Positions 1-64,000 of a stretch of DNA of 64,000 bases are shown piece after piece. This DNA is from a virus. Taxonomy: Duplodnaviria; Caudoviricetes. A program made the position numbers and the translations under genes. The notes below the pieces were generated by a model. It was not told the origin of the DNA and did not search any database. It worked only from the letters and a program-made list of their open reading frames with translations. Location: the IMG/VR virus record IMGVR_UViG_3300045015_000053; one strand, written 5' to 3'. The first letter of the stretch is position 1. Every line of letters starts with the position of its first letter.

Positions 1-1
1 C

Positions 2-1141
2 AACTACTACATCGACAGCGGGAGCCTCGCCCTGAACTATTCGTGTTCGGGTCGGTTCATGGGCGGCGGTATTCCGGGCGGGCGGCTGACGGAAATCTAC
101 GGCCCGTCCAGTTCGTCCAAGTCGCTGATCGGCTCGAACCTGCTGTTCGCGGCCCAACGCGCGGGCGGCGTGGCCGTTCTGCTCGACGTGGAGAACGCCG
201 TCAACAAAGAGTTCATGAAGAAGGCGTCCCACCTGAATACGAAGCAGGTGCTGCGGTACACCCCGCCGACGCTGGAGAAGTGTTTCGCCAAGATGTACAA
301 CGTCATCTCGGTGATCCGCAAGCGGGACAAAAACGTTCCCATCGTCATCATCTACGACTCGCTCACGTCCAGCCCGTGCGAGCGGGAACTGCGTGAGATC
401 CAACTGCCCGAAAACTACACCGAGGCAGAGTTCAAGCGGATCGTCAAGGCCCACCGTCAGCCGGGCGAACACGCGAAGGCGTGCAGCCAAGAGCTTCGCA
501 AGCTCAACACGGTCATGGAAGAGAACAACGCCACGGTCGTGATCCTCAATCAGACCCGTGACAAGATCGGCGTCATGTACGGCAACCCGGAACAGTCCGG
601 TGCAGGCGGCAACTCGCTCCCGTTCTACGCGAGCTTGCGGCTCCGTCCGCAAACGCAGAAGAAGATCGAGTACACGCTCGTCGGCAAGAAGAAGAAGTGC
701 GTCGGCGTTAACGTGAAGTACCGTAACGTCAAGAACCGGAGCTACCGACCGTTCGTGGAGGTCGAAGGCATTCAACTGACCTTCGAGAAGGGCATCAACC
801 CGATTTCGGGCCTGATGCTCGCCCTGCTCGACGCCGGCCGCATCCAGATCGACGGCAAACGGTATCGCGTCAAGGACCAGTGGAAGCCGGAAGGCGAAGA
901 GGTCACTTTCCAGACCACGCTGGACGCGAACGAGGTTCCGCTCGAAGTCCTGCTGAAGTGTCCGCAACTGATCGACGCCGACAGCAAGGAACAGATCGAG
1001 GAGTACCTCGCGCCGTTCATGGAAGCCGTCCGCTACCTGAAGGAAGACGGCGTCACCGAGACGAAGGTTTCGGAGAACGACGACGACGAGGAGAACATCG
1101 AGGAAGAAATCGAGAAGGCTCTGGAAGAAGAGGAAAAGTGA
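2..1141 (+). CDS. recA: RecA/UvsX-like recombinase (5' end runs off the window)
   Basis: The frame is open from base 2 (NYYIDSGSLALN...GGGIPGGRLTEIYG). Walker A variant GPSSSSKS has a non-Gly before Lys, as in T4 UvsX. Also LLDVENA, IIYDSLT, ILNQTRDKIG and LPFYASLRL. Confidence 0.9.
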   Translation, partial: NYYIDSGSLALNYSCSGRFMGGGIPGGRLTEIYGPSSSSKSLIGSNLLFAAQRAGGVAVLLDVENAVNKEFMKKASHLNTKQVLRYTPPTLEKCFAKMYNVISVIRKRDKNVPIVIIYDSLTSSPCERELREIQLPENYTEAEFKRIVKAHRQPGEHAKACSQELRKLNTVMEENNATVVILNQTRDKIGVMYGNPEQSGAGGNSLPFYASLRLRPQTQKKIEYTLVGKKKKCVGVNVKYRNVKNRSYRPFVEVEGIQLTFEKGINPISGLMLALLDAGRIQIDGKRYRVKDQWKPEGEEVTFQTTLDANEVPLEVLLKCPQLIDADSKEQIEEYLAPFMEAVRYLKEDGVTETKVSENDDDEENIEEEIEKALEEEEK

Positions 1142-1359
1142 AAGAGTACAAGCTGCCGGAGAACATCGAAGCTCTCCAGCCCCATGAACTGAAAAAACAT
1201 GCACTCGGCCGTGCCGAGTGCATAGTCGCGAACACGCAAGGCGACAGTTGGGATGACCCCGAAGATTGGATGATCGAGGCCGTCGAACCCGCCCACGTCG
1301 TTTACAGGTTACTGTCTTCGGACGGGCCGAGCGGTCCAGACAAGAACACGTCCGGCTGA
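1138..1359 (+). CDS. hypothetical protein
   Basis: GTG overlaps the recA TGA; 73 aa; the 3' end overlaps the convergent CAP gene. Confidence 0.45.
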   Translation: MKEYKLPENIEALQPHELKKHALGRAECIVANTQGDSWDDPEDWMIEAVEPAHVVYRLLSSDGPSGPDKNTSG

Positions 1360-1808
1360 AGGATGGCCGCTCCAAACATCGTCTGCTGCGATCCAAAGTC
1401 CGCACACCAGTAGATCATGCCGTTCGCCTGCGCCATACCGAAACCGACATCGCGGTAACTGGCCTTCAGGATGTTGGTGCGGTGTCCCGGCGAGTTCATC
1501 CACGCTTTGAAGACCGCTGCGGGCGTCGGCTGCCCCATCGCGATGTTCTCGCCTGCCGAACAGAAGTGGTAGCCCTCTTTGTAGAGTCGTTGGGTGAACG
1601 GCGAGCCGAACTCTTCGTGGCTCAGTTTGCGGTTGATCGCCATCCACTCTGCGTGCTTTTGCGCCGCACGACAGAGTGCGGAGTTGAGGACCAAAGACTT
1701 CTTACGGTCTTTGGTCCTTTCTTTGTTGTGCAAGTCACGGAGAGCGACCGCCTCCGGTGCGAAGTTCTCACGCTGCGAGCCGAACAAGGTCATTAGCCAC
1801 TGAAACAT
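1302..1808 (-). CDS. CAP/SCP (YkwD-like) domain protein
   Basis: LHNKER, L..AAQKHAEWMA, LSHE, AGENIAMG, WMNSPGHRTNIL and VGFG are typical CAP motifs. Confidence 0.85.
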   Translation of the reverse strand: MFQWLMTLFGSQRENFAPEAVALRDLHNKERTKDRKKSLVLNSALCRAAQKHAEWMAINRKLSHEEFGSPFTQRLYKEGYHFCSAGENIAMGQPTPAAVFKAWMNSPGHRTNILKASYRDVGFGMAQANGMIYWCADFGSQQTMFGAAILQPDVFLSGPLGPSEDSNL

Positions 1809-2484
1809 TTTGCCCCTTATGAATTGCTGAGGTGAAGCCGACGACGCTCATCCGCAGGTGGTCCCCGGCGGCTTGGTCGATGCGGTTCACCATGTGACAG
1901 ATACCGGATTTCATCAGCACCAGTCTGTTGGGTTTCGGGACGATCATGTGTCCCACACCGAACGCGCTGATGAATGCGTCCAGTTGGCTGTGGTCGATTG
2001 ACGGGTTCACCTCATAATCGACCTTCGGCATCATGTCTGTTGGCGGGGTATTCGCGACCAAAAGCTCACCGCCCCAATGCGGACTCCAACGCGGGTGGCA
2101 GTAGAAGGTCATTGCGGCGGTGTAGTCGCCGCCGTCGCCGTGCCAACTGAGCCTGGACCCGGCCGGGTAGATGTACATCGTCAGTATCAACGAGTGCCAG
2201 TCCACGCCGCGAACCCCGCAGATCTCCGGGTGTTGTTCGCACTCGTGCAACATCACGTCGTGGAGTTCGCTGAGGGCCGTGTCGTTCGGGAAATTGACGG
2301 TGTACATCGAGCTACTCTCGCGCAAGATCTCCCCGTCGCCCGGCCTCCAAACTTTTTCCCAGTTGGTGTTGTGCTGACGCTTGAAGCTCTTGTTCGAGAA
2401 CTCGACCATCAGCCGGCCGAACTGATCGCTTTCGAGGACGTTGTCCCAGACGACCATGCTCTTGTTGGAGATGACTTCCCTCAT
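1768..2484 (-). CDS. 2OG-Fe(II) oxygenase (prolyl-4-hydroxylase-like)
   Basis: HxD (SWHGD), WGGEL, PNRLVL, distal His (CHMV) and RMS; ATG overlaps the upstream stop (ATGA). Confidence 0.85.
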   Translation of the reverse strand: MREVISNKSMVVWDNVLESDQFGRLMVEFSNKSFKRQHNTNWEKVWRPGDGEILRESSSMYTVNFPNDTALSELHDVMLHECEQHPEICGVRGVDWHSLILTMYIYPAGSRLSWHGDGGDYTAAMTFYCHPRWSPHWGGELLVANTPPTDMMPKVDYEVNPSIDHSQLDAFISAFGVGHMIVPKPNRLVLMKSGICHMVNRIDQAAGDHLRMSVVGFTSAIHKGQNVSVANDLVRLAA

Positions 2485-2957
2485 CTTGGTCTGCACTGAT
2501 AGATTCCGTGTCCGACCCGACGAATCCGGTTCCCCGCCGCCGTCAGTTCCCGGCGGATAGATGCGTAGTGGTTGCTGATCGTGCATGTTTTGAGTCCGTA
2601 TTTGTTGAAGTGCCGTCTGATCATCATCAGAGAAAGCGGCTTGCCTTTTAGGAGTTGGTCCTTGATGAACCGGCGGATCAACGCCGCCAACCTCTGTTCA
2701 TCTTTCCTCTTGCTCGCCTTCTCGACGGCCGGGATGTGTTGTTTGACTATCTCGTACTCGACGGAACTGTCGATTCCGTCCCCTTCACAAAGCTCACCGG
2801 CGAGTTCGGGTAGCTCACAGAGTTGCATCGGCTTCGGCATTTCGATTGTGAAAAGCTTGCCGCCGAAGGTGTTCGCGTACTCGATTAGAAGGGGATAATT
2901 CTTCAGATCTGTCAGGAACTCACGTTTCTCTGGTGTGCGGATCAAAAGACATTTCAT
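2481..2957 (-). CDS. hypothetical protein, possible C-terminal winged-helix
   Basis: 158-aa ORF with GGAGG RBS, coupled to the 2OG oxygenase gene. Confidence 0.65.
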   Translation of the reverse strand: MKCLLIRTPEKREFLTDLKNYPLLIEYANTFGGKLFTIEMPKPMQLCELPELAGELCEGDGIDSSVEYEIVKQHIPAVEKASKRKDEQRLAALIRRFIKDQLLKGKPLSLMMIRRHFNKYGLKTCTISNHYASIRRELTAAGNRIRRVGHGIYQCRPR

Positions 2958-2995
2958 GTGGCCTCCAATTTGTTCATTTGATTCTAGTCGTTAGA

Positions 2996-3982
2996 ATGAC
3001 GGGAGATGCCAAAACGGAGGAAGTCGTGAGATTTGACTATTGCCGAAGGTTCGGTTCGGAAATCGAGGTAAACGCATTCGACGGCCAAAGTTCGCCGGCC
3101 CAAGAAGGTGTGCAACCCGATGGCATCCAGCACGTCGCACAGATCGTGGCGACGGCGACCCGTGGTCGGTGCGAAATATACACTTGGCTGGCCGGTCAAA
3201 AGGCGACCGACTTCAACACGATCTGGATGTTGAAGCCGGACGGCAGTTGCGGGATGGAGATTTGCAGCCCGGTCAGCAAAGGGCTGTACGGCATCAATCA
3301 AGGGGCCAGGGTCATAACGGCGCTTAGGGACTCACGGATCGTTCAGGCCGACTCGCGGTGTTCCTTGCACATTCACGTCGATGTTTCGGACCTGACGACG
3401 GAGCAAGTTGCTGCGGTTTTGGCGCATTGGGTCAAGTGCGAGTACACGATGCTTCTCGCCATGCCCGACCACCGCAAGAAGAACCGATACTGCCAGCCCA
3501 TTGGCATGTCTGATCTTTTGCGGGCGGATTCGATCATGTCGCCGGATTCGATCATTACTTGGCTCGGAATGTACAAATACTACACGGCCAACGCTTTCCA
3601 CTACAAGAACGGCAAACGCCCGACACTCGAATTCAGGATCGCCGACGAGGAAGCGTGTAAGAACCCCGAATACTACCGCAACTGGCACAAGCTCGTCCTT
3701 CACCTCGTTGAGACGGCTGTGGCGAGCGGGATGCCAAAAACGTACAACAAAGACGACCCGACCAGCGGGTATTCGTGGTTGACGCCGTCCGAAGTGATGC
3801 GGTTCTTGAATTTTGAAGGGGCGGTTGACTTGTGTGACGAGTTGAAGGAAACTTGTACTTGGTTCAAATCCCGTGTTTTGAAGTACGCCCAGAGCAGTCT
3901 CGGCGGGATTTGGGACGCGAAGGTGTACCAGAGTGCCAGCAAGGGGTGCCAAGATGCTTTTGTACAAAAGTCAGCCGCTTGA
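2996..3982 (+). CDS. putative amidoligase (Amidoligase_2 / COOH-NH2 ligase family)
   Basis: FGSEIEV, LKPDGSCGMEICSP, SLHIHVD and TLEFR motifs. Confidence 0.8.
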   Translation: MTGDAKTEEVVRFDYCRRFGSEIEVNAFDGQSSPAQEGVQPDGIQHVAQIVATATRGRCEIYTWLAGQKATDFNTIWMLKPDGSCGMEICSPVSKGLYGINQGARVITALRDSRIVQADSRCSLHIHVDVSDLTTEQVAAVLAHWVKCEYTMLLAMPDHRKKNRYCQPIGMSDLLRADSIMSPDSIITWLGMYKYYTANAFHYKNGKRPTLEFRIADEEACKNPEYYRNWHKLVLHLVETAVASGMPKTYNKDDPTSGYSWLTPSEVMRFLNFEGAVDLCDELKETCTWFKSRVLKYAQSSLGGIWDAKVYQSASKGCQDAFVQKSAA

Positions 3983-3998
3983 GGACTCGATCCGGCAG

Positions 3999-4418
3999 AT
4001 GAAAAGCATGGGGGACTTTCTCTTGCCGTTCACCTACCCGGCCGCTCCCAAGTCCGATTCGGGCGACCTCGCCTTCTTCAAACTCAACCAGTTGACGGTT
4101 GACGGGTACGAGTTGTACCTCAACTTCAACAAAGGCGATTACGGCGAATACTTCATCCAGTCGGTGGAGATCATCAACCGGAACGCACCGTTCCTGCCGT
4201 TTTTTCTGGTGTGCAAGCTAGGCAAGGCGTTCTTCGGCGATAAACACCTGTGCTACATCGATTTCTGGCGAGACAACAGGAAGCACTACTGCTGGACGTG
4301 CGCCGCGAACGTGGACGGCGAGGTGATCGACCCGCCGTTCAAGGTGGAGTTGGACGAGGCTATTTACGAGGGACTAGAATACAACGTGTTCCCCAAAGGC
4401 GGGATCGACTTCCACTAA
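3999..4418 (+). CDS. hypothetical protein
   Basis: ORF with genome-typical codon usage in a + strand run. Confidence 0.65.
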   Translation: MKSMGDFLLPFTYPAAPKSDSGDLAFFKLNQLTVDGYELYLNFNKGDYGEYFIQSVEIINRNAPFLPFFLVCKLGKAFFGDKHLCYIDFWRDNRKHYCWTCAANVDGEVIDPPFKVELDEAIYEGLEYNVFPKGGIDFH

Positions 4419-4432
4419 CCAGCAGAGGCAAT

Positions 4433-5062
4433 ATGGGATTGGGCAAGAACGTATGGCTCGCACGCGCGGACAGCAAGAAGGTCGTCAAGTTCAAGGGCAA
4501 GTTTCAAGAGGCCGGCACCGTCAACATCAACAAGAGGTGTTACCCGAAGATGACGGTGGAGGAACTCAAGGCGGGTGCGGTATACACCGAACACGTCAAC
4601 AAAGATCCGGTTGCGGAACGGTTCCTGCCTCTTGCGGCAGACGAAGACGGATTCTTTCCTCGGCGAGTTCTGGAAAAGTCGGAAGAACTCAACCTCGATC
4701 TCGACGCGGTCAAGGTTTCACACGGTGTCAGCAAAGCATACGACAAGATGAAGCTGGCAGAAGATGCCGCCTTTCTCTACGGCTGGACCACGGAACAGAA
4801 GCAAAAAAAGCTCGAAGAACTCAAGCTTGAAGTGATGGCGGCGAATCCGTCATACTTGGGCGTACCAGCCAGCGAGTTGGTCGGTCAAGGTCTGTTCGTG
4901 TCGGGCGGGACAGTTACCATCGCGGCCGACCAACCGGCTCAGGGGTTCACGATCAGCAGCGGTTTTCACCATGACGGCACCGTTAGTATGAACTCGGTCA
5001 CGTTCGCTTCCGCCCCGACAGTCCAGCCCGGCAACGTCACAATCACAGGAATATGCCCGTGA
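4433..5062 (+). CDS. hypothetical protein
   Basis: GAGG RBS plus ATG, 209 aa. Confidence 0.65.
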   Translation: MGLGKNVWLARADSKKVVKFKGKFQEAGTVNINKRCYPKMTVEELKAGAVYTEHVNKDPVAERFLPLAADEDGFFPRRVLEKSEELNLDLDAVKVSHGVSKAYDKMKLAEDAAFLYGWTTEQKQKKLEELKLEVMAANPSYLGVPASELVGQGLFVSGGTVTIAADQPAQGFTISSGFHHDGTVSMNSVTFASAPTVQPGNVTITGICP

Positions 5063-5199
5063 GTTCAATCTTCTGGATTTTCTTTCTACTGATCTACGAC
5101 GGGACTTGGAAAGAGAGATTGGGGGCTATCGGCTGCTTAGGTGGGGCGGTCGCACTACTCGGATTGGCTGGATACGGATTGTACCGCCTTTGTGTTTGA
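5059..5199 (+). CDS. small membrane protein (46 aa, two hydrophobic stretches; not in the ORF track)
   Basis: GTG overlaps the previous TGA; translates to MSSIFWIFFLLIYDGTWKERLGAIGCLGGAVALLGLAGYGLYRLCV; ends just before a terminator. Confidence 0.5.
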   Translation: MSSIFWIFFLLIYDGTWKERLGAIGCLGGAVALLGLAGYGLYRLCV

Positions 5200-5204
5200 A
5201 AATG

Positions 5205-5240
5205 ACCGAAGGAACCACAGAGGTGGTTCCTTCGGTTTTT
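5205..5240. terminator. bidirectional intrinsic terminator
   Basis: 14-bp perfect stem ACCGAAGGAACCAC/GTGGTTCCTTCGGT with a 4-nt loop and T tract, between convergent units. Confidence 0.85.
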
Positions 5241-5515
5241 AATTCACCCTGATCAGGACCAAACTAGATCCGGCCATAACTTGGCTTGAAGCCGCCACTT
5301 CGGAACCGTGCAGCAACTGCAACGTACCGGAAACGGTCACGATCATCATTCCTTCGACAATCGACAGCATGTCCGAGTTTGCCGCATCAACGCCCGTCGT
5401 CGGTGCGCCGATGATGACGTTCTTGTTTCTGGTGCCTTGTGCCTCGTAAATGTTACCAGCGGCAGTCGTACTGCTCTGTGACGGCGTGTAGAGATTCGTA
5501 TTTTGCGTCGTTCAT
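5239..5515 (-). pseudogene. frameshifted remnant resembling the C-terminus of a virion structural or fibre protein
   Basis: AGGAGGT-ATG gives only 20 aa. The adjacent frame (5511-5239) is open for 90 aa (TTQNTNLYTPSQ...VSGTLQLLHGSEVAASSQVMAGSSLVLIRVN) and ends at the terminator. Confidence 0.4.
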
Positions 5516-5654
5516 GTGCGTACCTCCTGCTGGTAAAAGCGCGGAAGAAGTTCGTCTCCGAAATTGCGTTACTGTTTGAAGCTCCACTATATACCTCGTC
5601 GCTGCACGGCGGCTCCTCGTAGCTTAAAACTACGGTTACTAACAGCGAGGCACA

Positions 5655-5954
5655 ATGAGCAAACAGAAAATCCAGTCTCTACTGATCACCCACCTACTTC
5701 AGCACGGTCACATCGACCTTCGTCTTCCAGACGGCATGGTGTTGGAAATCGGGATCGATCAAGAGGGCAATAACGGAATGCTGGAAAAGAAGGACGATTA
5801 CTGTTGGGTGATTGCCTCGCAGGGCGACCGAGCTATGACGATGGACTCCTTCAACTTGGGCCTGAAGTTCGCCGACGATGATCAGAGGTTCGTGTTCGAT
5901 GAAAGGTTCGTGGACAACGGCGGCGACAAGGTCAGACGCCTGGACGTTGTTTAA
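5655..5954 (+). CDS. hypothetical protein
   Basis: GAGG RBS, 99 aa. Confidence 0.7.
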   Translation: MSKQKIQSLLITHLLQHGHIDLRLPDGMVLEIGIDQEGNNGMLEKKDDYCWVIASQGDRAMTMDSFNLGLKFADDDQRFVFDERFVDNGGDKVRRLDVV

Positions 5955-6325
5955 CTGCCGTACAAGTTTCCCGAAGCGGCATCGGCCGTCAGGGAACCGT
6001 CGAATCCGAGCCGGGCTTCGACCGTGCCGACAGCGATTTTGCTGTCGTAGGGGATGGTGAAATCGATCCAGAGCAAAAAACATCCCGATTTCAGTTGACA
6101 CCGGCTCACAGTAATTTGCGTACCCCTATTGGAGAAGTCGGCGTCGTTGACAACAATGAAACTGGTGTCGAGCCGTGCGCGAACCTCTTTCATCGTCCAA
6201 ACCAAGAGCTTGGCCGGATTGATGAAAGCGGACCATTGAGCTACGAGGATCTCTTCGAGCTTTTCGACACTAATCATGTTGCCCGACGCCGCCGCAACTG
6301 TTCGGTGGGGTTGTTTTTGGTTCAT
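5951..6325 (-). CDS. hypothetical protein
   Basis: 124-aa ORF convergent with the previous gene, 4-nt stop overlap. Confidence 0.6.
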   Translation of the reverse strand: MNQKQPHRTVAAASGNMISVEKLEEILVAQWSAFINPAKLLVWTMKEVRARLDTSFIVVNDADFSNRGTQITVSRCQLKSGCFLLWIDFTIPYDSKIAVGTVEARLGFDGSLTADAASGNLYGS

Positions 6326-6354
6326 GATCTTAGGCTCCGTACAGCGGAGGAATT

Positions 6355-6636
6355 ATGGCCGTTGCAGAACACGCTCGCCCCAAGTCGGAAAAAGGGAAGA
6401 AGGGCGACTTCCTAAAAGAGTACGCGGGCCGTCTGACTGACGAGAACCTGCGTTTTCTTGACACCCGGTTGAAACAGCGTTTCGGAGGTGATCTCGCGGA
6501 CGCCGTCACATTCCTTTCCTCTTCGGCCGACATGGATCGTCACCTGTCGAACTTGAAGGGGGCCGACGAATTCTATGACGGTCTTGAAGCAATTCAAAAA
6601 CAGGTCGAGAAGGAAGCTCGTCGGCGACACAATTGA
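6355..6636 (+). CDS. hypothetical protein
   Basis: GGAGG RBS, 93 aa. Confidence 0.7.
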   Translation: MAVAEHARPKSEKGKKGDFLKEYAGRLTDENLRFLDTRLKQRFGGDLADAVTFLSSSADMDRHLSNLKGADEFYDGLEAIQKQVEKEARRRHN

Positions 6637-6661
6637 CAAGTCGGTGCGAGTGTGGCACAAT
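6633..6661 (+). promoter_or_regulatory. sigma70-type promoter upstream of the helicase
   Basis: TTGACA-17 nt-CACAAT. Confidence 0.6.
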
Positions 6662-6715
6662 ACCCCCTTCGGGTAAGGGTTTTTGTTGCTTTTGCTCGCG
6701 CCGTGAGGAGCAGAC

Positions 6716-8800
6716 ATGCCGCCGCTGATCAAAGTCGGGGACCAGCCGACGCTGGTTCCCACTTCCAAGTACCCATACGCCACGTTCCCGTTCGCGAACT
6801 TCAACCCGGTCCAATCCGCCGTCTTCGAGTTTTACGACAAGGACTGCAACGCGGTCATCGCCGCCGCGACCAGTGCCGGCAAGACGGTCGTCGGCGAGAT
6901 GTTCGCGAACCACGAAATCCAAGTCCGCAAAGGTACGTTCATGTACCTTTGCCCGCTCCGCGCACTCGCCCAAGAGAAGATCGATGACTGGACCGATCCG
7001 AGCCACCCGTTCAGCAAGAAGAAAGTCTCGATCTGCACCGGCGACTACCGCCTGACCCCCGAACGGAAGAAGGAACTGGCGGAAGCCGATGTCATCATCA
7101 TGACATCCGAGATGCTCAACCACCGCTGCCGCAACTTCAACAGCGAGGGCAACGCCTTCCTGAAGAACATTGGCACCATCGTCATTGACGAGAGCCATCT
7201 GCTCACCGTTCCGGGTCGCGGCGACCACCTCGAAGTCGGCCTGATGAAGCTGACGAAGATGAACCCGAACTGCCGCATCATCATGCTCTCGGCGACCATG
7301 CCCAACGTGGACGAAATCGCCGAGTGGGTCAGTTACAGCCTCACCGGGCGGGAAACCTACGTTCTTGTTTCCAAGTACCGCCCCTGCCCGCTCACGACCC
7401 ACTTCGAGAACTACGACGACAGCGGGGACTACTACGAGCAGAAGGAAGAGTCCAAGATCGCGCGGGCGATGGAGATCGTCAAATACTACCCCAACGACAA
7501 GTTCCTGATCTTCTGCCACACGAAACGAACCGGCGAAAACATGTCGGAAGAGTTGAAGAGTGCCGGCATCAAGAACGAGTTCCACAACGCGGACTTGGAC
7601 AAGGAAAAGCGGATCTCGCTCGAAAAGCGGTTCAAGACCGACCCGGACCTGAAGGTCGTTGTCGCCACGTCCACGCTGGCGTGGGGCGTGAACCTGCCGA
7701 GCCGTCGCGTGATCGTCTTGGGCGTCCACCGTGGCATCCAAGAGGTGCCGACCTACGACATCTTCCAGATGATCGGTCGTGCCGGGCGTCCGGCTTACGA
7801 CCCGGCCGGTGACGCCTACATCCTCGTTCCGCTTTCTCAAGGGGCCGCTTGGCGGGCCAAGCTCAAAGCACAGCAACGCATCGACAGTCAGCTTCTGGAG
7901 AACGTCGGCGGGGTTCACAAGACGATGGCGTTCCACGTCGTGTCGGAGATCTTCCACGGCGGCATCACCAACATGGACGAGATGCGGAAGTGGTACGAGC
8001 GGACGCTCGCCCACTTCCAGAGCAACGAACTCGATGACGTGGTCGCGGACGGCGTGATCAAGTCGCTCAAGGACTGTTACGCCATCAACGTCGAAGACGA
8101 CGAGTTCACCGTCTCGACCATCGGCAAGATCAGCAGCCTGTTCTACTTCAGCCCGTTCGACGTGAGCCACCTGAACAAGAACTTCGGCAAGATGTTCAAA
8201 AGCGGCCACGAAACCGACGACCTTCGTGTCGCGCTCGCTCTCGGTGACATCGACAGCAACCGCCTCGGCTTCATTAGTCGAGCCGAACGGGAAGAGATCA
8301 GTGCATTCGAGCGTCGTCTCTCGGCCATTCCCGACCTGTTCAAAGAGACAAAGGCGAAGGACGGCGAAGAGGGCAAAGAGAAGCAACGCACGCTCAAGGA
8401 CGGGTGCGTCAAGGCCGCGTACCTCTATTACAGCCTTTTGACCGGGAGTCCGACCAAGATGCTGGCCGGTGCTTTGCGGGGGCTGAAGTTCGACGCTCCC
8501 CGCGTACTTCAGGTCGTTCAGGCACTGGACGCTCTGGGTGGCAAGAAGTGGGGCAAGGGTGACTTCCTCAGCGGGCTGGAGAAACGTATCACCTACGGCG
8601 TGCCGCCGCATCTCGTCGGTCTGGTAGGGTTGCCGAACCTCGGAGCGGTTCGCGCGAACAATCTCTACAAGGCCGGCATCAAGACGATGGACGATCTCGC
8701 CGCCGCGAAGCCTGAAGACGTGGTCAAGATCACCAAGATGAGTCGCAAGATGGTTGACGAACTCATCGAAGGTGCCAGCGTCAAGTCGATGATGGAGTGA
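6716..8800 (+). CDS. Ski2/Hel308-like SF2 DExH helicase with C-terminal HhH
   Basis: AAATSAGKT, DESH, LSAT, TSTLAWGVNLPS, QMIGRAGRP and GAVRANNLYKAGI (HhH). Confidence 0.92.
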   Translation: MPPLIKVGDQPTLVPTSKYPYATFPFANFNPVQSAVFEFYDKDCNAVIAAATSAGKTVVGEMFANHEIQVRKGTFMYLCPLRALAQEKIDDWTDPSHPFSKKKVSICTGDYRLTPERKKELAEADVIIMTSEMLNHRCRNFNSEGNAFLKNIGTIVIDESHLLTVPGRGDHLEVGLMKLTKMNPNCRIIMLSATMPNVDEIAEWVSYSLTGRETYVLVSKYRPCPLTTHFENYDDSGDYYEQKEESKIARAMEIVKYYPNDKFLIFCHTKRTGENMSEELKSAGIKNEFHNADLDKEKRISLEKRFKTDPDLKVVVATSTLAWGVNLPSRRVIVLGVHRGIQEVPTYDIFQMIGRAGRPAYDPAGDAYILVPLSQGAAWRAKLKAQQRIDSQLLENVGGVHKTMAFHVVSEIFHGGITNMDEMRKWYERTLAHFQSNELDDVVADGVIKSLKDCYAINVEDDEFTVSTIGKISSLFYFSPFDVSHLNKNFGKMFKSGHETDDLRVALALGDIDSNRLGFISRAEREEISAFERRLSAIPDLFKETKAKDGEEGKEKQRTLKDGCVKAAYLYYSLLTGSPTKMLAGALRGLKFDAPRVLQVVQALDALGGKKWGKGDFLSGLEKRITYGVPPHLVGLVGLPNLGAVRANNLYKAGIKTMDDLAAAKPEDVVKITKMSRKMVDELIEGASVKSMME

Positions 8801-10958
8801 CCCACGGCCAGCCCGCAAGTGTGATAACGTCCGACTGCGGGCAGCAGTGTGCGTCGTGTTCGCTCGGAAAGACCTCGCTGTTGAAGTTCCACTTCTCGGC
8901 GAGGTCTTTCCGCATGTAGGTGGCCTCGATTGTGTCGGGGGTCATAGTGTCCCCGATCCACCCGTAGCCGCCGCAGTTGTTCGGGTGCGCATGAACGAGC
9001 TTGAACCTGTTGTTGATTGTTTGCAGGTATCGAATTTTGTCGTTCATGTTCTTCTTGTTCATGATCCCGTGCAACTCGATCATGATCACCTCGAACCGCG
9101 ACAGGATCTTCGGATCGGTAATTCTCAGTGTCTCCCACTCTGAATTTTCGATGTCGATTTTCAACCACATCCGTTTGCCATTCGCCGTCTTCGAGTGATC
9201 CAGCATCGTCTGGATCGAGTGTCCATCGACACCGATCCCGATTGGGAAGAACTCCGCGCCGGCCGGGATTTCTTCGGGTATGGCCTTAGAGTCGAACATT
9301 TTGATTTTGGCCCGACTCAGTTTTGCGAACTCTTTCTCGAAGTCGGAGTTGTTCCCGATTCCGGCCGAGATCAGGTAATCGACGTTCTGGATGTCCAGAT
9401 CAGGCACGACGTAGCCGCCGTCGTTCTTCGAGCCGATCCTCTTTTTTAGCACCGGGCATTCGTACACGACGAGTTCTTTCAGAAGTCTGTGGCCTCTGTT
9501 TTGTCCTTTACGCAGCATCGCTTGCATCCCGTGCGTGACCTGAACGGGAACTTCGGGGAGGATTTCGTTGACCGCACGTTTGACACCCGGACAGCGTCCC
9601 CAGTTGTAGTCGTCAAGGATGACCACGCCGTTTTCTACCATCTTCGGCCAGACCCATAGAAGTGCGTCCCGCGTTGATTGGTAGGTGTCGAAATCCAAGT
9701 GCGCGAAGGAGAAGGTCAGGTTGTCGAGATCTTTTGCCGTGTCGGGGAACCGGCCCGGATGTATCGAGACTTTGCACCCTGCCAAGAATTCGGTGACTTC
9801 GCTGAGGTTGCTCGCGAATTCGCCCTGCTTGTGTCCGGCGGGTTCTTGGTCGTCTTCAGGAATGCCCATCTCGAACCCGTCGAACATGTAGAGCGTTTTA
9901 TTCGGAGCCGCGTAGGAGATAAGTTTGGCTGTGCCGCCGCGATAACACCCGCATTCAACCATGTCCCCCGGCAAGTTAGCGGTAGCAATCACAGAGTCTT
10001 GAATTACTTTCAGTCGGCCGGGGTCAACGAGGCTGCGGTCAGCAGTAATTTCGGACGGCATTTCGGCTATGTCCAAGATTGCGCCGGCGGCATCGATTGC
10101 GGCCGTTTTGAGCATTGCCATGCACATGGGAATGTTGCTGTGGTATTGATCCACGACCGGCAATGCACATTTCCTGTCAGATTCGCCGCCCACGACGATG
10201 CTTTTCCAACACCCGTTGCTCTTGCAACACGGCAACAGCCCTTGTGTGCTGAGGCTGATTTGGGTCGGGTAGCCGATCCAACTGATCGGTTCCCTGCCGC
10301 CGATCATGCAGATGTACGGTTTGCTGAATCCGGCCATGAAGTGGCCCAACGCTGTTATGCCGCCGATTCCGAAAGTAGCTCCGTGGCACAGTCGTAGCAG
10401 TTCCCTGAGAGTTGTTTGGCCGATGAGGTTGATCGTGTCGTGTAGGGGCGGGTGGTTGTCTTTGGCCGCGCCGACTTGTACGAACCTGATCCGGTCCTTG
10501 TAGGTGTCCACTACGGACTGGTACAGTTCGGTGCCGGCCCATTTTGCGGGGTAATCGTCCTTGTACCCCGCGTTGATTATTGCGTATGGTCCGTATTCTC
10601 CTGTCTTCTCGTTGAAAACCGAGAAGGTCTTTTCGGCAGCAGACAGGTAGAAGTGCGGCCTCGAAACTTGGAGCCTGAGCGGTAGCCCCAGAATATCGCC
10701 TAGGTGGTCGCAAAAGGCCGATCCGAAGTGAAACGGGATGTGTGACTCGTTAATGCGGTCGTACCGCATGTCGATGTATTCACACTCCGCAGCACTCATC
10801 GGAGTTACCCACGGGTTGTTCGCGAACAGTTCGTTGTGGTTGGTCTGCATGTTCGTTAAGAACTTGCCGGGGAACTGTCGGTGCAAGCTTTCCAGAGCCA
10901 TCGTAACTATGGCTACGTCGCCCGGACACAGACCGTGATTCAACAACAACTTTCTCAT
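8781..10958 (-). CDS. three-domain fusion: GT9-like glycosyltransferase + TylF/MycF O-methyltransferase + FkbM-like methyltransferase
   Basis: N-terminal PGD, GQTTLRELL, KPYI and a CCxxxGCW...C...C cluster. Middle GDMVECGCYRGG, FDGF, AHLDFDTY, ILDDY. C-terminal RIGSKNDGGY, SAGIG, LKIDIE, IELH, HPNNC. Confidence 0.82.
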   Translation of the reverse strand: MRKLLLNHGLCPGDVAIVTMALESLHRQFPGKFLTNMQTNHNELFANNPWVTPMSAAECEYIDMRYDRINESHIPFHFGSAFCDHLGDILGLPLRLQVSRPHFYLSAAEKTFSVFNEKTGEYGPYAIINAGYKDDYPAKWAGTELYQSVVDTYKDRIRFVQVGAAKDNHPPLHDTINLIGQTTLRELLRLCHGATFGIGGITALGHFMAGFSKPYICMIGGREPISWIGYPTQISLSTQGLLPCCKSNGCWKSIVVGGESDRKCALPVVDQYHSNIPMCMAMLKTAAIDAAGAILDIAEMPSEITADRSLVDPGRLKVIQDSVIATANLPGDMVECGCYRGGTAKLISYAAPNKTLYMFDGFEMGIPEDDQEPAGHKQGEFASNLSEVTEFLAGCKVSIHPGRFPDTAKDLDNLTFSFAHLDFDTYQSTRDALLWVWPKMVENGVVILDDYNWGRCPGVKRAVNEILPEVPVQVTHGMQAMLRKGQNRGHRLLKELVVYECPVLKKRIGSKNDGGYVVPDLDIQNVDYLISAGIGNNSDFEKEFAKLSRAKIKMFDSKAIPEEIPAGAEFFPIGIGVDGHSIQTMLDHSKTANGKRMWLKIDIENSEWETLRITDPKILSRFEVIMIELHGIMNKKNMNDKIRYLQTINNRFKLVHAHPNNCGGYGWIGDTMTPDTIEATYMRKDLAEKWNFNSEVFPSEHDAHCCPQSDVITLAGWPWVTPSST

Positions 10959-11623
10959 TTCTTGCACCCGCACGGCTTACTCAGCCGACCGATCATCCTT
11001 TTCTTCGGAGTGATTTTGCTTTGAAAACCTTGCATAGCTATGGCTTCTACGACGACACACGGGTTACACGGGACAATTGCTGTTTGGTTTTCTTCCGTAC
11101 CGGAGAAGCCCGGTGGGTTGTTGCAGCAGCAACCTTCTGTACATGTGTTGTCGCGATTTTCCCAGAACCCTCCTAGCCATTCCCACACACACTCTCCAGT
11201 ACAAGTGACAACACCGCTACTGCTGGTGGAGCTTGGACTCACGCTCGAAGACGGGCTGCTGCTTGGGCTGCTCGACGGACTCGAACTCGGACTGGAACTC
11301 GGACTCGAAGACGGGCTGCTGCTTGGGCTACTCGACGGACTCGAAGACGAGCTTGGGCTTTTTGAGCTTGACGCACTTGAACTGCTCGACGGACTCGAAG
11401 ACGAGCTTGGGCTGCTTGAGCTTGACGCACTCGAACTGCTCGAAGGTGAAGAACTGCTCGAAGGTGAAGAACTGCTCGAACTCGAAGGTGAAGAGGACGA
11501 AGACGATGAAGAACTCGAACTCGAAGGTGAAGAGGACGAAGACGAGGACGAAGACGATGAAGACGACGATCCGCACGCCGCCAAAGCTTCTTCGTATGTT
11601 TTGTATGGACCAATGAGTGGCAT
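10955..11623 (-). CDS. poly-Ser/Pro linker protein with a Cys/Trp-rich C-terminal module
   Basis: AAGGA RBS plus ATG at 11623; about 120-residue S/P tract; CTGECVWEWLGGFW...CCC...PC module; the stop overlaps the GT-MTase ATG. Confidence 0.8.
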   Translation of the reverse strand: MPLIGPYKTYEEALAACGSSSSSSSSSSSSSSPSSSSSSSSSSSSPSSSSSSSPSSSSSPSSSSSASSSSSPSSSSSPSSSSSASSSKSPSSSSSPSSSPSSSPSSSPSSSPSSSPSSSPSSSPSSSVSPSSTSSSGVVTCTGECVWEWLGGFWENRDNTCTEGCCCNNPPGFSGTEENQTAIVPCNPCVVVEAIAMQGFQSKITPKKRMIGRLSKPCGCKK

Positions 11624-11631
11624 GTTTTCCT

Positions 11632-12129
11632 TTATGCGTTGTCTGTCTTGAAACACACGGTTGCGGCAACATCACCTTCAAACCGTCCCGGCGCGGGAGG
11701 GACCATACAGAAACATCCAACGGCCGGATTGAAACATGTGCTGCTGACATTTGACCAAGATCCGTCTCCCCAAACCCAGTTGCAAACGCCGGGGCATCCG
11801 CCACCACCACTACTCGAACTCGAAGAGGAAGAAGAACTGCTCGCACTTGAACTCGAAGAAGGACTACTCGAACTCGAAGGCGAACTACTCTAGCTACTTG
11901 ACGAACTCGATCCACAGACGTAGGCGTTCTTCTCTGCGCAACTGTTGAAGTACACGACTGTGTTCGTTTCTTGGCAACAGTACCAGCCGACGCAGCAACA
12001 GTTACAGCACCGCGCCCAACAGGAATCCGCACCGCTCATAGCCATAGTGCTGTTCATTGCAGCTTTGGCTCGTGCGGCGCGTTGTACCCTTTTGCGTAGG
12101 AACTCGGTGGCAATGATCGTCTGTCGCAT
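11632..12129 (-). pseudogene. second poly-Ser/Cys-rich protein, interrupted by a single in-frame TAG (codon 80, 11890-11892)
   Basis: The frame continues after the TAG with more Ser codons and a paralogous CPGVCNWVWGDGSW...CFC...P..C module, ending at TAA 11632-11634. Confidence 0.72.
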
Positions 12130-12407
12130 TATGCCTTTTCGCCGAAGAAATCTGCCGGGTACTCGATCCTGACGGTGCCGTTGCCCGAAGTCGGGTGGCC
12201 CTTGTCGTCTTCGACCCACCAGCGGACCTGTTTCACTTCGATTCCCAGTTGGTCCATGTGACACTTGTCGCCGGGGAACACCGGCATGTGGTACTCTTTG
12301 CCTTGAATCAGGCAGGCAACTTTGCACTGCCCCTTCTTCCGGTCGTAGAGCATGCAGTTGTTGCAGATCTTTTCGATCACCTTCAGTTCCTTCTTCTTGT
12401 CTTCCAT
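12129..12407 (-). CDS. hypothetical Cys-containing protein
   Basis: 92 aa with CNNC..C..C; the stop overlaps the next ATG (TAATG). Confidence 0.65.
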   Translation of the reverse strand: MEDKKKELKVIEKICNNCMLYDRKKGQCKVACLIQGKEYHMPVFPGDKCHMDQLGIEVKQVRWWVEDDKGHPTSGNGTVRIEYPADFFGEKA

Positions 12408-12464
12408 TGCTACCCTTTCTTTTTCTTGTATAATCTGGTCATCTCTTTCTTTCGGGAGGTCGTC

Positions 12465-13097
12465 ATGAACCACATCGTCTTCTCCGGTCAATTGGCTAAC
12501 GGCAAAGACCAGTGTGCCGACATCGTGCAGGGCATCCTGAATTCGACGGACGGACAACCCGCGTGGCGTCGTTCGGCGTTCGCGGGTGCCGTCAAGGATA
12601 TTTACGCTCACGCCTTCGGTGTTGACCGGGACTTCATCGAGAAACACAAGCGGTTGACGGACCCGCCGCCGGGCTACCTTCAAACCGTTCGGAAAGCCCT
12701 TCAGTTCATCGGCGATGGATTCCGCAACATCCGCGCCGACGTGTGGATCGAACTGGCCCTCCGCGACCCCTCACCCGTCATTATCAGCGACGGCCGCTAC
12801 ATCAATGAAGCGAGGGCGGCGAAAAAACGCGGCGGCGTCAACGTAGTCGTCTGGCGTCCGGGTTTCGAGAACGACGATCCGAACCGTTCCGAGTCGGAAA
12901 TCCTCGTCATCGTCAATTGGTGTCTGAAAACCAATCAGAACGGCCCGATCAGATACGTCGAGGACACGGACGCGCCAGAAGCCATCAAAGAGGGCGTTTA
13001 CGACTACTTCTTCCGCAACGACGTGTCGCTCGAAGAACTCCCCGACAAGGTAAACAACGAACTTATTCCGTATCTGGTGAATAGATACAGAGGGTAA
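12465..13097 (+). CDS. deoxynucleoside monophosphate kinase-like P-loop protein
   Basis: N-terminal SGQLANGKD, LQTV..., IISDGRYINE; GGAGGT RBS. Confidence 0.7.
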   Translation: MNHIVFSGQLANGKDQCADIVQGILNSTDGQPAWRRSAFAGAVKDIYAHAFGVDRDFIEKHKRLTDPPPGYLQTVRKALQFIGDGFRNIRADVWIELALRDPSPVIISDGRYINEARAAKKRGGVNVVVWRPGFENDDPNRSESEILVIVNWCLKTNQNGPIRYVEDTDAPEAIKEGVYDYFFRNDVSLEELPDKVNNELIPYLVNRYRG

Positions 13098-13119
13098 GAG
13101 TTACCCGCTAAGGGGGAGT

Positions 13120-13200
13120 GTGAGCGAACACGTTATTCGCAAGGGCGACCAACACTTTGTTGAGAAGGGTTGGGGGGAGGATGGGTATGCCAACTACTGA
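13120..13200 (+). pseudogene. 26-aa stub: displaced original 5' end of the cupin gene
   Basis: GGGGGAG RBS plus GTG; MSEHVIRKGDQHFVEKGWGEDGYANY*; FVEKGWG duplicates the cupin motif FVKKGWG at 13826-13846. Confidence 0.6.
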
Positions 13201-14161
13201 TCCTCAAAAACGCCGATCATACGAGAAAAAGTACGAACAGTCGCCCAAAGCCAAAGCGACTCGGAAAAAGTACAAAGCCACCGTCGAAGGAGTGGCGACA
13301 AGACGCAAAACGTATTTGAAGGCTTACCATAAGGCCAAGAAAGAAACAGACTATTACGTTTGCGGAGCCGGTCGCCTTAGTTCTCTGAGAACTTCTGCAA
13401 AAGAACGCGGCTTGGAATTCAGTCTTACGGTCGAGGAGCTTAGGAATTGGTGGCAGTCCTCGGAAGATGTCTGCGAATACTGTCGTATGACAGTAGATGA
13501 TTTTCGTAAGTTCAGAGATTACGTTCGGAGCTACGAAGGAAATGATTGGGATATTGTCTCCTTCAAAAGCTTGGTCGATAACAGAACTTGCGTTGATCAG
13601 TTGACTATCGACCGCATCGATAGTGGTTCTGGCTATTGTTTGGGGAATTTGGCAAAGTGCTGTTGGTTTTGCAACCTTGTGAAGCACCGTTTTTTGACGG
13701 CCAAGCACATGGCCCAAATCGCTCCTGACATTATTGCCAAACTCAAGTCGGCGATAGATAGGACTGAACAGAAAGTTACTTCTGATTCCGCTTGGAGTGG
13801 GCGACTGGGTTATTTCCAGCAGACTTTTGTCAAGAAAGGTTGGGGTTCGGAGCGATGGCTTTGGAACAACGATCTGTACTGCGGCAAGTACCTCTGGTTC
13901 GAGAAGGACAAGTGTTGCAGTTGGCACTACCACGCGATCAAAGACGAAGTCCTGCTTCTGGATTCGGGATCGATCAAGGTCACATATTCCGAGCAGGACG
14001 ACATCGGTTTGGCGAAGGAAGTCATTCTCAAGCCGGGCGATGCGTTTCACGTCCCGGTCGGCCTTAGACACAGGATGTTTGCCCTGGAAGACAGCGGCAT
14101 CTACGAGTTTTCGACGCACCACGAGGACTCAGATTCGATCCGCATCCAACGGGGAAATTGA
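13181..14161 (+). CDS. HNH/His-Me-type endonuclease fused in frame to a cupin (mannose-6-P isomerase-like) domain
   Basis: AT-richer N-terminal part with CEYC, TIDRIDSGSGY, NLAKCCWFCN. C-terminal KGWGSERW, CSWHYHAIKDE, PGDAFHVPVGLRHRM. Confidence 0.8.
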   Translation: MGMPTTDPQKRRSYEKKYEQSPKAKATRKKYKATVEGVATRRKTYLKAYHKAKKETDYYVCGAGRLSSLRTSAKERGLEFSLTVEELRNWWQSSEDVCEYCRMTVDDFRKFRDYVRSYEGNDWDIVSFKSLVDNRTCVDQLTIDRIDSGSGYCLGNLAKCCWFCNLVKHRFLTAKHMAQIAPDIIAKLKSAIDRTEQKVTSDSAWSGRLGYFQQTFVKKGWGSERWLWNNDLYCGKYLWFEKDKCCSWHYHAIKDEVLLLDSGSIKVTYSEQDDIGLAKEVILKPGDAFHVPVGLRHRMFALEDSGIYEFSTHHEDSDSIRIQRGN

Positions 14162-14170
14162 GGAGGCTTT

Positions 14171-14422
14171 ATGCTCGTCGGTCTGAACATGGCGGCTTCT
14201 TCCGTCCACTTTGCCACGAAGGGCAAACGGTTCATCGGAGACATCGAGGTCTTGGACGAACAAGTCCTCCACCAGCAAGGCTCGTTCAAAAGGGTCAAAA
14301 GGTGGCTGAGAGGGAAACACCCACAACTGGGCATACTCCACCTCGGCTACACCGGATGGGAAACCATACAGGAAGTTGACGTGATCTCGCCGATGGTTGT
14401 GTTTGAGGTCATCGACGCTTGA
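14171..14422 (+). CDS. hypothetical protein
   Basis: GGAGG RBS, 83 aa. Confidence 0.65.
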   Translation: MLVGLNMAASSVHFATKGKRFIGDIEVLDEQVLHQQGSFKRVKRWLRGKHPQLGILHLGYTGWETIQEVDVISPMVVFEVIDA

Positions 14423-14693
14423 AGTGACCCGCCTTCGGGTCGTAACTCCACAGATTGTTTTCTTCTTCTTTGATGCCGTTGGCTTTGGCGGTCTTCAGGA
14501 CCAGTTCCTGAAGTTCCTTTTCAGCCGCGATCACGTCGTGTGCCAGCATCATTTGCTTGGCCGTAATGTGACCCAGTCTCAACTTCAGGTCATTGGCCTT
14601 TTTCTCGGCCGCGTTGATCTCGTCAACTACTCGCGGGTGGATCTCCACTGGCAGGTGGATGACTTTCGGCGGGAGGGGTTTCTTTTTGCTCAT
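14409..14693 (-). CDS. hypothetical coiled-coil protein
   Basis: 94 aa with a heptad-like central region. Confidence 0.6.
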   Translation of the reverse strand: MSKKKPLPPKVIHLPVEIHPRVVDEINAAEKKANDLKLRLGHITAKQMMLAHDVIAAEKELQELVLKTAKANGIKEEENNLWSYDPKAGHFKRR

Positions 14694-15360
14694 TCAATAC
14701 ATGAGTCCGCTTCTCGCGTTCTTGTTTCCCGATTTTATCCCGCAACTTGTCCAGACCGCGTTCTGTCAGCACCATGAACTTCCACTGCCGCGCCAGACAG
14801 TATTCGTTACACGCCGCCCATTTCGCCTTGTTTCGGCCGATCTCGGTCTGACTAGAGGGTTTGACCTCCCAGATCTCGACCGTGCCGTCCGTGAACGTGA
14901 TACGGATGTCCGGGTAATAGTCGTGTTGCAGTCCGTGGAAGAAGTAGCGAACAGGGAACGGTTCCTCTTCGTATCTGTGGACGATGTCCCAGTGTTCGAG
15001 TAGTTCGTAGACTTCGCACTCCATGCCGGATCGGTAGTGCATGTCTTTGCCGTTCTTGTTGCTGCTCATGTAGCCGTCGCGGAAGTGCGGCTTCTTGGTG
15101 TTCATCTTGCCTTCTTTGGTGGAGATGTCTTTCCACACCAAAGCGCGACTCATGCCCTTCTTCGGCATCTTGTCGTAGGGGTGTTTGGCCTTGAAGTGGG
15201 CCTTCAGGTCGCGCACCGGGGCTTTGCACCGCTCCAGCGGACACAAGACGTACTCGCGGCCCTCTTCGTGGTTCTGGACGATGTGTTCTTTGAACGCCTC
15301 GAACGTGTCGAGCCGCTCGCCGCAGACGTAGCACTGGTAGACTCGTTTGTCGTTGCTCAT
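14623..15360 (-). CDS. C2H2 zinc fingers fused to a TnsA-N / T4 gp4 head-completion-like nuclease
   Basis: CYVC..F..H..H and CP..C..H..H fingers, then YRSGMECEVY, YYPDI, IWEVKP, NKAKWAA, FMVLTE. Confidence 0.78.
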   Translation of the reverse strand: MSNDKRVYQCYVCGERLDTFEAFKEHIVQNHEEGREYVLCPLERCKAPVRDLKAHFKAKHPYDKMPKKGMSRALVWKDISTKEGKMNTKKPHFRDGYMSSNKNGKDMHYRSGMECEVYELLEHWDIVHRYEEEPFPVRYFFHGLQHDYYPDIRITFTDGTVEIWEVKPSSQTEIGRNKAKWAACNEYCLARQWKFMVLTERGLDKLRDKIGKQEREKRTHVLNEQKETPPAESHPPASGDPPASS

Positions 15361-15824
15361 TTGCCTCTTTGCTTTTCGGATCGCAGCGGGCGGCGGTCGT
15401 CCTCTTGATCCGCATCGGACGAAACGATCATCACCGGCTTGGGCTTGGTTTTCTTGCCGTTCATCTTCTTGATCAACAGGGACTCGCACTTATCTTTGCT
15501 CACGATCTTCAGCCCCTTCAGGTCTTTCTTGGAGAAGAGGTTTTCGGTGATCTTGCCGGTGAGTGCGTCGTACAGGTTAATCGCGCCGAACCGGGCCTCT
15601 TTGAGATTCGCATCGTCCTTGTTCGGGTGTTTCATTCTCGCGAACGTGAGGCGACTCTCTTCCGAGCAGCCGTAGAGTTGATTGTCTTTGGTGAAGTACA
15701 TGATGAGGTTCTGACCGTCCAGCATCATGTTGATCTTCGCGGATGAGTCCTCTTCGCGCATGCAGCAGTTGTCCCAGATGTCCATCAGGTGACGAAAGTC
15801 GGAAAAAGCGGGTGACTGTCTCAA
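15357..15824 (-). CDS. hypothetical protein
   Basis: GAGGG RBS plus TTG; coupled to the nuclease gene. Confidence 0.6.
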   Translation of the reverse strand: MRQSPAFSDFRHLMDIWDNCCMREEDSSAKINMMLDGQNLIMYFTKDNQLYGCSEESRLTFARMKHPNKDDANLKEARFGAINLYDALTGKITENLFSKKDLKGLKIVSKDKCESLLIKKMNGKKTKPKPVMIVSSDADQEDDRRPLRSEKQRGK

Positions 15825-15870
15825 AATTCCCTCGCGTTTATTGTTGCTTGCGACGTGTATAGATAGAGGT

Positions 15871-16350
15871 ATGACGAACAGTTTCGCGGGCTTCAGAGCC
15901 TTCCTTGAGAAGTTCGAGCCGCAGTCCGATAAGGACAAGGACGCTGCGAAGGACCGAATCAACGGAAAAGACAAGTCGATGGACTACCTCGGTGGACTCC
16001 AACGCGAGTTGGGCATCAGGAAGGCCAGCACCCTTGCCAAGATCATTCGCACCACGCCGGAAGTTCCGGCGGGGATGCAGATAGACGGTCTTGATGCGAA
16101 ATACGTTCCTGTCAAGTTCGACCCGAACCTGCGTGGCGGCTCCATGCAGGTTCTCCCAGTGGGCAACGTGATGGTCGCTTCTAAGGACGGACGCGACGTA
16201 CCTCCCGACAAGATCGACCGCAGCAGAAAGCGTGTGAAGAGATCGGGTATTGTGAAAACCCTTGAACGTGGTTGGGGTCCGGCTGTCGCGGCAGCAGCCG
16301 CACGGGATGCCGCCGGTGGCGGTGGCGCTCCTCCGATGCCGGGCATGTAA
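15871..16350 (+). CDS. putative internal head protein (capsid-targeting-like N-terminus)
   Basis: MTNSFAGFRAFLEKFE; TAGATA 5 nt upstream. Confidence 0.6.
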   Translation: MTNSFAGFRAFLEKFEPQSDKDKDAAKDRINGKDKSMDYLGGLQRELGIRKASTLAKIIRTTPEVPAGMQIDGLDAKYVPVKFDPNLRGGSMQVLPVGNVMVASKDGRDVPPDKIDRSRKRVKRSGIVKTLERGWGPAVAAAAARDAAGGGGAPPMPGM

Positions 16351-16360
16351 AAAGGAACTA

Positions 16361-16600
16361 ATGAGAACATTCAAAGACTGGCTCGCAAATGTCGAGAGCA
16401 ACGTTTCCGCTGAAACATCCACAAGCACGGGCGACGTTGCGGGCAACCCCTTCGGTGCGGGCATCCAGCATTACAACCCTAGCCGGGACCAGTACGGCCT
16501 CCTCAAGAAGAAAAAAAAAGACGGAAGCGAAGAGGGGCTAGGCGGTCAGGTGATTCCGATGCGATTCACCGGCGGTAAACCGGCCGGCAGCCGCGAGTGA
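16361..16600 (+). CDS. putative internal head protein (capsid-targeting-like N-terminus)
   Basis: AAGGA RBS; MRTFKDWLANVE; in-frame A9 run at 16511-16519. Confidence 0.65.
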   Translation: MRTFKDWLANVESNVSAETSTSTGDVAGNPFGAGIQHYNPSRDQYGLLKKKKKDGSEEGLGGQVIPMRFTGGKPAGSRE

Positions 16601-16605
16601 CTATA

Positions 16606-16977
16606 ATGCCTCCGTCAAAAACGGAGGCATTAGTTATTGGCATGAACGAACAGAACGACGAAAAGCTCGCCGAACAGGTCGTCTGGGGGCAGAAGAACCT
16701 CGACCGCGTCAACTGGATCTGGGAACACATCGAAAAAATCTGGGACGGCTACCGGGAAGCTCGGACCAACCAGTCGCTCGAAGCCGCTCAGAATTTTGCG
16801 GCTTGTCAAAACAAAGAAATTGCTTTACGCTATCCCGAATACCGAATCGGCGTGAGAAGGCTTCTCATGCTGCTAGAAAAGCGTTTCCAACAAGGAGCCG
16901 AGCATGTCCGAGAACACCACTGCGGAACAGTACGATGTGATGACTCTCCTGCCCAACAAAACGATCAAACTGCTTGA
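16606..16977 (+). CDS. hypothetical protein
   Basis: About 123-aa ORF overlapping the thyX start. Confidence 0.55.
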   Translation: MPPSKTEALVIGMNEQNDEKLAEQVVWGQKNLDRVNWIWEHIEKIWDGYREARTNQSLEAAQNFAACQNKEIALRYPEYRIGVRRLLMLLEKRFQQGAEHVREHHCGTVRCDDSPAQQNDQTA

Positions 16978-17812
16978 CTACGGTCACGCAACGCTGGTTG
17001 ACTGCATGCCCCGTTTCGCGCCGGTCGGGTACACCGCCGACGCCGCCATCGTTCAGGCCGCTCGCGTTTCCTACGGCGACGGCACCAAGAAACTCTCCGA
17101 GGATCGCGGGCTGATCCGCTACCTGATGCGGCACAGTCACACTACGCCGTTCGAGATGGTCGAGTTCAAGTTCCACTGCAAGATGCCGATTTTCGTGGCG
17201 AGACAATGGATCAGGCACCGTACCGCGAACGTGAACGAGATCAGTGGTCGGTACTCGGTCATGAAGGACGAGTTCTACAAGCCGGACGCGGCCGGCATCC
17301 GCCGACAGTCCAAGACGAACAAACAGGGCGGCGACACGCCTATCGACTTCGATACCGCCGCCGACTACCTCGCGTATCTGGATGAGGTCTGCATCAAGGC
17401 GTACCAGACCTACGAGAAGTACATCGGCGAAGGTGTCAGCCGTGAGCAGGCGCGTATGATCCTGCCGCTCAACCTGTACACCGAGTGGTACTGGAAGATT
17501 GACCTCCACAACCTGTTCCACTTCCTGAGCCTCCGGTGTGACGCTCACGCACAGGAAGAAATCCGCGTCTTCGCCAACGCGATGCTAGAATTGATCAGCC
17601 CGCTCGTTCCGTACTCCGTCGAGGCGTGGAACGACTACCACTTCCGTCGTCAGGGACTGATCCTGACGCGGCTCGAAGTAGAAGCTCTCAGGAAGATGCT
17701 CGGTGATTCTACGCCGCTGCAAATCGAGAGCGACAACAGCCGCGAGAAGGAAGAGTGGAAAGGCAAACTGGCCCGTCTGGGGATACAAAAACCGTTCGAG
17801 GAGAAATCATGA
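16904..17812 (+). CDS. thyX: FAD-dependent thymidylate synthase
   Basis: AARVSY, RHSHTTPFE, ThyX motif RHRTANVNEISGRY, ARMILP, AQEEIR. Confidence 0.95.
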   Translation: MSENTTAEQYDVMTLLPNKTIKLLDYGHATLVDCMPRFAPVGYTADAAIVQAARVSYGDGTKKLSEDRGLIRYLMRHSHTTPFEMVEFKFHCKMPIFVARQWIRHRTANVNEISGRYSVMKDEFYKPDAAGIRRQSKTNKQGGDTPIDFDTAADYLAYLDEVCIKAYQTYEKYIGEGVSREQARMILPLNLYTEWYWKIDLHNLFHFLSLRCDAHAQEEIRVFANAMLELISPLVPYSVEAWNDYHFRRQGLILTRLEVEALRKMLGDSTPLQIESDNSREKEEWKGKLARLGIQKPFEEKS

Positions 17813-18261
17813 GCGAAAGAGCAGGCAAGTGGCAACTCGCGTTGTCCGTGCTGATTCTGTTGAGTGTCGGCTTCATCATCTACCGAAGCTTCCACCCGTT
17901 GGCGTTCTCAAGCGATTACTCGCCGACGAACGACCAAGTCACCACGGACATCATCGGGAAGTCCGTGGCCTTGCCACAAGGACAGGTCTGGGGGTTCAAC
18001 CCGGATCAACGACTCGATGTCAAGGTCATCGGCCGTCGTCAGGTTGATTACGACGGCGTCGTGGTGACAGTCGAACTGAACGCTTCGGTCAATTTCCCGC
18101 CCCCGCCAAAAGAAGGCCCGAACGCGCCGAAGGCGGGCGATCCGCCGCCGCCCAAGAAAGCGACATTGAGCGGGATGGCGAAGGTGTACTACGAGAGGCA
18201 CAACGGGGCGTGGTACTGTACCAACGTCGAAGGCATCAACCTAAAAGTACAGGCCGAGTGA
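17809..18261 (+). CDS. membrane-anchored hypothetical protein
   Basis: N-terminal hydrophobic segment (WQLALSVLILLSVGFIIY). Confidence 0.7.
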   Translation: MSERAGKWQLALSVLILLSVGFIIYRSFHPLAFSSDYSPTNDQVTTDIIGKSVALPQGQVWGFNPDQRLDVKVIGRRQVDYDGVVVTVELNASVNFPPPPKEGPNAPKAGDPPPPKKATLSGMAKVYYERHNGAWYCTNVEGINLKVQAE

Positions 18262-18464
18262 TGTGCGTCCGAACCTGCTACTACCTAGTTTGCACGAACT
18301 GTAACAATCAGTTCATCGACCGTCAGTACGGCTCGTACTTCAGCAGCGAGGAAGAGGCGAAAGAGCAGGCGAAGACGAGAGGATGGAAAACGGACCAGAG
18401 GGTCGAAAACGGGTCACTCTGGGACTTCTGTCCGAGATGTCAAAAAGAAAACCCCGGCGATTAG
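18261..18464 (+). CDS. small zinc-ribbon protein
   Basis: CTNC...CPRC. Confidence 0.65.
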   Translation: MCVRTCYYLVCTNCNNQFIDRQYGSYFSSEEEAKEQAKTRGWKTDQRVENGSLWDFCPRCQKENPGD

Positions 18465-18481
18465 GCCGGGGTTTTCTTTTT
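18442..18481. terminator. bidirectional intrinsic terminator
   Basis: AAAAAGAAAACCCCGGC/GCCGGGGTTTTCTTTTT stem between convergent genes. Confidence 0.88.
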
Positions 18482-18492
18482 GTTGCACTGGA

Positions 18493-18660
18493 TCAGCGAC
18501 GGATGTTCACGCGGGTGCCGCCGAACAAACCTTGACGAACGACCACGTTGTTTCCACCGACTTGGACGCGGTTGCCGAACAGACCCTGACGGACCACGAC
18601 GTTGTTGTTTCCAACGGCCACGCGGTTGCCGAACAGACCCTGACGAACGACCACGTTATT
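18493..18660 (-). repeat. three 54-bp tandem coding repeats
   Basis: GCCGAAC anchor at 18520, 18574 and 18628. Confidence 0.85.
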
Positions 18661-19350
18661 GCCGCCACCGACGACCACGTTATTGCGGCCGACTGCAACC
18701 ACGTTGCGACGAACCACAACCGGGTTGGCGACCGCAACTACGTTGCGACGGACCACGACGTTGTTGGCGAACGCTACGCGGTTGACCACGACGGCGTTGC
18801 CGAATCCGACGTGGCTCGCACCGAAGGTGCTGAAGCCGTAGTTCGGGGCTGCCGCGAAGGATGTCCCGTAGGTCGGGGCTGCGAAGGCCGTTCCATAGGT
18901 CGGGGCTGCGAAGCTGACTGACGGGCATGCCGGGGCTGCGAAAGGAGCGGCCATCGGGTAGTTCGGGGCTGCTGCGACCGGCGGGCATACGCAAGCCGGG
19001 GCTTCAGCCGCCGGTGGGATGTACGGGATCGGAGCCGCTGCTACCGGCTGTGCGCACGGGACCGGAGCCGCGAACGGAACCGGGACGGCGTAAGGGACTG
19101 CATACGGTACTGCTGCCACAGCTACGTTGTGGCCGTACCCGCCGAATGCGAAGTTGTTGTGCGACGAGAACGCTACGCGGTTCACGGCGACAACCGGGGC
19201 CGCAACAGCCACACGGCTGACGACGACGGCGTTGTTGTTACGAACGACGACTCTGTTGCCCACACGGAGGCCGTTGTGAGCCTGCGCCACCGATGCAGAT
19301 CCGAAGACCACCGCAGCGACCAGAGCTAGTGAGGCGAAAAGCTTCTTCAT
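18493..19350 (-). CDS. secreted low-complexity V/N/G/R/A/P repeat protein
   Basis: Signal peptide ending AQA; 18-aa repeats NNVVVRQGLFGNRVxVGx; only one acidic residue. Confidence 0.8.
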   Translation of the reverse strand: MKKLFASLALVAAVVFGSASVAQAHNGLRVGNRVVVRNNNAVVVSRVAVAAPVVAVNRVAFSSHNNFAFGGYGHNVAVAAVPYAVPYAVPVPFAAPVPCAQPVAAAPIPYIPPAAEAPACVCPPVAAAPNYPMAAPFAAPACPSVSFAAPTYGTAFAAPTYGTSFAAAPNYGFSTFGASHVGFGNAVVVNRVAFANNVVVRRNVVAVANPVVVRRNVVAVGRNNVVVGGGNNVVVRQGLFGNRVAVGNNNVVVRQGLFGNRVQVGGNNVVVRQGLFGGTRVNIRR

Positions 19351-19406
19351 AATTCTCCTTGTGTGAGTGAAGTTCTCTCTGAAGTTATGTATGCCGCTGC
19401 GGTCAA

Positions 19407-20180
19407 TTATCGACCGTTAAGCCACTCCCTCAGATACTGACGCTCCTCATCCGTGATTTTGTAATTCGACTGTTTCGGTGGCATTCTGCCTGCTTCCACC
19501 TCTGACAACATGGACTTGAACGGTGCGTCTGGGTTCAACACATTGTGCTGGTTGAAAATGACGACATCGCCTTTCGACCCCGGCCCAGTGTGACACGACA
19601 TGCAGTTACGCGCGAGTGCGTTAATAGACGGCTGTGCCAGCGGGCTACGCGGGTTCGGGCGAGAAGCGAGCGGCGGCTGCGGGTTGCCGGTATTGGTCGG
19701 AGCCGGGTAGATCGCCATCGGCGGTCCATCGTCTTCGCCGTTGGCGGCAGCGTCTTGACGACGCATTTCTTCGAGCAGCAATTTAGCCAGTTCCCTGAGC
19801 TTGTCGTTGCTGTTGAAGGCACCGGGGAAGCTCGGCTGAGGCTGTGCCGGCTGCTGGTACGGGCCGTGGTATTGCGGCATGCCCGGCATGGTCGGCTGAC
19901 CGCCGTATGAGTGATAGCCGAACCCCGGCTGAACACCTACTGGCGGAACGTACTGGTATGTGAAGGCCGGGACCACAATCGGCACAGCGACAGGAACGGC
20001 CACAGGGGTGATGATCTCGGTCGCGACCACATCGTGGTGCGGCTTGGTAACGACGACTGGGGCAGGGGTGCAGACGGTGTTGCCACGCACCACCACGCCA
20101 TTTCTGCATTGCGCGTTCACAGTGGAAGTGAACGCTAACATCAGGACTACGCCTGACAGCATTCCGATGAGTGTTCTCAT
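19407..20180 (-). CDS. secreted protein with a C-terminal cytochrome c domain
   Basis: Signal peptide; Pro/Val-rich linker; CMSCH heme motif followed by GRMPP (axial Met). Confidence 0.75.
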   Translation of the reverse strand: MRTLIGMLSGVVLMLAFTSTVNAQCRNGVVVRGNTVCTPAPVVVTKPHHDVVATEIITPVAVPVAVPIVVPAFTYQYVPPVGVQPGFGYHSYGGQPTMPGMPQYHGPYQQPAQPQPSFPGAFNSNDKLRELAKLLLEEMRRQDAAANGEDDGPPMAIYPAPTNTGNPQPPLASRPNPRSPLAQPSINALARNCMSCHTGPGSKGDVVIFNQHNVLNPDAPFKSMLSEVEAGRMPPKQSNYKITDEERQYLREWLNGR

Positions 20181-20209
20181 TTGTTCTCCTTCATAGGGGG
20201 ACACCCTAT

Positions 20210-21907
20210 TTACTTGTTTGGCGCTTTTTCTGGAACGACTACTCGTGGAACTTCTCCCGGCCTCAACTTCGAGGCCACCACGATCAACATGAAGTTCTGG
20301 AAAGATTCCTCGAACTGGTCACGTCTTACGGCTCTGATCGGCTTCCTAAGAAGGCCGAGCATTACCGGGTCGTTCGACAATTTCAACAGTGCGTCCAACT
20401 GCGGCATTGTCAGCGAACACTCTCTCGCAACGTCCTCTTTTGTGATCAGGTGTTCGATGTAGCCGTCGTAGATCTCGGCGTAGAACTTTGCATTTTGCGC
20501 CGGCTTCAGCCCGTTCGTCAGGCCGATAGCGTCGGCAAACAACTGCATGTCTTTCACCACCTGTTTGTCCAAATCGGACGAAAACAGGTCATCGATCTTG
20601 TAAGCATCTTTTTCTTTGGTTACCAACAACCGCACGCCGTCGTGATTCGGATTCCACCTGTTCAACGCACGCACTTCGTCGTCAATTGGTTTAATACCTT
20701 CTGCGTGGCAGATCATGCACGAGCGGCCGTTTCGCACCACACCGTCAACTGCGGTGCTGTCTTTTGCAATGTTGATAGGTGCCTCGTCCTGACGCTCGAA
20801 CTTGTTATTAGCCAAGAAGTAAGCTTGGAGTCCGTTCGGTAGAGAGCAAATGAACTCGCCCGCGTCGAATTTGTCATCGAGCAGGTGGGTGAGGGACTTG
20901 TTGCCCTTGATGCTGTTCAGTGTGTCGAAGGTTTCCCAGTAATAGCCGCCCGTGAACGTCGGGCTGCGTCTGGCGCGGCGGTTGTTGCGGGTGACGCCGG
21001 ACTGAATGATGACGGCGCGATCCTGACCGCGAGCTTCCTCGGCTTTCTTCGGGTCGGCGAACGCGAACTTCTCGAAGTCAGAGAGTTTGTCTCCCAGTTT
21101 CAGGAAGTTGTAGTAGGCCGGTGCGACCGTGGCGTAACAGATGAACCAGTCCGCACGCACGATGGGCGACTGCGACTGTGTCAACTTCATGAACTCGCCC
21201 ATGATGTCGGCTTGGAGCCACGGTGCGCTACCGAGTTTCTCCTTGACGTTTTTCAGGTTTACGGGAATTCTGACATCGACTTCTTCTTCGACCTCTTCGA
21301 TGACTTCTTCCGTGACTTTTCTTTTTTCGTAGTACGGCTGTCCGGTTCCGACGATGGTGCCTACCTGCACGTCCTTTTCGACCGTTTTGGTGACCTTCTT
21401 CTTGACGAGTTGTTTTCGTTTCTCGACTTTGTATTCGACTTCGGCCGAGTTGATCAAGAGGGTGTGGAAGTATGGTTCGGGGAACGGCCGGACACCGCTA
21501 CCTTCGAGGGCCAGTTTTTCCCACGCATCGTGAGGCCAGTCGTAATCTTTGATGTTGATACGGACAACGGTTTTGTCGCTCGCCCCGACGAAAACGGGGA
21601 TGTAGATCTTCTTTCGCGTGCTGAGTGAGTTGCACACGAACGAGAGGATCTTTGCGCAGTCGTCACGTTTCGCCGCCGGAACGTTGTAGAGGGAGAAATA
21701 CCTCATATTCGGCTGGAGTTCCGGTGGCAGGGTCTTTAGATCCGCCATCGCGAACAGCATCGAGCTTTCCGGGGTGTAGATTTTCTCTTCCACGATTGCG
21801 GCCGGCTGTTCAGGCACCGGCTGCGGGAACGGTGCTACTGGGGGTTGACCCAGTAGCACCGTTGCGAGGCCCAAAGACAGCAAAATGGCAAGAAATGGCT
21901 TTTTCAT
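20210..21907 (-). CDS. secreted protein with one CxxCH heme-c motif
   Basis: Signal peptide MKKPFLAILLSLGLATVLLG; GYYWETFD; SCMICHAEG. Confidence 0.72.
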   Translation of the reverse strand: MKKPFLAILLSLGLATVLLGQPPVAPFPQPVPEQPAAIVEEKIYTPESSMLFAMADLKTLPPELQPNMRYFSLYNVPAAKRDDCAKILSFVCNSLSTRKKIYIPVFVGASDKTVVRINIKDYDWPHDAWEKLALEGSGVRPFPEPYFHTLLINSAEVEYKVEKRKQLVKKKVTKTVEKDVQVGTIVGTGQPYYEKRKVTEEVIEEVEEEVDVRIPVNLKNVKEKLGSAPWLQADIMGEFMKLTQSQSPIVRADWFICYATVAPAYYNFLKLGDKLSDFEKFAFADPKKAEEARGQDRAVIIQSGVTRNNRRARRSPTFTGGYYWETFDTLNSIKGNKSLTHLLDDKFDAGEFICSLPNGLQAYFLANNKFERQDEAPINIAKDSTAVDGVVRNGRSCMICHAEGIKPIDDEVRALNRWNPNHDGVRLLVTKEKDAYKIDDLFSSDLDKQVVKDMQLFADAIGLTNGLKPAQNAKFYAEIYDGYIEHLITKEDVARECSLTMPQLDALLKLSNDPVMLGLLRKPIRAVRRDQFEESFQNFMLIVVASKLRPGEVPRVVVPEKAPNK

Positions 21908-21944
21908 TCTTTGTCTTTCCTCTGCGGCATTGGGCCGCATTCAC

Positions 21945-22625
21945 TCACAGCACAACGCCGGGGTGTACGTTTGGATCTACTGGTGCCGGGGCTGGTGTCG
22001 GGACCGGCATCGGCTCTGGGGACTTCGGGGTCAACGCCTTTGTGATCGCGTCGATCAATGCTTGCACCAACTGTGGCCCGTACTTCTGGATCAGGGACAG
22101 TAGCAGGTTTTGGATCGCGGGCATCAGAGCCTTGATGATCGACTGCCACACGTTCGGGTCGAGCTTCAGAGGCTCTGCGAACTTTTTGTCCGGCTCCACG
22201 CCGGTCACAGCCTTGATGATGGCATCGATCAGCATCTGAATCAACTGCGGGCCGTACTTCTCGATCAACTGCGGCAGCATCTTCTGGATGATTTGTTCCA
22301 GAAGCTGGCCGTCGAACAGTTTGCCGACGTTGGCGTCGATGACCGTGCCTTCGCCGACCACGATTCCGCTGTCGCCGACTGCGGCCATGCCCATCGGGGC
22401 CACTGACATATTCTTGTTGAACAGATCAGTCAAGAACTGGAGAACGGCCGGGCCGAGCTTGTTGAACGTGTCGAGAATCCACGCGGCGTTGAACCCGTTG
22501 CGTGCCGCCTCGATCATCAGGGCAAGCACGTCCGAGCCGTGCTTTTCGAGAATGTCGGCAACCGTGCCGCCATCGAATCCGAAATTCGCTGCGGATTCCT
22601 TCAGCGTTTCCACTGTGTCTGACAT
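21945..22625 (-). CDS. amphipathic helical-repeat protein with a Pro-rich tail
   Basis: Repeats LIEKYGPQLIQMLIDAIIKA and LIQKYGPQLVQALIDAITKA, plus two degenerate copies. Confidence 0.7.
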   Translation of the reverse strand: MSDTVETLKESAANFGFDGGTVADILEKHGSDVLALMIEAARNGFNAAWILDTFNKLGPAVLQFLTDLFNKNMSVAPMGMAAVGDSGIVVGEGTVIDANVGKLFDGQLLEQIIQKMLPQLIEKYGPQLIQMLIDAIIKAVTGVEPDKKFAEPLKLDPNVWQSIIKALMPAIQNLLLSLIQKYGPQLVQALIDAITKALTPKSPEPMPVPTPAPAPVDPNVHPGVVL

Positions 22626-22629
22626 AGTT

Positions 22630-22672
22630 TCACCTTTTCTAATAGAGTGTCACCTTTTCTAATAGAGTGTCA
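22630..22672. repeat. perfect 20-bp intergenic tandem duplication
   Basis: TCACCTTTTCTAATAGAGTG x2 plus TCA; covers the stop and RBS region on the - strand. Confidence 0.9.
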
Positions 22673-23500
22673 ACCGCTGACAACTGGTACGTCGTCTTCG
22701 GGATTCGAGTCTTGTGGATCGTCGTATGCCGACTGGATGGCAAATGCGTCCGGGTGCATCTGGTTGAAGTGTTCCCGACGCAGGTATGCGTACCCGCCGA
22801 TGCCGAAGTTTGTCCCCCACGAGTTCTGGATCTTGATCGTCCAGCCGTATCGCGGGTGCTGCTTGATGCCGACGCCGAGGATGCAGTGTCCCCCACCGCC
22901 GCTCCTGTAAAGAGGGCAGACGCCGTTGCTGTCTACGTTGGCAAAATCGTCGCCAACCATGATTCCGAGCGGGCAGCAGAAGCCGAGGTTGATGGCTTGG
23001 CAGATCTCGTCAAACGAGTTGCACTTGTAAGCCATGAACAGCTTGAAGCGGGCCGCTTGGTTGTACGCCTCTTGCGGGAACTGATTCTGGAACATCGCCC
23101 CACGCGGCAGAACCCCGTCTGGACAAGCTCCGTACCTCTTCAGCGACATCAAAGAACTGGAAATCATCGCGCCGGCATCGCGCCCGCCGTTGATCAGTCC
23201 GTAAATGAAGTAAGGGGTGAAGTTCTGAGTCGGGTTACCCTGCTGCTTCCAAACGAGTTCCATGCCGGACGCCGCGCCGTGGCCGACGCACGAAGACGTG
23301 CTGCCCTGGTTCAGAATCCTGTTGTTGTACACCGGGGCGAGGTCGATTTCCCTCAACGCCGCTTGCGCGAATACTTGCGAGCCGAAGTTGGCGAAGTCGT
23401 GGTTGTTGTCCGATGGGATGCAACCAAGAACGCGGTACTGCCCGTCGAATTTGATCGACGGCAGACGGCTGATCGATTTTGGTCCGATTCCGAATACCAT
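22670..23500 (-). CDS. papain-like cysteine peptidase (C1 family)
   Basis: QGSTSSCVGHG (Gln/Cys), GGHCIL (His), QNSWG (Asn). Confidence 0.9.
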   Translation of the reverse strand: MVFGIGPKSISRLPSIKFDGQYRVLGCIPSDNNHDFANFGSQVFAQAALREIDLAPVYNNRILNQGSTSSCVGHGAASGMELVWKQQGNPTQNFTPYFIYGLINGGRDAGAMISSSLMSLKRYGACPDGVLPRGAMFQNQFPQEAYNQAARFKLFMAYKCNSFDEICQAINLGFCCPLGIMVGDDFANVDSNGVCPLYRSGGGGHCILGVGIKQHPRYGWTIKIQNSWGTNFGIGGYAYLRREHFNQMHPDAFAIQSAYDDPQDSNPEDDVPVVSG

Positions 23501-23501
23501 G

Positions 23502-24239
23502 TTACCTCACATACTTGTTGATGATGGTGATCACGTCCTGCTCCGTGTTCGGAACGCCGAGTTCGGAGGTGTTCAGCACCTGTCCGCTGGCGCTTTGCAA
23601 GATCATCGTGGGTTGCCCCCCGTTCTTGTTCACAAGACCGTCAAGCTTCTTGGTGGCGACGGTAGGGTTGCTCTTGTCGTAAACTCTCAGGAACCCGCCT
23701 TTGTCCGCGATGGTCTTCCGCAGGCTGGCGTTGTTCAACAAAGCGGCCAGTTCCGGGGTCGCGTTGTTCAGATCGATCACGAAAGTCAGGTGGAACTTTC
23801 CTGCGACCGGCTGAGGCGGATTGGGGTTCGGGTTGGGATTCGGGTTCGGGTTGGGTGGTGGTTGGGGTCCGCTGACCACAACCGAAGTTCTGACGAACTC
23901 GGTTTGTTTGCCGTCAACCAGACCGATGGCAAAGACGTTCACGACCACGCCCGGCGTCGTAGGCACCGATACGATGATCGAGTTGTTCGTGTCGTTGGCG
24001 ACGAACTTGACTTTGACGTTGCTTATGACCAGCCACTTGACGGTTCCTTTGCATTTCGCGGTGATACTAACGAAGCCCTCGTCCGGCGCGACAGTTTGAT
24101 CGCCGGGGAGTTCGAGTCCTTCTACTTTGTTCACTGCCGCAGCCGGCAGCGGTGCGGCCGGTGGCTCTTGGGCGAAAGCGAGCGTTCCGGCACCAAGTAG
24201 CGTCAGAGCGAACAGAAAGGATCTGAGTCGTTTCATCAT
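23502..24239 (-). CDS. secreted protein with a PN-repeat linker
   Basis: Signal peptide ending AFA; beta-rich N-domain, PPPNPNPNPNPNPPQP linker, alpha/beta C-domain; AGGAGG RBS. Confidence 0.8.
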   Translation of the reverse strand: MMKRLRSFLFALTLLGAGTLAFAQEPPAAPLPAAAVNKVEGLELPGDQTVAPDEGFVSITAKCKGTVKWLVISNVKVKFVANDTNNSIIVSVPTTPGVVVNVFAIGLVDGKQTEFVRTSVVVSGPQPPPNPNPNPNPNPNPPQPVAGKFHLTFVIDLNNATPELAALLNNASLRKTIADKGGFLRVYDKSNPTVATKKLDGLVNKNGGQPTMILQSASGQVLNTSELGVPNTEQDVITIINKYVR

Positions 24240-24306
24240 GGGTTCCTCCTGTCGGGGTAATAACTGGAGTATCTATCCTCGTGAATCAGATTTGTCAGTG
24301 TTGGGC

Positions 24307-24315
24307 TGCTATAAT
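24307..24315 (+). promoter_or_regulatory. extended -10 promoter
   Basis: TGCTATAAT (TGnTATAAT). Confidence 0.6.
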
Positions 24316-24318
24316 GCA

Positions 24319-24477
24319 GTGTGCGGGTCGGTAATCCTGCACACCAACCGTCGATGTGTTTTCGGCGGGAGGCGTCACGGCTGAATGGCTGTGTTCGTCG
24401 TTGGTTCTCCTTGTCAGTTGCCGCCGATGGGCAACTGGAACGACCGGCGGGATGGCTCGCCGGTCGTTCTTTTTTTT
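24319..24477 (+). ncRNA. candidate structured small RNA or attenuator leader ending in an intrinsic terminator
   Basis: Five hairpins in about 155 nt, the last a 12-bp perfect stem plus T8; no credible ORF. Confidence 0.5.
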
Positions 24478-24492
24478 GACTATTATCTAGGT

Positions 24493-25815
24493 ATGGATAA
24501 AGTCTCAGAGATAATCGACAGGTTCATTCGCGCCGACCTCGCCAAGACCTGCACAGTATCCGTCGTCGGCGACGTGATGATTGACGAATACTACGACGTT
24601 TCGGTGGATCGGGTTTCCCCCGAATTTCCAATCAAGATCATGAAATCGCGGCACGACCGTTGCAGCCGGGTTCCCGGCGGCGCGGCGAACGTCGCGATGC
24701 AATTCACCAAGTTCAACACGCGGGTATATCTGACCGGCATCACAAGCCAGATTATGCCTTTGATGCCTCAGCGGTTCGTCAAGGAACACAGTCCCGTCGA
24801 TTGCGGTCTGCCGATCCCGATCAAGAAGAGGTTTTACCAGGGCGACTTCCCAGTGGCCCGTTGGGACGTGGAGGAAAAGTTCTACGGCATGGGTGCCGAC
24901 CACATCGGTTGGAAGTTCGATGATTTTGAACTCAAAGAATCGGATGTCACGGTTTTCAGCGATTACGACAAAGGGTTGTTTCACTCAGGTTGGCAAAAGA
25001 AGTTCCTGTCTGATCGCATTTCCATTGTGGACCCAAAGGGAGACTTGAGTCGGTGGTACGGCTGCACCGTTCTCAAACCCAACTCCGTCGAAGCCAAGCA
25101 ACTCACGGGCGAGGACGATTGGAAGCGACAGGCCGACAAGCTCCGAACGATTGTCGGGTGCCGGGACGTGGTGATTACGCAGGGAGACAAGGGGGTGTGC
25201 GGACTGACGCCCGAAGGCTATTTCGAGTACCAGCCGCCGCACAAAGTCGGAGCGAACAGTGTAATTGGGGCGGGGGACTGCTTCATCGCTTTCTTGGCGA
25301 TGGCGATAGCTCACGGGATGACCACGGCCGAGGCTTCGACGGTTGCGTTCGAGGCCGGCGCGATCTACGTTCAAAGAAAACACAACCGGCCGTTAAAGCC
25401 GGCCGAACTGTTGTCGAAACGTTCTGGCGAGCAGATCGTCTTTACAAATGGCTGTTTCGACATACTCCACGCCGGACACATCAGCACCCTCGAATTCGCT
25501 AAAAATCAGGGTGATATTCTTGTTGTCGGGGTGAATTCCGACGAGAGCATTCGACGCCTGAAAGGTGAAAAACGTCCCGTCAACAAACTCGAAGATCGGA
25601 TGAAAGTCTTGTCGGCGATGAAGTATGTGGACTGTGTGATCCCGTTCGACGCGGACACACCGCTCGAACTGATCAAATACGTCCGGCCGGATATTGTGGT
25701 CAAGGGAGGCGATTACAAACCGGAAGACGTGGTCGGAAATGAACTGGCCGAGGTGATTATCGCGCCGGTCGTGAGCGGGTTGTCCACGACCGGCTTGATC
25801 AGCAAGCTCACTTAG
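24493..25815 (+). CDS. hldE: bifunctional heptose-7-phosphate kinase / heptose-1-phosphate adenylyltransferase
   Basis: VVGDVMIDEY, RVSPE, PGGAANVA, SDYDKG, GAGDCF, then FTNGCFDILHAGH, VGVNSDESIRRLKG, VKGGDY, STT. Confidence 0.92.
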   Translation: MDKVSEIIDRFIRADLAKTCTVSVVGDVMIDEYYDVSVDRVSPEFPIKIMKSRHDRCSRVPGGAANVAMQFTKFNTRVYLTGITSQIMPLMPQRFVKEHSPVDCGLPIPIKKRFYQGDFPVARWDVEEKFYGMGADHIGWKFDDFELKESDVTVFSDYDKGLFHSGWQKKFLSDRISIVDPKGDLSRWYGCTVLKPNSVEAKQLTGEDDWKRQADKLRTIVGCRDVVITQGDKGVCGLTPEGYFEYQPPHKVGANSVIGAGDCFIAFLAMAIAHGMTTAEASTVAFEAGAIYVQRKHNRPLKPAELLSKRSGEQIVFTNGCFDILHAGHISTLEFAKNQGDILVVGVNSDESIRRLKGEKRPVNKLEDRMKVLSAMKYVDCVIPFDADTPLELIKYVRPDIVVKGGDYKPEDVVGNELAEVIIAPVVSGLSTTGLISKLT

Positions 25816-26137
25816 AGTGGTCGTGGTCGCAACACTTGCCGGCCTTCTTGCTTTTGCCGGGACACTTATCGCAGACGCAGTTCTCGCACTTACACTCGGT
25901 ACAGCCGCAGTCTTTGCACCCGTCGCACTTGACGGCGACGGCCGCTTTCACCTTACCTGCGCACTTGGGGCATTTGCAGTTCTCGCACTTGCAGTCCTTG
26001 CAGTCGCACGGGTCGCAGTTGCAGCCTGCCTTGACGCCTAAGACCTTGTTGTGGACGACCGGGCAGTATTTCACCGCCGCGAAGGTGCCACCGACACCGA
26101 GGGCTAGTCCGAGGACTAGGATGAATAGGGTTCTCAT
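25808..26137 (-). CDS. exported or membrane-anchored metallothionein-like protein
   Basis: Hydrophobic N-terminus; two tandem 9-Cys CxC/CxxC modules plus CCDHDH (21 Cys). Confidence 0.7.
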   Translation of the reverse strand: MRTLFILVLGLALGVGGTFAAVKYCPVVHNKVLGVKAGCNCDPCDCKDCKCENCKCPKCAGKVKAAVAVKCDGCKDCGCTECKCENCVCDKCPGKSKKAGKCCDHDHSK

Positions 26138-26227
26138 GTTTGCTCCTTTTGGTTTACGACGCGGCTGCGTCTACTGCCTGACGAAGATGTCGTAACAAGT
26201 TCGTCGCAGTCTCTACATACTGTAGTC

Positions 26228-26521
26228 GTGCCGGTCACAATTATTATGGGCAAGAAACGCTACTCACGTCAACAGATTGCGAAGCTTTCAAGAGGGGGCT
26301 GCTATTTCTGCGGCGAGAGCAACTACGACCTTCTCGACGCCCACCGGGTCATTCCCGGTGCGGAGGGCGGGAAGTACAACGATCACAACATACTGGTGAT
26401 TTGTTCAAACTGCCACCGCCGCACTCATACGGGTTCGATCCGCATAGATAGGAAGTACCTTTCGACATCGGGGAAGTGGGTGCTTCACTGCTGGATCGAC
26501 GGGGAAGAGAAATGGATCTAG
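26228..26521 (+). CDS. small HNH endonuclease
   Basis: CYFCG, AHRVIP..GG, NILVICSNCHRRTH. Confidence 0.85.
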   Translation: MPVTIIMGKKRYSRQQIAKLSRGGCYFCGESNYDLLDAHRVIPGAEGGKYNDHNILVICSNCHRRTHTGSIRIDRKYLSTSGKWVLHCWIDGEEKWI

Positions 26522-26528
26522 GAGTAGC

Positions 26529-26750
26529 ATGATGACTTTTTGGGAGTTCCTCGAAGCCGCACAGACCAAACGGGTCGCGATGTACGGCATCGGCAAGAAC
26601 AAGCGGATGGACAGTTCGCGTTCGCCCGGTCGCCTCGGCGTCTTGTTCAAGGCTGTAAACCCGGCCGATCTGGGCGTGAAGGTCGTTTGGAACATGCAGG
26701 CCGGTAAAGTCGGCCAGAAACCTAAAACGAGTGGCGTCATTGGAAAGTAA
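26529..26750 (+). CDS. putative internal head protein (capsid-targeting-like N-terminus)
   Basis: AGGAG RBS; MMTFWEFLEA. Confidence 0.65.
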   Translation: MMTFWEFLEAAQTKRVAMYGIGKNKRMDSSRSPGRLGVLFKAVNPADLGVKVVWNMQAGKVGQKPKTSGVIGK

Positions 26751-26961
26751 ACTATTCTGTCTCAGAAACATTCGGCTCAACCGTCTGTTGAATCACCCGA
26801 AAACCAAGATCCCGATGGTCATGGACCGTACTGCGGCCGAGGGCATGCTCGCCGCGTGCCATGAGTATCTCGACGCTTCGGGCCTATCTTCAAGCAAGTC
26901 CGATTTCGTGATCGAGGAGGCGAATGCGGAAGTGTACCCAGTGCAACAAGAGAAAAGTTGA
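26731..26961 (+). CDS. hypothetical protein
   Basis: 76-aa ORF in an operon-like run. Confidence 0.5.
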   Translation: MASLESKLFCLRNIRLNRLLNHPKTKIPMVMDRTAAEGMLAACHEYLDASGLSSSKSDFVIEEANAEVYPVQQEKS

Positions 26962-26962
26962 C

Positions 26963-27094
26963 ATGCGTCTCGCGGAACTGCCTGTCAACGCGCCGCAGCA
27001 AGAACAGCCGAAACAGTCCGAACCCGCCGTCAAGTTCGTCCCCGACTACTCTTCGCAAGAACGCCAACGAATTCTGCGTGCCAGAATTCGCTGA
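26963..27094 (+). CDS. small hypothetical protein (43 aa, not in the ORF track)
   Basis: MRLAELPVNAPQQEQPKQSEPAVKFVPDYSSQERQRILRARIR fills the gap between neighbours. Confidence 0.5.
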   Translation: MRLAELPVNAPQQEQPKQSEPAVKFVPDYSSQERQRILRARIR

Positions 27095-27112
27095 CCGTTC
27101 TCTGATACGGAC

Positions 27113-27718
27113 ATGATCTATACCGGAACCGATCTCAAAGTACGGATATGCAGCCGCCCGACGCACTACCACCATTGGATGTCGTTCGCCTGCTACGCGA
27201 GCCTGTCGAGATACCTGCCGGACGCGAAAGTGGAGTTGGCGGTTCCGGGTCGTGCGAACTTTTTCTTCGACTGGGCCAGACGCTTCAAGATCCCCATAAT
27301 TCAGAAACAAGAAATGTCTGTCCGCGAAGCGGCGAACGTGTGTTTGCCGATTGTCCCGCCGCCCGGAGCGTTCGGGGTTCTGGCGATTGCACCGGAGTGT
27401 ATCGCGGTTCGACCCTTCGATTTGACGACGCCGAGTGTGGTCAACGAATCGGGTACGGCGTGCTTGTTTCGCGGCGGCGAAATGGTGGTGTCCAATTCGC
27501 TGTGCGGTTCGGCGCGTTCGGACGCCGCGTCTCCGTTCGCGGACGTGACTGATGGGGTCGGCCGTTTCGATCCGAAGAAATGGTCGGAAAAGACGGGTTG
27601 TTTTCTGTCGGAAGTAGATCTGTTTTCATCTGAAGGCATGAGTTCTACGGAGTGGGCCGTGATGAAAGAATGGAAGAAAACGGCGGCAGTCATTGCCACT
27701 CTTTTTGCCTCACGTTGA
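27113..27718 (+). CDS. hypothetical protein
   Basis: 201-aa ORF. Confidence 0.6.
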   Translation: MIYTGTDLKVRICSRPTHYHHWMSFACYASLSRYLPDAKVELAVPGRANFFFDWARRFKIPIIQKQEMSVREAANVCLPIVPPPGAFGVLAIAPECIAVRPFDLTTPSVVNESGTACLFRGGEMVVSNSLCGSARSDAASPFADVTDGVGRFDPKKWSEKTGCFLSEVDLFSSEGMSSTEWAVMKEWKKTAAVIATLFASR

Positions 27719-27751
27719 CCGCCAAAAATCCAAACCAGAGCGAGGTTTACA

Positions 27752-28051
27752 ATGCCGATGTACGAATTCAAATGCAAAGATTGCGAAGCTAAATACGACG
27801 ACATCACCAGTTACGACGACACGGAAGTGTACGCCGACGTGTTTTGCCCCAAGTGCAAATCGCCCAACAAAACAAGGCTTTTGAGCGTGTGCGCCCCCAT
27901 CCCCAACACCAACTCTCACGACTACAGGTACTGGAAGAAACGCGAGTCTGATCGCGACTTGAGGCAGGCGGCTCAGGACGCTCAAGGTTCGACGCCCTAC
28001 AATGCGATTGACGACATCAGCAGTGGCGACTACTTCGGCGAAGTGAAATAA
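27752..28051 (+). CDS. FmdB-family zinc-ribbon protein
   Basis: MPMYEFKCKDC...CPKC.S...RLLS. Confidence 0.85.
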   Translation: MPMYEFKCKDCEAKYDDITSYDDTEVYADVFCPKCKSPNKTRLLSVCAPIPNTNSHDYRYWKKRESDRDLRQAAQDAQGSTPYNAIDDISSGDYFGEVK

Positions 28052-28193
28052 TTTGGGAAGATACTTGCATTTGAAGGGGTAGTCAGTCTACGATCATAAA
28101 GGTGACTGCTAATCGTCAACCCAATCCTTCAGGACAAGACGCTCATGAAGACCCACATCACCAAGACGGTCCAGCCGGTAATCAGGAGTCAAC

Positions 28194-30323
28194 ATGAACG
28201 AAGTTCCTACCAGCAACAAGGCCGTGTCTTTGCTGGACCGGGTAGCCGGTAAGTACGACAAGCGGCAGTTCCAGAAGCTCAACGAAGAGATGAGCTTCGG
28301 CGAATATCTGGAGATGGTCCAGAAGAACCCCCGCATCGTGCGTAACGCACACCAGCGTGTCTTCGACATGATCATGTCGAAGGGGTCGTACACCTTCGAG
28401 CGTTACCGCAAGACCCTGACCCACTACAACTTCTTCGATGACCCGGAAATCCCGATCTTCGACCTCGAAGAACCGCTCGATGAACTGGTGAAGTTCATCA
28501 AGGGTGCGGCCGGCGGGTTCGGCACCGAGAAGCGTGTTCTGCTCCTCCACGGCCCGGTAGGGTCGGCCAAGTCCACGATCCTCCGCTTGCTCAAGCGGGG
28601 TCTGGAGAAGTACAGCCGCACCGACGAGGGCGCGTGGTACACCTTCAAGTGGGTCAACCTGCCGACCGGCTCGGACGGGATCTACACCCACACCGAAGAC
28701 GAATGCCCGATGCACGAGGAACCCCTCAAGCTGATGTCGCTTGAGCGGAACCCCGGCGAAACCAAGTCCATGCGCGAAGCGTTCGTGGACGAACTCAACG
28801 TCACGCTGTTGGAGAGCGTGCCGGAAGAGAAACGGACCACACAGTACACGCTGCGGGTCAAGGGCGAACTGAACCCCCGCTGCAAGAAGTTCATGAGCGA
28901 ACTGCTGAAGCGGTACGGCGGCGACTGGAAGCAGGTGGTCGAGAAGCACATCCGCGTGGTCCGCAAGGTTCACAGCGAGGCCGACCGCGTGGGCATCGCG
29001 ACGTTCCAGCCGAAGGACGAGAAGAACCAAGACAGCACGGAACTGACGGGCGACATCAACTTCGCCAAGATCCCGCACTTCGGTTCGGACAGTGATCCTC
29101 GCGCCTTTAACTTCGACGGAGAGTTCTGCGTCGGCAACCGGGGCATTGTCGAGTTCATCGAAATGCTCAAGTTGGAGACGGCGTTCCTCTACGACCTCCT
29201 CGGAGCGTCCCAAGAGCAGAACATCAAGCCCAAGAAGTTCAGTCAGATCGGCGTGGACGAGATCATCATCGGCCACACCAATCAAGCCGATTTCGACAAG
29301 CTCAAGAACAACCAGTTCATGGAAGCCCTCCGCGACCGGACGGTGAAGATCGACGTTCCCTACGTCACCCGCTGGAAGCACGAGATCAAGGTGCTGGAGC
29401 AGGACTACGGTTCCGGCAAGGTGCGTCAGCACGTTGCGCCACACACCCTCGAAATCGCCGCCCTGTGGGGCGTCCTGACGCGGTTGCAGGACGACAAGGA
29501 CGGCAAGATCGACCTGATCCAGAAGGCCGAACTGTACGACGGGAAGCTGCTTCCGGGGTGGACCGAGGACTCGGTCAAAGAACACATCATGAAGCACCCC
29601 GGCGAGGGCATGACGGGCGGCGTGAGCGTGCGGTACATCCAAGACAAGATCTCGAACTGCTTGTCGGCCCGCCACGACTACATCAACTTCTTCATGGTCT
29701 TGAACGAGATCAAGGAAGGGTTGAGCAACCACAGCCTGATCACTCACAAGGACCAGATCAGCCGCTACCTGACGTGCGTGGAACTCTCCATCAAGAAGCT
29801 GGACGAGATCCTGAAGGCCGAGGTGCAACGCGCACTCGTCGGCGACGAGGACGCAATCGTCCGGCTGTGCGCCAACTACATCGACAACGTGATGGCGTAC
29901 ATGTCGAAGGCGAAGGTGAAAAACAAGATCACCGGCCGCGACGAGCCGCCGGACGAGCGTCTGATGCGGAACATCGAGAGCCGCATCAAGATCCCCGATC
30001 AGGGGGCCGACGACTTCCGCCGGACCATCGCCGCGTTCATCGGCGATCTGGCCCACAAGAAGCAAGAGTTCAAGTGGGACAGCAATCCGCTCCTCAAGAA
30101 AGCCCTCGAAGCGAAGCTCTACGAGGACACCAAAGACCACATCAAGCTGTCGGCCCTCAACGTGAGCGGTGCGACCGTGGTGCAGCCCGACCTGCAAGAA
30201 AAGATCGACGCGATCAAGACGCGGTTGATCAAACAGTACGGCTACAACGAGCAGTCGGCCAGTGACGTACTCGACTACGTCGGCTCGATCTTCGCTCGCG
30301 GCGACCTCGCCGAGAAGGACTGA
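28194..30323 (+). CDS. prkA: PrkA/YeaG AAA+ family (annotated serine kinase)
   Basis: AHQRVFDMI, LHGPVGSAKST, PKDEKNQDSTELTGD, GNRGIVEFIEMLK, EALRDR. Confidence 0.93.
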   Translation: MNEVPTSNKAVSLLDRVAGKYDKRQFQKLNEEMSFGEYLEMVQKNPRIVRNAHQRVFDMIMSKGSYTFERYRKTLTHYNFFDDPEIPIFDLEEPLDELVKFIKGAAGGFGTEKRVLLLHGPVGSAKSTILRLLKRGLEKYSRTDEGAWYTFKWVNLPTGSDGIYTHTEDECPMHEEPLKLMSLERNPGETKSMREAFVDELNVTLLESVPEEKRTTQYTLRVKGELNPRCKKFMSELLKRYGGDWKQVVEKHIRVVRKVHSEADRVGIATFQPKDEKNQDSTELTGDINFAKIPHFGSDSDPRAFNFDGEFCVGNRGIVEFIEMLKLETAFLYDLLGASQEQNIKPKKFSQIGVDEIIIGHTNQADFDKLKNNQFMEALRDRTVKIDVPYVTRWKHEIKVLEQDYGSGKVRQHVAPHTLEIAALWGVLTRLQDDKDGKIDLIQKAELYDGKLLPGWTEDSVKEHIMKHPGEGMTGGVSVRYIQDKISNCLSARHDYINFFMVLNEIKEGLSNHSLITHKDQISRYLTCVELSIKKLDEILKAEVQRALVGDEDAIVRLCANYIDNVMAYMSKAKVKNKITGRDEPPDERLMRNIESRIKIPDQGADDFRRTIAAFIGDLAHKKQEFKWDSNPLLKKALEAKLYEDTKDHIKLSALNVSGATVVQPDLQEKIDAIKTRLIKQYGYNEQSASDVLDYVGSIFARGDLAEKD

Positions 30324-30331
30324 TCGCGGAA

Positions 30332-30359
30332 AGTCCCCCGTCAACTTCGACGGGGGACT
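30332..30359 (+). terminator. hairpin after prkA
   Basis: 11-bp stem AGTCCCCCGTC/GACGGGGGACT; the T tract is displaced by about 9 nt. Confidence 0.55.
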
Positions 30360-30388
30360 CCCTACGGGTTTTTACGAGAGGTACACGA

Positions 30389-30634
30389 ATGAAAAAGTAC
30401 ATCTGCGACATTACCGGCAAAGAAGTTTCGGGTTCAGATTACGTCGAAGTTCGGACATACAATTCAAACTCTCGTGACCGACACGGCGACCTGATTTCAT
30501 TCAAAGTGGAAGGATTCGACAGGGAACTCGAACCCGAACTGGAACAACTCTATCGGGACGCGGATAGGGCCGCTGACAAGGCCAAAACCGAGTTCATCGA
30601 AAAGGCACTCGCCCGGCTCCGCAAGGGCAAGTGA
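30389..30634 (+). CDS. hypothetical protein
   Basis: GAGG RBS, 81 aa. Confidence 0.65.
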   Translation: MKKYICDITGKEVSGSDYVEVRTYNSNSRDRHGDLISFKVEGFDRELEPELEQLYRDADRAADKAKTEFIEKALARLRKGK

Positions 30635-30644
30635 CGAGGAATCA

Positions 30645-30887
30645 ATGTCCACACCCGCCGCTGCCAACCCGTGGTTGGGACGCAAGTTCAACCGCGACAT
30701 GTTGGAGAAGATCAAAGAGAAGTTTCTAGACGCCTGGGAGGACGACGAGACTTACGGTCACGTCGCCGCCCGTCTAGATTCCGATCTATTGGACTTCTTC
30801 TTCAACTGTCGGATTGAAGAAGTTGACGAAGACGACGACGACACCATGATCGTCAAGTTCCGTATTCCGCCGGCCAGCGGCACATGA
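30645..30887 (+). CDS. hypothetical acidic protein
   Basis: GAGGA RBS, 80 aa. Confidence 0.65.
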   Translation: MSTPAAANPWLGRKFNRDMLEKIKEKFLDAWEDDETYGHVAARLDSDLLDFFFNCRIEEVDEDDDDTMIVKFRIPPASGT

Positions 30888-30897
30888 GGAGAAAACA

Positions 30898-32124
30898 ATG
30901 CCGAGACGCATCCAAGAAGACCACAAGGACTTTCGTGATGTGGTTTCAGGGCGTATCCGCAAGGCTCTGAAAAAGTTCATCAAGTCCGGTAAGTTCACCC
31001 GCGCTCGCGGTCGCAACGGCAAGATCACGATTTCGATCCCGCAGATCGACATCCCCCACATTGTCTTCGGTGACAACGAAGAGGGGATCGGACGCGGTCG
31101 CGGCAAACCGGGTGACATCATCGACCAAGACCCGCAGCCGGGTCAGGGCGGGGGTGACGGCGACGAGCAAGAGGGGATCATGATCACCCTCGAACTTGAT
31201 GACGTTCTCCGCTTCATGCAGGACGAACTCGAACTGCCTCAACTGCTGCCCAAGCAGAACCAGACGTTCGAGGACGTGGAAATCAAGTACATGAACATCT
31301 CGCTCGTCGGGCCTGAATCGCTGCGGCACACTCGTCGCACGATGTTGCAAGCCCTGAAGCGGATGGCGTCTACGGGCGAGATCAACAAGCTCCACAAGAT
31401 TCCCGGCTCGACAGACTCGGTGAAACTGATCCTGCCGATCAACAGCGACAAACGCTACCGGCAGTTCAGAGAGGTCCGCATCCCGTCGTCCAACGCGGCG
31501 ATCATCTTCGCTCGCGACGGTTCGGGGAGCATGGACATCGAGAAGTGCGAGATCGTCAGCGACATGGCGTGGTGGATCAAGGTCTGGATCAAGCGGTTCT
31601 ACCAGCGGGTCGAACTGGCTTGGGTCTGGCACGACACCGGCGCGAAAGAAGTTGACGAAGACACGTTCTTCCGGCTCCGCAACGGCGGCGGAACCACGGT
31701 TTCGTCCGCGTTTGACCTGATCGCCAAGATGTTCGACAACAGGTTTCCGCCCGACAAGTGGAACATCTATGTGTTCTACTTCACGGACGGCGAGAACTGG
31801 GGCGACGACAACCCGAAACTCATCAAGAAGTTGAAGGAAGAGTTCGGCCCCCGTGTCGCCAACTTCGTCGGCATCACTCAGGTGCTGGCCTACAGCTATC
31901 AGGGCAGCGTCAAGGAAGCGATTGACGACGCCATCGATGACAACGAACTGGACGAGGAACACATCAGGACTGTCAGCATCGGTCCCGAAATGGAACACGA
32001 TGACGACAACCCGATGATGATCTACGACGTTCCGAGTCTCAGCGAAGACGAACGGGACGACCAGATTCTTAACGGCATCCGTCAGCTTTTGGGCAAGAAC
32101 CAAAAACAAGCGACCGACAGCTAA
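30898..32124 (+). CDS. yeaH: YeaH/YhbH (DUF444) VWA-type protein
   Basis: GRGRGKPGD, SDKRYR, MIDAS-like DGSGS...GGGT...TDGEN. Confidence 0.92.
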   Translation: MPRRIQEDHKDFRDVVSGRIRKALKKFIKSGKFTRARGRNGKITISIPQIDIPHIVFGDNEEGIGRGRGKPGDIIDQDPQPGQGGGDGDEQEGIMITLELDDVLRFMQDELELPQLLPKQNQTFEDVEIKYMNISLVGPESLRHTRRTMLQALKRMASTGEINKLHKIPGSTDSVKLILPINSDKRYRQFREVRIPSSNAAIIFARDGSGSMDIEKCEIVSDMAWWIKVWIKRFYQRVELAWVWHDTGAKEVDEDTFFRLRNGGGTTVSSAFDLIAKMFDNRFPPDKWNIYVFYFTDGENWGDDNPKLIKKLKEEFGPRVANFVGITQVLAYSYQGSVKEAIDDAIDDNELDEEHIRTVSIGPEMEHDDDNPMMIYDVPSLSEDERDDQILNGIRQLLGKNQKQATDS

Positions 32125-32148
32125 GTCGCTCGAAATAGGGGACAGAAC

Positions 32149-33768
32149 ATGGCTTCTCGATTCATGGCCGGTATGCCACTGCTGATGGGCGACAACACGG
32201 TTCCAGGCGCACCGATGCCGAAGGAACTGAAGGAACTGATTCCGACCATCTTCAAGGTATGCACGGAGTTCGGCCTCGACTACTACCCGACCGTCGTCCA
32301 ACTCCTCACCTACGACGAGGTGAGCGAGATCGCGGCCTACGGCGGGTTCCCCGTCCGCTACCCCCACTGGCAGTGGGGCATGGAGTACGAAGAACTCCAA
32401 CGCGGCTACGAGTACGGGATGCACAAGATCTACGAGATGGTGATCAACAGCAACCCGTGCTACCTGTACTGTCTGCACAGCAACACGCTGGTGGACAACA
32501 TCACGGTGATCGCGCACGCCCTCGGCCACTGCCACTTCTTCAAGAACAACGTGTTCTTCGAGCCGACGCAGAGGTTCGCGCGTGACTACAACATGATCAA
32601 CGAACTCGCGAACCACGGCAACCGGGTTCGCGAGTACATGGGTCGTTGGGGCAAAGAAAAGGTCACCGAGTTCATCGACCACATCCTCCGCATCGACTCG
32701 CTCATCGACCCCGCCTCGGCGTGGGACGAGAAAGAGTCGAAGGACGTGGTCGTTCGCGACACCCGCAAGTACCAGCAACCGCGTCGGCTCAAAGTCGATC
32801 AGGGTCGCCGGCACATGGAAGACTGGATCAACCCGCGTGAGTGGAAGGAACGCGAGAAGAAGCGGATCACCAAGAACGAGGCGTCCGAAGACCTCGGTCT
32901 GTTCGGGGGGCCGCTGAAGGACATCATGGGGTTCCTCCGGGTCAACGCCCCGCTCCGTCCGTGGCAGGCCGACATCTTCAGCATGCTCTACGAGGAAGCC
33001 CTGTACTTCTCTCCGCAGGGCAAGACGAAGATGATCAACGAGGGCTTCGCGTCGTGGGTGGACTTCAACATCATGGCGCGAATGGGGTACATCGGCCTCG
33101 GCCAGAGTCATCACTCGGCCGGCATCATCGAGTACGCCGACCACAAGATGGGCGTACTCGGCGGTCACTACTCGCTCAACCCGTACAAGCTCGGCTTCAG
33201 CATCCTGCTCGACATCGAGGAGCGGTGGGACAAGGGCCAGTTCGGGAAAGAGTGGGACGAGTGTAAAGACCTGAAGAAGAAAGAGGCGTGGGACACGAAG
33301 GCCATGCTCGGCAAGCAGAAGGTGTTCGAGGTCTGCCGCAACTACGACGACCCGACCCTGATCGCCGAGTTCTTCACCGAAGACCTCTGCCGCAAGATGG
33401 AGTTCTTCACATGGAAGCATTACCCGAACGGCGACACGAAGTACGAGAGCAACGACTACCCGGCGATCAAGGCCAAGCTGATGCGGCGGTTCATCAACCG
33501 TGGTCTGCCCGACCTGAAACTGGTCGAGCCGAACTATCGCGGACGCGGGTATCTGCTGCTCGAAGACTTCAGCGAACCGGGCCACACGCTGTACGACCCG
33601 TACCTGCGAGAAGTGCTGACTTCGATCCGCTACCTGTGGAACAACGACGTGGTCGTCGTGACTAAGAACAAGGACGGCGCGGAGATCGTCTACCACTGCC
33701 ACGGGTCCGACGCCGACAAGGGCGTGTCGGTCAAGTCGCGTGAAGCGTACCTGAAGGACGGATACTAA
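32149..33768 (+). CDS. spoVR: SpoVR/YcgB family protein
   Basis: GLDYYP, GFPVRYPHW.WG, KIYEMVINSNP, AHALGHCHFFKNN, YFSPQGKTKMINEGFAS, LNPYKLGF. Confidence 0.93.
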   Translation: MASRFMAGMPLLMGDNTVPGAPMPKELKELIPTIFKVCTEFGLDYYPTVVQLLTYDEVSEIAAYGGFPVRYPHWQWGMEYEELQRGYEYGMHKIYEMVINSNPCYLYCLHSNTLVDNITVIAHALGHCHFFKNNVFFEPTQRFARDYNMINELANHGNRVREYMGRWGKEKVTEFIDHILRIDSLIDPASAWDEKESKDVVVRDTRKYQQPRRLKVDQGRRHMEDWINPREWKEREKKRITKNEASEDLGLFGGPLKDIMGFLRVNAPLRPWQADIFSMLYEEALYFSPQGKTKMINEGFASWVDFNIMARMGYIGLGQSHHSAGIIEYADHKMGVLGGHYSLNPYKLGFSILLDIEERWDKGQFGKEWDECKDLKKKEAWDTKAMLGKQKVFEVCRNYDDPTLIAEFFTEDLCRKMEFFTWKHYPNGDTKYESNDYPAIKAKLMRRFINRGLPDLKLVEPNYRGRGYLLLEDFSEPGHTLYDPYLREVLTSIRYLWNNDVVVVTKNKDGAEIVYHCHGSDADKGVSVKSREAYLKDGY

Positions 33769-34043
33769 TGGGCAGGCAACTGCTTCAAGTAGAAGATATT
33801 CTGTATTACCGGGACAAGGTACTCGACAACGACCCCTATGTCGAGTACGTTGGGTGGGAGTTCCCTGACGGGAAGATCCTTCTGCTTCATCCGGTCGTTA
33901 AAATCTTCGAGTCGGTGGACCACATCCGCCGACACCCCGGATCGACACTGTGTCTGCAAACGGTTGCCAGACCAGACGGAACCAAAGACTACCTGCCACC
34001 AGAAAACATGAAAAAGAAATGGTGGCAGTTCTGGAAAAAATGA
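33768..34043 (+). CDS. hypothetical protein
   Basis: ATG overlaps the spoVR stop; ends KKKWWQFWKK. Confidence 0.65.
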   Translation: MGRQLLQVEDILYYRDKVLDNDPYVEYVGWEFPDGKILLLHPVVKIFESVDHIRRHPGSTLCLQTVARPDGTKDYLPPENMKKKWWQFWKK

Positions 34044-34207
34044 TGGAAGTGAACATTTTCCACAACGAAACTGCTCAGGACGTGATGGAGCAGCTTCGTT
34101 TCATCCTGATGGAGTTCGGCGTCAAACTCGAAGTCAAAGAGTCTGACAAAGAAAGTACCACTTACAAGTTCTCGCACGCATTGCCGCTCGAAAAACCCGA
34201 CGAATGA
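34040..34207 (+). CDS. hypothetical protein
   Basis: ATGA overlap with the previous stop, 55 aa. Confidence 0.55.
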   Translation: MMEVNIFHNETAQDVMEQLRFILMEFGVKLEVKESDKESTTYKFSHALPLEKPDE

Positions 34208-34231
34208 CGTGCGGTCCAAGTAGATACGGTC

Positions 34232-34924
34232 ATGAAAAAGAAGAAACCCGTTCTACCGCCGTCATACGACATCTTCGACGCCCTGAATCAAGTCCACCGC
34301 GACAGCATCTGTACGGAAACCAGAGAGATCTGGCTGCACAGTACGCACGCGGGCGACGACGAACCGGGCGTCGAATATCGTATGGCGACGATGTTCCTCA
34401 AGAACCTCAACCTTCTTGAGAAGGACGGGAGCCGCCGGCCCATACTCGTTCACATGCACGTTACGGGCGGCGAGTGGAACGACGGGATGGCGATCTACGA
34501 CGCCATCAAGCTCTCCCCCTGTCCGATCACCATCATCGCCTACGCTCAAGCGTCCTCGATGTCGGGAATCATCCTCCAAGCCGCCAAAACCCGGCTGATG
34601 ATGCCCAACTGCGAGTTCATGGCTCACACCGGCAGTCTCGACACCAACAACGAAACCCTTGTCGCTTTCAAGCTCGCGCAGCGGAACATGGAGTGTCACA
34701 AGCTGATGCTCTCGATCTTCGCCGAGCGGTGCATGAAGGTCGAAAAGTACAAGGGTCTGGCTCTCGAAGAGGTCATGGCGAAGATCGACTGGTGGATGAA
34801 GAACGACGGCGAGATCAACATCCTCGCGGCCGAGGCCGTCGAGAACGGGTTCGCCGACGCCGTGATCGGAAGCAAAGAATACCCCACGGTTTATGACGCC
34901 TGGGGACGAATCATGTCCGGCTGA
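34232..34924 (+). CDS. clpP: ClpP-like protease subunit
   Basis: TGG...GMAIYDAIK, AQASSMSG (nucleophile Ser), RLMMPNCEFMAH (His), AAEAVENGFAD. Confidence 0.8.
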   Translation: MKKKKPVLPPSYDIFDALNQVHRDSICTETREIWLHSTHAGDDEPGVEYRMATMFLKNLNLLEKDGSRRPILVHMHVTGGEWNDGMAIYDAIKLSPCPITIIAYAQASSMSGIILQAAKTRLMMPNCEFMAHTGSLDTNNETLVAFKLAQRNMECHKLMLSIFAERCMKVEKYKGLALEEVMAKIDWWMKNDGEINILAAEAVENGFADAVIGSKEYPTVYDAWGRIMSG

Positions 34925-34926
34925 TC

Positions 34927-34955
34927 TTGACAGTGGCTCTCGCCTTTCTTAAAGT
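34927..34955 (+). promoter_or_regulatory. sigma70-type promoter upstream of the dnaE-N unit
   Basis: TTGACA-17 nt-TAAAGT. Confidence 0.6.
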
Positions 34956-34979
34956 TGCTCTACCTCAGAGGGCAGGGCC

Positions 34980-35102
34980 ATGCTTGGTTTTGAACACCTT
35001 CACAGCGGTTTCGATTTTTCGATTCTGGATCAGTTCGTCACATGGGAACCCGACCATGAACCAATGGTTGAAGGCGATTTGGATGCGGAGTGCGTTTCCT
35101 AG
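34980..35102 (+). pseudogene. 40-aa stub duplicating the DnaE PHP N-terminus (not in the ORF track)
   Basis: MLGFEHLHSGFDFSILD versus DnaE-N TGLEHLHLHTDFSLLD; shared DNA 12-mer GAACACCTTCAC. Confidence 0.6.
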
Positions 35103-35292
35103 CGGGACACAGGTACGCATCACCGGCAACCACACCCTGGTAAAAGGGTCTTTGGTTTTGAACTGCACTGGTCTGACTGGCATAGTTGACCGCTATTGCC
35201 ATTGGTCCGACTGTTTCGTTGTGCTTCTGGACGATCCGCCGCACCACGAACTCTGGCTCGGCGAACTGGAGATCCAAAAGGTATTACCATGA
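35056..35292 (+). CDS. small hypothetical protein (SH3/KOW-like pattern)
   Basis: 78 aa; GTQVRI...GLTGIV...VLLD; the stop overlaps the dnaE-N ATG. Confidence 0.5.
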   Translation: MNQWLKAIWMRSAFPSGTQVRITGNHTLVKGSLVLNCTGLTGIVDRYCHWSDCFVVLLDDPPHHELWLGELEIQKVLP

Positions 35293-36710
35293 GCATCCCT
35301 GTCACCGGCCTGGAACACCTTCACCTGCACACGGATTTCTCGCTTCTCGACGGGTTCGGGATGGTGGAGGAGTACACGGAGCGGTGGAAGAAGCACGGCC
35401 GCTTCCTGTGCATCAGTGACCACGGGATGATGGGAGCCGTACCGCGCCAGATCAAAGCCTGTGAAGCCGTCTGCGAAGAACTCAAAGACAAAAACGCCTT
35501 CTCGCCCATCTTCGCCTGCGAACTTTACGTCAACCGCTACCACACCGAAGCCACGCCCGACGTTGCCAGCCGCGAAAAGCTGCTCGCGGGCATGAACCCT
35601 GATGAAAAGGCCGGTTTCAAAGTCCGTGGCAGTCACCTGCTCGCCATCGCCTACAACGAAGTTGGCTACAGTAACCTCGTCAGAATGACGACGTGGGCGT
35701 ACCTGAACGGTTTCTACGGCAAGCCCCGCGTCAACTACGAACAACTTCTGAAACACAAAGAGGGTCTGATCTTCACGAGTTGCTGCTACAACTCCGAGAT
35801 CGGTCGCGCCTTCGAGTACGGCGGGACCAGTTACGAAGAGAAGCGTGACGCCGCCGCTGTCGTCATCGAGCGGTACATTCAGATGTTCGGTTCGGAATAC
35901 TTCTACCTCGAAATCATGCTCCTCGATTTCGAGAAACAAAAACCCTACGACAAGTTCATCATCTGGGCGGCAGATAAGTACAAGCTCCGTCTGATCGTCA
36001 CCAACGACTGCCACTACTGTCTGCCCGAAGACTCCGAGTACCAGCGTCTGATGTTGATGCAGCAGACCGGAAAGACAATCAAAGACATTCAAAAGGCACT
36101 CAACGAAGAGGGCATAAAAGACCTGTTCGAGCTTCAGGACCAAAACTTGTGGATGAAGACCGAAGAAGAACTGAATGACATGTGGGTGAAGAAGTACAGC
36201 GACACTATCGATCTGGACATCTTCCAGTGCGCCAAAGCGAACACCGTCAAGATCTGCGAGATGTGTAAGGGCGTGAAGCTCGACCGCCGCAACAAACTGC
36301 CCAAGCTCAAGAACGCCGAGGACGAACTCCAAACCCACATCCTGAATGGGTTCAAGGAACGCCACATCGTCGGCAAACACTACAAGGCTCGCGCGGCTCA
36401 GGAATACGAACTGATCTGTCGCAAGGGGTTCGCGTCTTACTTCCTGATTCAGAAGAAGATGGTGGACGAAGCCCGGCGGTACTACCGCGACGTGCTGAAG
36501 CTCGGAAGTGGCTACGAGGCTGTGGGTCCGGGCCGTGGGTCGGCCGTGGGCGCACTCACCTGCTATCTGTTGGGCATCACCGACGTTGACCCGGTGGAAG
36601 AAGATCTGCTGTTCGACCGCTTCTTGAGCGACAGTCGCGGCGGTCGGCAGATCAAACTGCGGTTCTCGAACATCGACCCGATCATCACCAAAAAAGAAGA
36701 AGCCGCTTGA
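35289..36710 (+). CDS. dnaE: DNA polymerase III alpha, N-terminal half (PHP domain to GRGS segment)
   Basis: HLHTDFSLLDG, SDHG, ELY, HLLAIAYNEVGYSNL, TSCC, TNDCHY, GPGRGSA, LLFDRFL; stops before PDID. Confidence 0.93.
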   Translation: MSIPVTGLEHLHLHTDFSLLDGFGMVEEYTERWKKHGRFLCISDHGMMGAVPRQIKACEAVCEELKDKNAFSPIFACELYVNRYHTEATPDVASREKLLAGMNPDEKAGFKVRGSHLLAIAYNEVGYSNLVRMTTWAYLNGFYGKPRVNYEQLLKHKEGLIFTSCCYNSEIGRAFEYGGTSYEEKRDAAAVVIERYIQMFGSEYFYLEIMLLDFEKQKPYDKFIIWAADKYKLRLIVTNDCHYCLPEDSEYQRLMLMQQTGKTIKDIQKALNEEGIKDLFELQDQNLWMKTEEELNDMWVKKYSDTIDLDIFQCAKANTVKICEMCKGVKLDRRNKLPKLKNAEDELQTHILNGFKERHIVGKHYKARAAQEYELICRKGFASYFLIQKKMVDEARRYYRDVLKLGSGYEAVGPGRGSAVGALTCYLLGITDVDPVEEDLLFDRFLSDSRGGRQIKLRFSNIDPIITKKEEAA

Positions 36711-36722
36711 GGCGGCTTCTTC
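36696..36722. terminator. hairpin between convergent genes
   Basis: 11-bp stem GAAGAAGCCGC/GCGGCTTCTTC with the dnaE-N stop in the loop. Confidence 0.7.
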
Positions 36723-36725
36723 GGG

Positions 36726-37964
36726 TCACATGTCGTCGTCTTCTTCCCACGGCATCTTTTCATGCTCGTCGTCTTCGTCGTCCGAGTCGTCGTCGTCTTC
36801 GTCATCGAGGTCGTCATCCCCGCTTTCATTGTCGTCATCTAGACCCAGATCGTCGCTGAAGTCGAGTTTGTGGTCGTCATCCCCGCCTTCATCTCCCATC
36901 CCGCCCTTGCCCGGAGGTGGCGGCGGGCTGTCTTCGTCCCCGCCGGCCATGTCGTCCATCTCCCCGCCGAGGTCCGGCTTCTCGCCGCTGTCTCCGAGGT
37001 CGTCGCCGCCCATGTCACCCTTGCCCGGTGGCGGTGGCGGCATGTCTTCGTCACCGCCTTCGCCCGGACCACCTTCATCATCCAGATCGAGGTTGTCTCC
37101 AACATCGCCGCCGTCTTCGTCCCCTTCGCCGTCGTCGTCTAGATCGAGGTCGTCCTCTTCGTCGCTGACTTTACGTTTCTCTTCTGACGGGTCAACGTCT
37201 TCGATGTCCATGCTGTCGTCGTGGGCCGGCTCGTCAACTTCTTCGCGGATCGCATGTTCGAGACGCCGCTGGAACGCTTCGCCCTTTTTGCTTTCGATGA
37301 TCTTGGCGAGAGCTTTGAAAGCCTCTGGGATCGTCAGCAAGTCGTTCACGAGAGCTTGAACCCCTCCGCTCCGGTTGATTTCGCGGACGAGGGCGTTACG
37401 CAAGTTGGCGTTCTCGTTGGCGAGGTACGCGACGTACCGAATCGCCTGAACCGGGTCCGGGTAGAACGCGCCGGCCGAGTGCGCAACGACGTGCGGTGCC
37501 TTTTTGCTCTTAACGTTCTCGGTCAGCCCCTTCTTGACGTGCTTGGCGAATTCGGCCGTCGTCATGCCTTTGGTGGCTTTGAGGAACGATTCGGTGGTCG
37601 TGGGACCGCCCTTCGGCCAACTTGCCACGGACTTTCCGCCGGACACGCCCTGTGTGGACTTGCTCACTCCGTTTTTGCCACCGTACCAGCCGTCACCCGG
37701 CTCGTACACGAGTCCTTTGTCGCCCATGTGTGCGAAGCCGCCCTTTTCAGCCTTCTTGGGGGCTTTGTCGGTGCCGCTCTTGTACGGCGCGGGCGTACCT
37801 TTGCTGCCGACGTTGGGGACTTCCCAATTCTTGCCTTTGGTCGAGCCTTTCTTGGGGCTTTTCTCTTTTGGGCCTTTGTAGTCTGGGGTCGCTTCGACTG
37901 GCGGTGCGGTGACGACTTTCCCTTTAGAGGAAAGGTACTCTTTGAATGTCTTGAACGATTTCAT
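36726..37964 (-). CDS. putative internal head/core protein: basic N-half, very acidic D/E/G/P C-half
   Basis: GGAGG RBS; MKSFKTFKEYLS; repeats DEDMPPPPPGKG and DEDSPPPPPGKG. Confidence 0.75.
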   Translation of the reverse strand: MKSFKTFKEYLSSKGKVVTAPPVEATPDYKGPKEKSPKKGSTKGKNWEVPNVGSKGTPAPYKSGTDKAPKKAEKGGFAHMGDKGLVYEPGDGWYGGKNGVSKSTQGVSGGKSVASWPKGGPTTTESFLKATKGMTTAEFAKHVKKGLTENVKSKKAPHVVAHSAGAFYPDPVQAIRYVAYLANENANLRNALVREINRSGGVQALVNDLLTIPEAFKALAKIIESKKGEAFQRRLEHAIREEVDEPAHDDSMDIEDVDPSEEKRKVSDEEDDLDLDDDGEGDEDGGDVGDNLDLDDEGGPGEGGDEDMPPPPPGKGDMGGDDLGDSGEKPDLGGEMDDMAGGDEDSPPPPPGKGGMGDEGGDDDHKLDFSDDLGLDDDNESGDDDLDDEDDDDSDDEDDEHEKMPWEEDDDM

Positions 37965-37974
37965 GTTCCTCCGG

Positions 37975-38412
37975 TTATTGCAATGGCCGTGCGGCAGGAC
38001 CACTGCTCTGGCCGATGAGTGTATTTAGGAAGACTTCGACCAACTCGTCCAAAGTTGTTTGATTGGTCTTCAACTCGCTCAGTCTCTTCGCGATGTATGT
38101 GACGATGCTGATGTTGGCCGGCTGAACCGCCGCTTGGAAAATGGCGACCGCGATCTTCGGAACCAGATTCCGTTCTCGCGCGGCTTCGTAAATGGCTTCA
38201 TAGGCGGCGTCAAGGCGGTTCTTGTCCTTCGGCACCTTACTCAGTCTCTTGACGAGTTCTTGTGCCGCCCCCATCGCTTTGCTGCTGGCCGAGGGTGGGG
38301 AATACGGTTTTTCGCCCGTGCCGGACGCAACACGGTCCAGTCTGCGTTCACCGCGACTCGGCACCAGACCGGCGAGGGCTTCGGCCACCCATTCGGTGAA
38401 CTTCGTTTCCAT
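37975..38412 (-). CDS. putative internal head protein
   Basis: GGAG RBS; METKFTEWVAE. Confidence 0.6.
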   Translation of the reverse strand: METKFTEWVAEALAGLVPSRGERRLDRVASGTGEKPYSPPSASSKAMGAAQELVKRLSKVPKDKNRLDAAYEAIYEAARERNLVPKIAVAIFQAAVQPANISIVTYIAKRLSELKTNQTTLDELVEVFLNTLIGQSSGPAARPLQ

Positions 38413-38458
38413 GCTTCTCCGGTAGAAATCTTTGTCTCGAAGGTATATACTTGCAACT

Positions 38459-38695
38459 ATGATTTCTTTCCGCGAGTATCTGGAACGCGACCGGCTCAAG
38501 AAGCACGTTCGCCACCACAACACGACAAAAGCGTTGGAAGACGCTTTTCCGGGTGAAGAACTGGACAAAGCCAAAAACGCGGTCTATACTAACTGGCGTG
38601 GAAGGAATAAGAGAGCCGCGATGAGGAAATTCATCGCGGACAAGGATACGAAGTGGGCGAATCTTTGGGGTAAGATCCGAAACGACGCTGACTGA
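38459..38695 (+). CDS. putative internal head protein
   Basis: MISFREYLER; TATATA 9 nt upstream. Confidence 0.65.
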   Translation: MISFREYLERDRLKKHVRHHNTTKALEDAFPGEELDKAKNAVYTNWRGRNKRAAMRKFIADKDTKWANLWGKIRNDAD

Positions 38696-38701
38696 GTAAA
38701 T

Positions 38702-39079
38702 GGGGATGAAAAGGTTTCGATACGGTACGGAGGTTGTGAGTTGCACGCCGTGGTTGAGCGAAGGGCCACGTTAAAAATCGTTCAAACTCCATCTGGCAAA
38801 ACCAGTGGTCTGCGTCTGGTGGGCGACCGCCCGGCGCTCCGTCTCGCGGCTTGACCGCGACGGGTCCGCGAGGGACTTCAGATAACTCGCGGGTCCGCAA
38901 CACATCTGGATCGGTCATCAGGGTTGCTCCCTGACTGATGGCCGGAACTACCAGGGAAGCTTGCTCGTGACCTTGATGTCGGTAAGAGGTTACGGGGACT
39001 CCAGGCCCGACTAAGCGTGTGAACGAAATTTACAGTTGAAGTAGCGTACACGCGGGTTCGACTCCCGCCATCTCCACTA
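38702..39079 (+). ncRNA. ssrA: tmRNA
   Basis: 5' GGGGATG pairs with 3' CATCTCC-A (G.U at position 3); T-arm CGCGGGTTCGACTCCCGC; tag ORF 38795-38854 (A)GKTSGLRLVGDRPALRLAA*; ends ACTA rather than ACCA. Confidence 0.92.
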
Positions 39080-39109
39080 GAATACCCCGCGATTGCTCGC
39101 GGGGTATTC
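39080..39109 (+). terminator. hairpin directly after the tmRNA
   Basis: GAATACCCCGCGA/TCGCGGGGTATTC stem followed by TTGTTT. Confidence 0.7.
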
Positions 39110-39128
39110 TTGTTTCCAGAGGCAGATC

Positions 39129-39659
39129 ATGTTCGCAATCTTCTCCGGTCAGCACGACGATCATCAACTCGACGGCATATTTTCGACGCAAGAGAAAGCC
39201 GATGCCGCTCTTGTCGAAGTCTCGAAGATCCGCGACCATGCTGTCATTTCTCAAATCGTTGTTGACGAGTTGTGCGGGCGAAAAGCGATCCCTCATTGGC
39301 GTGCAACAGTAAACGTGGCTACTGGTGAGCTTTTGTTCGACAAAGAAGACGGATCGTATCGATTCTACGAGGGTGTGAGTTACAACTGGGAAGATGCTCC
39401 CTACCCCGAACTCGACACTTATGTCAATGTGATTCAGATAATCCCTTACCGTCACAACGGCTACATCCCGAAAAACTTCTCAGTCTTCTCGGCCAAAAGT
39501 CAGGAAGCCGCAAGAGAGTTGGCGCTTGCGGCGTGGGCGGAACTGAATCGGAGGCTCGATTTAAGCAAGATCTACCACGCGACCGGCTCGATCTGGTATC
39601 CGAAGGAATTGACCGAAAAACTGTACGAAGACGGGGTTTGCAAATTCCCTTCGGCTTGA
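39129..39659 (+). CDS. hypothetical protein
   Basis: GAGG RBS, 176 aa. Confidence 0.7.
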   Translation: MFAIFSGQHDDHQLDGIFSTQEKADAALVEVSKIRDHAVISQIVVDELCGRKAIPHWRATVNVATGELLFDKEDGSYRFYEGVSYNWEDAPYPELDTYVNVIQIIPYRHNGYIPKNFSVFSAKSQEAARELALAAWAELNRRLDLSKIYHATGSIWYPKELTEKLYEDGVCKFPSA

Positions 39660-39751
39660 TCGGTCTATATTGTCGTCGTGGTGACTGCTGGCTTGTTCGT
39701 GACCTCCCTTTCTGATAGACTTTCAAAGTCACTCAGTTACGGAGTTTAGCG

Positions 39752-40009
39752 ATGTTTTCCAAAGCCGGTCACTGGATTTCTTACAAGTGGTTCTCGTTCA
39801 TCCTCTGGGCCTTTCCCAGTCGCGCCGAACGGTTCCACGAACGTAAAGGTATGAGAAGGGCAATCGGCGGGCGGTGGGGTCTGTGGGAAGTTGACATGGG
39901 CGGCTGGATGGGGAAGTTTCACATCTGGTTGCGATCCCAATGCGAACACTACCCTTCCCCGCCGTTCGCCACCTCAACTGAACCTCTGGAAACGGAAGAG
40001 TACAAATGA
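39752..40009 (+). CDS. hypothetical Trp-rich protein
   Basis: GGAG RBS; the stop overlaps the next ATG. Confidence 0.55.
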   Translation: MFSKAGHWISYKWFSFILWAFPSRAERFHERKGMRRAIGGRWGLWEVDMGGWMGKFHIWLRSQCEHYPSPPFATSTEPLETEEYK

Positions 40010-40401
40010 AGCGTCTCATCTTGGCCGTCGCCCTGTTCGCTCTCGTCGGCTGCGGCCCGACTCTGTACGAACTGAAACAACGTACCACCTCGGATTTGAA
40101 CGTCATCGCTCAAGAGTGGGACGGGAAGGCGAATCCCCCCGATCTGAAGGGCCGGCTCGATCCGTGGGGCAACCAGTACCAAGCCGCCGTGACAAAGGAA
40201 AAGCTCAACTACAAGTTGAGCGTCCGGTCGCCCGGACCAGATCGTCTGCCGTACAATTCTGATGATCTTGTCGTCACGCGACAAGCCGCTCACGGCGAAA
40301 CCACACAGAATCTCGAAAACGAGGGATTCTTTTACTCCATCTCGAAGGGCATCTTTGGCGGCGCACGCGACGGCGTCACCGGCAAAGAGTCCAAAAAGTG
40401 A
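40006..40401 (+). CDS. lipoprotein with a T2SS pseudopilin G-like motif
   Basis: Lipobox LVGC; DPWGNQY...SPGPD...DDL. Confidence 0.7.
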   Translation: MKRLILAVALFALVGCGPTLYELKQRTTSDLNVIAQEWDGKANPPDLKGRLDPWGNQYQAAVTKEKLNYKLSVRSPGPDRLPYNSDDLVVTRQAAHGETTQNLENEGFFYSISKGIFGGARDGVTGKESKK

Positions 40402-40436
40402 TCAGCCCGAACCTCTAACGACCGGATGAGGACAAT

Positions 40437-40919
40437 ATGTCACTCGTACTTTCCAGCAGCAACCCTCGCGTCCGCGTGAAGACCTACGGCTTCGCCGAGG
40501 AAGTGGTCACGATTACATGTGAGGATCAGTGGAAGCCGCCGTTCCGACAAGTGGACGTGCCGATCAAGAAGTTCCTACAAATGGCGACAAGCTTCTTCCA
40601 GAGCTACGTCAGCGGCCAAGAAGCGCCGGCGTCAATTCGGATGTGTGGGGACCGGGTGCTGATGAATCTGGCCGAAGGGTGTCTGTTCGACGTGGCGGCG
40701 TGTGATTTGTTTCACATGATTCGCTACGTCATGACCAACACCGACGTGCGGCCTAACGACCCAAGACACCAGTTCTTCGAGTCGTGCAAGAGTCTGCCGA
40801 GGCCGAAATCGGAGGCGAACGGCACCGTGGACGTGATGATTCGATTCTTACAGGACGCCAAGATCGTGCCGGGCTTCAATACCCACCTCGGCAATAATTC
40901 AACTCGATACCAAGTCTAG
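40437..40919 (+). CDS. hypothetical protein
   Basis: GAGGA RBS, 160 aa. Confidence 0.65.
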   Translation: MSLVLSSSNPRVRVKTYGFAEEVVTITCEDQWKPPFRQVDVPIKKFLQMATSFFQSYVSGQEAPASIRMCGDRVLMNLAEGCLFDVAACDLFHMIRYVMTNTDVRPNDPRHQFFESCKSLPRPKSEANGTVDVMIRFLQDAKIVPGFNTHLGNNSTRYQV

Positions 40920-40978
40920 GTTGGATTCTTTGTTTATGGTCTGTTATACTTCCTGAGTCACCACTCAGGAGGTATGAC

Positions 40979-42028
40979 ATGAGCGACGACAAAGAACTCA
41001 ACGATATACTCGACGCTTCGCCCTCTCGCCGTCGTCGGCGGGACAGGGCCGACCACGACGAATCTCCCGCCGTCTGCGAAAAAGGGGTCGATCCCGACGC
41101 ATGGTCGCGGAGCAACGTTCAATGGACGAGCGGCGACGACCTCCGCTTCATCCCCGCCGCAAAGACGTGCCGTAAGCTTCCGCCCGGCGCATACGAAATC
41201 AAGTCCAATCCGAACGTCGGCACTTACTTCGAGAAGATCCCCGTCAGCATCGACGGGCTGGTGCGGTTTCCCCAAGCCAACACCGACAAGGTGCTTCTGG
41301 AGATCCAGAAGTTCTGGGAACGCGAAGCACTGTTCCGCGAGTACCGTCAGACCTACAAACGCGGCATCCTGATGTGGGGACCGCCCGGCGGCGGTAAGTC
41401 ATGCTGCATCAAGTTCGTGATGAAGGACGTGATCGAGGAACGCAAGGGCATCGTGATCAAGTTCACGAACCCGCACATGTTCGTTGAGGGCATGCGGATT
41501 CTGCGTGAGATCGAGCCGAACACGCCGGTCGTGGTGCTGCTCGAAGACATCGACTCGACCATCGAGCGGTGGAGCGAGACGGAAGTTCTCAACATCCTCG
41601 ACGGCGTGGACAAGATCGACCGCGTGGTCTTCCTCGCGACCACCAACTACCCCGAACTCCTCGGCGCGAGAATCATCAACCGGCCGAGCCGCTTCGACAA
41701 GCGGTTCAAGATCGACAAGCCGAACCCGGAATCGCGGATGATCTTCCTCAAGCACATCCTGTGCGACGAGGCGCGGGCGGCGAAAGAGAAACTGACCCCC
41801 GAAAAGCGGGAGCAGTTTATCAAGAAGCGTGCCGCCGAACTGGGCATCAATCTCGACAAGTGGGTGCGGGACTCGGACGGCTTCAGCATCTCGCACCTGA
41901 AGGAACTGTTCATCGCCGTCATCATCCTCGGCGACGAGTACGCCGACGCCATCAAGACCCTGAAGTCGATGAAGGATCAGATCAGGCACGGCGACGACGA
42001 CGGCACCACGAAGATGGGCTTCATTTGA
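40979..42028 (+). CDS. AAA+ ATPase
   Basis: GILMWGPPGGGKS, LLEDID, LNILDG, ATTNYPE, RPSRFD. Confidence 0.9.
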   Translation: MSDDKELNDILDASPSRRRRRDRADHDESPAVCEKGVDPDAWSRSNVQWTSGDDLRFIPAAKTCRKLPPGAYEIKSNPNVGTYFEKIPVSIDGLVRFPQANTDKVLLEIQKFWEREALFREYRQTYKRGILMWGPPGGGKSCCIKFVMKDVIEERKGIVIKFTNPHMFVEGMRILREIEPNTPVVVLLEDIDSTIERWSETEVLNILDGVDKIDRVVFLATTNYPELLGARIINRPSRFDKRFKIDKPNPESRMIFLKHILCDEARAAKEKLTPEKREQFIKKRAAELGINLDKWVRDSDGFSISHLKELFIAVIILGDEYADAIKTLKSMKDQIRHGDDDGTTKMGFI

Positions 42029-42037
42029 AGCGGCGGT

Positions 42038-42080
42038 CAATGCAAGAACCCGGCCGCAGAATGGCCGGGTTCTTGCATTG
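42038..42080. terminator. 18-bp perfect inverted repeat overlapping the -35 box of the dnaE-C promoter
   Basis: CAATGCAAGAACCCGGCC-7 nt-GGCCGGGTTCTTGCATTG. Confidence 0.75.
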
Positions 42081-42106
42081 ACAACACAAAGAAACCCATC
42101 GATAAT
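42078..42106 (+). promoter_or_regulatory. sigma70-type promoter for dnaE-C
   Basis: TTGACA-17 nt-GATAAT. Confidence 0.7.
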
Positions 42107-42135
42107 TTGCTGTCCACCAGCCAGCGAGATCAATC

Positions 42136-44991
42136 ATGAAGAACGAGGAAGTTGACACACTTCGCATGATGTGCAAGGACGCCCTCGCCGCACGCAACCT
42201 TCAAAACTGCCCGATTCACACCAAGCGACTGAAGTGGGAGATCGCCGAGATCAAGGCCCAAGACGAGGCCGCGTACTTCATCGACCTTCACGCCCGTGGC
42301 GTGAAGTACCCCAAGAACGAAAACAACCTTCTCGTCGCGTGGCTGCTCGGCATCTGCGACGACTATGAGATCGAGAAAGACCCTGAGTGCAACTACGGGG
42401 AGTTCCCCGACATTGACGTGGACTACCTCAAGGTGGTCCGCGACTACCTGAAGAACGAGTGGGCGTTGAAGGAGTTCGACGGCCAGGGCTTCCATACTTG
42501 CAGCATCGGCAACTACAACACCTTCGGGATCAAGCAGGGCTTCATCGAGTGCGCGGTCACCTACGGGGAAGACCGCCACGAGATCAACGCCATCACCAAG
42601 CAACTCAAACTCAAGGACGACGAGGGCAAGGGGCTGACGTTCGACAAGGCTCTCGAACTGTATCCCGAACTCAAGGCGTATTCCGAGAAGTACCCGCACA
42701 TCGCGCGGGCGGTGAAGAAGATGCTTCACCGAAACAAGAACATGGGGAAGCACGCGGGCGGTCTGATCATCGCCGACAGCCCCATCGACAACCTCGTGCC
42801 GCTCGTCAAGAACGCGAAGGACGGGAGCATCAGTTCGGCGTGGGTGGAGGGTCTGCACGGTCAGGACTTGGGGCCGGTAGGTCTGATCAAGTTCGACATG
42901 CTCGTCATCGCGGACCTTGAACGGATCGCGATGATCAACCGGATCATCAAGAAGCGGCACGGGCTTCAGGGCGTGTGCGCCAAGCCGGAAACGCCGGACT
43001 GGGACTGGAGCGACGGCAGCTACCGCCACGACCCGAAGACCCTCGAACTGGCGAACAAGGCCGACCTTCTGGGCATCTTCCAGTTCGACTCGGACGGGAT
43101 TCGGAAGTTGGTCCGCGAGGGCGGGGTGACCAACTTCCGCGACATCGTCGCGTACAGTGCGATCTACCGGCCCGGCCCGCTCAACATGAAGATGGACAAG
43201 GCGTACACCGAGCGGAAGCACGGCCGGGAGGAGTACACCGTACACCAACTGCTCGAAAAGTACCTCGGCTACACCTACGGTGTCATGTGCTTCCAAGAGC
43301 AGGTAATGCAGATGCTCCACTTCGCGGGCAACATCCCGCTGAAGGATACCTACGCCGTCGTCAAAGCCATCGCCAAGAAGAAGGTCAAGGGTTTCGCCAA
43401 GTACAAAGAAAAGTTCATGAAGAACGCGGCGGTCAATCTCGGCCTGACCGAAGAACAGGTTGTCCACCTGTGGGGTCAGATCGAGAGCTTCGCCGAGTAC
43501 GGTTTCAACCGCTCGCACAGTTGTGCGTACAGCTACATATCGGCGCGTCTGCTGTATCAGAAGGCCAACTACCCGTTGGAGTTCTGGGCCGGCACGCTCG
43601 CGTGCGAAGAAGACACTGACACGCTGAACCTGTACCGCCGTCAGGCTCAACGGGCCGGGGTGTCGCCGAACTACATCGACCTGAACAAGAGCCACCACAC
43701 TTTCAGCATCTGCGACGAAGACAATCAGATCTACATGGGCTTCGGAAACATCAAGGGCGTGGGCGAAGCCGCCGCCCGGAAGATCGTGGAGGTGCGAGAG
43801 GCGGGCGGGCCGTTCAAGGGCATCGAAGATTTCATGCTGCGGTACGGAACCGACGCGAAAGTTCTCCGCGCCCTCATCGGGTTGAGACTGTTCAAGGAAA
43901 GCGACCCAGTGACGCTCGCGAAGTTCGTGGAGAACTACAAGGAGTACATCACCAAGCAGCGGCAGCGGCACCAGCGGTACAAGGACAGCATGGAACGCTA
44001 CGACGCCAAGATCAAAGAACTGGTTCCGACCAATCTCCACCCTTTCATTTACCGGGACGGTTTCCTAGACAGCGTTCAGAAGAAGCTCGACAAGGACTTG
44101 GAGAAGGAAGTCGAGATCGAGGAAGAGTACGAAACTGGCGAGACGCAAGAGATCGAAAAGGTCGTTCGCGTTCCGAAGAATGACAACAGCGAGGCTTACG
44201 AGGCCGGCGAAGACATTCTTGTTTACGAGGCCGGCGAGGGCGATCAGGACTACGAGGACGTTGAAGCGTACACCGAGGTTGTCGAGAAGGTGACCGTTCC
44301 GGTGATGGCCACTCGGATCATCAAGAAGCTGAAGAAGTACAACCCGTATAAGCAATTGAAGAAGGAGTTTCAGTTGCGGGCGCGGACCATGAGCCAGTAC
44401 GTCGAGCGGAACGAAGAAGAGGCGAAGAACACGCCGAGTCTGGCGACGTTCAATTCGTCGTCCGTCACCATCGACCCGAAATACGTCGCCCTGCTCCGCT
44501 CGCGGTTGCAGTCCGAGGTGACGTATCTGGGGTTCGAGTGGCAGACGGAGATGGAACGCAGCCCGGATTTCAACCCAGACACGCCGCACACTTACGACGA
44601 CGCGGAGATTCTGGCTTCGCAGGGGAAGAGTACCGTGATGCTGGACGGCCAGATCATGGAAGTGCAAAGTAAATTGGCGAAGAACAAGCGGACGAAGTAC
44701 CACTCTCTTGTATTGATAGACGCACTCGGTCGGCGCGGGTACATCAACGTATGGTCGGACGACTGGGAGCGGTGCAAGGACATTCTCAAGAAGGGGAACT
44801 TGGTCCGCTTGGTGGTCCGACAGCCCACCAAAGGATTCAGCAGCTACTCGCTGTGGTCCCCTCGCGACCGTCGCAGCGGTCTGGGCGGTGTCGTCCAAGC
44901 CGTCCGTCTGATGAAGGCGGAAGAAGAAACGCTGTCGGAAGACGACTTCGAGAAGAAGATGACCGAATTAACCGGGGAGACAGATGAGTGA
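42136..44991 (+). CDS. dnaE: DNA polymerase III alpha, C-terminal half (palm catalytic Asp, fingers, HhH, OB)
   Basis: FPDIDVDY, GKHAGG, IKFDML, GIFQFDS, RPGP, QEQVM, YGFNRSHS, KANYPLEF, GFGNIKGVG. Confidence 0.93.
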   Translation: MKNEEVDTLRMMCKDALAARNLQNCPIHTKRLKWEIAEIKAQDEAAYFIDLHARGVKYPKNENNLLVAWLLGICDDYEIEKDPECNYGEFPDIDVDYLKVVRDYLKNEWALKEFDGQGFHTCSIGNYNTFGIKQGFIECAVTYGEDRHEINAITKQLKLKDDEGKGLTFDKALELYPELKAYSEKYPHIARAVKKMLHRNKNMGKHAGGLIIADSPIDNLVPLVKNAKDGSISSAWVEGLHGQDLGPVGLIKFDMLVIADLERIAMINRIIKKRHGLQGVCAKPETPDWDWSDGSYRHDPKTLELANKADLLGIFQFDSDGIRKLVREGGVTNFRDIVAYSAIYRPGPLNMKMDKAYTERKHGREEYTVHQLLEKYLGYTYGVMCFQEQVMQMLHFAGNIPLKDTYAVVKAIAKKKVKGFAKYKEKFMKNAAVNLGLTEEQVVHLWGQIESFAEYGFNRSHSCAYSYISARLLYQKANYPLEFWAGTLACEEDTDTLNLYRRQAQRAGVSPNYIDLNKSHHTFSICDEDNQIYMGFGNIKGVGEAAARKIVEVREAGGPFKGIEDFMLRYGTDAKVLRALIGLRLFKESDPVTLAKFVENYKEYITKQRQRHQRYKDSMERYDAKIKELVPTNLHPFIYRDGFLDSVQKKLDKDLEKEVEIEEEYETGETQEIEKVVRVPKNDNSEAYEAGEDILVYEAGEGDQDYEDVEAYTEVVEKVTVPVMATRIIKKLKKYNPYKQLKKEFQLRARTMSQYVERNEEEAKNTPSLATFNSSSVTIDPKYVALLRSRLQSEVTYLGFEWQTEMERSPDFNPDTPHTYDDAEILASQGKSTVMLDGQIMEVQSKLAKNKRTKYHSLVLIDALGRRGYINVWSDDWERCKDILKKGNLVRLVVRQPTKGFSSYSLWSPRDRRSGLGGVVQAVRLMKAEEETLSEDDFEKKMTELTGETDE

Positions 44992-45553
44992 CATTGTGAT
45001 CACCAACGAGAATTTCAGCCAGCACTTCCACGACGTGCGGACCAACAGTCCCAAACGCGGGCAGGTGATGGCTCGGTACGCTGCCACGGCCGAACTGGTG
45101 GACGGCGATTTGAAGCGGGACATCATCGACATGTTGTGCCTGCACGAGCAGATCGAGTCGGTCATGAAGATCCTCCGCAAGCTCGCCGGCGCGACGGAAA
45201 AGGATGCCATCAAGATCCCGCTGGAGATGTCGCGTGACCTGTTGACGATGACGCCCGACGAGGTGGCCGCGAAGCCCTATCCTTACGTCTGTGAGTTCTT
45301 CTTCTATACGAAGAAGGAACTGATCCCGGTCGATCCGCACTGGACGTGTATCAGCATCGACAACTTGGAGCAATTCCTCGACGCGGCCGACAACAAGTGC
45401 AAAATGACTGCCCGCGTCCTTTCTGACGAGGAGAAACCGAAGGTCGAGCCTACATACGGGCATGACGAAGCAGGAAGCTCCGGTACGGCGTGTACTGACG
45501 ACAGAGAGGCCGAGGCCGGGTCAATTTTCGACATCGATCCAAGCACACCCTGA
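44984..45553 (+). CDS. hypothetical protein
   Basis: GGAG RBS; overlaps the dnaE-C stop. Confidence 0.7.
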   Translation: MSDIVITNENFSQHFHDVRTNSPKRGQVMARYAATAELVDGDLKRDIIDMLCLHEQIESVMKILRKLAGATEKDAIKIPLEMSRDLLTMTPDEVAAKPYPYVCEFFFYTKKELIPVDPHWTCISIDNLEQFLDAADNKCKMTARVLSDEEKPKVEPTYGHDEAGSSGTACTDDREAEAGSIFDIDPSTP

Positions 45554-45560
45554 CGGCACG

Positions 45561-46001
45561 ATGGTTTCCGGTCAGTGGTGGGACTGTCGGGAGTTGTTTC
45601 AAGAAGACTTTACGAAGCGGACGACCACAATTCTGTTAGCGCACCGGCAAGGTCACTTCAATCGAGTCAGGTCTTTCGTGTCTCTGGCCGAAGAGATCCT
45701 CGGCGTCTCGAACTCCGAGATCGGGCCGACACAACGCAAAACGATCAGCCACATCCTCCCATCGGACTTTTGGGTGAACTGTCCGATGAGGAGGAGCTTG
45801 TTTTCCATCTTGTTGCGTGTGGCCTTGAAGTACGAGGGTGATTTTGACGAGGCTGTTGAGAAGAACCACTACGCTCAGAAAACCAAACCGGCCATCGAGC
45901 GGTTCTTTGCGGGCTACACCCACTACACCGGGCGGATGACCGGCTGGTGCGACCAGTTCGCCGGCCGATCTTCCAAGAGAGTCGAGAGATTGTTGGTGTG
46001 A
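45561..46001 (+). CDS. hypothetical protein
   Basis: ORF 45462-46001; start codon uncertain. Confidence 0.55.
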   Translation: MVSGQWWDCRELFQEDFTKRTTTILLAHRQGHFNRVRSFVSLAEEILGVSNSEIGPTQRKTISHILPSDFWVNCPMRRSLFSILLRVALKYEGDFDEAVEKNHYAQKTKPAIERFFAGYTHYTGRMTGWCDQFAGRSSKRVERLLV

Positions 46002-46042
46002 GCTTCTAAATAGTTGGTGCCTAAGCACGCAAAGGATGAACA

Positions 46043-46702
46043 ATGAGCAAAATACTTGGACCGGAATTTGACGACTGGGTCGCACAATGGGAGAAGGCGC
46101 AATCTGACGGCACGTTCGAGAACGCGCCGAAGCCGCCCGTTCAAAACAACAACAGTTTCTTCGGCATGAACTATTCGACCGAGGATTCCGACCTTCCGCC
46201 GGGCGATGCGGACACCCAATACTGGAACCAAGTTTACCAGCGTTCCGACCATTCCGGCCAAGCCCCGGACATCGCCGCTCCAGAAGAGATGTTGACCGAA
46301 ACCAAGAAAAAGCCGGTCGAGAAGAAGCCGGAACCGCCCAAGAAGAAGGTCAAGCCCCTACCCGAACGGCGTCCGCTGAACGAAGAGGCCGTCGATCCGA
46401 ACATCAAGAAGATCGTGAAGGGCAACCAAAACAGTCCGAACCCGATTTACTACTACAGTGCCGGCAAGGACCAAGAGCCGCACGTCACGCCGAACTTCAC
46501 TGACGGCCCGAAGATGCGCGAACTGATCGACCTCAAGTTGAAAGTTCACGCTCTGGAAGGCAAGGTCAACACTATGATTGGAGAAGGTAAGCCCGACACG
46601 CAGGTGGACAAAGTCGAGAGGGAACTTCGCAAAATTCGTGAAAAGCTCGATGAACTGAGCGACACCTTGAACGGCGGATGGGCAGGCTCAATAGAGGACT
46701 AA
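46043..46702 (+). CDS. hypothetical protein (Pro/Lys-rich centre, C-terminal coiled coil)
   Basis: AAGGA RBS; TAAATA box upstream. Confidence 0.75.
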   Translation: MSKILGPEFDDWVAQWEKAQSDGTFENAPKPPVQNNNSFFGMNYSTEDSDLPPGDADTQYWNQVYQRSDHSGQAPDIAAPEEMLTETKKKPVEKKPEPPKKKVKPLPERRPLNEEAVDPNIKKIVKGNQNSPNPIYYYSAGKDQEPHVTPNFTDGPKMRELIDLKLKVHALEGKVNTMIGEGKPDTQVDKVERELRKIREKLDELSDTLNGGWAGSIED

Positions 46703-46705
46703 CTC

Positions 46706-47254
46706 ATGGCGTTGAAACCCTGGACCGCACCAGAAACGGTCAACAAGTTGCTCGAAAAAGTCTTTGACAAACACCACGGCGACCGACTGACTAACCTGAA
46801 GATCTCAGTTAGTTTTGACGATTCCAAGCCGTTCGCCAAGAACAAGATGAATCTCGGAAAACTGGTGAAGGTCAGGGATCTTGACAAGTTGCACATGTCC
46901 GTCAAGTACGACTACTACGTCGTGGTTTCTTCGGATTTGTGGCACTCGGCGTTGAACGATCACCAGCGGGAAGCCTATATTGACCTGCACCTGACCCGAT
47001 TGGCTCCCGAATACCAGCCCGTGACCGTTGTCGAGGGCAAGAAAAAGAAGGTGGTGAAGGACCAGTGGGGTCGGGTAGAATACACAAAGGATCTCAAGCT
47101 GGATGCTAACGGCGATCCGATATGGCGTGTGTCGCCGATTGACCTCTACACTTGTGCCGAAAACGCCCGCAAATACGGGCTTTGGCTTGAGGCGATGGAG
47201 GAGTTCGACGCGGCTTGTCGGCACGGGAAGGCCACTGCTAAGGACCAGCAGTAA
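46706..47254 (+). CDS. hypothetical protein, phage metallopeptidase-like fold without an intact HExxH
   Basis: GK..KV, YDYYVVV..DLW..LNDHQREAYIDLHL pattern. Confidence 0.55.
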   Translation: MALKPWTAPETVNKLLEKVFDKHHGDRLTNLKISVSFDDSKPFAKNKMNLGKLVKVRDLDKLHMSVKYDYYVVVSSDLWHSALNDHQREAYIDLHLTRLAPEYQPVTVVEGKKKKVVKDQWGRVEYTKDLKLDANGDPIWRVSPIDLYTCAENARKYGLWLEAMEEFDAACRHGKATAKDQQ

Positions 47255-47275
47255 GCCGCTATACCAGAGGGGAAA

Positions 47276-48433
47276 ATGAGTAAGTCAGAGAAGACCGCCG
47301 GGTTGACCGAATCGACCGGCGGCGAGAAGCATGGTCAAGATTCGGACGACAATTCCAAGCAAGATTCAGACCGTAAACCTACCTGTCTGGACCGCGCCTA
47401 CAAACTCTGTGCGGAGCGGCTCCAAGACGCACCTCGTCGGGTGGCGATCTTCGCCCACCCGGTTCCCGACCCTGACGCCATCGGCTCGATGATGGGCCTG
47501 TCGTGGTTCATGCGGAAAGCCTTCGATGTCGAGGTGGACTGCTTCTACGACGGTGTCATCAGCCACCCGCAGAACGTCTCCGTGGTAAACCTTCTTGACC
47601 CCGAACTCAAGAACATGGAAGACTTCCAGACGCAGAACTATGCGTTGCGGATGCTGGTGGACACCGTTCCGTCGCACGCCGCAGTCGGCAAGAACCAAGT
47701 CGATTTCGACTTGGTGTTCGACCACCACAAGGAAACTCCCAACGGCGGTTTCCGTGGCATCTTCGTCAATCTGAAGGCCGGTAGCTGTTGCGCTACCATC
47801 TACCAGTTCATCAAGTCGCGCGGCCTCGCGTTCGACTCCGGTAACGACCGGGACAGCCAGATCGCGACCGCGATGATGGTCGGCATCGCCACCGACACCG
47901 AGAACCTGCTCTCGGACGACACGACCGAGTACGAGTTCGAGGCGTACTGGAAGCTGTTCCCGTACCGCGATTCGGACGCACTGAAAAAGATCGTCAACTA
48001 CAAGCGGCCCAAGTCGTGGGTGGACGCGAAAGCGAACGCTTCTCGTGAAGCGGTCATCAACGGCGAGGGCGTAGGCGTCGTCGGCCTCGGCTTCATCAAC
48101 AGCCGCCAACGCGACCTGATCGCCGACGTTGCCGACGAGATGTCCACATGGGTCAACGTCGAAACCGCAATCGCTTTCGCGGTCGTGGACGGCGACCGGA
48201 TCGAAGGTAGTGTTCGCTCCACGAACCCCAGTGTTTCGGTTCCGGCCTTGTGCAAGGAACTGGGCATGAAGTGCGGTTCCGGCGGCGGCAAGCTCGGCAA
48301 GGGTGCCTACCGCTACGGTCTGGGCGGCGTGTCGGTCGAAGAGGACGAGGAAGAGGATACACGGGCCAAGATGTGGGAGTTCATCAAGACGAAGGAAACC
48401 CGCCGAATCACAAAGATTGCTCGCGGTAGCTGA
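47276..48433 (+). CDS. DHH/DHHA1 phosphoesterase (NrnA/GdpP-like)
   Basis: HPVPDPDAIGS, LVDT, FDHH, GIATDT, GSVRS, GGG. Confidence 0.9.
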   Translation: MSKSEKTAGLTESTGGEKHGQDSDDNSKQDSDRKPTCLDRAYKLCAERLQDAPRRVAIFAHPVPDPDAIGSMMGLSWFMRKAFDVEVDCFYDGVISHPQNVSVVNLLDPELKNMEDFQTQNYALRMLVDTVPSHAAVGKNQVDFDLVFDHHKETPNGGFRGIFVNLKAGSCCATIYQFIKSRGLAFDSGNDRDSQIATAMMVGIATDTENLLSDDTTEYEFEAYWKLFPYRDSDALKKIVNYKRPKSWVDAKANASREAVINGEGVGVVGLGFINSRQRDLIADVADEMSTWVNVETAIAFAVVDGDRIEGSVRSTNPSVSVPALCKELGMKCGSGGGKLGKGAYRYGLGGVSVEEDEEEDTRAKMWEFIKTKETRRITKIARGS

Positions 48434-48456
48434 AAACTGTTAAGATCGCGCGTGTA

Positions 48457-48493
48457 AATAGCGTCGTGCCGTTTTGTGCGGCACGACGCTATT
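48457..48493. terminator. 15-bp inverted repeat overlapping a TAAATA box
   Basis: AATAGCGTCGTGCCG/CGGCACGACGCTATT. Confidence 0.6.
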
Positions 48494-48509
48494 ATGATTT
48501 AGGAGGCGT

Positions 48510-48770
48510 ATGACGCAGAGCGAAGTGGTTAAACTTCAACCACAACCGGCAGAACAGCAGATCCATGTGGCCGATTATGTGCCGAACCAACCACGATTCA
48601 GCATCCGCTGTCAAAAGTGTCGTTGGGCGGTTGTGAACGGCGGCACGCGACCCGAACTCGCCGGTCTTCACGAGATCCCGAACAATTGCCCGACCTGTGG
48701 CAAAGCGAGGCAGTTCAAGTGTCCGAAGTGTGGCCGACCGGCGAAAATGACGCGAGTCAAGGGTGCCTGA
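48510..48770 (+). CDS. multi-CxxC zinc-finger protein
   Basis: CQKC, CPTC, CPKC; AGGAGG RBS. Confidence 0.75.
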   Translation: MTQSEVVKLQPQPAEQQIHVADYVPNQPRFSIRCQKCRWAVVNGGTRPELAGLHEIPNNCPTCGKARQFKCPKCGRPAKMTRVKGA

Positions 48771-49993
48771 TCCACAAGAAGGGCGACCTCCCTTCTTGTA
48801 GCGGCAGGTTCGTTCCGCACATCAACTACGTTGACGGGAACGGTCTTTATCGCGGCAAAGAGAACACCCCCGCCGAACTCAAGTTCAAGGTGTTCAAGTT
48901 TTCCAACAGGAAGCGTCCCGACGACATCAACAAAAGACTCATCGTCTCCGTCTTCAGCGAATTCGGGTGTGAGTCCCTGGCAGTCAACTACTGCTTGCCG
49001 TTCCTGTTCAATACACAGCCGCAATACTACCGGATCGCGGTCAGTTGGTACGGCCGCGAGTACCTCTATCGCCACTTGGTGGACGAGTTCTGGGAGCTTG
49101 AGGAGCCGCACCAGTGGCTCCGCGAGTACAGCCGGGCGTTCGCCCACGAGTCGAAAACGATGGACAAGATCGAACGCGCCCTGTCGCAACAAGGCGTGTT
49201 CCTCCCCGCCGCCGTGTTGGGCAACTTCTGCGTCGGCTACTTCTGCACGCAGTGCAAGATTTACTGGGGCGATCCGACCAACAGCGCAAAAGTCTGTCAG
49301 CAGTGCAAAAGCCCGCACCTCGTCCACAGCATGTTCTCCCGCGTTCCAGAATTCCGACCCCACATCACTCCGGTCCCGCGTCCCGGCCCCGAAGCGATGA
49401 AGAAGGTCGCTCACATGGTCAAGCCGAATATGGTCGGCATTTTCGCGCGGCGGCGAGTCTCTTATGGCAGGAACCTGTCTGCGGATTTTTACGCCGATCT
49501 GATCCGGCGTTTGGAATCGATGGGCTACAACGTGATTTGGCTCGGAGAGAAGCAAAGTACACTCCCGTGTCCGCTGCCGCACGTCACGGACTTTTCACGC
49601 ATGCCAGAATCGCGTGATCTCGAACTCACCCTGTCGATCATTTCGCAGTGCAAGTTCACGGTCCAACTTTGGACGGCCTCAACACGGTTTGCGGCGATGA
49701 TGGGGGTTCCGTACCTGATCGTGGAGACGCCGGACCAAATCGCCGGCCCGCCCGGACAGGAAGGCATTCGCCTCGCTCTTTTGACGAAGAGTTACAAGCA
49801 CAAGAAGATGGTGTACTCGCACTTCCGGTGTTTCGAGGACGACACCCCTGGCGGGCTGGCCGCAATTGAGAGGGGCATCAGGGAAATGGAAGCCGGCAAC
49901 TTCAAGGACGTGATCGGCCCGGTCGAGAACGAGTACAACGTCATCAAAAAAATGTCACAGTGCAAAGTATGGGACAGTATGGAGGACAGGTGA
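48719..49993 (+). CDS. GT9-like glycosyltransferase-fold protein with a zinc-ribbon insert
   Basis: SEFGCE, GYNVIWLGE, LELTLSIISQCKFTV...ASTRFAAMMGVPYL; start codon uncertain. Confidence 0.55.
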   Translation: MSEVWPTGENDASQGCLIHKKGDLPSCSGRFVPHINYVDGNGLYRGKENTPAELKFKVFKFSNRKRPDDINKRLIVSVFSEFGCESLAVNYCLPFLFNTQPQYYRIAVSWYGREYLYRHLVDEFWELEEPHQWLREYSRAFAHESKTMDKIERALSQQGVFLPAAVLGNFCVGYFCTQCKIYWGDPTNSAKVCQQCKSPHLVHSMFSRVPEFRPHITPVPRPGPEAMKKVAHMVKPNMVGIFARRRVSYGRNLSADFYADLIRRLESMGYNVIWLGEKQSTLPCPLPHVTDFSRMPESRDLELTLSIISQCKFTVQLWTASTRFAAMMGVPYLIVETPDQIAGPPGQEGIRLALLTKSYKHKKMVYSHFRCFEDDTPGGLAAIERGIREMEAGNFKDVIGPVENEYNVIKKMSQCKVWDSMEDR

Positions 49994-51129
49994 ACCGACT
50001 GGATCTCAAAGAGTACCTCGATTTGGCCTGCAAGCGTAACGGCCTCATCCGGCACTCCTACGAAGACAAGAACATCCCCAACGAGTTCGAGAACATTTGC
50101 GTCATGCCGTTCTTCGGCGACACGCGGCACACGTTCTTGGCTTCGAGTCTGTTGATGAGGCGATACCGAGAGGAGACAAAGGGGTCCAAATACTTTGTGC
50201 TGATCTCTTGGCCGGGCCATCAGAACTTGTTCTCGTGTGCCGACGAATTCTGGTCGCCAGATCCGAGTCTCGCCAAGAAGTTGTTGTCCGGTGTCAGTCG
50301 GTTTTCAAACAAGTCCGACGCCTATTCGTTGATGTTGACCGGCGTCCTCGAATCGTTCCGCGACGTGTCGAAGCCAGAGGTTTTCAACGAGTACCACTAC
50401 AACGGCATCCAACAGGCGTTCTGGGATCGTTACCGTCACGTCAAGGTTTGGTTGCCTCAGATCTCTTCGCACGCCGTTTTGAACAAGGAATTCAGTCGGG
50501 AGGTCGCTGCGGCTCCGGGGTACAAGGTGTTGCTGTTGCCGACGCTGTCTGTCGATTCGTGGAAGTTGGGGCGAGTCGTCCAGACGCCGGTCCACAGAGA
50601 CTTCTGGATCGCTCTGGTCAAACACTTGAAGCGTGAGGGTTTCGCGCCGGTCGTAGTCAGGAACTACAACACCTACGACATCAGCCAGGATACCGCCGCC
50701 GACGCGGTCCATTTGGCCGATCCCGATGTCAACAAGCTGACTGCGGCGATGAGGCTGTGCGGGTGCGTTCTCGACGTGTTCAACGGTGCGTCTAGGTACG
50801 CGATAGCGGCCCGGACGCCTTACCTGTGCTGTGACGAGCGGTCGCGGTATTTTGGGAGCCGGGACTACGAGGTAGACGACCTGTGCGGGTCTAAGGTGCC
50901 GCGAGAGTACGTCTATACTTTTTCTTCAATTTGTCAGATGCCGGCCCCCTATTGGGAACCCTCGCTATTTCGGCACGTTACAATGAAGCTGCAAGAGTTT
51001 CTGCCGGGCCTCGACCGTGATCGCTGGCCGCTGACGACAGAGACGAACCAGATTGTTCCTTACGACTCCGTGCGGAAGATCAAAAGGAAGAAACTGGGTA
51101 CAAAACTTCTCAAGATTATTAGGGACTGA
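49990..51129 (+). CDS. GT9-like glycosyltransferase-fold paralogue
   Basis: PFFGD, FWIALVKHL, LTAAMRLCGCVLDVFNGASRYAIAARTPYL. Confidence 0.55.
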   Translation: MNRLDLKEYLDLACKRNGLIRHSYEDKNIPNEFENICVMPFFGDTRHTFLASSLLMRRYREETKGSKYFVLISWPGHQNLFSCADEFWSPDPSLAKKLLSGVSRFSNKSDAYSLMLTGVLESFRDVSKPEVFNEYHYNGIQQAFWDRYRHVKVWLPQISSHAVLNKEFSREVAAAPGYKVLLLPTLSVDSWKLGRVVQTPVHRDFWIALVKHLKREGFAPVVVRNYNTYDISQDTAADAVHLADPDVNKLTAAMRLCGCVLDVFNGASRYAIAARTPYLCCDERSRYFGSRDYEVDDLCGSKVPREYVYTFSSICQMPAPYWEPSLFRHVTMKLQEFLPGLDRDRWPLTTETNQIVPYDSVRKIKRKKLGTKLLKIIRD

Positions 51130-51138
51130 GGGCTTTAT

Positions 51139-51423
51139 ATGTCAGTCGCGAATGTTCGGGTGGTTGCGAGCAACACGTCGTACAACGCCACCCGCGATGA
51201 ACGTGATCGGAACTTCAAGCATTTGTTCAAGGCTTTCAAGAGGGCGGTCGGTGCGGCCGGCGTGTTGAAGGAGTACAAGCGTCACGAGAGCTACGAGAGT
51301 CCTGCCAGGAAGAAACGCAGGAAGAAGCGTGAGTCCATGATCAACGCCTTGCGAGCCAAAATGCGTGAAAGCTTCCCGTACAGCAACAAGGACAAACCCA
51401 ATAAAGAGAGGGAAGTTGAGTAA
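51139..51423 (+). CDS. rpsU: ribosomal protein bS21-like
   Basis: FKHLFKAFKRAVGAAGVLKEYKRHESYESPARKKRRKK matches the bS21 pattern. Confidence 0.75.
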   Translation: MSVANVRVVASNTSYNATRDERDRNFKHLFKAFKRAVGAAGVLKEYKRHESYESPARKKRRKKRESMINALRAKMRESFPYSNKDKPNKEREVE

Positions 51424-51718
51424 AGGCAAAAAGCAGGACATCGCCAGCTTCAGCATGCCGATGGCGATGCAGGAAAAGCTCAAGCGGGTCAAAGAGAAAA
51501 AGGGTATCAAGTCGGTCAGCAAGCTCGTGCGTGATCTTGTTGACCGATATGTCATCGAAGACGACGACGTGGTGCCTGTAGTTCTGAAAGTACCCGCCCA
51601 ACTCAAGGGCAACCCACAAGCACTCCGTCAATGGCTCGACAACCGCATTCCGAACGTCGTCGCGGCCCTCAGCCAGCCCGAAAAGGTGGAGAAGAGTGAA
51701 GAAAGCGATGAAGAATAA
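51416..51718 (+). CDS. ribbon-helix-helix DNA-binding protein
   Basis: ASFSMPMAMQEKLKRVKEKKGIKSVSKLVRDLVDRYV. Confidence 0.65.
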   Translation: MSKGKKQDIASFSMPMAMQEKLKRVKEKKGIKSVSKLVRDLVDRYVIEDDDVVPVVLKVPAQLKGNPQALRQWLDNRIPNVVAALSQPEKVEKSEESDEE

Positions 51719-52187
51719 GTCGCTCGTTGCGTATTCGGAGGTGCCGAGGAAGACCGAAGAGGTCAGCCGCGACGATCCGGCCGAAGTTTTCAAAAAGCTG
51801 AACTGTCTGCGGGTCATCTGCGCCCGCGAACGTGGGATCGGCCTCGCCGCCGTCCAAATCGGTATGACCGACCGGATGTTCGTAGTCCGCAACCCGGACG
51901 ACAGCTTCAGGTTCTTCATCAACACCAAGTATCTCCCGGTCGGCGAGCAAACTTTTACCAGTTGCGAGTCGTGCCTCTCCATCCCCGGTCGCATGTTTCT
52001 TGTTCCCCGAAAGAGCGAGATCCGGGTGGTCGGGACGGAAGTGTTTGTCGGATCTGAGGTTACGTTCAAGGATGTCGATTTTACCGAGTCGGACCCGCTT
52101 TACTCGGCGGTTTTCCAGCACGAGATCGACCACTGCGACGGGGTGATGATCAACGAGGTAGGTCAGGAAATTCGGGTTCGATGTTAA
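51708..52187 (+). CDS. def: peptide deformylase
   Basis: GIGLAAVQIG, ESCLSIPG, QHEIDHCDG. Confidence 0.92.
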   Translation: MKNKSLVAYSEVPRKTEEVSRDDPAEVFKKLNCLRVICARERGIGLAAVQIGMTDRMFVVRNPDDSFRFFINTKYLPVGEQTFTSCESCLSIPGRMFLVPRKSEIRVVGTEVFVGSEVTFKDVDFTESDPLYSAVFQHEIDHCDGVMINEVGQEIRVRC

Positions 52188-52257
52188 AAGAACGGCTTTA
52201 CGACTTGGCCGGTTCTGCCTATACTGAAAGTCGTGCCAACGGATCATTGGAGATTCC

Positions 52258-52533
52258 ATGCTCAGTCGTAAGCACTTGAACGACGTGTGTCTTCTGTATT
52301 CTGGAGACTCACGTCGTTGCCGTTTTCTCACGCAAGACGATTCCGACCCCTCGAAGTGGCACTGTTTGAAGCTTACCTCGCGCCGTCAGGACATAGACGT
52401 TGAAGTGGCCGATTTCATCAAAGACTGTCGGCGGAAGGGTCAAGACCCTGCGAAATCTGGGATGCCGCTCGGTGACAACTGCGGCGGCTACCCTGTATTG
52501 AAGAACATCAATCAGGGCTATGATTGCCCATAG
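52258..52533 (+). CDS. hypothetical Cys-rich protein
   Basis: GGAG RBS; C..CRFL..C..NC.GY; ends QGYDCP. Confidence 0.7.
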   Translation: MLSRKHLNDVCLLYSGDSRRCRFLTQDDSDPSKWHCLKLTSRRQDIDVEVADFIKDCRRKGQDPAKSGMPLGDNCGGYPVLKNINQGYDCP

Positions 52534-52568
52534 GTGAAAAAACCGCAAACCATGATCTATATACGATC

Positions 52569-53099
52569 ATGGAAGACATGACAGGAAAGGTTCTCAACCG
52601 CCAGAAGGTCATCGAGATCGTAGAGGGGACAAAAAGACCTATCCTCTGGAACGTAAGATGTCTAAACTGCGGTGCCGAGAGAACTAACAATCGCGCCAAC
52701 TTCTTAAAGGGGTACGGTTGTAAAACGTGTAGTATGCTCGCAAAGGGCCAAGCTGGTCTGAACAGGTTGTTTAGACAGTACAAGCGACAAGCGAAGAATC
52801 GTGGATTCCAACTTACGCTTGAAGACTTGAAGTTTTTGAGTGGTTCCAATTGTCACTATTGCGGTGTGGTTCCTCAATCCGTGATATACGGCAACTCTCC
52901 AGGGACTTGGAGTGAGTATATGTACAATGGAATCGACCGCAAAGATAACACCCAGGACTACGTTCTGACAAACTGCGTCTCCTGTTGTTGGCGTTGCAAT
53001 AGAACATTTGGTCCTTTGTTTGATTACGAAGAAAAACTGATACTCGCCGAGGCGTTGCGAAAAATCGACCGGCGGCGACAAAGTCAAGACTGTCCCTAA
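52569..53099 (+). mobile_element. free-standing HNH-type endonuclease (same family as the 13181 N-terminal domain)
   Basis: AT-richer; CLNCG, CKTC, FQLTLE, CHYCG, GIDRKDNTQDY, NCVSCCWRCN; ends QSQDCP. Confidence 0.8.
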
Positions 53100-53137
53100 T
53101 CCGGCCGTTTTCATCAGTCACCCGTGGAGACTCGCGT

Positions 53138-53545
53138 ATGAGCGATCAAGTCTTGGACGACGATTTGGATGAGGACAAGAAAGACCAGCCCACAGTCAAG
53201 GACGTGGTCGCGGACGCGAAGTTGTGGATGGGCAGTTACTTCTCGGACAAGCCCTACTACTGCGGCGGTTCGATACCCCATCACATCCTCTACAACCAGA
53301 AGCGGATCAACCTCGTCCTCGACTGCACGTTCGATCACGCGATGGACATCGCCCACGAAGCGTTGGAGAAGAACTTGACCGACGAGGACTGGGAATACAT
53401 CGATGCCGGCGGGGTCGGCCCTGACATCAAAAGCCTGATTTCCGTGCTACATAGCATGTCGGACGAGAAGGTGCCGCAGGAGTACAGTCCGGGCATGCTG
53501 GTCGTCTACCTCGAACTCTGCATGGGTCTTGATGTCGCGTATTGA
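53138..53545 (+). CDS. hypothetical acidic protein
   Basis: GGAG RBS, 135 aa. Confidence 0.7.
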   Translation: MSDQVLDDDLDEDKKDQPTVKDVVADAKLWMGSYFSDKPYYCGGSIPHHILYNQKRINLVLDCTFDHAMDIAHEALEKNLTDEDWEYIDAGGVGPDIKSLISVLHSMSDEKVPQEYSPGMLVVYLELCMGLDVAY

Positions 53546-53918
53546 ATTCGTCTGGACGCCTGAGATGGACCTGTGGTTCATCTCAGGCGATTTCTTTGAG
53601 CAGCCCATCCCCCGCGAAAAAGAGTACCTGCTCAAGTATTTCGAGTCGCGGCTCCAGCGGCAGTTCGTGAGATACTTTTTGTTGTTTCGGTCGCCGCGAA
53701 ACTTCACCGATCACACCGGCCTTCGGGTTCTCCCGCTCTGGCTTCGCAAGCTCCGCAAGAAGATGAACATTCTCGAAACCGCCCACGCGAAGGCGAAGGC
53801 GGATTTTGATTTGGAGCTTGTAGCAAAGATCGAAACCGGCGTATATAAGGTATGTCACTCCTCACGTTCAAAGACTGGCGCAAAAAGCAAAACGAGTCCA
53901 GTCCACAAACCCGTTTGA
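53532..53918 (+). CDS. hypothetical protein
   Basis: 128 aa; overlaps both neighbours. Confidence 0.55.
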   Translation: MSRIEFVWTPEMDLWFISGDFFEQPIPREKEYLLKYFESRLQRQFVRYFLLFRSPRNFTDHTGLRVLPLWLRKLRKKMNILETAHAKAKADFDLELVAKIETGVYKVCHSSRSKTGAKSKTSPVHKPV

Positions 53919-54076
53919 TGCAAGGTATCGCGCGAGGCAACTACCCGCCGACCGCGTCCCCGTTCACCCACTCCACGCCGGCTCCGTGGCAGTTGGACGC
54001 CAACGAAAAGGCGCTGAAGAAGGGCAAAAAGCGTAAGCATCGGAAGAAAAAGGGCGGTGCGAAAAAAAAAGACTGA
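53852..54076 (+). CDS. putative basic internal head protein
   Basis: MSLLTFKDWRKKQNE; Lys-rich tail; TATATA 4 nt upstream. Confidence 0.7.
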   Translation: MSLLTFKDWRKKQNESSPQTRLMQGIARGNYPPTASPFTHSTPAPWQLDANEKALKKGKKRKHRKKKGGAKKKD

Positions 54077-54252
54077 AGAGGCCGAAGAAGATCGACCGGC
54101 CTCGTCCGTTCAACGGCAGTCTTGACCAGTGGGTTGCGGCGGCGGATAATCTTGAGAAGGCTCTTTTGAAACTCAAAGACGCCCGATCCAAAGCCAAGTT
54201 GAAGAAACCCAAAGCCAATGAACGAGATAACCCTCAATCAAAAACAACATGA
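54062..54252 (+). other. candidate -1 programmed frameshift and extension frame
   Basis: A9 slippery run, 7-nt spacer, 7-bp stem GAGGCCG/CGGCCTC; the -1 frame is open for 59 codons to TGA 54250-54252. Confidence 0.5.
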
Positions 54253-54655
54253 CGACATGGAGGTCGTTGTCGATCAGAGCGGCAGCACGTTTCTCATCGT
54301 CGCCGTTCAACACAAGGATTCGTCTCGGAACACACTGAACCGGATCACCTGCAAACGTGGCGTGCCGATGGCCGGACACGTTTACGACTCCAAACAAGAC
54401 TGCTACTTCTTCCCTTGCGTTGATTACTTGCTGATCGGCACCATCAATGCCGCCGCCCACGTCATCTCCAAGAGCAACGGCTGGTCGCTCCGCGTTCCCA
54501 TCGCCCTGTCGATCATTCCCGGCCTGCTCGAAGACGTTCAGAAGTCCGACCTCAAGCATTTTGTGGAGTCGTATGACCCAGAACAACACACTTTCAAGTA
54601 CCTCCAACTCATCGACGCCAACGAGTCGTACCCTCCCGTCAAACAATCGGTATGA
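54218..54655 (+). CDS. hypothetical protein
   Basis: 145 aa (alternative ATG at 54257). Confidence 0.65.
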   Translation: MNEITLNQKQHDDMEVVVDQSGSTFLIVAVQHKDSSRNTLNRITCKRGVPMAGHVYDSKQDCYFFPCVDYLLIGTINAAAHVISKSNGWSLRVPIALSIIPGLLEDVQKSDLKHFVESYDPEQHTFKYLQLIDANESYPPVKQSV

Positions 54656-54677
54656 CGATCTGCCGCTGGCCGTCACA

Positions 54678-55001
54678 ATGGTCGCGAAGTCCCTGACACG
54701 CTACGGCGTGGCGGCGGTCATTTGCGACCGCCAGCTTTTCGCCATCGGACAGGGCGACACGGCCGAACTCGACGCGGTCGCGGCGTTCGGAACTGACCTC
54801 AACTCGGCCACGATGTACACGACCCGTAAACCCGACCAAGCGGTCATTACGCTTCTGGAAAAGTGCGGGCTGCGGCGGATCGCGGTTTTGCAGACGGCAC
54901 CGGACGGACACGATTCGTCGCGCGGGATCGTGGACTACTTGGGCGGGTGCGTTTTCCGCATGAGGGACATGATGAAGTCTTTGCCGGGGATGGATAGATA
55001 A
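54678..55001 (+). CDS. deaminase-fold protein lacking zinc ligands
   Basis: VAAVI...IGQG..TAELDAV...ATMYTTRKPD...LLEKCGLRRI aligns by eye to the dCMP-deaminase pattern without HxE/PCxxC. Confidence 0.4.
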   Translation: MVAKSLTRYGVAAVICDRQLFAIGQGDTAELDAVAAFGTDLNSATMYTTRKPDQAVITLLEKCGLRRIAVLQTAPDGHDSSRGIVDYLGGCVFRMRDMMKSLPGMDR

Positions 55002-55006
55002 GCTTC

Positions 55007-55801
55007 ATGGGATGCTCGAACTCTAATATGTCGGTCAACGCCACGTTTCCGACCGTCGATACAAACACCTGCCCCGACCGTCTCGGATGTCCTCCGGGCG
55101 TTTGCCCCGATTTCACAATCCGCCGTCACGACACCAAGCCGCCCTTCAAGGTACATGTCGAAGACTGCGACGGCGCTTTGGATCTGCAAGACAAGGTCGT
55201 TGAGTTCAGCATGTGGGCGAAGGCCAAGCTGAAGACCGACATCACCACTTCCGACTTCACCCTCTCTTTTGCCGACCGCATCGGATTCGATCAGGTACTC
55301 GAAGGCGACATCTTGATCTTCGACCGCGCTCGCGGCCCGGAACACATGAAGGTGATCGGGTTCGATGAGGACAACTACATCGTCATCGTCCAGCGGGCCG
55401 TTAACGGCTCGTCACCCTCGAATTGGAAGAAGGGGACCGTCATCAGGATCATGAAGGAGATGAGTGCGCCCGCCTCGTCCGAACTGATCCTCCAAGACAT
55501 CGTCAACAAGGACGGTACGACGGACAAAGACCAGTTGACCGACAGTTTCCTCGTCTACGAGTGGCAGCCGAGGGACACCTGCCTGCCGGGGTGCTACTGG
55601 GCCGAGTTCAAACTACTTTCTTTGAAGTTGATGGAAACAGACCCAGGTGGGGACGAAGACGACACTACTATAACGATGACGATTTCTCCTTCCGACGCCG
55701 GATGCAAATTGGGCGAGGGGGTAGAATGGGTTAGACGTTTCCCGGTCAGCGGTGAAGGTTATCTGATTAAGGTGTTCGATAGTCCCACCGCAGAACTATA
55801 A
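55007..55801 (+). CDS. putative virion structural protein (BppU-like N-domain)
   Basis: FTIRRHDTKPPFKVHVEDC..ALDL, YEWQPRDT..PG.Y.AEF; TAGATA box upstream. Confidence 0.55.
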   Translation: MGCSNSNMSVNATFPTVDTNTCPDRLGCPPGVCPDFTIRRHDTKPPFKVHVEDCDGALDLQDKVVEFSMWAKAKLKTDITTSDFTLSFADRIGFDQVLEGDILIFDRARGPEHMKVIGFDEDNYIVIVQRAVNGSSPSNWKKGTVIRIMKEMSAPASSELILQDIVNKDGTTDKDQLTDSFLVYEWQPRDTCLPGCYWAEFKLLSLKLMETDPGGDEDDTTITMTISPSDAGCKLGEGVEWVRRFPVSGEGYLIKVFDSPTAEL

Positions 55802-55813
55802 CGGAGAGGGAAC

Positions 55814-57469
55814 ATGCCGACGACAGCGGAGTTTCAGGTCGAGCGTCTCGAAAACGCCGGCATCAAACACGTTTTCACAGTGCCGGGCGATTTCTGCTTG
55901 GGCTTGTGCGATGCGATCTCCAAGAGCAAGATCAAGCTCGTCAACTGTGCCGATGAAGCGTCGGCCGGTTTCGCCGCAGACGCCTACGCACGGGTTCACG
56001 GCATCGGGTGTGTGCTTACGACCTACAACGTCGGCACCCTGAAGTTGTGCAACGCCATCGCCGGGGCATACGCCGAGCGGTCGCCGGTCATCGTGTTGGC
56101 GGGTGCGCCGGGCATGAACGAGCGGCACGAGGACTTCAAGCTGCACCACATGGTTCGCGGCTTCAACATGCAACAGAAGATCTTCAAGGAACTGACGTGT
56201 GCGTCCGTCGTACTTGACGACCCCGTCAGAGCCGCCTTCAAGGTCGATGAAGCGATGGAAGAGATGTACTGGCACCGCCAGCCCATCTACATCGAGATCC
56301 CCCGCGACGTGGCGAACATGCGGGTGAAGTACGACGTGTACCAGCAGGGTACGCCGAAGTCCCAGACGAACAACCAGCCCGCGATGAAAGAGGCGATGTC
56401 CGAAGCCGTCTCGATGCTGCGGGACGCCAAGCGGCCGGTCATCTTTGCCGGCGTGCAGCTACAGCGGTTCGGACTCGGCAAACAGATGCTGCGGTTCGCG
56501 GAAAAGAACAACCTGCCGTTCGTTACGACACCCCTCAGCAAATCGCTGGTGGACGAGCGACACGACCTGTTCCTCGGCGTTTACGCCGGGATGAGTACCG
56601 AGTCGCGGGTGAAGCAGTACGTCGATCAGAGCGATTGCGTGTTGATCTTGGGGGAGATGTTGACCGACATCACTCTGGGGTTCCAGAAGGCACAGTTCAA
56701 GACGGAGAACAGCATCTTCGTGACGGCGGAAGGGTTGGCGATCTGCAACCACAACTATCGCGGAGTTCGGTTCACCGACTTCTGTGCGGAACTGTTCAAG
56801 GTGACATCCGTGAATCACGACCACCCGGTCATTGAGGTGCCGGGCAAGCCGGCTTACAAGCCCGAACCGGAAAAGAAACTGACGGTGCAGCGGTTTTTCG
56901 ACAAGGTCGAGTCGGTTTTGAACGAAGAGACGGTGGTGTGCGCCGACATCGGGGAGAGCCTGTTCGGTTCGATGCACATGAACATGAACGGCGGGGAGTT
57001 CATCTGCCAAGCGTTCTACACCAGCATGGGCTTCGCGATCCCCGCCGCCTTGAGCGTCGGGTTGTCGAAGCCGGCAATGCGTCCGCTGGTTCTGGTCGGC
57101 GACGGTGCGTTCCAGATGTCCGTGGCCGAATTGGGGACCATCGTCAAACAAGGTTTGAATCCCATCGTGTTCGTGCTGAACAACAGCGGGTACGGAACCG
57201 AGCGTCTGCTTTTGGACGGCCCCTTCAACGACATTCCGGCGTGGGAATACCACAAAGTAGTTGAAGTGTTCGGCGGCGTCGGGTATAAAGTGCAGACCGA
57301 AGGCGAGTTGGAAGAGGCCGTCAAAGCCGCTCTCCAAAACAAGAAATTGACTGTGATCAACGTTGTAGTTGATCCCAAAGACACGTCTTGGTCCCTCAAA
57401 CGTGCAACCGAGGGCTTCAAGGCAAACCGCTTCCTAGAAGAAGCGAACAACACGAACGGAAGGAAATAA
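55814..57469 (+). CDS. thiamine-pyrophosphate 2-oxoacid decarboxylase (pyruvate/indolepyruvate decarboxylase family)
   Basis: FTVPGDF, DEASAGFAADAYAR, TYNVG.L...NAIAGAYAE, HH, GDGAFQMS...NNSGYGTER. Confidence 0.9.
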   Translation: MPTTAEFQVERLENAGIKHVFTVPGDFCLGLCDAISKSKIKLVNCADEASAGFAADAYARVHGIGCVLTTYNVGTLKLCNAIAGAYAERSPVIVLAGAPGMNERHEDFKLHHMVRGFNMQQKIFKELTCASVVLDDPVRAAFKVDEAMEEMYWHRQPIYIEIPRDVANMRVKYDVYQQGTPKSQTNNQPAMKEAMSEAVSMLRDAKRPVIFAGVQLQRFGLGKQMLRFAEKNNLPFVTTPLSKSLVDERHDLFLGVYAGMSTESRVKQYVDQSDCVLILGEMLTDITLGFQKAQFKTENSIFVTAEGLAICNHNYRGVRFTDFCAELFKVTSVNHDHPVIEVPGKPAYKPEPEKKLTVQRFFDKVESVLNEETVVCADIGESLFGSMHMNMNGGEFICQAFYTSMGFAIPAALSVGLSKPAMRPLVLVGDGAFQMSVAELGTIVKQGLNPIVFVLNNSGYGTERLLLDGPFNDIPAWEYHKVVEVFGGVGYKVQTEGELEEAVKAALQNKKLTVINVVVDPKDTSWSLKRATEGFKANRFLEEANNTNGRK

Positions 57470-58083
57470 TGCACAACAACTCGAACCCTGCTCAGGGCAA
57501 CCAGCAACAACCGTACCGGCCGCAGCCACAGGGCAACCGCCCGTGGCAGAAACGCGACGACCGGCCACCTGAGAAGGGCAGGCACCGCATCAACCTGAAC
57601 ATTCGTGTTCCAGAGGTGCGGGTTGTGCAGGACGGCAAGCAACTCGGCGTCATGCGGACGAGCGAAGCGATGGCCCTCGCGACGGAAGCGGGGCTGGATC
57701 TGGTCGAGATCGCGCCGCAGGGTCGTCCACCCGTCTGTTCGATCATGGACTACGGACAGTTCAAGTACCAAGAGAAGATCAAACAAAAAGAAAACGACAA
57801 GAAGCAGCGGGAAGCTTCGCACCAACTCAAGGAAATTCGTCTATCCCCGACCATCGGCGATAACGACATCGCCGTCAAGGTCAAGCAGGCGAAGGGCTTC
57901 TTGGCCGAGGGCAAGAAGGTTCAGGTGGTGGTCGTTTTCCAGCGGCGTCAACTCAGTCACAAGGACATGGGGTTCGAGGTCGCGAAGAAGTTCATCGACG
58001 CCCTCGGCGAAGAGGTGACTGTCGAGGCGCAACCGAAACTCGAAGGCAACAAGCTCACCTGCCGAGTTGCCGCGAAGCCGTAA
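57469..58083 (+). CDS. infC: translation initiation factor IF-3 with a Q/N/P-rich N-extension
   Basis: RINLNIRVPEVRVV, AGLDLVEIAP, PPVCSIMDYGQFKY, LKEIRLSPTI, GKKVQV, PKLEG. Confidence 0.93.
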   Translation: MHNNSNPAQGNQQQPYRPQPQGNRPWQKRDDRPPEKGRHRINLNIRVPEVRVVQDGKQLGVMRTSEAMALATEAGLDLVEIAPQGRPPVCSIMDYGQFKYQEKIKQKENDKKQREASHQLKEIRLSPTIGDNDIAVKVKQAKGFLAEGKKVQVVVVFQRRQLSHKDMGFEVAKKFIDALGEEVTVEAQPKLEGNKLTCRVAAKP

Positions 58084-58086
58084 AAC

Positions 58087-59256
58087 ATGGTTCCAGACGC
58101 CAAAGAGTTCAACCGGGCGGTCATCGACCGCCTGAAGGGTTCCGGCCCGCCCGTCACCTCGTGTGGCGAGTGGTACGCCGACTTCGTAGCACTGCCGGAA
58201 GACGTGGTCGAAACGGTCTTCGGCACCGCCGGGGTCAACCTGCAATACTTCCTCGGCCAGATGGACCTGAAACACCCCGATCTGCGGGACAACGTCGAAG
58301 AACGGATCTTCAACTCTCATTCGTCTACAACATTCGGCTCAATGGTCGGGCTGGTCAAACTAGCCATCGATTCCAACAAAAAAGAACTGCTGCCGGCCCT
58401 CTCGCAAGTCGATTTCATCCCCCGCGATTTGTACGAACAGGCCGACACCGAAAGACACATCAGGTGCCTGAAGGATGCAGTCACCCGCCAAGAGTATCGC
58501 AAAAACAAGAAATCTCAGGCCGTTGACACCGCGACGTTCTCGCGGCGCGGCGAAGAGATCTGGAACATGCAGCCCGCGTCGTTCGTTTCTCTGATGCGGT
58601 ACGAGAAGGCTTACGACGAAGAGGTCAAGGCGGCGAAGCACCGTGCGAAGAGGTTCCGCGACCTCGGCTGTGTCGCGATGGCCGGCGAGGTCATGAAGTC
58701 GGTCGAATTGTTCGAGTCGCAACTTTCCGACTCGTATCTCGGCTTCAACCGGCTTACCTTCAACTCCGCGTTGGTGATCCTCGCCAAGTGGCACAAGTAC
58801 GACTTCACCGCGCCGTACATTCTGTCGGCTTGGCCCACCGAGCGGAACTACAGGATCTTGGTTCCCGCCCGTTACTTCGCCGACTACGATTTCTTCGAGA
58901 AGTCCGAAGAACAGGCGATGTGCTGGAACTACAGCCCACGGATCTACCCGCTCGCGGATCTGGAACCGTTGACGCCCGACATGAAAGAAATCATCGGGCT
59001 GTGCGAGGAACACCCGCAGTACGGCAACCGGCCGCTGTTCGATCACTATGTCGTGATGTTGCCGGGCGTAGATTATCCGTCGTTTCGCGAGAAGTCATAC
59101 ACGTTCCGAAGCGACACCGGCTCTTTGACGAGCTTCGATGACTACAACAAAGCTCGGCACTCTCTCGACCGCACGCTCTTGCACGCCGGCGCGTTCAGCG
59201 GGGTCGTGATGGGCGAACGCGACGGCAAATGCTACTTCATCTCAGTTTGGAGTTAG
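58087..59256 (+). CDS. hypothetical protein
   Basis: 389-aa ORF with typical codon usage. Confidence 0.75.
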   Translation: MVPDAKEFNRAVIDRLKGSGPPVTSCGEWYADFVALPEDVVETVFGTAGVNLQYFLGQMDLKHPDLRDNVEERIFNSHSSTTFGSMVGLVKLAIDSNKKELLPALSQVDFIPRDLYEQADTERHIRCLKDAVTRQEYRKNKKSQAVDTATFSRRGEEIWNMQPASFVSLMRYEKAYDEEVKAAKHRAKRFRDLGCVAMAGEVMKSVELFESQLSDSYLGFNRLTFNSALVILAKWHKYDFTAPYILSAWPTERNYRILVPARYFADYDFFEKSEEQAMCWNYSPRIYPLADLEPLTPDMKEIIGLCEEHPQYGNRPLFDHYVVMLPGVDYPSFREKSYTFRSDTGSLTSFDDYNKARHSLDRTLLHAGAFSGVVMGERDGKCYFISVWS

Positions 59257-59259
59257 ATC

Positions 59260-59595
59260 ATGAATCTCATCGTTACCGAAAAGGCGTTGAAGGAACTGCG
59301 GCACATCATGGCCGATCAAAACTTCGACGCCAACGTCACCTACGCCCGCCTCACCATCCTCGGCGGCGGATGTTCCGGGTTCCAGCACAAGTTCCACCTT
59401 GATGAGAACTTCAATGAGAAGACCGACATCCTTGTGGAGATCGATGGGCTGAAGTTCGTGACGGACAAGAGGTCGGCTCTGTACCTCGACGGCACCACGG
59501 TCGATTTCCTCGAAGATTTGAACAAGAGGGGTTTCAAAATGAGCAATCCCTCGATAAAGTCAACCTGTGGATGCGGTTCGAGTTTTTCAATGTGA
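59260..59595 (+). CDS. iscA: A-type Fe-S carrier (IscA/ErpA/HesB family)
   Basis: GGGCSG, YLDGTTVDF, GFKMSNP, TCGCGSSF. Confidence 0.9.
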   Translation: MNLIVTEKALKELRHIMADQNFDANVTYARLTILGGGCSGFQHKFHLDENFNEKTDILVEIDGLKFVTDKRSALYLDGTTVDFLEDLNKRGFKMSNPSIKSTCGCGSSFSM

Positions 59596-59614
59596 ATCAT
59601 TTCTGGAGATCCAG

Positions 59615-61072
59615 ATGAAGAATTTCATCGACGGCAACTGGACCGATCCGAAGAACGGGGAATCGCTCTCCAAGTTCGACCCCTGTACCGGGAAGGAAGC
59701 CTACAAGGTTCCCAACTCGACGCGAGAAGATGTCGAAGCGGCCGTCTACGCGGCGAAAGCCCGTCAACCCGCTTGGCGGGCGAAGGGCAGGGTTCGTCGG
59801 GCCGAAGTCCTGTCGGACGTGGTCGCCGCCCTGAAGAACAACGTCGATTTGTTCACGAAGCTCATCAGTCTGGAAACCGGCAAGCACCAGAACGAGGCGA
59901 AGGCCGAAGTCCTCGAAAGCCTACACATGCTCGAATACACGGTCGCGCAAGGGCGGGCCGAGTGCGGGCAGTGGCTTCCGTCCGAACTGCCGGAACGCGA
60001 CATCGCGATCATCAGGAAGCCGAAGGGTGTGGTGGGCATCATCAGCCCGTGGAATTTCCCGATGGCAATCGGGGGTTTCTGGTGTGCGGCTCCCGCGTTG
60101 CTCGAAGGTAACGCGGTGGTCTGGAAGCCGAGTGAGAACACGGCACTCGTTGCCGAAGCCGTAGTCAAGATGTACGCGGAGGCGGGTCTTCCGCCCGGTC
60201 TACTCAACCTCGTCCACGGTGGAGGTGTGACCGGCGCGGATCTGGTGAAGGAAGATGTGGACCACATCTGCTTCACCGGCTCACGGGACGTGGGCCAATA
60301 CATCCGCCGCGTGTGCGCTGAAACGTGGGGCAAAACCTGCTCGCTGGAGACTGGGAGCAAGTCTGCCGTCATCGTATTCTCGGACGCCGACGTTGACTTC
60401 GCGGTCAACGCTTGCATTCCAAGCGCATTCAAGACAACCGGCCAGCGGTGCGTTTCCGCTGGCCGGTTGCTCGTACAACGTGATCGGTGGGGCAGTTTCG
60501 TAGACGCCTTCGTCGCCGCCGCCCGAAAGATCACATGGGGCAACCCGTTCCAAGAGAACGCACCGTACTACGGCCCGCTCATCACCGAAAAACAGATGCA
60601 CCGCGTCCTGCGGTACAACCAGATGACCCTGAAGCACGCCCTGCTCGAAGGCAAGTGCGAGGAGATGGACGGCGGCTACTACATGTCGCCGCACATTTAC
60701 AAAGCCGAATGGGACAATCTGGCTCTCGCCGTGCCGCTCCGCGAAGAGGTCTTCGGCCCACACGTCGCCATCATCCCGTTCGACACGGTGGACGAAGCCA
60801 TCAACATCTACAACGACACGCCCTACGGCTTGTCGTTGGGGGTGATTACCCCGGACGCCGTTAAAGCCCGGCAATGTCGTGAAGGGTGCGAGTACGGGAT
60901 GGCCTACTGGAACAACGGGTGTGTCGGTGCGGAGAGCCACGTTCCGTTCGGAGGCGTCAAGGCGAGCGGCTACGGCGGCGCGAGTGCGGCCGGGACGTTC
61001 GACACCACCTCCCACAAAGTTGCGTGGAGCAGCAACTACGGAGAAATCGGGTTCCCGCAAGGTCTGAAGTAA
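59615..61072 (+). CDS. NAD(P)-dependent aldehyde dehydrogenase
   Basis: IISPWNFP, WKPSE, FTGS, LETGSKS, GQRCV, EEVFGP, YGLS, PFGGVK. Confidence 0.93.
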   Translation: MKNFIDGNWTDPKNGESLSKFDPCTGKEAYKVPNSTREDVEAAVYAAKARQPAWRAKGRVRRAEVLSDVVAALKNNVDLFTKLISLETGKHQNEAKAEVLESLHMLEYTVAQGRAECGQWLPSELPERDIAIIRKPKGVVGIISPWNFPMAIGGFWCAAPALLEGNAVVWKPSENTALVAEAVVKMYAEAGLPPGLLNLVHGGGVTGADLVKEDVDHICFTGSRDVGQYIRRVCAETWGKTCSLETGSKSAVIVFSDADVDFAVNACIPSAFKTTGQRCVSAGRLLVQRDRWGSFVDAFVAAARKITWGNPFQENAPYYGPLITEKQMHRVLRYNQMTLKHALLEGKCEEMDGGYYMSPHIYKAEWDNLALAVPLREEVFGPHVAIIPFDTVDEAINIYNDTPYGLSLGVITPDAVKARQCREGCEYGMAYWNNGCVGAESHVPFGGVKASGYGGASAAGTFDTTSHKVAWSSNYGEIGFPQGLK

Positions 61073-61087
61073 ACGGCCGATCAAATT

Positions 61088-61121
61088 AAGAAATCCCGGT
61101 TCGATGACCGGGATTTCTTGT
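61088..61121 (+). terminator. intrinsic terminator-like hairpin
   Basis: 13-bp stem AAGAAATCCCGGT/ACCGGGATTTCTT followed by GTTT. Confidence 0.7.
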
Positions 61122-61184
61122 TTGGTAACTACAATAGGTGTCAGGAGAACCTGAATCTGAAAGACAACAAGAAAAGGATGAGAC

Positions 61185-61565
61185 ATGTCCAAGCACAAGC
61201 CACTGATCACTCTCGAAGGTTCCGACGTTCCGGGCCTCATTCTCGCCAACGGCGAGACGGTGACGAAGAGAATCCTCTCCGTCAACCCCTGCGGCAGTCA
61301 AGTTTTGGTAGAGCTTTTGACTTACAACGAACAGAACCCAAGTACCGTCTTGACGAGCGGCAAGTTCAACAAGGACGAAGCACGTCACGGTTGGGTCCGC
61401 AAGTTGGGGCCGAGTGTGAAGACCGCTGACTGGAACTTCAAGGCGGGCGACCGCGTCCTCATCAACGGCACCGGCACCCCGGTCCCGAAGTTCGGCGACA
61501 GCGACCGCGAGTGGGTGCTGCTTGAGCCGTACACGCTCAAGGCGGTTCTGGAGGAAGGGTACTAA
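61185..61565 (+). CDS. groES: GroES/Cpn10-like co-chaperonin
   Basis: NPCGSQVLVE, GWVRKLGP, KAGDRVL. Confidence 0.65.
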   Translation: MSKHKPLITLEGSDVPGLILANGETVTKRILSVNPCGSQVLVELLTYNEQNPSTVLTSGKFNKDEARHGWVRKLGPSVKTADWNFKAGDRVLINGTGTPVPKFGDSDREWVLLEPYTLKAVLEEGY

Positions 61566-61577
61566 GCACGAGGTCAG

Positions 61578-62645
61578 ATGGACTACTACCAAGTCTTCGA
61601 CCTCCCCAAAACGGCAACACAGGACGAGATCACCAAAAAGTATCGCGTTCTAGCCAAGCAATATCACCCGGACAGAAATCCGGGTGACAAGGCTGCCGAA
61701 GACAAATTCAAAGAAATCAGTGCGGCATATGACGTGATCGGCGACCCGGAGAAGCGTTCCTTCTACGATGCGCACGGTCACGCACCCGGCCGACGTTCAG
61801 CACCGCCCCCGCCACGACCCAGTACCGTTCAGGCTTCGGACTTCTACAAGTCCGTGTTCAACACGTTCTTCGGCGGGGACGTGAGCGGCCGGCACGTCCA
61901 AGTCCGGCTCGAAATCGATCTCGAAGACACACTCAAAGACATCGTCAGAAACGTCACATACTCCAAACGCAAAACGTGTCCGACGTGTCGCGGGTGCGGG
62001 GCTTCTTCGTTCAAGCCGTGCGGCCACTGCCTCGGCAGCGGCCAAGTCACCAAGACCGAAAACCCGCCGTTCGTTTTCACCGGCCCGTGTCCGCACTGCC
62101 AGGGACAGGGCAAGACCGACGCCGTTAGGTGCGGGGACTGTAGCGGCAGTGGCTACAGTCTGATCAAGGACTGCAACATCGACGTGAAGATCCCGGCCGG
62201 TATCGATCAAGGCATGCAGGTCAGGGTTCGCGGCGCGGGCGAGGCCGGCTCTCCGGGCGAACCGCCCGGAGATCTGTTCGTCGTGGTGTTGATCAAGAAG
62301 CACGAGTTCTTCTCGCGAGAAGGGGCCAATCTCACCATCGAGATCCCGGTCAGTTATTCCACTTTGGTAGCCGGCGGCGAGATCCTGATCCCCACACTCG
62401 ACAAGACCTTCATGAGTGTGAAGGTTCCTCCCGGCACTCAGAACGGCACCCGGTTCCGTCTCAAAGGACGCGGGATGCCCGACATTCAGAAGCCCAAGAA
62501 CACCGGCGACATTCTCGCGTCGGTCAAGTTGGAAGTTCCGCAGGGCGTGGACGACGAGTACAAAGAACTGATCGAGAAGCTGAGAGAGGTCGAGGCCAAG
62601 AACCCGTCGCCGAGGGTGAAAGCATATTCGGATCGCGTCAAGTGA
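61578..62645 (+). CDS. dnaJ: DnaJ (J-domain with HPD, CxxCxGxG zinc fingers, C-terminal domain)
   Basis: DYYQVF, YHPDRN, four CxxCxGxG repeats, IPAGIDQG, GDLFV, IPTLD. Confidence 0.95.
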   Translation: MDYYQVFDLPKTATQDEITKKYRVLAKQYHPDRNPGDKAAEDKFKEISAAYDVIGDPEKRSFYDAHGHAPGRRSAPPPPRPSTVQASDFYKSVFNTFFGGDVSGRHVQVRLEIDLEDTLKDIVRNVTYSKRKTCPTCRGCGASSFKPCGHCLGSGQVTKTENPPFVFTGPCPHCQGQGKTDAVRCGDCSGSGYSLIKDCNIDVKIPAGIDQGMQVRVRGAGEAGSPGEPPGDLFVVVLIKKHEFFSREGANLTIEIPVSYSTLVAGGEILIPTLDKTFMSVKVPPGTQNGTRFRLKGRGMPDIQKPKNTGDILASVKLEVPQGVDDEYKELIEKLREVEAKNPSPRVKAYSDRVK

Positions 62646-63003
62646 TGTGGCAGGACTGAACTTTCGACGGCATCTTGCTCCTGTCGGTGGGGTTCCTCTG
62701 GAACACCACCGTCGCCGTTTTACCGAGTCCCGGTGATCCCTTGATCCGGCGGAACTGGTCCCATGTGAAGAACAGTTGTGTGCCGTCCTCCATCTGCATC
62801 ATGATGGGATTTTTGTCTTTGATAAGGAGTGCGATTTTACCGACTTTTGTTAGACTGGGAAGTGCCAGATCCATGCTCGGTAGGGTGACCGGCTGACTCA
62901 TCATGTTGTCGGGCTGTTCGCTCCCGGTCCAGTTCGACGGCAATATCGCCGCAGAACCGCCGTTGAGATACTCCATTAGTGTCACGAAGCCTTTGAAGTT
63001 CAT
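62638..63003 (-). CDS. hypothetical protein with a capsid-targeting-like N-terminus
   Basis: MNFKGFVTLMEYL; TAAATA 7 nt upstream. Confidence 0.6.
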   Translation of the reverse strand: MNFKGFVTLMEYLNGGSAAILPSNWTGSEQPDNMMSQPVTLPSMDLALPSLTKVGKIALLIKDKNPIMMQMEDGTQLFFTWDQFRRIKGSPGLGKTATVVFQRNPTDRSKMPSKVQSCHIT

Positions 63004-63025
63004 ACTCTGGTATTTAGGAGCCGAC

Positions 63026-63304
63026 ATGAAGCTTTCGGTCAAATCCTGCAATCTGATCGCCGTGAGCGTTGCCGTCGAAACCGATTCGGGCGTTACGATT
63101 ACCGTTCCGGTTTTTTACGACCCGCTTAACCAAGAGGTCATCTTCGTGGACGACAACGCCGCGTGGAACCATGAAGAGTTTTCCGCAGCGATCAGGGACT
63201 ATATGAAGAGTGCGGCGAGCGAAACCTCGATCCCCGTCAACGAAGAAACGTGGAGCCAAATCCGCACCCTGAAAGCCCTCGCCAAACCACCTTCAAAGAA
63301 GTGA
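63026..63304 (+). CDS. hypothetical protein
   Basis: AGGAG RBS, 92 aa. Confidence 0.65.
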   Translation: MKLSVKSCNLIAVSVAVETDSGVTITVPVFYDPLNQEVIFVDDNAAWNHEEFSAAIRDYMKSAASETSIPVNEETWSQIRTLKALAKPPSKK

Positions 63305-63307
63305 CCA

Positions 63308-63925
63308 ATGCCGCAAGCAGAGAAAGCAATCTTCAGTGTCGTCAACCTCACGGACGCCAACAAGAGCCTGTCCGAGCGTGAAAAGAAGCTCCGAAAGTCT
63401 TGCAATTTGAACCCGATCACGCTGAAGCATGTGATCGATTACATCAACTTGCAGGACATCTCGGCCGAATTGAAAGACGTGTTGCGGAAGAAGGCCAGTC
63501 GTTACCCCAACCAAGCGTTGCAGCAGTTCGTGGACAATTTCAAAAAGACTTTGGCCGTCGAACACCGCAAACTCTACAAGGGCTATGTCATTCCGACATC
63601 AGATCAGACAAAACCGGATTCGGCCGAAGTCGTCAAGCCGATACGCCGCGCCCCCGAACCTAAGCCGACGATCAAGCCGAAGAAAATTGTGGTCGAAGAA
63701 ATCGTGACGGCCCCGGTTGCACCCGAACCCATTCCCGAACCCGAAAAGAGGCCGGTTGAAGATCCGTTCGATGTTGGCGTTGAACTGCCGTTCCCGACCG
63801 AGATAAAATTTGCTGAAATGCCGCCGCCGAATCCGGCACTCAGACCGCCCATGCCGCCTGCCCCGCCCGCGAGCAAGAAATTCGTTCCGTTTTCGGCCAC
63901 CCTTAACCCGGAGGACTTCGAGTGA
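63308..63925 (+). CDS. hypothetical protein with a Pro-rich C-terminus
   Basis: 205 aa. Confidence 0.7.
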   Translation: MPQAEKAIFSVVNLTDANKSLSEREKKLRKSCNLNPITLKHVIDYINLQDISAELKDVLRKKASRYPNQALQQFVDNFKKTLAVEHRKLYKGYVIPTSDQTKPDSAEVVKPIRRAPEPKPTIKPKKIVVEEIVTAPVAPEPIPEPEKRPVEDPFDVGVELPFPTEIKFAEMPPPNPALRPPMPPAPPASKKFVPFSATLNPEDFE

Positions 63926-64000
63926 ATGTTCCCGTCAAGATCATCGCGGTTTCGGATCGCTACATCCCGCAGTACAAGACCGAAGGTGCCGCTTGCGCCG
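63922..64000 (+). CDS. dut: probable dUTPase, 5' fragment (runs off the window)
   Basis: GGAGG RBS plus GTG; MNVPVKII...IPQYKTEGAACA resembles the start of dUTPase motif 1. Confidence 0.55.
   Translation, partial: MNVPVKIIAVSDRYIPQYKTEGAACA

What the first reader, a model, noticed from the sequence alone, without database searches (positions are those of the whole stretch)
8781..12129. Coupled operon of poly-Ser substrates and a glycosyltransferase-double-methyltransferase: candidate virion O-glycosylation system
Seen: two paralogous proteins (Cys-rich head, long Ser/Pro tract, Cys/Trp module) are translationally coupled to a 725-aa GT9-like + TylF + FkbM-like fusion. The GT domain ends in a CCxxxGCW...C...C cluster. 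Known: TibC/Aah heptosyltransferases use ADP-heptose to glycosylate Ser residues of proteins and bind iron through Cys; TylF and FkbM methylate sugars; HldE (24493) makes ADP-heptose. Inference: the phage decorates its own mucin-like Ser tracts with methylated (heptose?) sugars, as a virion shield or adhesin.
Basis: partly seen in the sequence, partly recalled or inferred. Interest (0 to 1): 0.68.

Follow-up and report, generated by a model that had tools for sequence, protein, structure and literature searches.

The report
Phage poly-serine proteins with dedicated sugar-transferase
A huge uncultured phage encodes two proteins made largely of serine directly in front of an enzyme that joins a heptosyltransferase-type sugar transferase to two sugar-type methyltransferases; this pairing recurs in many phages, so the phage probably sugar-coats its own poly-serine proteins, though no sugar has been seen.

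Summary
On the minus strand, four genes are joined by overlapping or closely spaced stops and starts:
- a 92-aa CxxC protein;
- poly-Ser protein 1, broken by an in-frame TAG at codon 80;
- poly-Ser protein 2, 222 aa with 100 Ser;
- a 725-aa fusion enzyme.

The fusion's first 300 residues fold (pLDDT 97) as a GT9 heptosyltransferase, with Z 19-24 to 3tov, WaaF, TibC and WaaC. They carry the catalytic Asp, the phosphate Lys and a conserved four-Cys cluster. TylF and FkbM methyltransferase domains follow.

The GT belongs to a large subfamily, with 1128 clusters at E<1e-30. In 49 dereplicated phage loci, 24 have a Ser tract upstream on the same strand and 3 downstream. These tracts often sit right after the major head or tape-measure gene.

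ADP-heptose genes (HldE, rfaE domain II, heptose epimerase) lie beside the GT in at least 8 loci, and an HldE homologue lies 13 kb away here.

Best reading: O-glycosylation of the Ser tracts, probably O-heptosylation, followed by O-methylation. Nothing shows that this window's two small Cys-rich proteins are in the virion.

This scan has noted the same theme on other DNA at least eight times. I found no publication describing it.

The parts
12129..12407 (-). First gene of the operon: a 92-aa CxxC protein (MEDKKKELKVIEKICNNC...). Its TAA stop overlaps the ATG of the next gene as TAATG.
   Evidence: Homologue in GT locus L044 (39% identity, E 2e-21). Positional orthologue in the 595-kb phage LR756511.1.
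11632..12129 (-). Poly-Ser protein 1 (P0003 when TAG is read through). It has a Cys-rich head (aa 1-72), a Ser/Pro tract and a C-terminal Cys/Trp module. It is interrupted by TAG at codon 80.
   Evidence: The TAG is identical in the independent assembly L085.
11890..11892 (-). In-frame TAG stop inside the Ser tract of poly-Ser protein 1.
10955..11623 (-). Poly-Ser protein 2 (P0002, 222 aa). It has a conserved 17-aa head, a ~115-aa Ser/Pro tract (100 Ser in the whole protein), a Cys/Trp module and a basic tail ending CGCKK. An AGGA-type ribosome-binding site lies upstream.
   Evidence: Orthologue in L001 with 18/20 identical N-terminal residues and a 37%-identical module.
10059..10958 (-). GT9-fold glycosyltransferase domain (aa 1-300) of the fusion protein P0001. 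Conserved residues: G13-D14, K133, D135, K139, T182, R185, G220-R222-E223-P224.
10122..10229 (-). Conserved four-Cys cluster (C244/C245, C250-W251, C264, C279). It is a probable metal site in the C-lobe of the GT domain.
9567..10016 (-). TylF-type (macrocin/NovP-like) sugar O-methyltransferase domain, aa 315-464. The SAM motif (GDMVECGCYRGG) and the Asp motifs (LDFDTYQST, ILDDY) are conserved.
9030..9374 (-). FkbM-type methyltransferase domain, aa 529-643. The protein continues to aa 725 and its stop is at 8781.
24385..25815 (+). HldE-like bifunctional heptose-7-P kinase / heptose-1-P adenylyltransferase. It is the likely source of ADP-heptose and lies 13 kb from the operon on the other strand.

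Best explanation
This is a phage-encoded protein O-glycosylation cassette.

Proposed steps:
1. The N-terminal GT9-fold domain of the 725-aa enzyme transfers a sugar to the serine hydroxyls of the poly-Ser tracts. The substrates are the proteins translated just before it in the same operon. The sugar is most likely heptose from ADP-heptose, made with the phage's own HldE homologue.
2. The fused TylF and FkbM domains then O-methylate hydroxyl groups of that sugar.
3. The product is a mucin-like, methyl-heptose-coated stalk that links a small head to a Cys/Trp-rich terminal module.

Shown:
- gene order and start/stop coupling;
- the GT9 fold with the catalytic Asp and phosphate-binding Lys;
- intact methyltransferase motifs;
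- protein-level selection for Ser;
- recurrent physical linkage of this GT subfamily with upstream Ser-tract genes, methyltransferases and ADP-heptose genes in many phages.

Inferred:
- that Ser is the acceptor;
- that heptose is the sugar;
- that the methyl groups go on the sugar;
- that the products end up on the virion.
For: Fold and residues:
- The model has pLDDT 97.2.
- Its top 30 Foldseek hits are all GT9.
- By VIA-align, Z is 24.3, 22.4, 21.1 and 19.9 for 3tov, WaaF, TibC and WaaC. Other folds score <=12.
- The family profile hits WaaC at E 1.9e-5, with K139 aligned to WaaC K192.
- D14 lies at the position of TibC D110, by the offset of the superposition (model 1-300 against TibC 96-392; TibC residues from PMC4358343).
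- 44 of 52 long family members score on PF01075 at E<=1e-5.

Linkage to Ser tracts:
- The ATGA overlap is present in the window.
- The same coupling with a poly-Ser ORF occurs in the 70%- and 59%-identical relatives L001 and L003, whose contigs break inside the Ser tract.
- Among 49 GT clusters dereplicated at 80% identity from IMG/VR, 24 have a same-strand tract of >=70% Ser upstream. The tract ends a median 1.2 kb before the GT domain.
- Only 3 clusters have one downstream, with similar amounts of DNA scanned on each side (binomial p 1.5e-4).

Structural context in relatives:
- L065 reads portal, major head protein (phrog_334, E 9e-81), poly-Ser protein, MT+GT9 fusion, four Methyltransf_24 genes, a radical SAM gene and an epimerase.
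- L008 and L092 read tape measure, Ser-tract protein, GT, then a GT9/FkbM protein.

Donor:
- A full HldE-like gene and a heptose-6-epimerase-like gene (TIGR02197, E 2.5e-36) lie in the GT operon of L092 and L093.
- Stand-alone rfaE-domain-II-like adenylyltransferases (108-174 bits on TIGR02199, far above the TagD model) lie within 6 kb of the GT in six more clusters.
- The window's HldE homologue scores E 3e-86.

Protein rather than lipid acceptor:
- 6 of 52 family members are fused to Erv1/Alr sulfhydryl oxidases. This fits Cys-rich protein clients.

Methyltransferases:
- The TylF domain aligns to NovP and MycF with its motifs intact.
Against: - No glycan, glycoprotein or enzyme activity has been observed.
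- About half of the related loci show no Ser tract within 6 kb.
- One of the two putative substrates here carries a premature TAG. Part of the cassette may therefore be decaying.
- The Asp of the WaaC 'DTG' sugar-binding motif is not conserved in this subfamily (GIGGIT in the alignment). The sugar could therefore differ from heptose.
- The window's HldE is only 30-31% identical to the HldE genes in L092 and L093, and it is not in the operon.
- GmhA and GmhB were not found among the window ORFs I scanned.
- The operon lies among replication and metabolic genes, not structural genes. Virion localisation of these two proteins is not supported here.
Confidence: 0.62

Rival explanations
1. The enzyme builds a methylated glycan on a non-protein acceptor, such as host LPS core, a lipid carrier, a small molecule or DNA. 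On this view the poly-Ser genes are merely neighbours, for example flexible linkers of fibre proteins that happen to lie in the same late operons.
For: All biochemically characterised GT9 enzymes other than the BAHT group act on LPS cores (established knowledge). The model resembles WaaF/WaaC as closely as TibC. About half of the related loci lack a nearby Ser tract. Fusion partners include further GTs such as Mannosyl_trans3 that could extend a polysaccharide.
Against: The upstream/downstream asymmetry is strong (24 against 3). Start/stop overlap with the Ser-tract gene occurs in the window, L001, L003 and L092. Ser tracts have no other obvious reason to track this enzyme across unrelated phage modules (head, tail, non-structural). 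Erv1/Alr fusions point to protein clients. Known phage DNA glycosyltransferases are not GT9 (own knowledge).
Confidence: 0.15
2. The Ser tracts are glycosylated as proposed, but in this phage the products are not virion parts. They could be small secreted or intracellular Cys-rich glycoproteins that act during infection, for example as surface-masking or adhesive factors, or as decoys.
For: The operon lies between a helicase and nucleotide-metabolism genes, with no structural gene in the 64-kb window. P0002 and P0003 are short (222 and 165 aa) and have no Pfam or PHROG virion domain. At the syntenic site, the 595-kb relative LR756511.1 has a Cys-rich protein with a basic tail but no Ser tract and no GT.
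Against: The same Cys/Trp terminal module ends larger proteins in tail-type operons of other phages: L008, L014, L018 and L067-L080. P0002 has no signal peptide that I could recognise by eye. Huge phages scatter structural genes (own knowledge).
Confidence: 0.3
3. The cassette is a decaying remnant in this genome. The TAG in poly-Ser protein 1 marks loss of function, and the enzyme may no longer have a working client.
For: The in-frame TAG is fixed in two independent assemblies. TAG is used as an ordinary stop by 9 of 69 long ORFs, and nothing suggests recoding.
Against: P0002 and the 725-aa enzyme are intact, with all catalytic motifs. P0001 is identical on 8 contigs from several samples. The 70%-identical relative keeps the P0002 orthologue with a nearly identical N-terminus. 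The truncated 79-aa head still ends in six Ser and may be functional on its own.
Confidence: 0.1

Closest known systems
Bacterial autotransporter heptosyltransferases (BAHT: TibC, AAH; PDB 4RAP/4RB4; PMC4358343)
   Same: Both have the GT9 GT-B fold (Z 21.1, rmsd 2.6 A over 255 residues). The catalytic Asp sits at the equivalent N-terminal position. The phosphate-binding Lys is conserved. Four conserved Cys lie in the C-lobe, where TibC has its iron finger. TibC is a cytoplasmic enzyme that puts many heptoses on Ser of a co-encoded protein, using ADP-heptose.
   Different: This enzyme lacks the N-terminal beta-barrel: its GT domain starts at residue 1 and aligns to TibC 96-392. Profile-to-sequence similarity to TibC is not significant (E 0.3-0.5). 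The Cys spacing differs (C-x5-C-x13-C-x14-C against C-x2-C-x15-C-x11-C). The presumed acceptor is a disordered poly-Ser tract rather than a beta-helix repeat. The enzyme is fused to two methyltransferases and is phage-borne.
LPS core heptosyltransferases WaaC/WaaF and GT9 3TOV
   Same: These are the best sequence-profile and structure matches (WaaC E 1.9e-5; 3tov Z 24.3; WaaF Z 22.4). They share the GD and Lys motifs and an ADP-heptose donor.
   Different: Their acceptor is a lipid-linked Kdo/heptose core. They have no Cys cluster, no methyltransferase fusion and no linkage to Ser-tract genes. The WaaC DTG Asp is replaced in this subfamily.
Mycobacteriophage virion glycosylation (Freeman et al. 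2023, Cell Host Microbe 31:1216, as cited in PMC12619734; the paper itself was not held)
   Same: Phage-encoded glycosyltransferases decorate the phage's own capsid and tail-tube subunits at C-terminal extensions, giving a glycan shield.
   Different: As far as I know, those enzymes are not GT9 and the sites are not long poly-Ser tracts. The host phylum also differs (Actinobacteria against probable Planctomycetota). I could not check details.
Chlorovirus PBCV-1 A064R (two glycosyltransferase domains plus a methyltransferase domain acting on the capsid glycan; own knowledge, not checked here)
   Same: A virus-encoded multidomain enzyme combines glycosyl transfer and sugar O-methylation to decorate a virus protein.
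   Different: It is a eukaryotic virus making an N-linked glycan with rhamnosyltransferase domains of other folds. There is no poly-Ser.
Serine-rich repeat adhesins of Gram-positive cocci (GspB/Fap1 with GtfA/GtfB; own knowledge)
   Same: Long Ser-rich tracts are densely O-glycosylated in the cytoplasm by dedicated, co-encoded enzymes.
   Different: Those systems use a GT4 GtfA/B pair, GlcNAc as the first sugar, accessory SecA2/Y2 export and LPXTG anchoring. None of these is present here.

Membership tests
Glycosyltransferase family 9 (Pfam PF01075 / CAZy GT9) | GT-B fold that superposes on solved GT9 enzymes over both lobes | tested here: met
   Model pLDDT 97.2. Z 24.3 for 3tov, 22.4 for WaaF, 21.1 for TibC and 19.9 for WaaC, covering residues 1-300. 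The next fold scores <=12.
Glycosyltransferase family 9 (Pfam PF01075 / CAZy GT9) | Score above the Pfam gathering threshold | tested here: not met
   P0001 itself scores 16.1 bits against a cut-off of 22. However, 44 of 52 subfamily members match PF01075 at E<=1e-5 (best 6e-26), and the L065 homologue scores 33.2 bits. P0001 is therefore a divergent member.
Glycosyltransferase family 9 (Pfam PF01075 / CAZy GT9) | N-terminal Gly-Asp catalytic base and a conserved Lys that binds the beta-phosphate | tested here: met
   G13-D14 and K139 are invariant in 86 sequences. K139 aligns to WaaC K192. D14 corresponds to TibC D110 by the superposition offset.
Glycosyltransferase family 9 (Pfam PF01075 / CAZy GT9) | Uses ADP-heptose as donor | not testable with these tools
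   Only indirect evidence: HldE, rfaE-domain-II and heptose-epimerase homologues lie beside the GT in at least 8 loci, and an HldE homologue lies in the window.
BAHT (TibC/AAH) protein O-heptosyltransferases | N-terminal beta-barrel domain preceding the catalytic domain | tested here: not met
   The GT domain starts at residue 1 and aligns to TibC 96-392 only. Some relatives instead carry a Cys-rich N-terminal extension.
BAHT (TibC/AAH) protein O-heptosyltransferases | Four-Cys iron finger inserted in the C-lobe | tested here: inconclusive
   Four conserved Cys lie in the C-lobe just before the last helix. The spacing differs from TibC C339/342/358/370. The profile alignment spans TibC 276-386 but only at E 0.3.
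BAHT (TibC/AAH) protein O-heptosyltransferases | Acts on Ser of a co-encoded protein substrate | not testable with these tools
   Supported only by gene linkage.
TylF/NovP sugar O-methyltransferases (PF05711) | Pfam score above threshold, with the SAM-binding and Asp metal/catalytic motifs | tested here: met
   59.9 bits against a cut-off of 23. NovP hits at E 3e-11, and GDxVExGxxRGG, lDxDxYxST and DDY are all conserved.
FkbM methyltransferases (PF05050) | Pfam score above threshold | tested here: met
   24.9 bits for the whole protein and 27.8 bits for the isolated C-terminal part, against a cut-off of 22.7. The catalytic residues were not examined.
Serine-rich repeat protein / GtfAB / accessory Sec systems | GT4 GtfA-GtfB pair, SecA2/SecY2, signal peptide and LPXTG on the substrate | tested here: not met
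   None of these domains was found in the operon or in the window ORFs I scanned. The substrates lack both motifs.

The most novel reading that the evidence does not exclude
A widespread and so far undescribed virus system exists in which a dedicated GT9 subfamily poly-heptosylates genetically encoded poly-serine 'tags'. The subfamily has a four-Cys metal site and is often fused to methyltransferases, further GTs or Erv1 sulfhydryl oxidases. The tags sit on phage head, tail and accessory proteins, and the result is methylated mucin-like brushes on virus particles. In this huge, probably planctomycete-infecting phage, the system has been moved onto small Cys/Trp-module proteins. It is supplied by the phage's own HldE.
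Probability: 0.45. Interest if true: 0.8.

Novelty: new variant of a known kind. Interest (0 to 1): 0.62.

Why it matters
Protein O-heptosylation is known only from a few enterobacterial adhesins. Virion glycosylation of phages has been shown experimentally only in mycobacteriophages.

If this GT9 subfamily really coats poly-Ser tracts, then hundreds of phage lineages make mucin-like, methylated glycan brushes on their particles. The subfamily has 1128 clusters at E<1e-30 and 115 IMG/VR loci. Such brushes would bear on adsorption, on sticking to mucus or exopolysaccharide, on immune recognition of therapeutic phages, and on particle stability.

The poly-Ser tract plus enzyme would also be a simple, portable tag-and-writer pair for glyco-engineering.

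The claim is directly testable with two genes in E. coli, which already makes ADP-heptose.

Tried and rejected
- **Single-sequence fold.** The single-sequence fold of the GT domain was useless (pLDDT 36.6). Only the 86-row alignment gave a usable model.
- **Complex prediction.** Complex prediction with the GT domain and P0002 residues 1-60 returned 'no answer' (score 0.02). This is neither support nor evidence against binding.
- **Ser-tract proteins of relatives.** Pfam and PHROGs gave no real family for the Ser-tract proteins of ten related loci. Only low-complexity noise and one Laminin_G_3 hit appeared.
- **Cys/Trp module.** It found nothing in the ESM Atlas feature search or in the word-indexed protein search. 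Ser-rich ORFs are probably under-called, so this says little.
- **Whole genome.** No whole genome is held for the window, and the record behind L085 is not searchable. I could not look for more Ser-tract or structural genes elsewhere in the ~476-kb phage.
- **TAG recoding, considered and rejected.** TAG ends 9 of 69 long ORFs, no other gene needs read-through, and there is no tRNA in the window.
- **Antisense artefact, considered and rejected.** I asked whether the poly-Ser ORFs are an antisense artefact of the E/D/L-rich plus-strand ORF 11040-11651. The minus frame has much lower entropy (0.97 against 2.69 bits), uses all six Ser codons, has a ribosome-binding site and an ATGA overlap, and has a conserved head and module in L001. 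By contrast, the Ser-rich plus-strand ORF 36628-37356 is such an artefact, of an acidic protein on the minus strand.
- **Direct phage database match.** tblastn of P0001 against 50,697 GenBank phages found only an M. avium mtfB methyltransferase match.
- **TibC Cys alignment.** I tried to see the TibC Cys alignment residue by residue, but TibC ranked below the printed alignments.
- **Literature.** Four searches found no paper on poly-Ser with GT9 in phages. Freeman et al. 2023 is not held.
Full report
**What is there**

On the minus strand of window 8781-12407 lie four genes that are tightly joined.

- The first gene (12129-12407) encodes a 92-aa CxxC protein. Its TAA stop overlaps the next ATG as TAATG.
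It has a Cys-rich head (CWARCCNCCCVGWYCC...), a Ser/Pro tract and a C-terminal Cys/Trp module. It is cut by an in-frame TAG at codon 80 (11890-11892).
- Eleven bases after its TAA, behind an AGGA-type site, starts paralogue 2 (10955-11623, P0002, 222 aa). It reads MPLIGPYKTYEEALAACG, then about 115 residues of S/P, then a Cys/Trp module, then a basic tail ending CGCKK.
- Its TGA overlaps the ATG of the 725-aa enzyme P0001 (8781-10958) as ATGA.
- P0001 ends 20 nt inside the convergent DEAD-box helicase gene.

**Are the poly-Ser ORFs real**

P0002 has 100 Ser encoded by all six codons, 55 TCN and 45 AGY. These two codon groups cannot interconvert by single substitutions, so Ser is selected at the protein level. 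The tract has an entropy of 0.97 bits, against 2.69 bits for the E/D/L/G-rich ORF on the opposite strand.

The two C-terminal modules are 40% identical over about 54 aa (E 5e-7). The orthologue in the 70%-identical relative L001 keeps 18 of the first 20 residues and a 37%-identical module.

A second Ser-rich ORF in the window (36628-37356, +) is the antisense shadow of an acidic protein. These two are therefore the only poly-Ser genes in the 64 kb.

**The TAG**

An independent JGI assembly (L085, a 140-kb contig) is 100% identical over 1659 nt, including the TAG. It is therefore not an assembly slip. TAG ends 9 of 69 long ORFs, no other gene needs read-through, and there is no tRNA in the window.

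I read it as a genuine nonsense codon. Either a 79-aa head ending in six Ser is made, or this copy is decaying.

**The enzyme**

- Pfam finds TylF (aa 315-464, E 3e-16) and FkbM (aa 529-643, just above threshold).
- For the first 300 residues Pfam gives only a sub-threshold GT9 hit (16.1 bits against a cut-off of 22).
- Homologues were found at 29-70% identity, several of them scoring on PF01075.
- A 14-sequence profile hits WaaC at E 1.9e-5 and WaaF at 1.6e-3, but TibC only at 0.5.
- An exhaustive profile search found 8691 clusters at E<1e-3 and 1128 at E<1e-30. Lengths run from 278 to 1350 aa, so this is a large subfamily with many fusions.
- With an 86-row alignment the domain folds at pLDDT 97.2.
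- The top 30 Foldseek hits are all GT9.
- VIA-align gives 3tov Z 24.3, WaaF 22.4, TibC 21.1 (rmsd 2.6 A over 255 residues; model 1-300 against TibC 96-392) and WaaC 19.9. The next fold is at Z<=12.

Invariant residues include G13-D14, K133/D135/K139, T182, R185, the GGREP motif at 220-224, and C250-W251, C264 and C279. C244 is >=90% conserved. K139 aligns to WaaC K192. D14 falls on TibC D110, the catalytic base, by the superposition offset.

Of 52 long members, 44 hit PF01075 at E<=1e-5. Their fusion partners are Mannosyl_trans3 (15), Methyltransf_24 (6), Erv1/Alr sulfhydryl oxidase (6) and FkbM (2).

The TylF domain aligns to NovP with its SAM and Asp motifs intact.

**Is it TibC-like**

Only in part. 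The beta-barrel of TibC is absent. The four conserved Cys lie in the same general part of the C-lobe as the TibC iron finger (C339/342/358/370). Their spacing differs, however, and I had no coordinates to test the geometry. The profile alignment across this region is not significant (E 0.3).

**Linkage to Ser tracts elsewhere**

- The two closest relatives on short contigs (L001, L003) have a poly-Ser ORF overlapping the GT start, and their contigs end inside Ser tracts.
- A prophage copy (L004) fuses a 300-aa domain to the GT directly after the tape measure.
- A scan of IMG/VR gave 115 phage loci, of which 80 were fetched.
- After dereplication at 80% identity there are 49 clusters. Of these, 24 have a tract of >=70% Ser over 20 aa, on the same strand and upstream. 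In 20 of the 24 the tract ends within 1.7 kb of the GT domain (median 1.2 kb).
- Only 3 clusters have such a tract downstream, with 283 kb scanned upstream and 237 kb downstream (binomial p 1.5e-4).
- In one recurrent type (L027, L030, L043, L048, L051, L057, L062, L065), a conserved ~190-aa domain carries 100-200 almost pure Ser ending in ESIG. It follows portal, scaffold-like and major head genes (phrog_156; phrog_334, E 9e-81). After it come an MT+GT9 fusion, four Methyltransf_24 genes, a radical SAM/SPASM gene and an NAD epimerase.
- In others (L008, L014, L018, L019, L092), the Ser-tract protein follows the tape measure and ends in a Cys/Trp module like the window's. L067-L080 carry the same module, but without strong Ser tracts.

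**The donor**

The window's ORF 24385-25815 has HldE as its best NCBIfam match (E 3e-86; domain II scores 176 bits against a cut-off of 181.5).

In L092 and L093 (GT 40% identical), the operon runs GT, a large FkbM/MT24 protein, a small ORF, an HldE-like gene, then a gene whose best match is ADP-glyceromanno-heptose 6-epimerase (E 2.5e-36).

Six further IMG/VR clusters have a stand-alone adenylyltransferase within 6 kb of the GT. Its best model by far is rfaE domain II: 71 bits in the L072 cluster and 108-174 bits in the other five. The TagD model scores 28-69 bits.

This makes ADP-heptose the most likely donor. I put the sub-claim at about 0.6. The missing WaaC-type DTG Asp and the absence of GmhA/GmhB among the ORFs I scanned are caveats.

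**Host and element**

- The window carries RecA, ThyX, HldE, the PrkA/DUF444/SpoVR trio, ClpP, a split DnaE, DHH, DnaJ and other genes.
- P0001 occurs on contigs of up to 476 kb.
- The neighbouring helicase is 54% identical to one in the 595-kb uncultured phage LR756511.1.
- The nearest GT relatives in bacterial genomes are in Gemmataceae and other Planctomycetota MAGs. A planctomycete host is therefore likely.
- In LR756511.1 the syntenic site has the small CxxC protein and a 248-aa Cys-rich protein with a basic tail, but neither a Ser tract nor the GT. This is a single case of the tract and the enzyme being absent together.

**Verdict**

The GT9 call, the methyltransferases, the Cys cluster, the coupling and HldE all stand. 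The paralogue description needs the two corrections given above.

The mechanism of poly-Ser O-glycosylation, probably heptosylation followed by methylation, is well supported by comparative genomics but remains unproven. 'Virion' is shown only for relatives.

The complex prediction gave no answer.

The scan's own archive holds at least eight earlier notes on the same theme in other genomes. My searches found no publication.

Noticed in passing
window 11890-11892 (-): An in-frame TAG lies inside the Ser tract of poly-Ser protein 1. It is identical in an independent metagenome assembly. It could be a pseudogene, a deliberately short product or low-level read-through; this is unresolved.
   Followed up: partly
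window 35196-36710 (+) and 42136-44991 (+): DNA polymerase III alpha (DnaE) is split into a PHP/N-terminal part and a finger/HhH part. The parts lie 5.4 kb apart, with unrelated genes between them, including a very acidic 425-aa protein on the other strand.
   Followed up: no
window 28194-33768 (+): A complete PrkA / DUF444 (YeaH) / SpoVR trio is encoded by the phage. In bacteria this is a stress and sporulation-associated operon.
   Followed up: no
window 14623-15489 (-): A protein with a C2H2/Di19-type zinc finger is fused to a TnsA-like endonuclease N-terminal domain. It is probably a homing or mobile endonuclease.
   Followed up: no
window 25808-26137 (-): A 109-aa protein has a signal-peptide-like N-terminus followed by metallothionein-like CxC/CxxC repeats. 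It lies immediately after the HldE-like gene.
   Followed up: no
window 13157-14161 (+): A 334-aa protein has a Cys-rich HNH-like middle part and a C-terminal cupin domain (sub-threshold Cupin_2). It is conserved next to the operon in L085. A cupin could be a sugar isomerase or epimerase.
   Followed up: no
GT subfamily members P0028-P0163 (alignment A4): Six of 52 long members of the GT subfamily are fused to an Erv1/Alr sulfhydryl oxidase domain. This suggests coupled disulfide formation and glycosylation of Cys-rich client proteins. One member carries an intein with a LAGLIDADG endonuclease.
   Followed up: partly
L095 (LR756511.1 366558-380561), locus 8014-9039 (-): The 595-kb huge-phage relative keeps the small CxxC protein and has a 248-aa Cys-rich protein with a basic tail at the syntenic site. 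It lacks both the Ser tracts and the GT-methyltransferase gene.
   Followed up: partly
L001 1-468 (+): In the 70%-identical relative, the ORF upstream of the P0002 orthologue is a PKD-like domain flanked by two pure poly-Ser tracts. The first poly-Ser gene of the cassette is therefore swapped between relatives.
   Followed up: no
window 19407-20204 (-) and 22670-23500 (-): The phage encodes a protein with a cytochrome c (cbb3-type) domain and a papain-family cysteine protease homologue.
   Followed up: no

Follow-up and report, generated by a model that had tools for sequence, protein, structure and literature searches.

In the usual view, a homing endonuclease can spare the gene of its host only if it resides in an intron, an intein or an intergenic site. 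The locus described here raises the question of how a nuclease gene can be kept inside a coding sequence when neither intron nor intein is present and the interrupted gene nevertheless appears whole. It lies in a 64,000-nucleotide stretch of DNA of a tailed phage (IMG/VR record IMGVR_UViG_3300045015_000053), which we call the window. In this uncultured giant phage from lake water a selfish endonuclease gene is embedded 19 codons into a small cupin gene of a sugar pathway.

Layout of the interrupted cupin gene

All of the features given below are on the plus strand. A promoter-like site, TTGCTA-16-TATAAT (12407-12434), is situated upstream of a dNMP-kinase-like gene (12465-13097; phrog_139, E 7e-24), which is the upstream neighbour of the cupin gene and is conserved in this group of phages. 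The site was recognised by its match to the consensus alone, in a count not above that of shuffled sequences, and it likely marks the start of the transcript with the stub, the HNH-cupin gene and the next gene. No other promoter-like site was found, and the HNH ORF is itself promoter-less and lies inside the host operon.

Downstream of the kinase-like gene, AAGGGGGAG at 13110-13118 precedes an ORF of 26 amino acids with a GTG start (13120-13200). Codons 1-19 of this ORF (13120-13176) are the displaced 5' end of the cupin gene, called the stub in what follows, and its last seven codons are element sequence read out of frame. The stub contains the first copy of a repeat, QHFVEKGWG (13150-13176), and the second copy, QTFVKKGWG (13820-13846), serves as the substitute gene start that the HNH brings along; the two stretches coding for Q.FV.KGWG lie at a distance of 670 nt (F13 at 13156, F214 at 13826). 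The preliminary description of this DNA had noticed both the ribosome-binding site with the 26-aa ORF containing FVEKGWG upstream of the HNH and the recurrence of the motif as FVKKGWG about 670 nt later in the HNH frame, followed by a complete cupin, and they are indeed there. It had also called the second copy recoded. Four of the seven shared codons do differ synonymously, and because such a difference is ordinary for a nucleotide identity of about 70-75%, the word need mean only that the copy was taken from a diverged allele. The nine-codon repeat alone is barely above noise, with an ungapped score of 44 against a shuffle maximum of 40, and we count it as real not because of this score but because the stub is homologous to the N-terminus of a nuclease-free cupin in a related phage, L002, which is described below.

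The native GWG codons end in a run of six Gs (13172-13177), and this G6 run together with the following AGG (13172-13180) doubles as a Shine-Dalgarno sequence for the HNH ORF. On its left side the insertion joins the cupin gene between 13177 and 13186. By homology with the full-length relatives P0010 and P0011, which also begin with MP, the HNH starts at the ATG at 13187, with GGAGG at 13176-13180 six nt upstream; this start is 10 nt past the last native codon, and the first 14 nt of the ORF are shared with the end of the stub ORF. The fusion ORF (13187-14161) encodes a protein of 324 amino acids, P0001, composed of a complete HNH module (aa 1-198; 13187-13780), a linker which ends in SAWSGRLGYFQQT (aa 199-213; 13781-13825) and a cupin domain (aa 214-324; 13826-14161). 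The linker is conserved in the fused family and replaces the variable first residues of the cupin. In it, MAFFT pairs GTG GGC GA...GTTATT (13797-13817) with the start of the stub, possibly by chance. A conserved gene for 83 amino acids (14171-14422), which has no PHROG match, follows the cupin and provides the syntenic anchor on the right-hand side.

Both junctions and the G6 run recur, free of indels, in the contigs of four further lake-water runs, and the stub-bearing form persists across runs from 2018 to 2025. Among the contigs of those runs, which drop rare variants, none carries a nuclease-free allele or joins across the HNH. In run X9 the unitigs internal to the HNH have a 4-fold higher depth. 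Positions 11000-17000 of the window, searched as DNA, matched none of 50,697 phage records. In the same genome a stub of the 5' end of dnaE was observed at 34980-35102, which may be another footprint of a stub-leaving invasion; the ORFs between this stub and dnaE had no match among the PHROGs.

The nuclease family and the cupin domain

The nuclease part of P0001 is not recognised by Pfam or NCBIfam and was matched only by PHROG families of HNH and EndoVII nucleases (E 1e-10 to 1e-12) and by the PacI profile. Profile A3 matched PDB 3ldy (3ldy_A) with E 1.5e-18 over profile positions 68-195, the single sequence reaching E 0.04. The module consists of a basic helical N-terminus, a CxxC (C96/C99), a DRID..GY..N core and a CxxCN (C159/C162/N163). 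C96, C99, R143, Y150, N154, C159, C162 and N163 are invariant across 26 family members, which covers both CxxC zinc sites together with N154 and N163, and the Asn of the beta-beta-alpha-metal motif is present. R143 occupies the position of the catalytic histidine in DRID...GY, the invariant Y150 is encoded at 13634-13636, and no histidine is invariant among the HNH parts of the four fused members. It is known that in PacI-type enzymes a tyrosine takes the place of the catalytic histidine (PMC5714182). Judged from these matches, the nuclease is evidently a homologue of the PacI-like HNH enzymes (His-Me finger group 20). It has in common with PacI (PDB 3ldy/3m7k; group 20, PMC5714182) a homologous catalytic module, two CxxC zinc sites, the core DR.D...GY...N...C..CN..K and a tyrosine for the general-base histidine. 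PacI, however, is a bacterial restriction enzyme of 142 amino acids, whereas P0001 adds a basic helical N-terminal extension of 60 residues and a C-terminal cupin, and the genomic behaviour of P0001 is that of a homing endonuclease.

Free-standing relatives of this nuclease stop at a position which corresponds to about aa 195. One of them, a paralogue of 191 amino acids from the same HNH family, is intergenic in the window itself (52524-53099) and is missing from the L002 contig, in which its two flanking genes are neighbours (L045 1429-1522). An HNH copy of L002 (5614-6060) is in turn missing from the window, where the flanking genes are about 35 nt apart (15836-15874). Together with the cupin this makes three sites, two of them free-standing, at which presence or absence of the family differs between the window and the L002 contig, and 25 further free-standing copies were found in metagenome contigs. 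From this pattern the PacI-like HNH family evidently behaves as mobile. A screen of the 25 free-standing relatives for duplications of their flanks gave nothing above shuffles, this being a weak test in which the window's own repeat stands out by the small margin given above.

The cupin domain matches phrog_7851 with E 7e-48 over profile positions 6-116 of 117, and its metal motif H.H...E / H, second His motif included, is intact in P0001 and conserved. An AlphaFold2 model of the whole protein (pLDDT 92.5) has two well-formed domains. A Foldseek search with this model retrieved cupins and D-lyxose isomerase, and the top 50 matches are all cupins; PacI is missing from them because the cupin domain dominates a search with the whole model. 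In RefSeq cyanophages phrog_7851 is annotated as 'cysteine dioxygenase', a name which we regard as unsupported because the neighbours and fusion partners of the cupin are sugar-nucleotide enzymes. Natural N-terminal fusions at the same point of the cupin involve nucleotidyltransferase, HAD, PfkB and kinase-like domains, the kinase-like gene itself being fused to the cupin in P0018 and P0084. These natural fusions and the AlphaFold2 model indicate that the cupin tolerates N-terminal fusion at this point. An internal start of the cupin was considered and rejected: the sole in-frame ATG (M175) encodes a conserved residue of the HNH fold, which is present in the free-standing relatives as well.

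A nuclease-free allele and the ancestry of the fusion

L002, a phage contig of 261 kb, is a syntenic relative of the window in which the kinase-like gene, an intact GTG-started cupin gene and the 83-aa gene follow each other with no HNH. The N-terminus of its cupin, M..H.I..G.QHFV.KGWG.ERW, is uninterrupted and stands at the same position as the stub; such an element-free allele in a related phage had been predicted by the preliminary description. All 19 codons of the stub can be aligned with this N-terminus, 12 of the 19 residues are identical, the GTG and the spacing after the kinase-like gene are the same, and the two part ways directly after GGTTGGGG. The kinase-like gene is 69% identical to that of L002 (2323-2952), the cupin body 80% and the 83-aa gene 73% (3355-3606); the body thus resembles L002 no less than its two flanks do. 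Sliding identity between the window and L002 is flat at 70-80% and includes no sharp co-conversion tract. The kinase-like gene adjoins the cupin not only in L002 but also in L006-L011 and L016/17. No relative has a stub and a cupin without the HNH, an arrangement which had been named as one that would speak against the proposed element. L002 could instead have lost the element through recombination between the two repeats.

Three more proteins (P0010, P0011 and P0003/L012) have the same HNH-cupin fusion, with identities of 48-59%, and the junction LGYF.Q.F[VI]KK.WG is common to all four. Evidently the HNH-cupin fusion is not a one-off repair but a long-established, conserved family of at least four genes. 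The only IMG/VR contig with this fusion is that of L016. The stub is missing in three of the four fusion genes, therefore the fusion can also spread, or be maintained, as an entire gene; in L016/17 it is found directly 3' of the kinase gene.

The two parts of the fusion have different histories in the trees. The four fused HNH parts form a clade (SH-aLRT 89), but this is not so for the four fused cupin bodies (single origin: AU p 0.0025, in a test which was chosen only after the first tree had been viewed). The cupin body of P0001 is sister to the stand-alone cupin of L002 (98-100/92-96) and, on this placement, evidently belongs to the resident, L002-like lineage. Across the linker and the substitute start, 19 of 21 residues match L012, and over the next 40 residues identity is about 82% to L002 and about 55% to L012, so that the apparent switch of ancestry at the junction is carried by some 20 residues of a motif-rich segment, the replaced end being too short for a tree.

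From these results we consider that the locus is probably a homing-endonuclease cassette, free of intron and intein, which exchanges the 5' end of the gene it targets for a copy of its own. The preliminary description had likewise proposed an element that supplies a substitute N-terminus fused to itself, and the L002 allele as well as negative Rfam and Pfam searches (given below) support that proposal. In a mixed infection the nuclease would cut cupin alleles that lack it, within or close to the conserved AARGGNTGGGG, which is the putative cut site. The break would be repaired from the nuclease-carrying genome, with the kinase gene and the stub as left arm and the cupin body as right arm, and repair would copy in the HNH plus the attached substitute gene start. 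The carrier allele would be immune, the old site being split and the new copy standing in a different sequence context. The cupin would form the C-terminal domain of the fusion protein and is predicted to remain active. The fusion would lend the nuclease the expression signals of the host gene, and the nuclease could be removed without loss of the cupin by precise deletion only.

At the N-terminus of this cupin further endonucleases are found fused as well, namely HNH-B in P0006, HNH-C in L011 and two enzymes of LAGLIDADG or related type in P0005 and P0097. In L011 an HNH-cupin cassette of 1.3 kb is found in place of the middle of the resident cupin, of which 5' and 3' remnants are left. A decayed HNH with its catalytic core deleted is still joined to an intact cupin in P0013. 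The N-terminus of P0014 was considered as a further decayed copy and rejected (HNH profile, E 0.086). Counting the PacI-like HNH, two classical HNH families and the LAGLIDADG type, we tentatively suggest that the cupin 5' end might be a hot spot where an in-frame fusion to a substitute start evolved separately in no fewer than four unrelated endonuclease lineages, and that this might be a recurrent homing strategy in giant phages. If so, loss of the nuclease would need a precise deletion, the nuclease would be made one-to-one with a needed enzyme, and stub-leaving invasions such as this locus and L011 would be footprints of the strategy.

The conservation of the fusion at 48-59% identity with both domains intact, its occurrence in different contexts with no stub in three cases of four and the missing co-conversion tract could also be attributed to a domesticated two-domain protein. 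This would be an ordinary gene, inherited vertically or swapped horizontally, whose nuclease is no longer homing, and the stub would be a scar of illegitimate recombination. We regard this explanation as unlikely: the cupin body of the window is resident-like and not donor-like, intact cupins still carry the remains of decayed nucleases, free-standing copies are polymorphic between the window phage and L002, and the presence of at least four unrelated endonuclease types fused at one spot argues for parasitism over shared function.

A homing cassette could have had a different beginning. The seg and mob genes of T4 land in intergenic spacers, and loss of the stop codon of an intergenic nuclease gene could have produced the fusion. 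It is rather improbable, though, that the locus as a whole is explained by a nuclease which first lay in the kinase-cupin spacer and was later fused in this way, with a duplication that was not designed and a stub left by secondary unequal or microhomology recombination, for which the GGGG of the GWG codons and the G-rich ribosome site of the nuclease are the proposed microhomology. Such a course leaves the persistence of the stub-bearing form over the runs from 2018 to 2025 unexplained, even if it is in accordance with a fused protein in which a complete HNH of the free-standing type is joined to a nearly complete cupin N-terminus, with the stub-less fusion right after the kinase gene in L016/17 and with a left junction within a G-run shared by both partners. 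It bears only on the origin of the locus and does not conflict with the cassette as the explanation of present-day behaviour.

Removal of one G from the G6 run does, as had been pointed out beforehand, leave a single open frame of stub, HNH and cupin, and a true run of five, or slippage of ribosome or polymerase, would give one protein with an in-frame intein-like insertion. This is very improbable in view of a G6 run without indels in runs X6, X7 and X9, which come from different studies, and of relatives which begin at the same MP and have no cupin codons upstream; read in the stub frame, the site also lacks the form of a canonical slippery heptamer. The frame coincidence is probably irrelevant because the relatives share the start and the run length was reproduced independently. 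The absence of an intein was likewise stated correctly in the preliminary description: Pfam detected no intein or Hint domain, Cys/Ser/Thr...HN splice junctions are lacking, and stub and HNH are in different frames, the HNH having its own start. HNH genes are often found in phage group I introns, but a group I or group II intron spliced out to leave stub plus cupin can practically be dismissed, as no Rfam family was found at E<=1 in 12000-15500 (the lack of room for a group I core had also been noted earlier), the HNH ORF fills the whole interval and continues into the cupin, and an insert removed by splicing would have no use for a substitute gene start.

Relation to known elements and significance

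In the WHO elements of Torulaspora and Lachancea yeasts the end of the target gene nearest to the nuclease is replaced at each integration (Coughlan et al., bioRxiv 10.1101/2020.01.20.913210). The likeness to the phage locus, as proposed here, consists of a nuclease gene beside a full-length target, a resistant copy which replaces the nearest end, an old end which serves as dead fragment and homology arm, and the lack of both intron and protein splicing. The displaced old gene end lies on the far side of the nuclease gene, as the stub at 13120-13176 and the 5' and 3' remnants in L011. The two ends of the WHO target gene have discordant phylogenies, and at the phage locus the trees of nuclease and cupin body are discordant. 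However, the replaced end is the 3' one of FBA1 in WHO and the 5' one of the cupin gene in the phage. The proteins differ as well, WHO encoding an intein-derived LAGLIDADG enzyme with a zinc finger and the phage element a PacI-like HNH, and the WHO gene is a separate ORF whereas the phage nuclease is fused in frame to the gene that it repairs. WHO cleavage has been shown by experiment, and the phage element is known here from sequence alone. By this comparison the phage element appears to be WHO-like in its working and outside the WHO protein family.

In-frame fusions of a LAGLIDADG enzyme with rps3 are reportedly found in Ophiostoma (as cited in PMC5626475). In fungal mitochondria, C-terminal duplications flanked by GIY-YIG or LAGLIDADG ORFs were observed in atp6 and cob (PMC6279837). 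These endonuclease genes are similar to the phage element in their intron-less insertion in a coding region, the duplication of the displaced end and a host ORF which is kept whole; they differ in being organellar, mostly at 3' ends, and of LAGLIDADG or GIY-YIG type. Among phages, parallels are MobA with the gene 60 cassette of T4 and mobE in nrdA of Aeromonas phage Aeh1 (PMC2988022; bioRxiv 10.1101/2022.08.31.505936), where a free-standing phage HNH likewise lies inside a conserved gene with no intron or intein, is promoter-less and has a start overlapping the upstream ORF. There, however, both pieces of the split host gene yield functional polypeptides, with ribosomal bypass in addition in gene 60, whereas the cupin locus discards one piece as a stub and supplies a substitute fused to the nuclease.

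The locus and its relatives would represent a fourth route in phages, in which the element brings a replacement gene end and becomes one protein with the enzyme that it rescues. They would also offer a testable system with a nuclease, a natural sensitive allele of the L002 type and a predicted natural immune allele, in which the choice of targets, the use of PacI-like tyrosine HNH nucleases as homing enzymes and the evolution of chimeric phage genes through repeated invasion can be studied. For annotation it means that short 'orphan' ORFs ahead of nuclease genes may be displaced gene starts and that odd fusions of nucleases with enzymes may be parasitic and not functional. Rare-cutting PacI-like enzymes with new specificities may furthermore serve as reagents.

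Anatomy of the HNH-cupin locus and the allele lacking the nuclease

A dNMP-kinase-like gene (12465-13097, plus strand, phrog_139) is followed in the window by a 26-codon stub ORF on the same strand (13120-13200), which starts with GTG, is preceded by AAGGGGGAG and reads QHFVEKGWG in codons 11-19. In the next frame relative to the stub lies a long ORF, P0001, of 324 aa (13187-14161, plus strand), whose start was set by homology to the ATG at 13187, because the homologues P0010 and P0011 begin with MP. This start overlaps the stub ORF, and GGAGG (13176-13180) stands six nt ahead of it. A second copy of the repeat, QTFVKKGWG, forms residues 212-220 of P0001, 670 nt past the first, as was stated in the preliminary description, which had noticed FVEKGWG in the stub and its recurrence as FVKKGWG. 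The same description excluded an intein and a group I core, and indeed Pfam detected no intein domain in the region and Rfam no RNA family in 12000-15500. It also holds true that deletion of one G from the G6 run (13172-13177), where the native GWG codons end and which also contributes to the ribosome-binding site of P0001, brings stub, HNH and cupin into a single frame. Just ahead of the substitute start, in another frame, GTG GGC GA....GTTATT (13797-13817) is similar to the way the stub opens, GTG AGC GA....GTTATT (13120-13140), with 15 of 21 nt matching in a MAFFT alignment (A1); the similarity may be fortuitous, or it may go back to a second start codon of a cupin.

The locus structure is not an assembly artefact: contigs from four other runs on lake water, dated 2018-2025 and carrying different study codes, span both junctions and the G6 run with at least 99% identity and zero indels, and none of them skips the HNH. 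In one of these runs (X9, 2018 lake sample) two HNH-internal unitigs (window 13223-13680) have a depth of 16 versus about 4 in the stub and cupin flanks, contig depths being crude, which hints weakly at additional genomes in that sample with the same HNH DNA.

The element-free allele predicted for related phages is present in L002, part of a 261,680-bp IMG/VR phage contig syntenic with the window locus. There the kinase-like gene is followed, after a gap of 21 nt, by an uninterrupted, GTG-started cupin of 123 aa and then by the same 83-aa gene as in the window. Its N-terminus reads M A N H F I P Q G E Q H F V P K G W G F E R W, and the stub is identical to its first 19 codons in 12 of 19 positions, diverging immediately past GGTTGGGG. 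Since the stub aligns with this start, and 10-13 residues precede V.KGWG in S-T4 and other stand-alone cupins too, we consider the stub to be the displaced original 5' end of the cupin gene; together with the L002 locus without HNH, this match makes the HNH an insertion relative to L002. The cupin body of the window is 80% identical to that of L002 (flanking genes 69% and 73%) and is its sister in trees (support 100/96 and 98/92), which indicates that it is resident and not imported.

The fusion protein and its mobile nuclease family

P0001 consists of two halves. Residues 214-324 match cupin family phrog_7851 (profile positions 6-116 of 117, E 7e-48). T4-like cyanophages have stand-alone homologues of about 120 aa, encoded next to genes for nucleotidyltransferase and heptose epimerase. 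The first half, up to about residue 198, matches HNH and endonuclease VII families of PHROG, and a profile of 26 HNH family members matched the restriction enzyme PacI (3ldy) at E 1.5e-18. Y150, N154, N163 and two CxxC pairs are invariant in the family, while R143 occupies the position of the catalytic histidine, which is absent, in accordance with the arrangement in PacI, where histidine is replaced by tyrosine (PMC5714182). Free-standing relatives (200-225 aa) terminate about 20 residues past the helix M..IAP.II..L, from which it follows that P0001 joins a complete nuclease of this kind, through a 15-residue linker, to a cupin missing no more than the few variable residues at its very start. 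The AlphaFold2 model (pLDDT 92.5) has a helical/HNH half and a complete beta-barrel from residue 213, and Foldseek returned cupins, e.g. D-lyxose isomerase, KdgF and CapF.

Comparison of insertion sites indicates that copies of this nuclease family move in these phages. A free-standing 191-aa HNH paralogue (window 52524-53099) lies between two conserved genes which in the L002 contig (L045 1429-1522) are only about 92 nt apart, without HNH; in the reverse case, a 148-aa paralogue (L002 5614-6060) separates a pair of divergently transcribed genes, and in the window (15836-15874) only about 35 nt lie between the starts of this pair. A metagenome scan added 25 further loci, all 25 copies being free-standing, with no cupin downstream of the HNH.

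The whole HNH-cupin architecture is shared with P0010 (326 aa), P0011 (331 aa, two contigs) and the end-truncated P0003 of L012, with the junction LGYF.Q.F[VI]KK.WG. No recognisable stub occurs at these three other fusion loci: in L015 a divergent gene lies 43 nt ahead of the fusion, the fusion of L016/17 begins inside the final codons of the kinase-like gene, and the contig end truncates the L012 locus. Within the family, the HNH parts of the four fusions group as a clade (SH-aLRT 89), whereas the four cupin bodies do not, their grouping (named after a first tree was seen) being rejected by the AU test (p 0.0025). As read from alignments, window and L012 match in 19 of 21 residues around the junction, while over the next 40 residues the window is about 82% identical to L002 and about 55% to L012. 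This pattern, no more than suggestive because the junction segment is short and motif-rich, would fit a transfer of the nuclease, together with a short substitute gene start, onto resident cupins. Further nuclease-type genes crowd these neighbourhoods (L016 2612-3364 and 6474-7187, L012 1163-1849): a LAGLIDADG_2 gene immediately precedes the kinase-like gene, and genes for Tn7 TnsA-like N-domain endonucleases follow the HNH-cupin fusion at a distance of a few genes.

Other partners at the same cupin N-terminus

Several endonuclease types are fused to the cupin 2-8 residues ahead of V.KGWG: a classical HNH (P0006; phrog_3106, 1e-19), a zinc-finger-rich HNH (L011; PF01844 above its cut-off), a LAGLIDADG-type enzyme with the motif LAGLIDGEG (P0005; phrog_5046, 9e-21) and another endonuclease (P0097; phrog_4645, 2e-25). 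Compared by blastn with its close relative L006, L011 carries a 1.3-kb HNH-cupin cassette (2039-3338) in place of resident cupin nt 2983-3221, and the cupin part of the cassette is very divergent (35% identity). A 5' remnant of the resident with about three of its codons (..VNRNL*) and about forty 3' codons (95% identical) remain, the remnant ORF on the 3' side having 28 codons (3373-3459). L011 also has a further insertion of about 0.9 kb relative to L006 (3460-4373), with a 292-aa gene on the minus strand. In P0013 an HNH of the window's type has lost its catalytic core and the cupin fused to it is intact (hhalign E 1.6e-5), and P0015 by eye resembles a P0006-type remnant. Such states are what selfish nuclease genes would be expected to leave as they invade and decay.

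The same cupin position is also occupied by a dNMP-kinase-like protein, as encoded by the neighbouring gene, a cytidylyltransferase (HldE domain II-like), a HAD phosphatase or a PfkB sugar kinase (P0018, P0084, P0012, P0028, P0038, P0044, P0046, P0141, P0007-P0009). These fusions look functional, and the cupin domain therefore tolerates N-terminal partners. Judged by its partners, the cupin points to a putative sugar-phosphate isomerase or epimerase role in a heptose pathway, which the name "cysteine dioxygenase" in RefSeq cyanophage records does not fit. One cupin sub-family (P0070, P0073, P0087, P0109, P0123, P0143) carries, ahead of M.FVSK.WGWE, a conserved N-terminal extension (MTFE..Y.....P..., 50-70 aa) to which no family was assigned.

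A probable gene-start-replacing cassette

We propose that the nuclease would cut nuclease-free cupin alleles in or near AARGGNTGGGG, a conserved stretch common to all stand-alone cupin genes. The break would be repaired from the carrier genome, with the kinase gene and stub on one side and the cupin body on the other as homology arms, and nuclease and substitute start would be copied in. The carrier allele would be immune because its own site is split, and the left junction may have arisen through a G-run that the nuclease's ribosome site has in common with the GWG codons. As in the T4 seg and mob genes, the ORF is promoter-less and its start overlaps an upstream ORF (PMC2988022).

That the HNH is inserted and the stub displaced is very probable. 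The reading as a whole, which joins the observed anatomy, the insertion relative to the syntenic allele, the polymorphic nuclease family, the conserved fusion and the discordant trees into a homing-endonuclease cassette that replaces a gene start, we regard as likely, while active homing with its target at the GWG codons is proposed tentatively, as a real possibility. The preliminary description had read the locus as an element without intron or intein that supplies a recoded gene start fused to itself; the observation is confirmed, and the interpretation is supported with refinements.

Upstream of the real dnaE-N start (35196), the window has a 40-aa ORF (34980-35102) resembling the dnaE N-terminus, which could be another displaced gene start; the ORFs between it and dnaE gave no PHROG match and no nuclease is recognisable there.

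Among described mechanisms, that of the WHO elements of yeasts comes closest: with every integration they exchange the 3' end of FBA1, and the old end persists as a fragment that also serves as homology arm (bioRxiv 10.1101/2020.01.20.913210). In fungal mitochondria, duplicated ends of atp6 and cob stand next to endonuclease ORFs (PMC6279837), and work cited in PMC5626475 describes LAGLIDADG-rps3 fusions. In phages, mobA splits the topoisomerase gene of T4 and mobE the nrdA of Aeh1, and neither supplies a substitute (PMC2988022). What sets the window locus apart is that a nuclease is fused in frame with the gene it rescues, that this enzyme is PacI-like, and that several endonuclease families converge on the N-terminus of one cupin.

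Follow-up and report, generated by a model that had tools for sequence, protein, structure and literature searches.

Eight otherwise unrelated open reading frames (ORFs) in the 64,000-nt stretch of viral DNA analysed here (the window) begin with the same short leader, which is a real, portable, peptide-level N-terminal signal and which we class as a probable, expanded T4-type capsid-targeting system. The eight N-termini, at 15871 (+), 16361 (+), 26529 (+), 37964 (-), 38412 (-), 38459 (+), 53852 (+) and 63003 (-), were all confirmed where the original prediction had placed them. All eight starts were recovered in a codon-usage gene call of the window, and public gene calls have identical starts for 37964, 38412, 38459 and 63003. 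The phage that carries the window is an uncultured lake phage with a genome of ~0.5 Mb.

The core of the leader is aromatic(4)-x-[EDQ]-aromatic(7)-[LVIM], usually with an acid at position 6 and Leu or Val at position 8. After alignment on this core, Phe is present at column 4 and Phe, Trp or Tyr at column 7 in all eight proteins. The register is strict in four leaders and displaced by -1 to +4 residues in the other four, all eight lying at the extreme N-terminus; the consensus written originally turned out to be too strict, being fitted literally by only three of the eight. Five members are graded as strong, two as moderate and one (15871) as atypical but conserved. The first Glu after position 7 falls at positions 9-13 in 57 of 68 pooled leaders. 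It usually stands at position 9 in the context W-L-E, a residue ahead of its place in T4 (I-A-E), and misfits the L/I-x-E rule of T4 at P3. Among the eight, only 38412 (V-A-E) fits the T4 processing form; in 37964 and 63003 an early Glu is missing from its usual position.

The pattern F.[DE][FWY][LIV] occurs within the first 11 residues of 6 of 81 genes, as compared with 0.05 expected from the interior rate. A scoring matrix trained solely on the distant relative LR756511.1 (42% GC) and then applied to the window gave 21.8 for 16361 (the top score in the window), 17.7 for 37964 at offset 3, 14.0 for 26529, 11.6 for 38459 and 11.0 for 63003 in register -1, followed by 6.1 for 53852 at offset 2, 3.0 for 38412 at offset 1 and -0.4 for 15871, while 3 of 16,798 interior positions scored at least 10. 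In a six-frame scan of 796 ATG-ORFs, nine starts scored at least 3, comprising seven of the eight genes, the second Met codon of 26529 (26532) and one internal Met of PrkA. When residues 2-20 of every N-terminus were shuffled, the mean numbers of hits were 0.42, 0.13 and 0.02 against the observed 7, 6 and 5, and the shuffles never reached the observed counts; the matrix scan thus finds the motif enriched at N-termini over shuffled controls. The same leader is also enriched in two other genomes. With this strong enrichment, and with no BLASTP similarity at E < 0.1 among the bodies of the eight proteins, the claim of a dispersed family of otherwise unrelated ORFs sharing a common start is borne out. 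Two further candidates were rejected. The start at 46043 (MSKILGPEFDDWV) fitted the first regular expression, but its Phe is not conserved in LR756511.1. The internal EMSFGEYLE of PrkA (residue 32) gave a matrix match which is also interior in the PrkA orthologue of a related contig; it is presumably a helix that belongs to PrkA proteins as such, as in bacterial PrkA/YeaG, and the motif can also arise as an ordinary helix.

That contig, G001 (IMG/VR, 262 kb), is collinear with the whole window. All eight leader genes have syntenic orthologues in it, and all of these keep the leader, with 60 of 82 leader residues (73%) identical against 48% for the rest of the proteins. Single-protein IMG/VR scans for 15871 and 38412 returned no relative, their orthologues in G001 being located later by synteny, and a megablast of 20 kb of the window against phage records gave no match; an exact 40-mer from the window was likewise absent from IMG/VR. 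The codons vary between instances of the leader (TTC/TTT; TGG/TTC/TAT/TAC; CTC/CTG/CTT/GTG), and genomes of 42% GC and of 55-56% GC have the peptide in common, which places the signal at the level of the peptide and not of the nucleotides.

The weakest member, 15871..16350 (+), encodes a basic 159-aa protein with the atypical leader MTNSFAGFRAFLEKFE, 11 of whose 13 residues are identical in the G001 orthologue as compared with 35% for the remainder. The gene at 16361..16600 (+), 10 nt behind it and probably co-transcribed with it, encodes a 79-aa protein with the canonical leader MRTFKDWLANVE (MIKFKEWLQKFE in the orthologue). Canonical leaders are also carried by the basic 73-aa protein of 26529..26750 (+) (whole-protein pI 10.6), which starts MMTFWEFLE (MMTFAEFMAL in the orthologue), and by the basic 78-aa protein of 38459..38695 (+), which starts MISFREYLE and whose orthologue retains MISFREYL. 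The basic 145-aa protein of 37975..38412 (-) starts METKFTEWVAE, with the core at offset 1 and its EWVAE comparable with EFIAE of T4; the orthologue begins MKKTKFSEWVAS, with 8/11 leader residues identical as compared with 23% in the remainder. The very basic 74-aa protein of 53852..54076 (+) has the leader MSLLTFKDWRKKQNE at offset 2, with Arg instead of Leu at position 8 (MALLTFKDWRKQQNE in the orthologue).

For the two remaining members, homologues were aligned. In the 412-aa protein of 36726..37964 (-), the core TFKEYL comes after a 3-residue extension, and 12 homologues, with identity down to 37%, all retain F7, E9 and Y10. Beyond its leader, a Lys/Pro/Gly-rich stretch is disordered, the middle is helical and the tail is long and poly-acidic; the predicted fold is mostly of low confidence (mean pLDDT 46), unusable for a fold search. 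The basic 121-aa protein of 62638..63003 (-) has the short form MNFKGFV, with F3, K4 and F6 nearly invariant across 10 homologues. It is predicted to consist of a helix (4-12), a disordered linker and a small beta domain (50-120), for which a fold search returned weak OB-fold-like matches only, all with E > 0.02, a hint of a possible OB-fold-like domain. Searches of Pfam and PHROGs gave no match for any of the eight proteins, seven of which have a pI of 9.1-10.8 and a length of 73-159 aa.

A TA(A/T/G)ATA box, which is otherwise rare, lies within 80 nt upstream of 7 of the 8 leader genes as compared with 4 of 73 others (p = 7e-7). TAGATA is found at 15860..15865 (+), 5 nt before the ATG of 15871 and with box and spacing kept in the G001 orthologue, and at 26445..26450 (+), 78 nt before 26529; TAAATA lies at 38022-38027, 57 nt upstream of 37964, and at 63011-63016, 7 nt before the ATG of 63003; and TATATA lies at 53842..53847 (+), 4 nt before the ATG of 53852. 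A palindromic TATATA without strand (38444..38449) occupies the 46-nt gap from which 38412 (-) and 38459 (+) diverge, at distances of 31 nt and 9 nt from the two ATGs, and is retained in front of the 38459 orthologue. A box of this kind also stands upstream of the portal-like gene and of the head operon in G001. Because homologues of the T4 late sigma factor gp55 and of gp45 were found neither in LR756511.1 (phmmer) nor in the window, we can only infer that the box is a late promoter.

In two relatives of the window phage the head genes are of the T4 type. G001 has a T4-type portal-side gene, a gp21 protease (PF03420, 6e-29) whose GELDHP and GISSRG are intact, a scaffold and, as capsid protein, a gp23 (PF07068, 8e-88), and LR756511.1 likewise has a gp21-type protease, scaffold and gp23 capsid module. 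The connection to the head module is drawn through the collinear relative; close homologues of the G001 protease included no clear candidate for the window genome's own gp21, an 88%-identical one coming from other samples. Adjoining the head module of 13 diverse phages is a leader-bearing gene family of ~113 aa, in which only M1 and F4 are invariant. G001 has another leader gene directly 3′ of the capsid gene. Exact matches to MKTFKEW(L/F) in IMG/VR are all at ORF starts (9 of 9), the contigs with them have a gp23-type capsid gene in three of five tested, and their completeness estimates imply genomes of ~390-520 kb. A predicted complex between the G001 scaffold and the leader protein next to the head module scored 0.16, in the indecisive range.

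The leader resembles the capsid-targeting sequence (CTS) of the T4 internal proteins IPI, IPII and IPIII (Mullaney and Black 1996; reviewed in PMC9026906 and PMC3012670) in that both consist of ~10 residues right at the N-terminus, M-K-T-(Y/F)-x-E-F-(I/T) in T4, with aromatics at 4 and 7, an acid at 6 and then a Glu. In IPIII, residues 4 and 7 carry targeting, as identified by mutagenesis in T4, while residues 8 and 10 carry processing (PMC9026906), and positions 4 and 7 are the best conserved in the huge-phage leader. The leaders of IPII/III (MKTYQEFIAE) and IPI (MKTFKEF) obtain +6.3 and +5.2 with the huge-phage matrix, which is higher than 99.97% of interior positions, while T4 gp20, 21, 22, 23, 24, 67 and 68 are all negative. 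The likeness to the T4 CTS that had been proposed is retained at the targeting positions and in the T4 scores, and is less clear in the processing context, which is usually W-L-E instead of L/I-x-E. The carriers are also alike, being small, basic, fast-evolving and mutually unrelated (T4 internal proteins: pI 8.9-9.5, 95-193 aa), and the relatives of the window phage have a gp21-type Glu-specific prohead protease, scaffold and gp23-type capsid in T4 order. On the other hand, whereas T4 has three carriers, the leader is present here on ~5-10% of genes (8 of ~81 in the window, 18-28 of 335 in G001). At position 7, Trp is more frequent than any other residue, the Glu is usually at 9 or 12 rather than at 10 as in T4, and short (M-x-F) and extended registers occur. 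The genomes of the lineage span 0.26-0.6 Mb, and the gp55 homologue was not found in LR756511.1. The huge-phage leader is known here from sequences. Our literature searches turned up no account of a CTS in huge phages.

Two other systems are worth comparing. In the phiKZ-like giants (phiKZ gp175, 201phi2-1, SPN3US gp245), head and ejection proteins carry propeptides (PMC9026906, PMC5694885); the heads of these phages take up dozens of different proteins, and a gp21-related protease cuts after Glu. However, those propeptides, which are long, lack a shared N-terminal tag and have only a short S/A-x-E cleavage motif in common. The phiKZ-like head modules also lie very far from that of T4; the protease of the present lineage, by contrast, is 35-42% identical to those of T4-like phages. 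The cargo-loading peptides of encapsulins are short, portable and conserved like the leader, and direct diverse cargo into an HK97-fold shell. In contrast to what is proposed for the leader, they mostly sit at the C-terminus and bind to the shell protein itself, no protease removes them, and they serve cellular compartments, not virions.

From the match of their starts to the T4 head-loading peptide, we propose that the eight proteins are probably packed into the virion. Their genes would be part of a class that is spread over the genome and makes up ~5-10% of genes in this huge-phage lineage; its members are usually transcribed from a TA(A/T/G)ATA box and begin with a short amphipathic leader, M-x-(T/S/N)-F-(K/R)-(E/D/Q)-(W/F/Y)-(L/V/I/M) with a Glu within a few residues. 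The hydrophobic face (aromatic 4, aromatic 7, Leu 8) would dock the newly made protein on the prohead scaffolding core, the gp21-type prohead protease would then cut the leader off after the nearby Glu, and the mature, mostly small basic protein would remain in the head with the DNA, as IPI-III do in T4, and probably exit with it at infection. That the leader is a T4-type capsid-targeting signal, with docking, cleavage, packaging and ejection taken over by homology with T4, is in our view the likeliest reading, and a reasonably probable one, though some carriers may not be virion proteins given a tag on 5-10% of genes. The anti-defence or host-takeover role that was originally suggested for the eight proteins is a conjecture; what they resemble more is small, basic internal proteins that associate with DNA.

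Could the leader be a genuine address tag with another reader, such as a degradation or timing tag for the phage's own ClpP-type protease, a docking helix for a chaperone like the DnaJ of the phage, or a tag for some other intracellular site? The window has a ClpP-family gene (34232-34924, behind the same type of box) and a DnaJ-like gene (61578-62645), the Glu misfits the T4 rule, and the fraction of tagged genes is large for virion cargo. We nevertheless consider this unlikely. To our knowledge, no N-terminal ClpXP degron resembles the motif; moreover, the leader matches the T4 CTS position by position, including both T4 targeting residues (PMC9026906), a leader-bearing family adjoins the head module in 13 phages, and exact leaders occur in contigs with gp23-type capsid genes.

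Considerably less probable is that the conserved start serves expression and not sorting, the first codons being selected for efficient initiation on leaderless mRNAs or nearly so. A box only 4-9 nt before the ATG, as at 15871, 38459, 53852 and 63003 and likewise at several G001 leader genes, would indeed leave the mRNAs leaderless or nearly so, and Shine-Dalgarno sequences are weak or none there. However, what is conserved is the class of amino acid, with different codons, across 42% and 56% GC genomes; at 37964, 38412 and 26529 the box is distant and the GGAGG ribosome-binding site clear, yet the peptide is the same; the core in the 37964 family lies 3-8 residues after Met, which is ill-suited to a signal tied to the 5′ end; and there are box-driven genes without the peptide (ClpP-like 34232; 55028). 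Chance or plain paralogy, in which a few duplicated genes retained a similar first helix, has the least to recommend it and is already contradicted by the enrichment, the shuffles and the unrelated bodies. Three of the eight matches (15871, 38412, 53852) are weak and the motif was defined post hoc, but the independently trained matrix finds seven of the eight among 796 ATG-ORFs, and the leader is enriched in two further genomes.

Returning to capsid loading, we regard it as evenly balanced whether half-megabase T4-headed phages have expanded the CTS into an all-round means of loading dozens of different proteins per genome (5-10% of genes), with the cargo of the window being new small basic DNA-associated proteins delivered together with the genome. 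If the leader is a loading tag, a scan of sequences would list the packaged and probably injected proteins for a clade of 0.3-0.6-Mb phages, so that the virion cargo of uncultured huge phages could be read directly from sequence, and would yield a defined set of candidates for early-acting factors and DNA-packing proteins. The T4 tag is already in use for loading foreign proteins into capsids, and the short natural tag described here might serve to load them into large ones. The T4 targeting mechanism would then go back much further, and be in much wider use, than the three internal proteins of T4 suggest.

The window has a G+C content of 56% and encodes RecA, a DEAD-box helicase, PrkA, DUF444 and SpoVR proteins, a split DnaE, a DHH protein, a ClpP-family protein and a DnaJ-like protein. 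Identical proteins turn up in public metagenomes, on contigs reaching 475,914 bp, and among phage records only LR756511.1, from an uncultured phage of 595 kb, is similar, with 41% identity in DnaE. The window is a fragment of an uncultured huge phage genome. The short N-terminal peptide examined here (the leader) opens eight of its genes, at 15871 (+), 16361 (+), 26529 (+), 37964 (−), 38412 (−), 38459 (+), 53852 (+) and 63003 (−). All eight N-termini listed in the original prediction were found in place, each in an ORF of the codon-usage gene call; the starts chosen by public gene callers agree for four. Of the 81 window genes, 6 have the pattern F.[DE][FWY][LIV] among their first 11 residues, as against 0.05 expected from its frequency at interior positions (1/17,851).

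Because a motif should not be tested on the data that suggested it, a position matrix was built from 26 leader-bearing N-termini of LR756511.1 alone, with genes called on the whole of that genome; their consensus is M-K-T-F-K-E-W-L-E-A-K-E. On this matrix the window set is graded, with five strong leaders (16361, 21.8; 37964, 17.7 with the core shifted by 3; 26529, 14.0; 38459, 11.6; 63003, 11.0 in a short form), two moderate ones (53852, 6.1; 38412, 3.0) and one atypical (15871, −0.4), while scores of at least 10 arise at just 3 of 16,798 interior positions. When residues 2–20 of every N-terminus were permuted with composition kept, a mean of 0.42, 0.13 and 0.02 genes passed thresholds of 3, 6 and 10, against 7, 6 and 5 observed, so that the predicted N-terminal enrichment over shuffled controls holds. 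A six-frame scan of all 796 ATG codons with 40 or more codons after them returned nine starts scoring at least 3: seven of the eight genes, 26532 (the second Met codon of 26529) and an internal Met of the PrkA homologue. The originally proposed consensus, (T/S)F(K/R)(E/D)(F/Y/W)L..E, captured a shared motif in a form that was too narrow; the actual core reads aromatic-x-[E/D/Q]-aromatic-[L/V/I/M], and its first aromatic usually falls on residue 4. The leader is almost certainly a real shared signal.

Within the N-terminal domain of the PrkA homologue, EMSFGEYLEMVQKN (window 28287–28330, from residue 32) scores 14.2, and the same match is found inside the PrkA orthologue of the IMG/VR relative contig G001. 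We read it as a probable native helix of PrkA, of the kind in bacterial PrkA/YeaG; if so, the leader motif is able to arise in an ordinary fold.

G001 (IMGVR_UViG_3300013121_000017, 261,680 bp) was found through an IMG/VR scan with the 53852 protein, and its positions 192,313–259,320 are collinear with window 59–63,925 at protein identities of 40–89%. Syntenic orthologues exist for all eight leader genes, and every one keeps the leader. Identity between window and G001 is 60/82 (73%) over the leaders and 571/1178 (48%) over the remainder of the proteins, the contrast being greatest where the bodies have drifted most (11/13 vs 35% for 15871; 8/11 vs 23% for 38412). F7, E9 and Y10 never vary across 12 members of the 412-aa (37964) protein family, whose identity falls as low as 37%, and F3, K4 and F6 are nearly invariant in 10 members of the 63003 family. 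When the eight leaders are aligned on their cores, the same residue classes are written in differing codons, and genomes of 42% and 55% GC both show enrichment of this peptide at gene starts. Past residue 15 no similarity was detected among the eight proteins, which had been described as otherwise unrelated and indeed are so by this measure; none matched a Pfam or PHROG family. On these comparisons, the leader is a signal at the level of the peptide, carried by proteins unrelated to one another.

Seven of the eight leader proteins have a pI above 9, compared with 15% of other window proteins (p = 6e-5), and their median size is 108 residues; T4 IPI–III have 95–193 residues and pI values of 8.9–9.5. 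The 63003 protein is predicted to have an N-terminal helix (residues 4–12) joined by a disordered linker to a small beta domain; this domain is predicted with moderate confidence and has only weak, OB-fold-like matches. Most of the 412-aa protein is disordered; its middle is helical and it ends in a long poly-acidic tail. In the alignment of its family, a C-terminal K-M-P-W-E-E-D-D (window 36726–36760) is kept after the very long Asp/Glu/Gly tail, a candidate for a further short linear motif. The leader proteins look like DNA-associated internal proteins. The original prediction went further, to ejection into the host and a candidate role in anti-defence or host takeover; no pointer to anti-defence activity was found in the eight, and both ejection and such a role are speculation.

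Most leader genes also share an upstream hexamer, TA(A/T/G)ATA (the box), of which the 64-kb window has just 24 copies, both strands counted. It lies within 80 nt upstream of 7 of the 8 leader genes and of 4 of the 73 others (p = 7e-7); the exception, 16361, sits 10 nt after 15871. The divergent 38412 and 38459 share one palindromic TATATA (38444–38449). At 15865–15871, 38449–38459, 53847–53852 and 63003–63011 the box ends only 4–9 nt upstream of the start codon and a Shine-Dalgarno sequence is weak or missing, and therefore the messages may be leaderless or near-leaderless for part of this gene class. The association recurs in G001 (p = 0.002 at a strict threshold), where the box also precedes a portal-like gene and the head operon. 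The box would fit a late promoter akin to TATAAATA of T4, but a search of LR756511.1 for gp55 and gp45 homologues found none, and so the late timing is presumed. A 230-aa ClpP-family protease gene (window 34221–34924) lacks the leader but has a TAGATA box only 5 nt before its ATG, which seems to place it with the leader genes in one promoter class. In G001, an 898-aa protein (93733–96429) starts MNKSFAGFFNERYY, with a box 14 nt upstream; it has the unusual SFAGF start in common with the 15871 protein of the window, which may mark a second leader subtype.

A T4-type head module is carried by both relatives. In G001 a 616-aa gene is followed consecutively by a gp21-family protease (PF03420, 6e-29), a coiled-coil scaffold-like gene of 300 aa and a gp23-family capsid gene (PF07068, 8e-88); LR756511.1 has the same module plus a gp20-like portal. 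This protease retains the T4 gp21 His and Ser motifs and is 35–42% identical to its counterparts in T4-like cyanophages and T-even phages. A gene of ~113 aa adjoins the module on the opposite strand in 13 diverse phages (34–55% GC), and in its family only the leader residues M1 and F4 are invariant; another leader gene directly follows the capsid gene in G001. The exact DNA pattern for MKTFKEW(L/F) has nine IMG/VR sites, all at ORF starts; 3 of 5 tested contigs carry a gp23-type gene, and their completeness estimates imply genomes of ~390–520 kb. The link from the leaders of the window to a head module would run through the collinear relative G001.

A second gp21-family gene of LR756511.1 (242240–243133, −), in which the catalytic His motif GELDHP has become GELGMP and a long C-terminal extension is present, is probably an inactive paralogue. 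In two sequence pieces (L054, 17035–19700; L065, 9761–11500), three successive genes of differing lengths start MKTF...; these tandem arrays of leader genes are separated from the head module by a few kb and resemble the variable loci for internal proteins in T-even phages. In all 29 phages aligned, the scaffold-like protein (25826–26728 in G001) starts M-D-K-I-x-E-A-L-K-K-L-L-P-E, which recalls MLKEQLIAE of T4 gp22 and whose L-x-E is compatible with gp21-type cleavage.

In the T4 record, IPII and IPIII start MKTYQEFIAE and IPI starts MKTFKEF. The huge-phage matrix gives these +6.3 and +5.2, above 99.97% of interior positions, and gives negative scores to T4 gp20, gp21, gp22, gp23, gp24, gp67 and gp68. 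The first ten residues of IPIII are enough for packaging, with residues 4 and 7 serving targeting and residues 8 and 10 processing, and gp21 cleaves after L/I-x-E (PMC9026906). The two best-conserved positions of the huge-phage leader are likewise 4 and 7, whereas its Glu falls mostly at 9 or 12 in a W-L-E context, compared with I-A-E in T4, and an early Glu is missing in two of the eight window proteins. A tag on 5–10% of genes is also a large share for virion cargo, and a phage ClpP or a phage DnaJ might read the tag instead. Overall, we regard a T4-type capsid-targeting sequence as the best-supported reading, and a moderately probable one. This analysis contributes the test with a matrix from another genome, the finding that all eight orthologues conserve the leader, their physical linkage on a single contig with a T4-type head module, and a leader-bearing gene family neighbouring that module.
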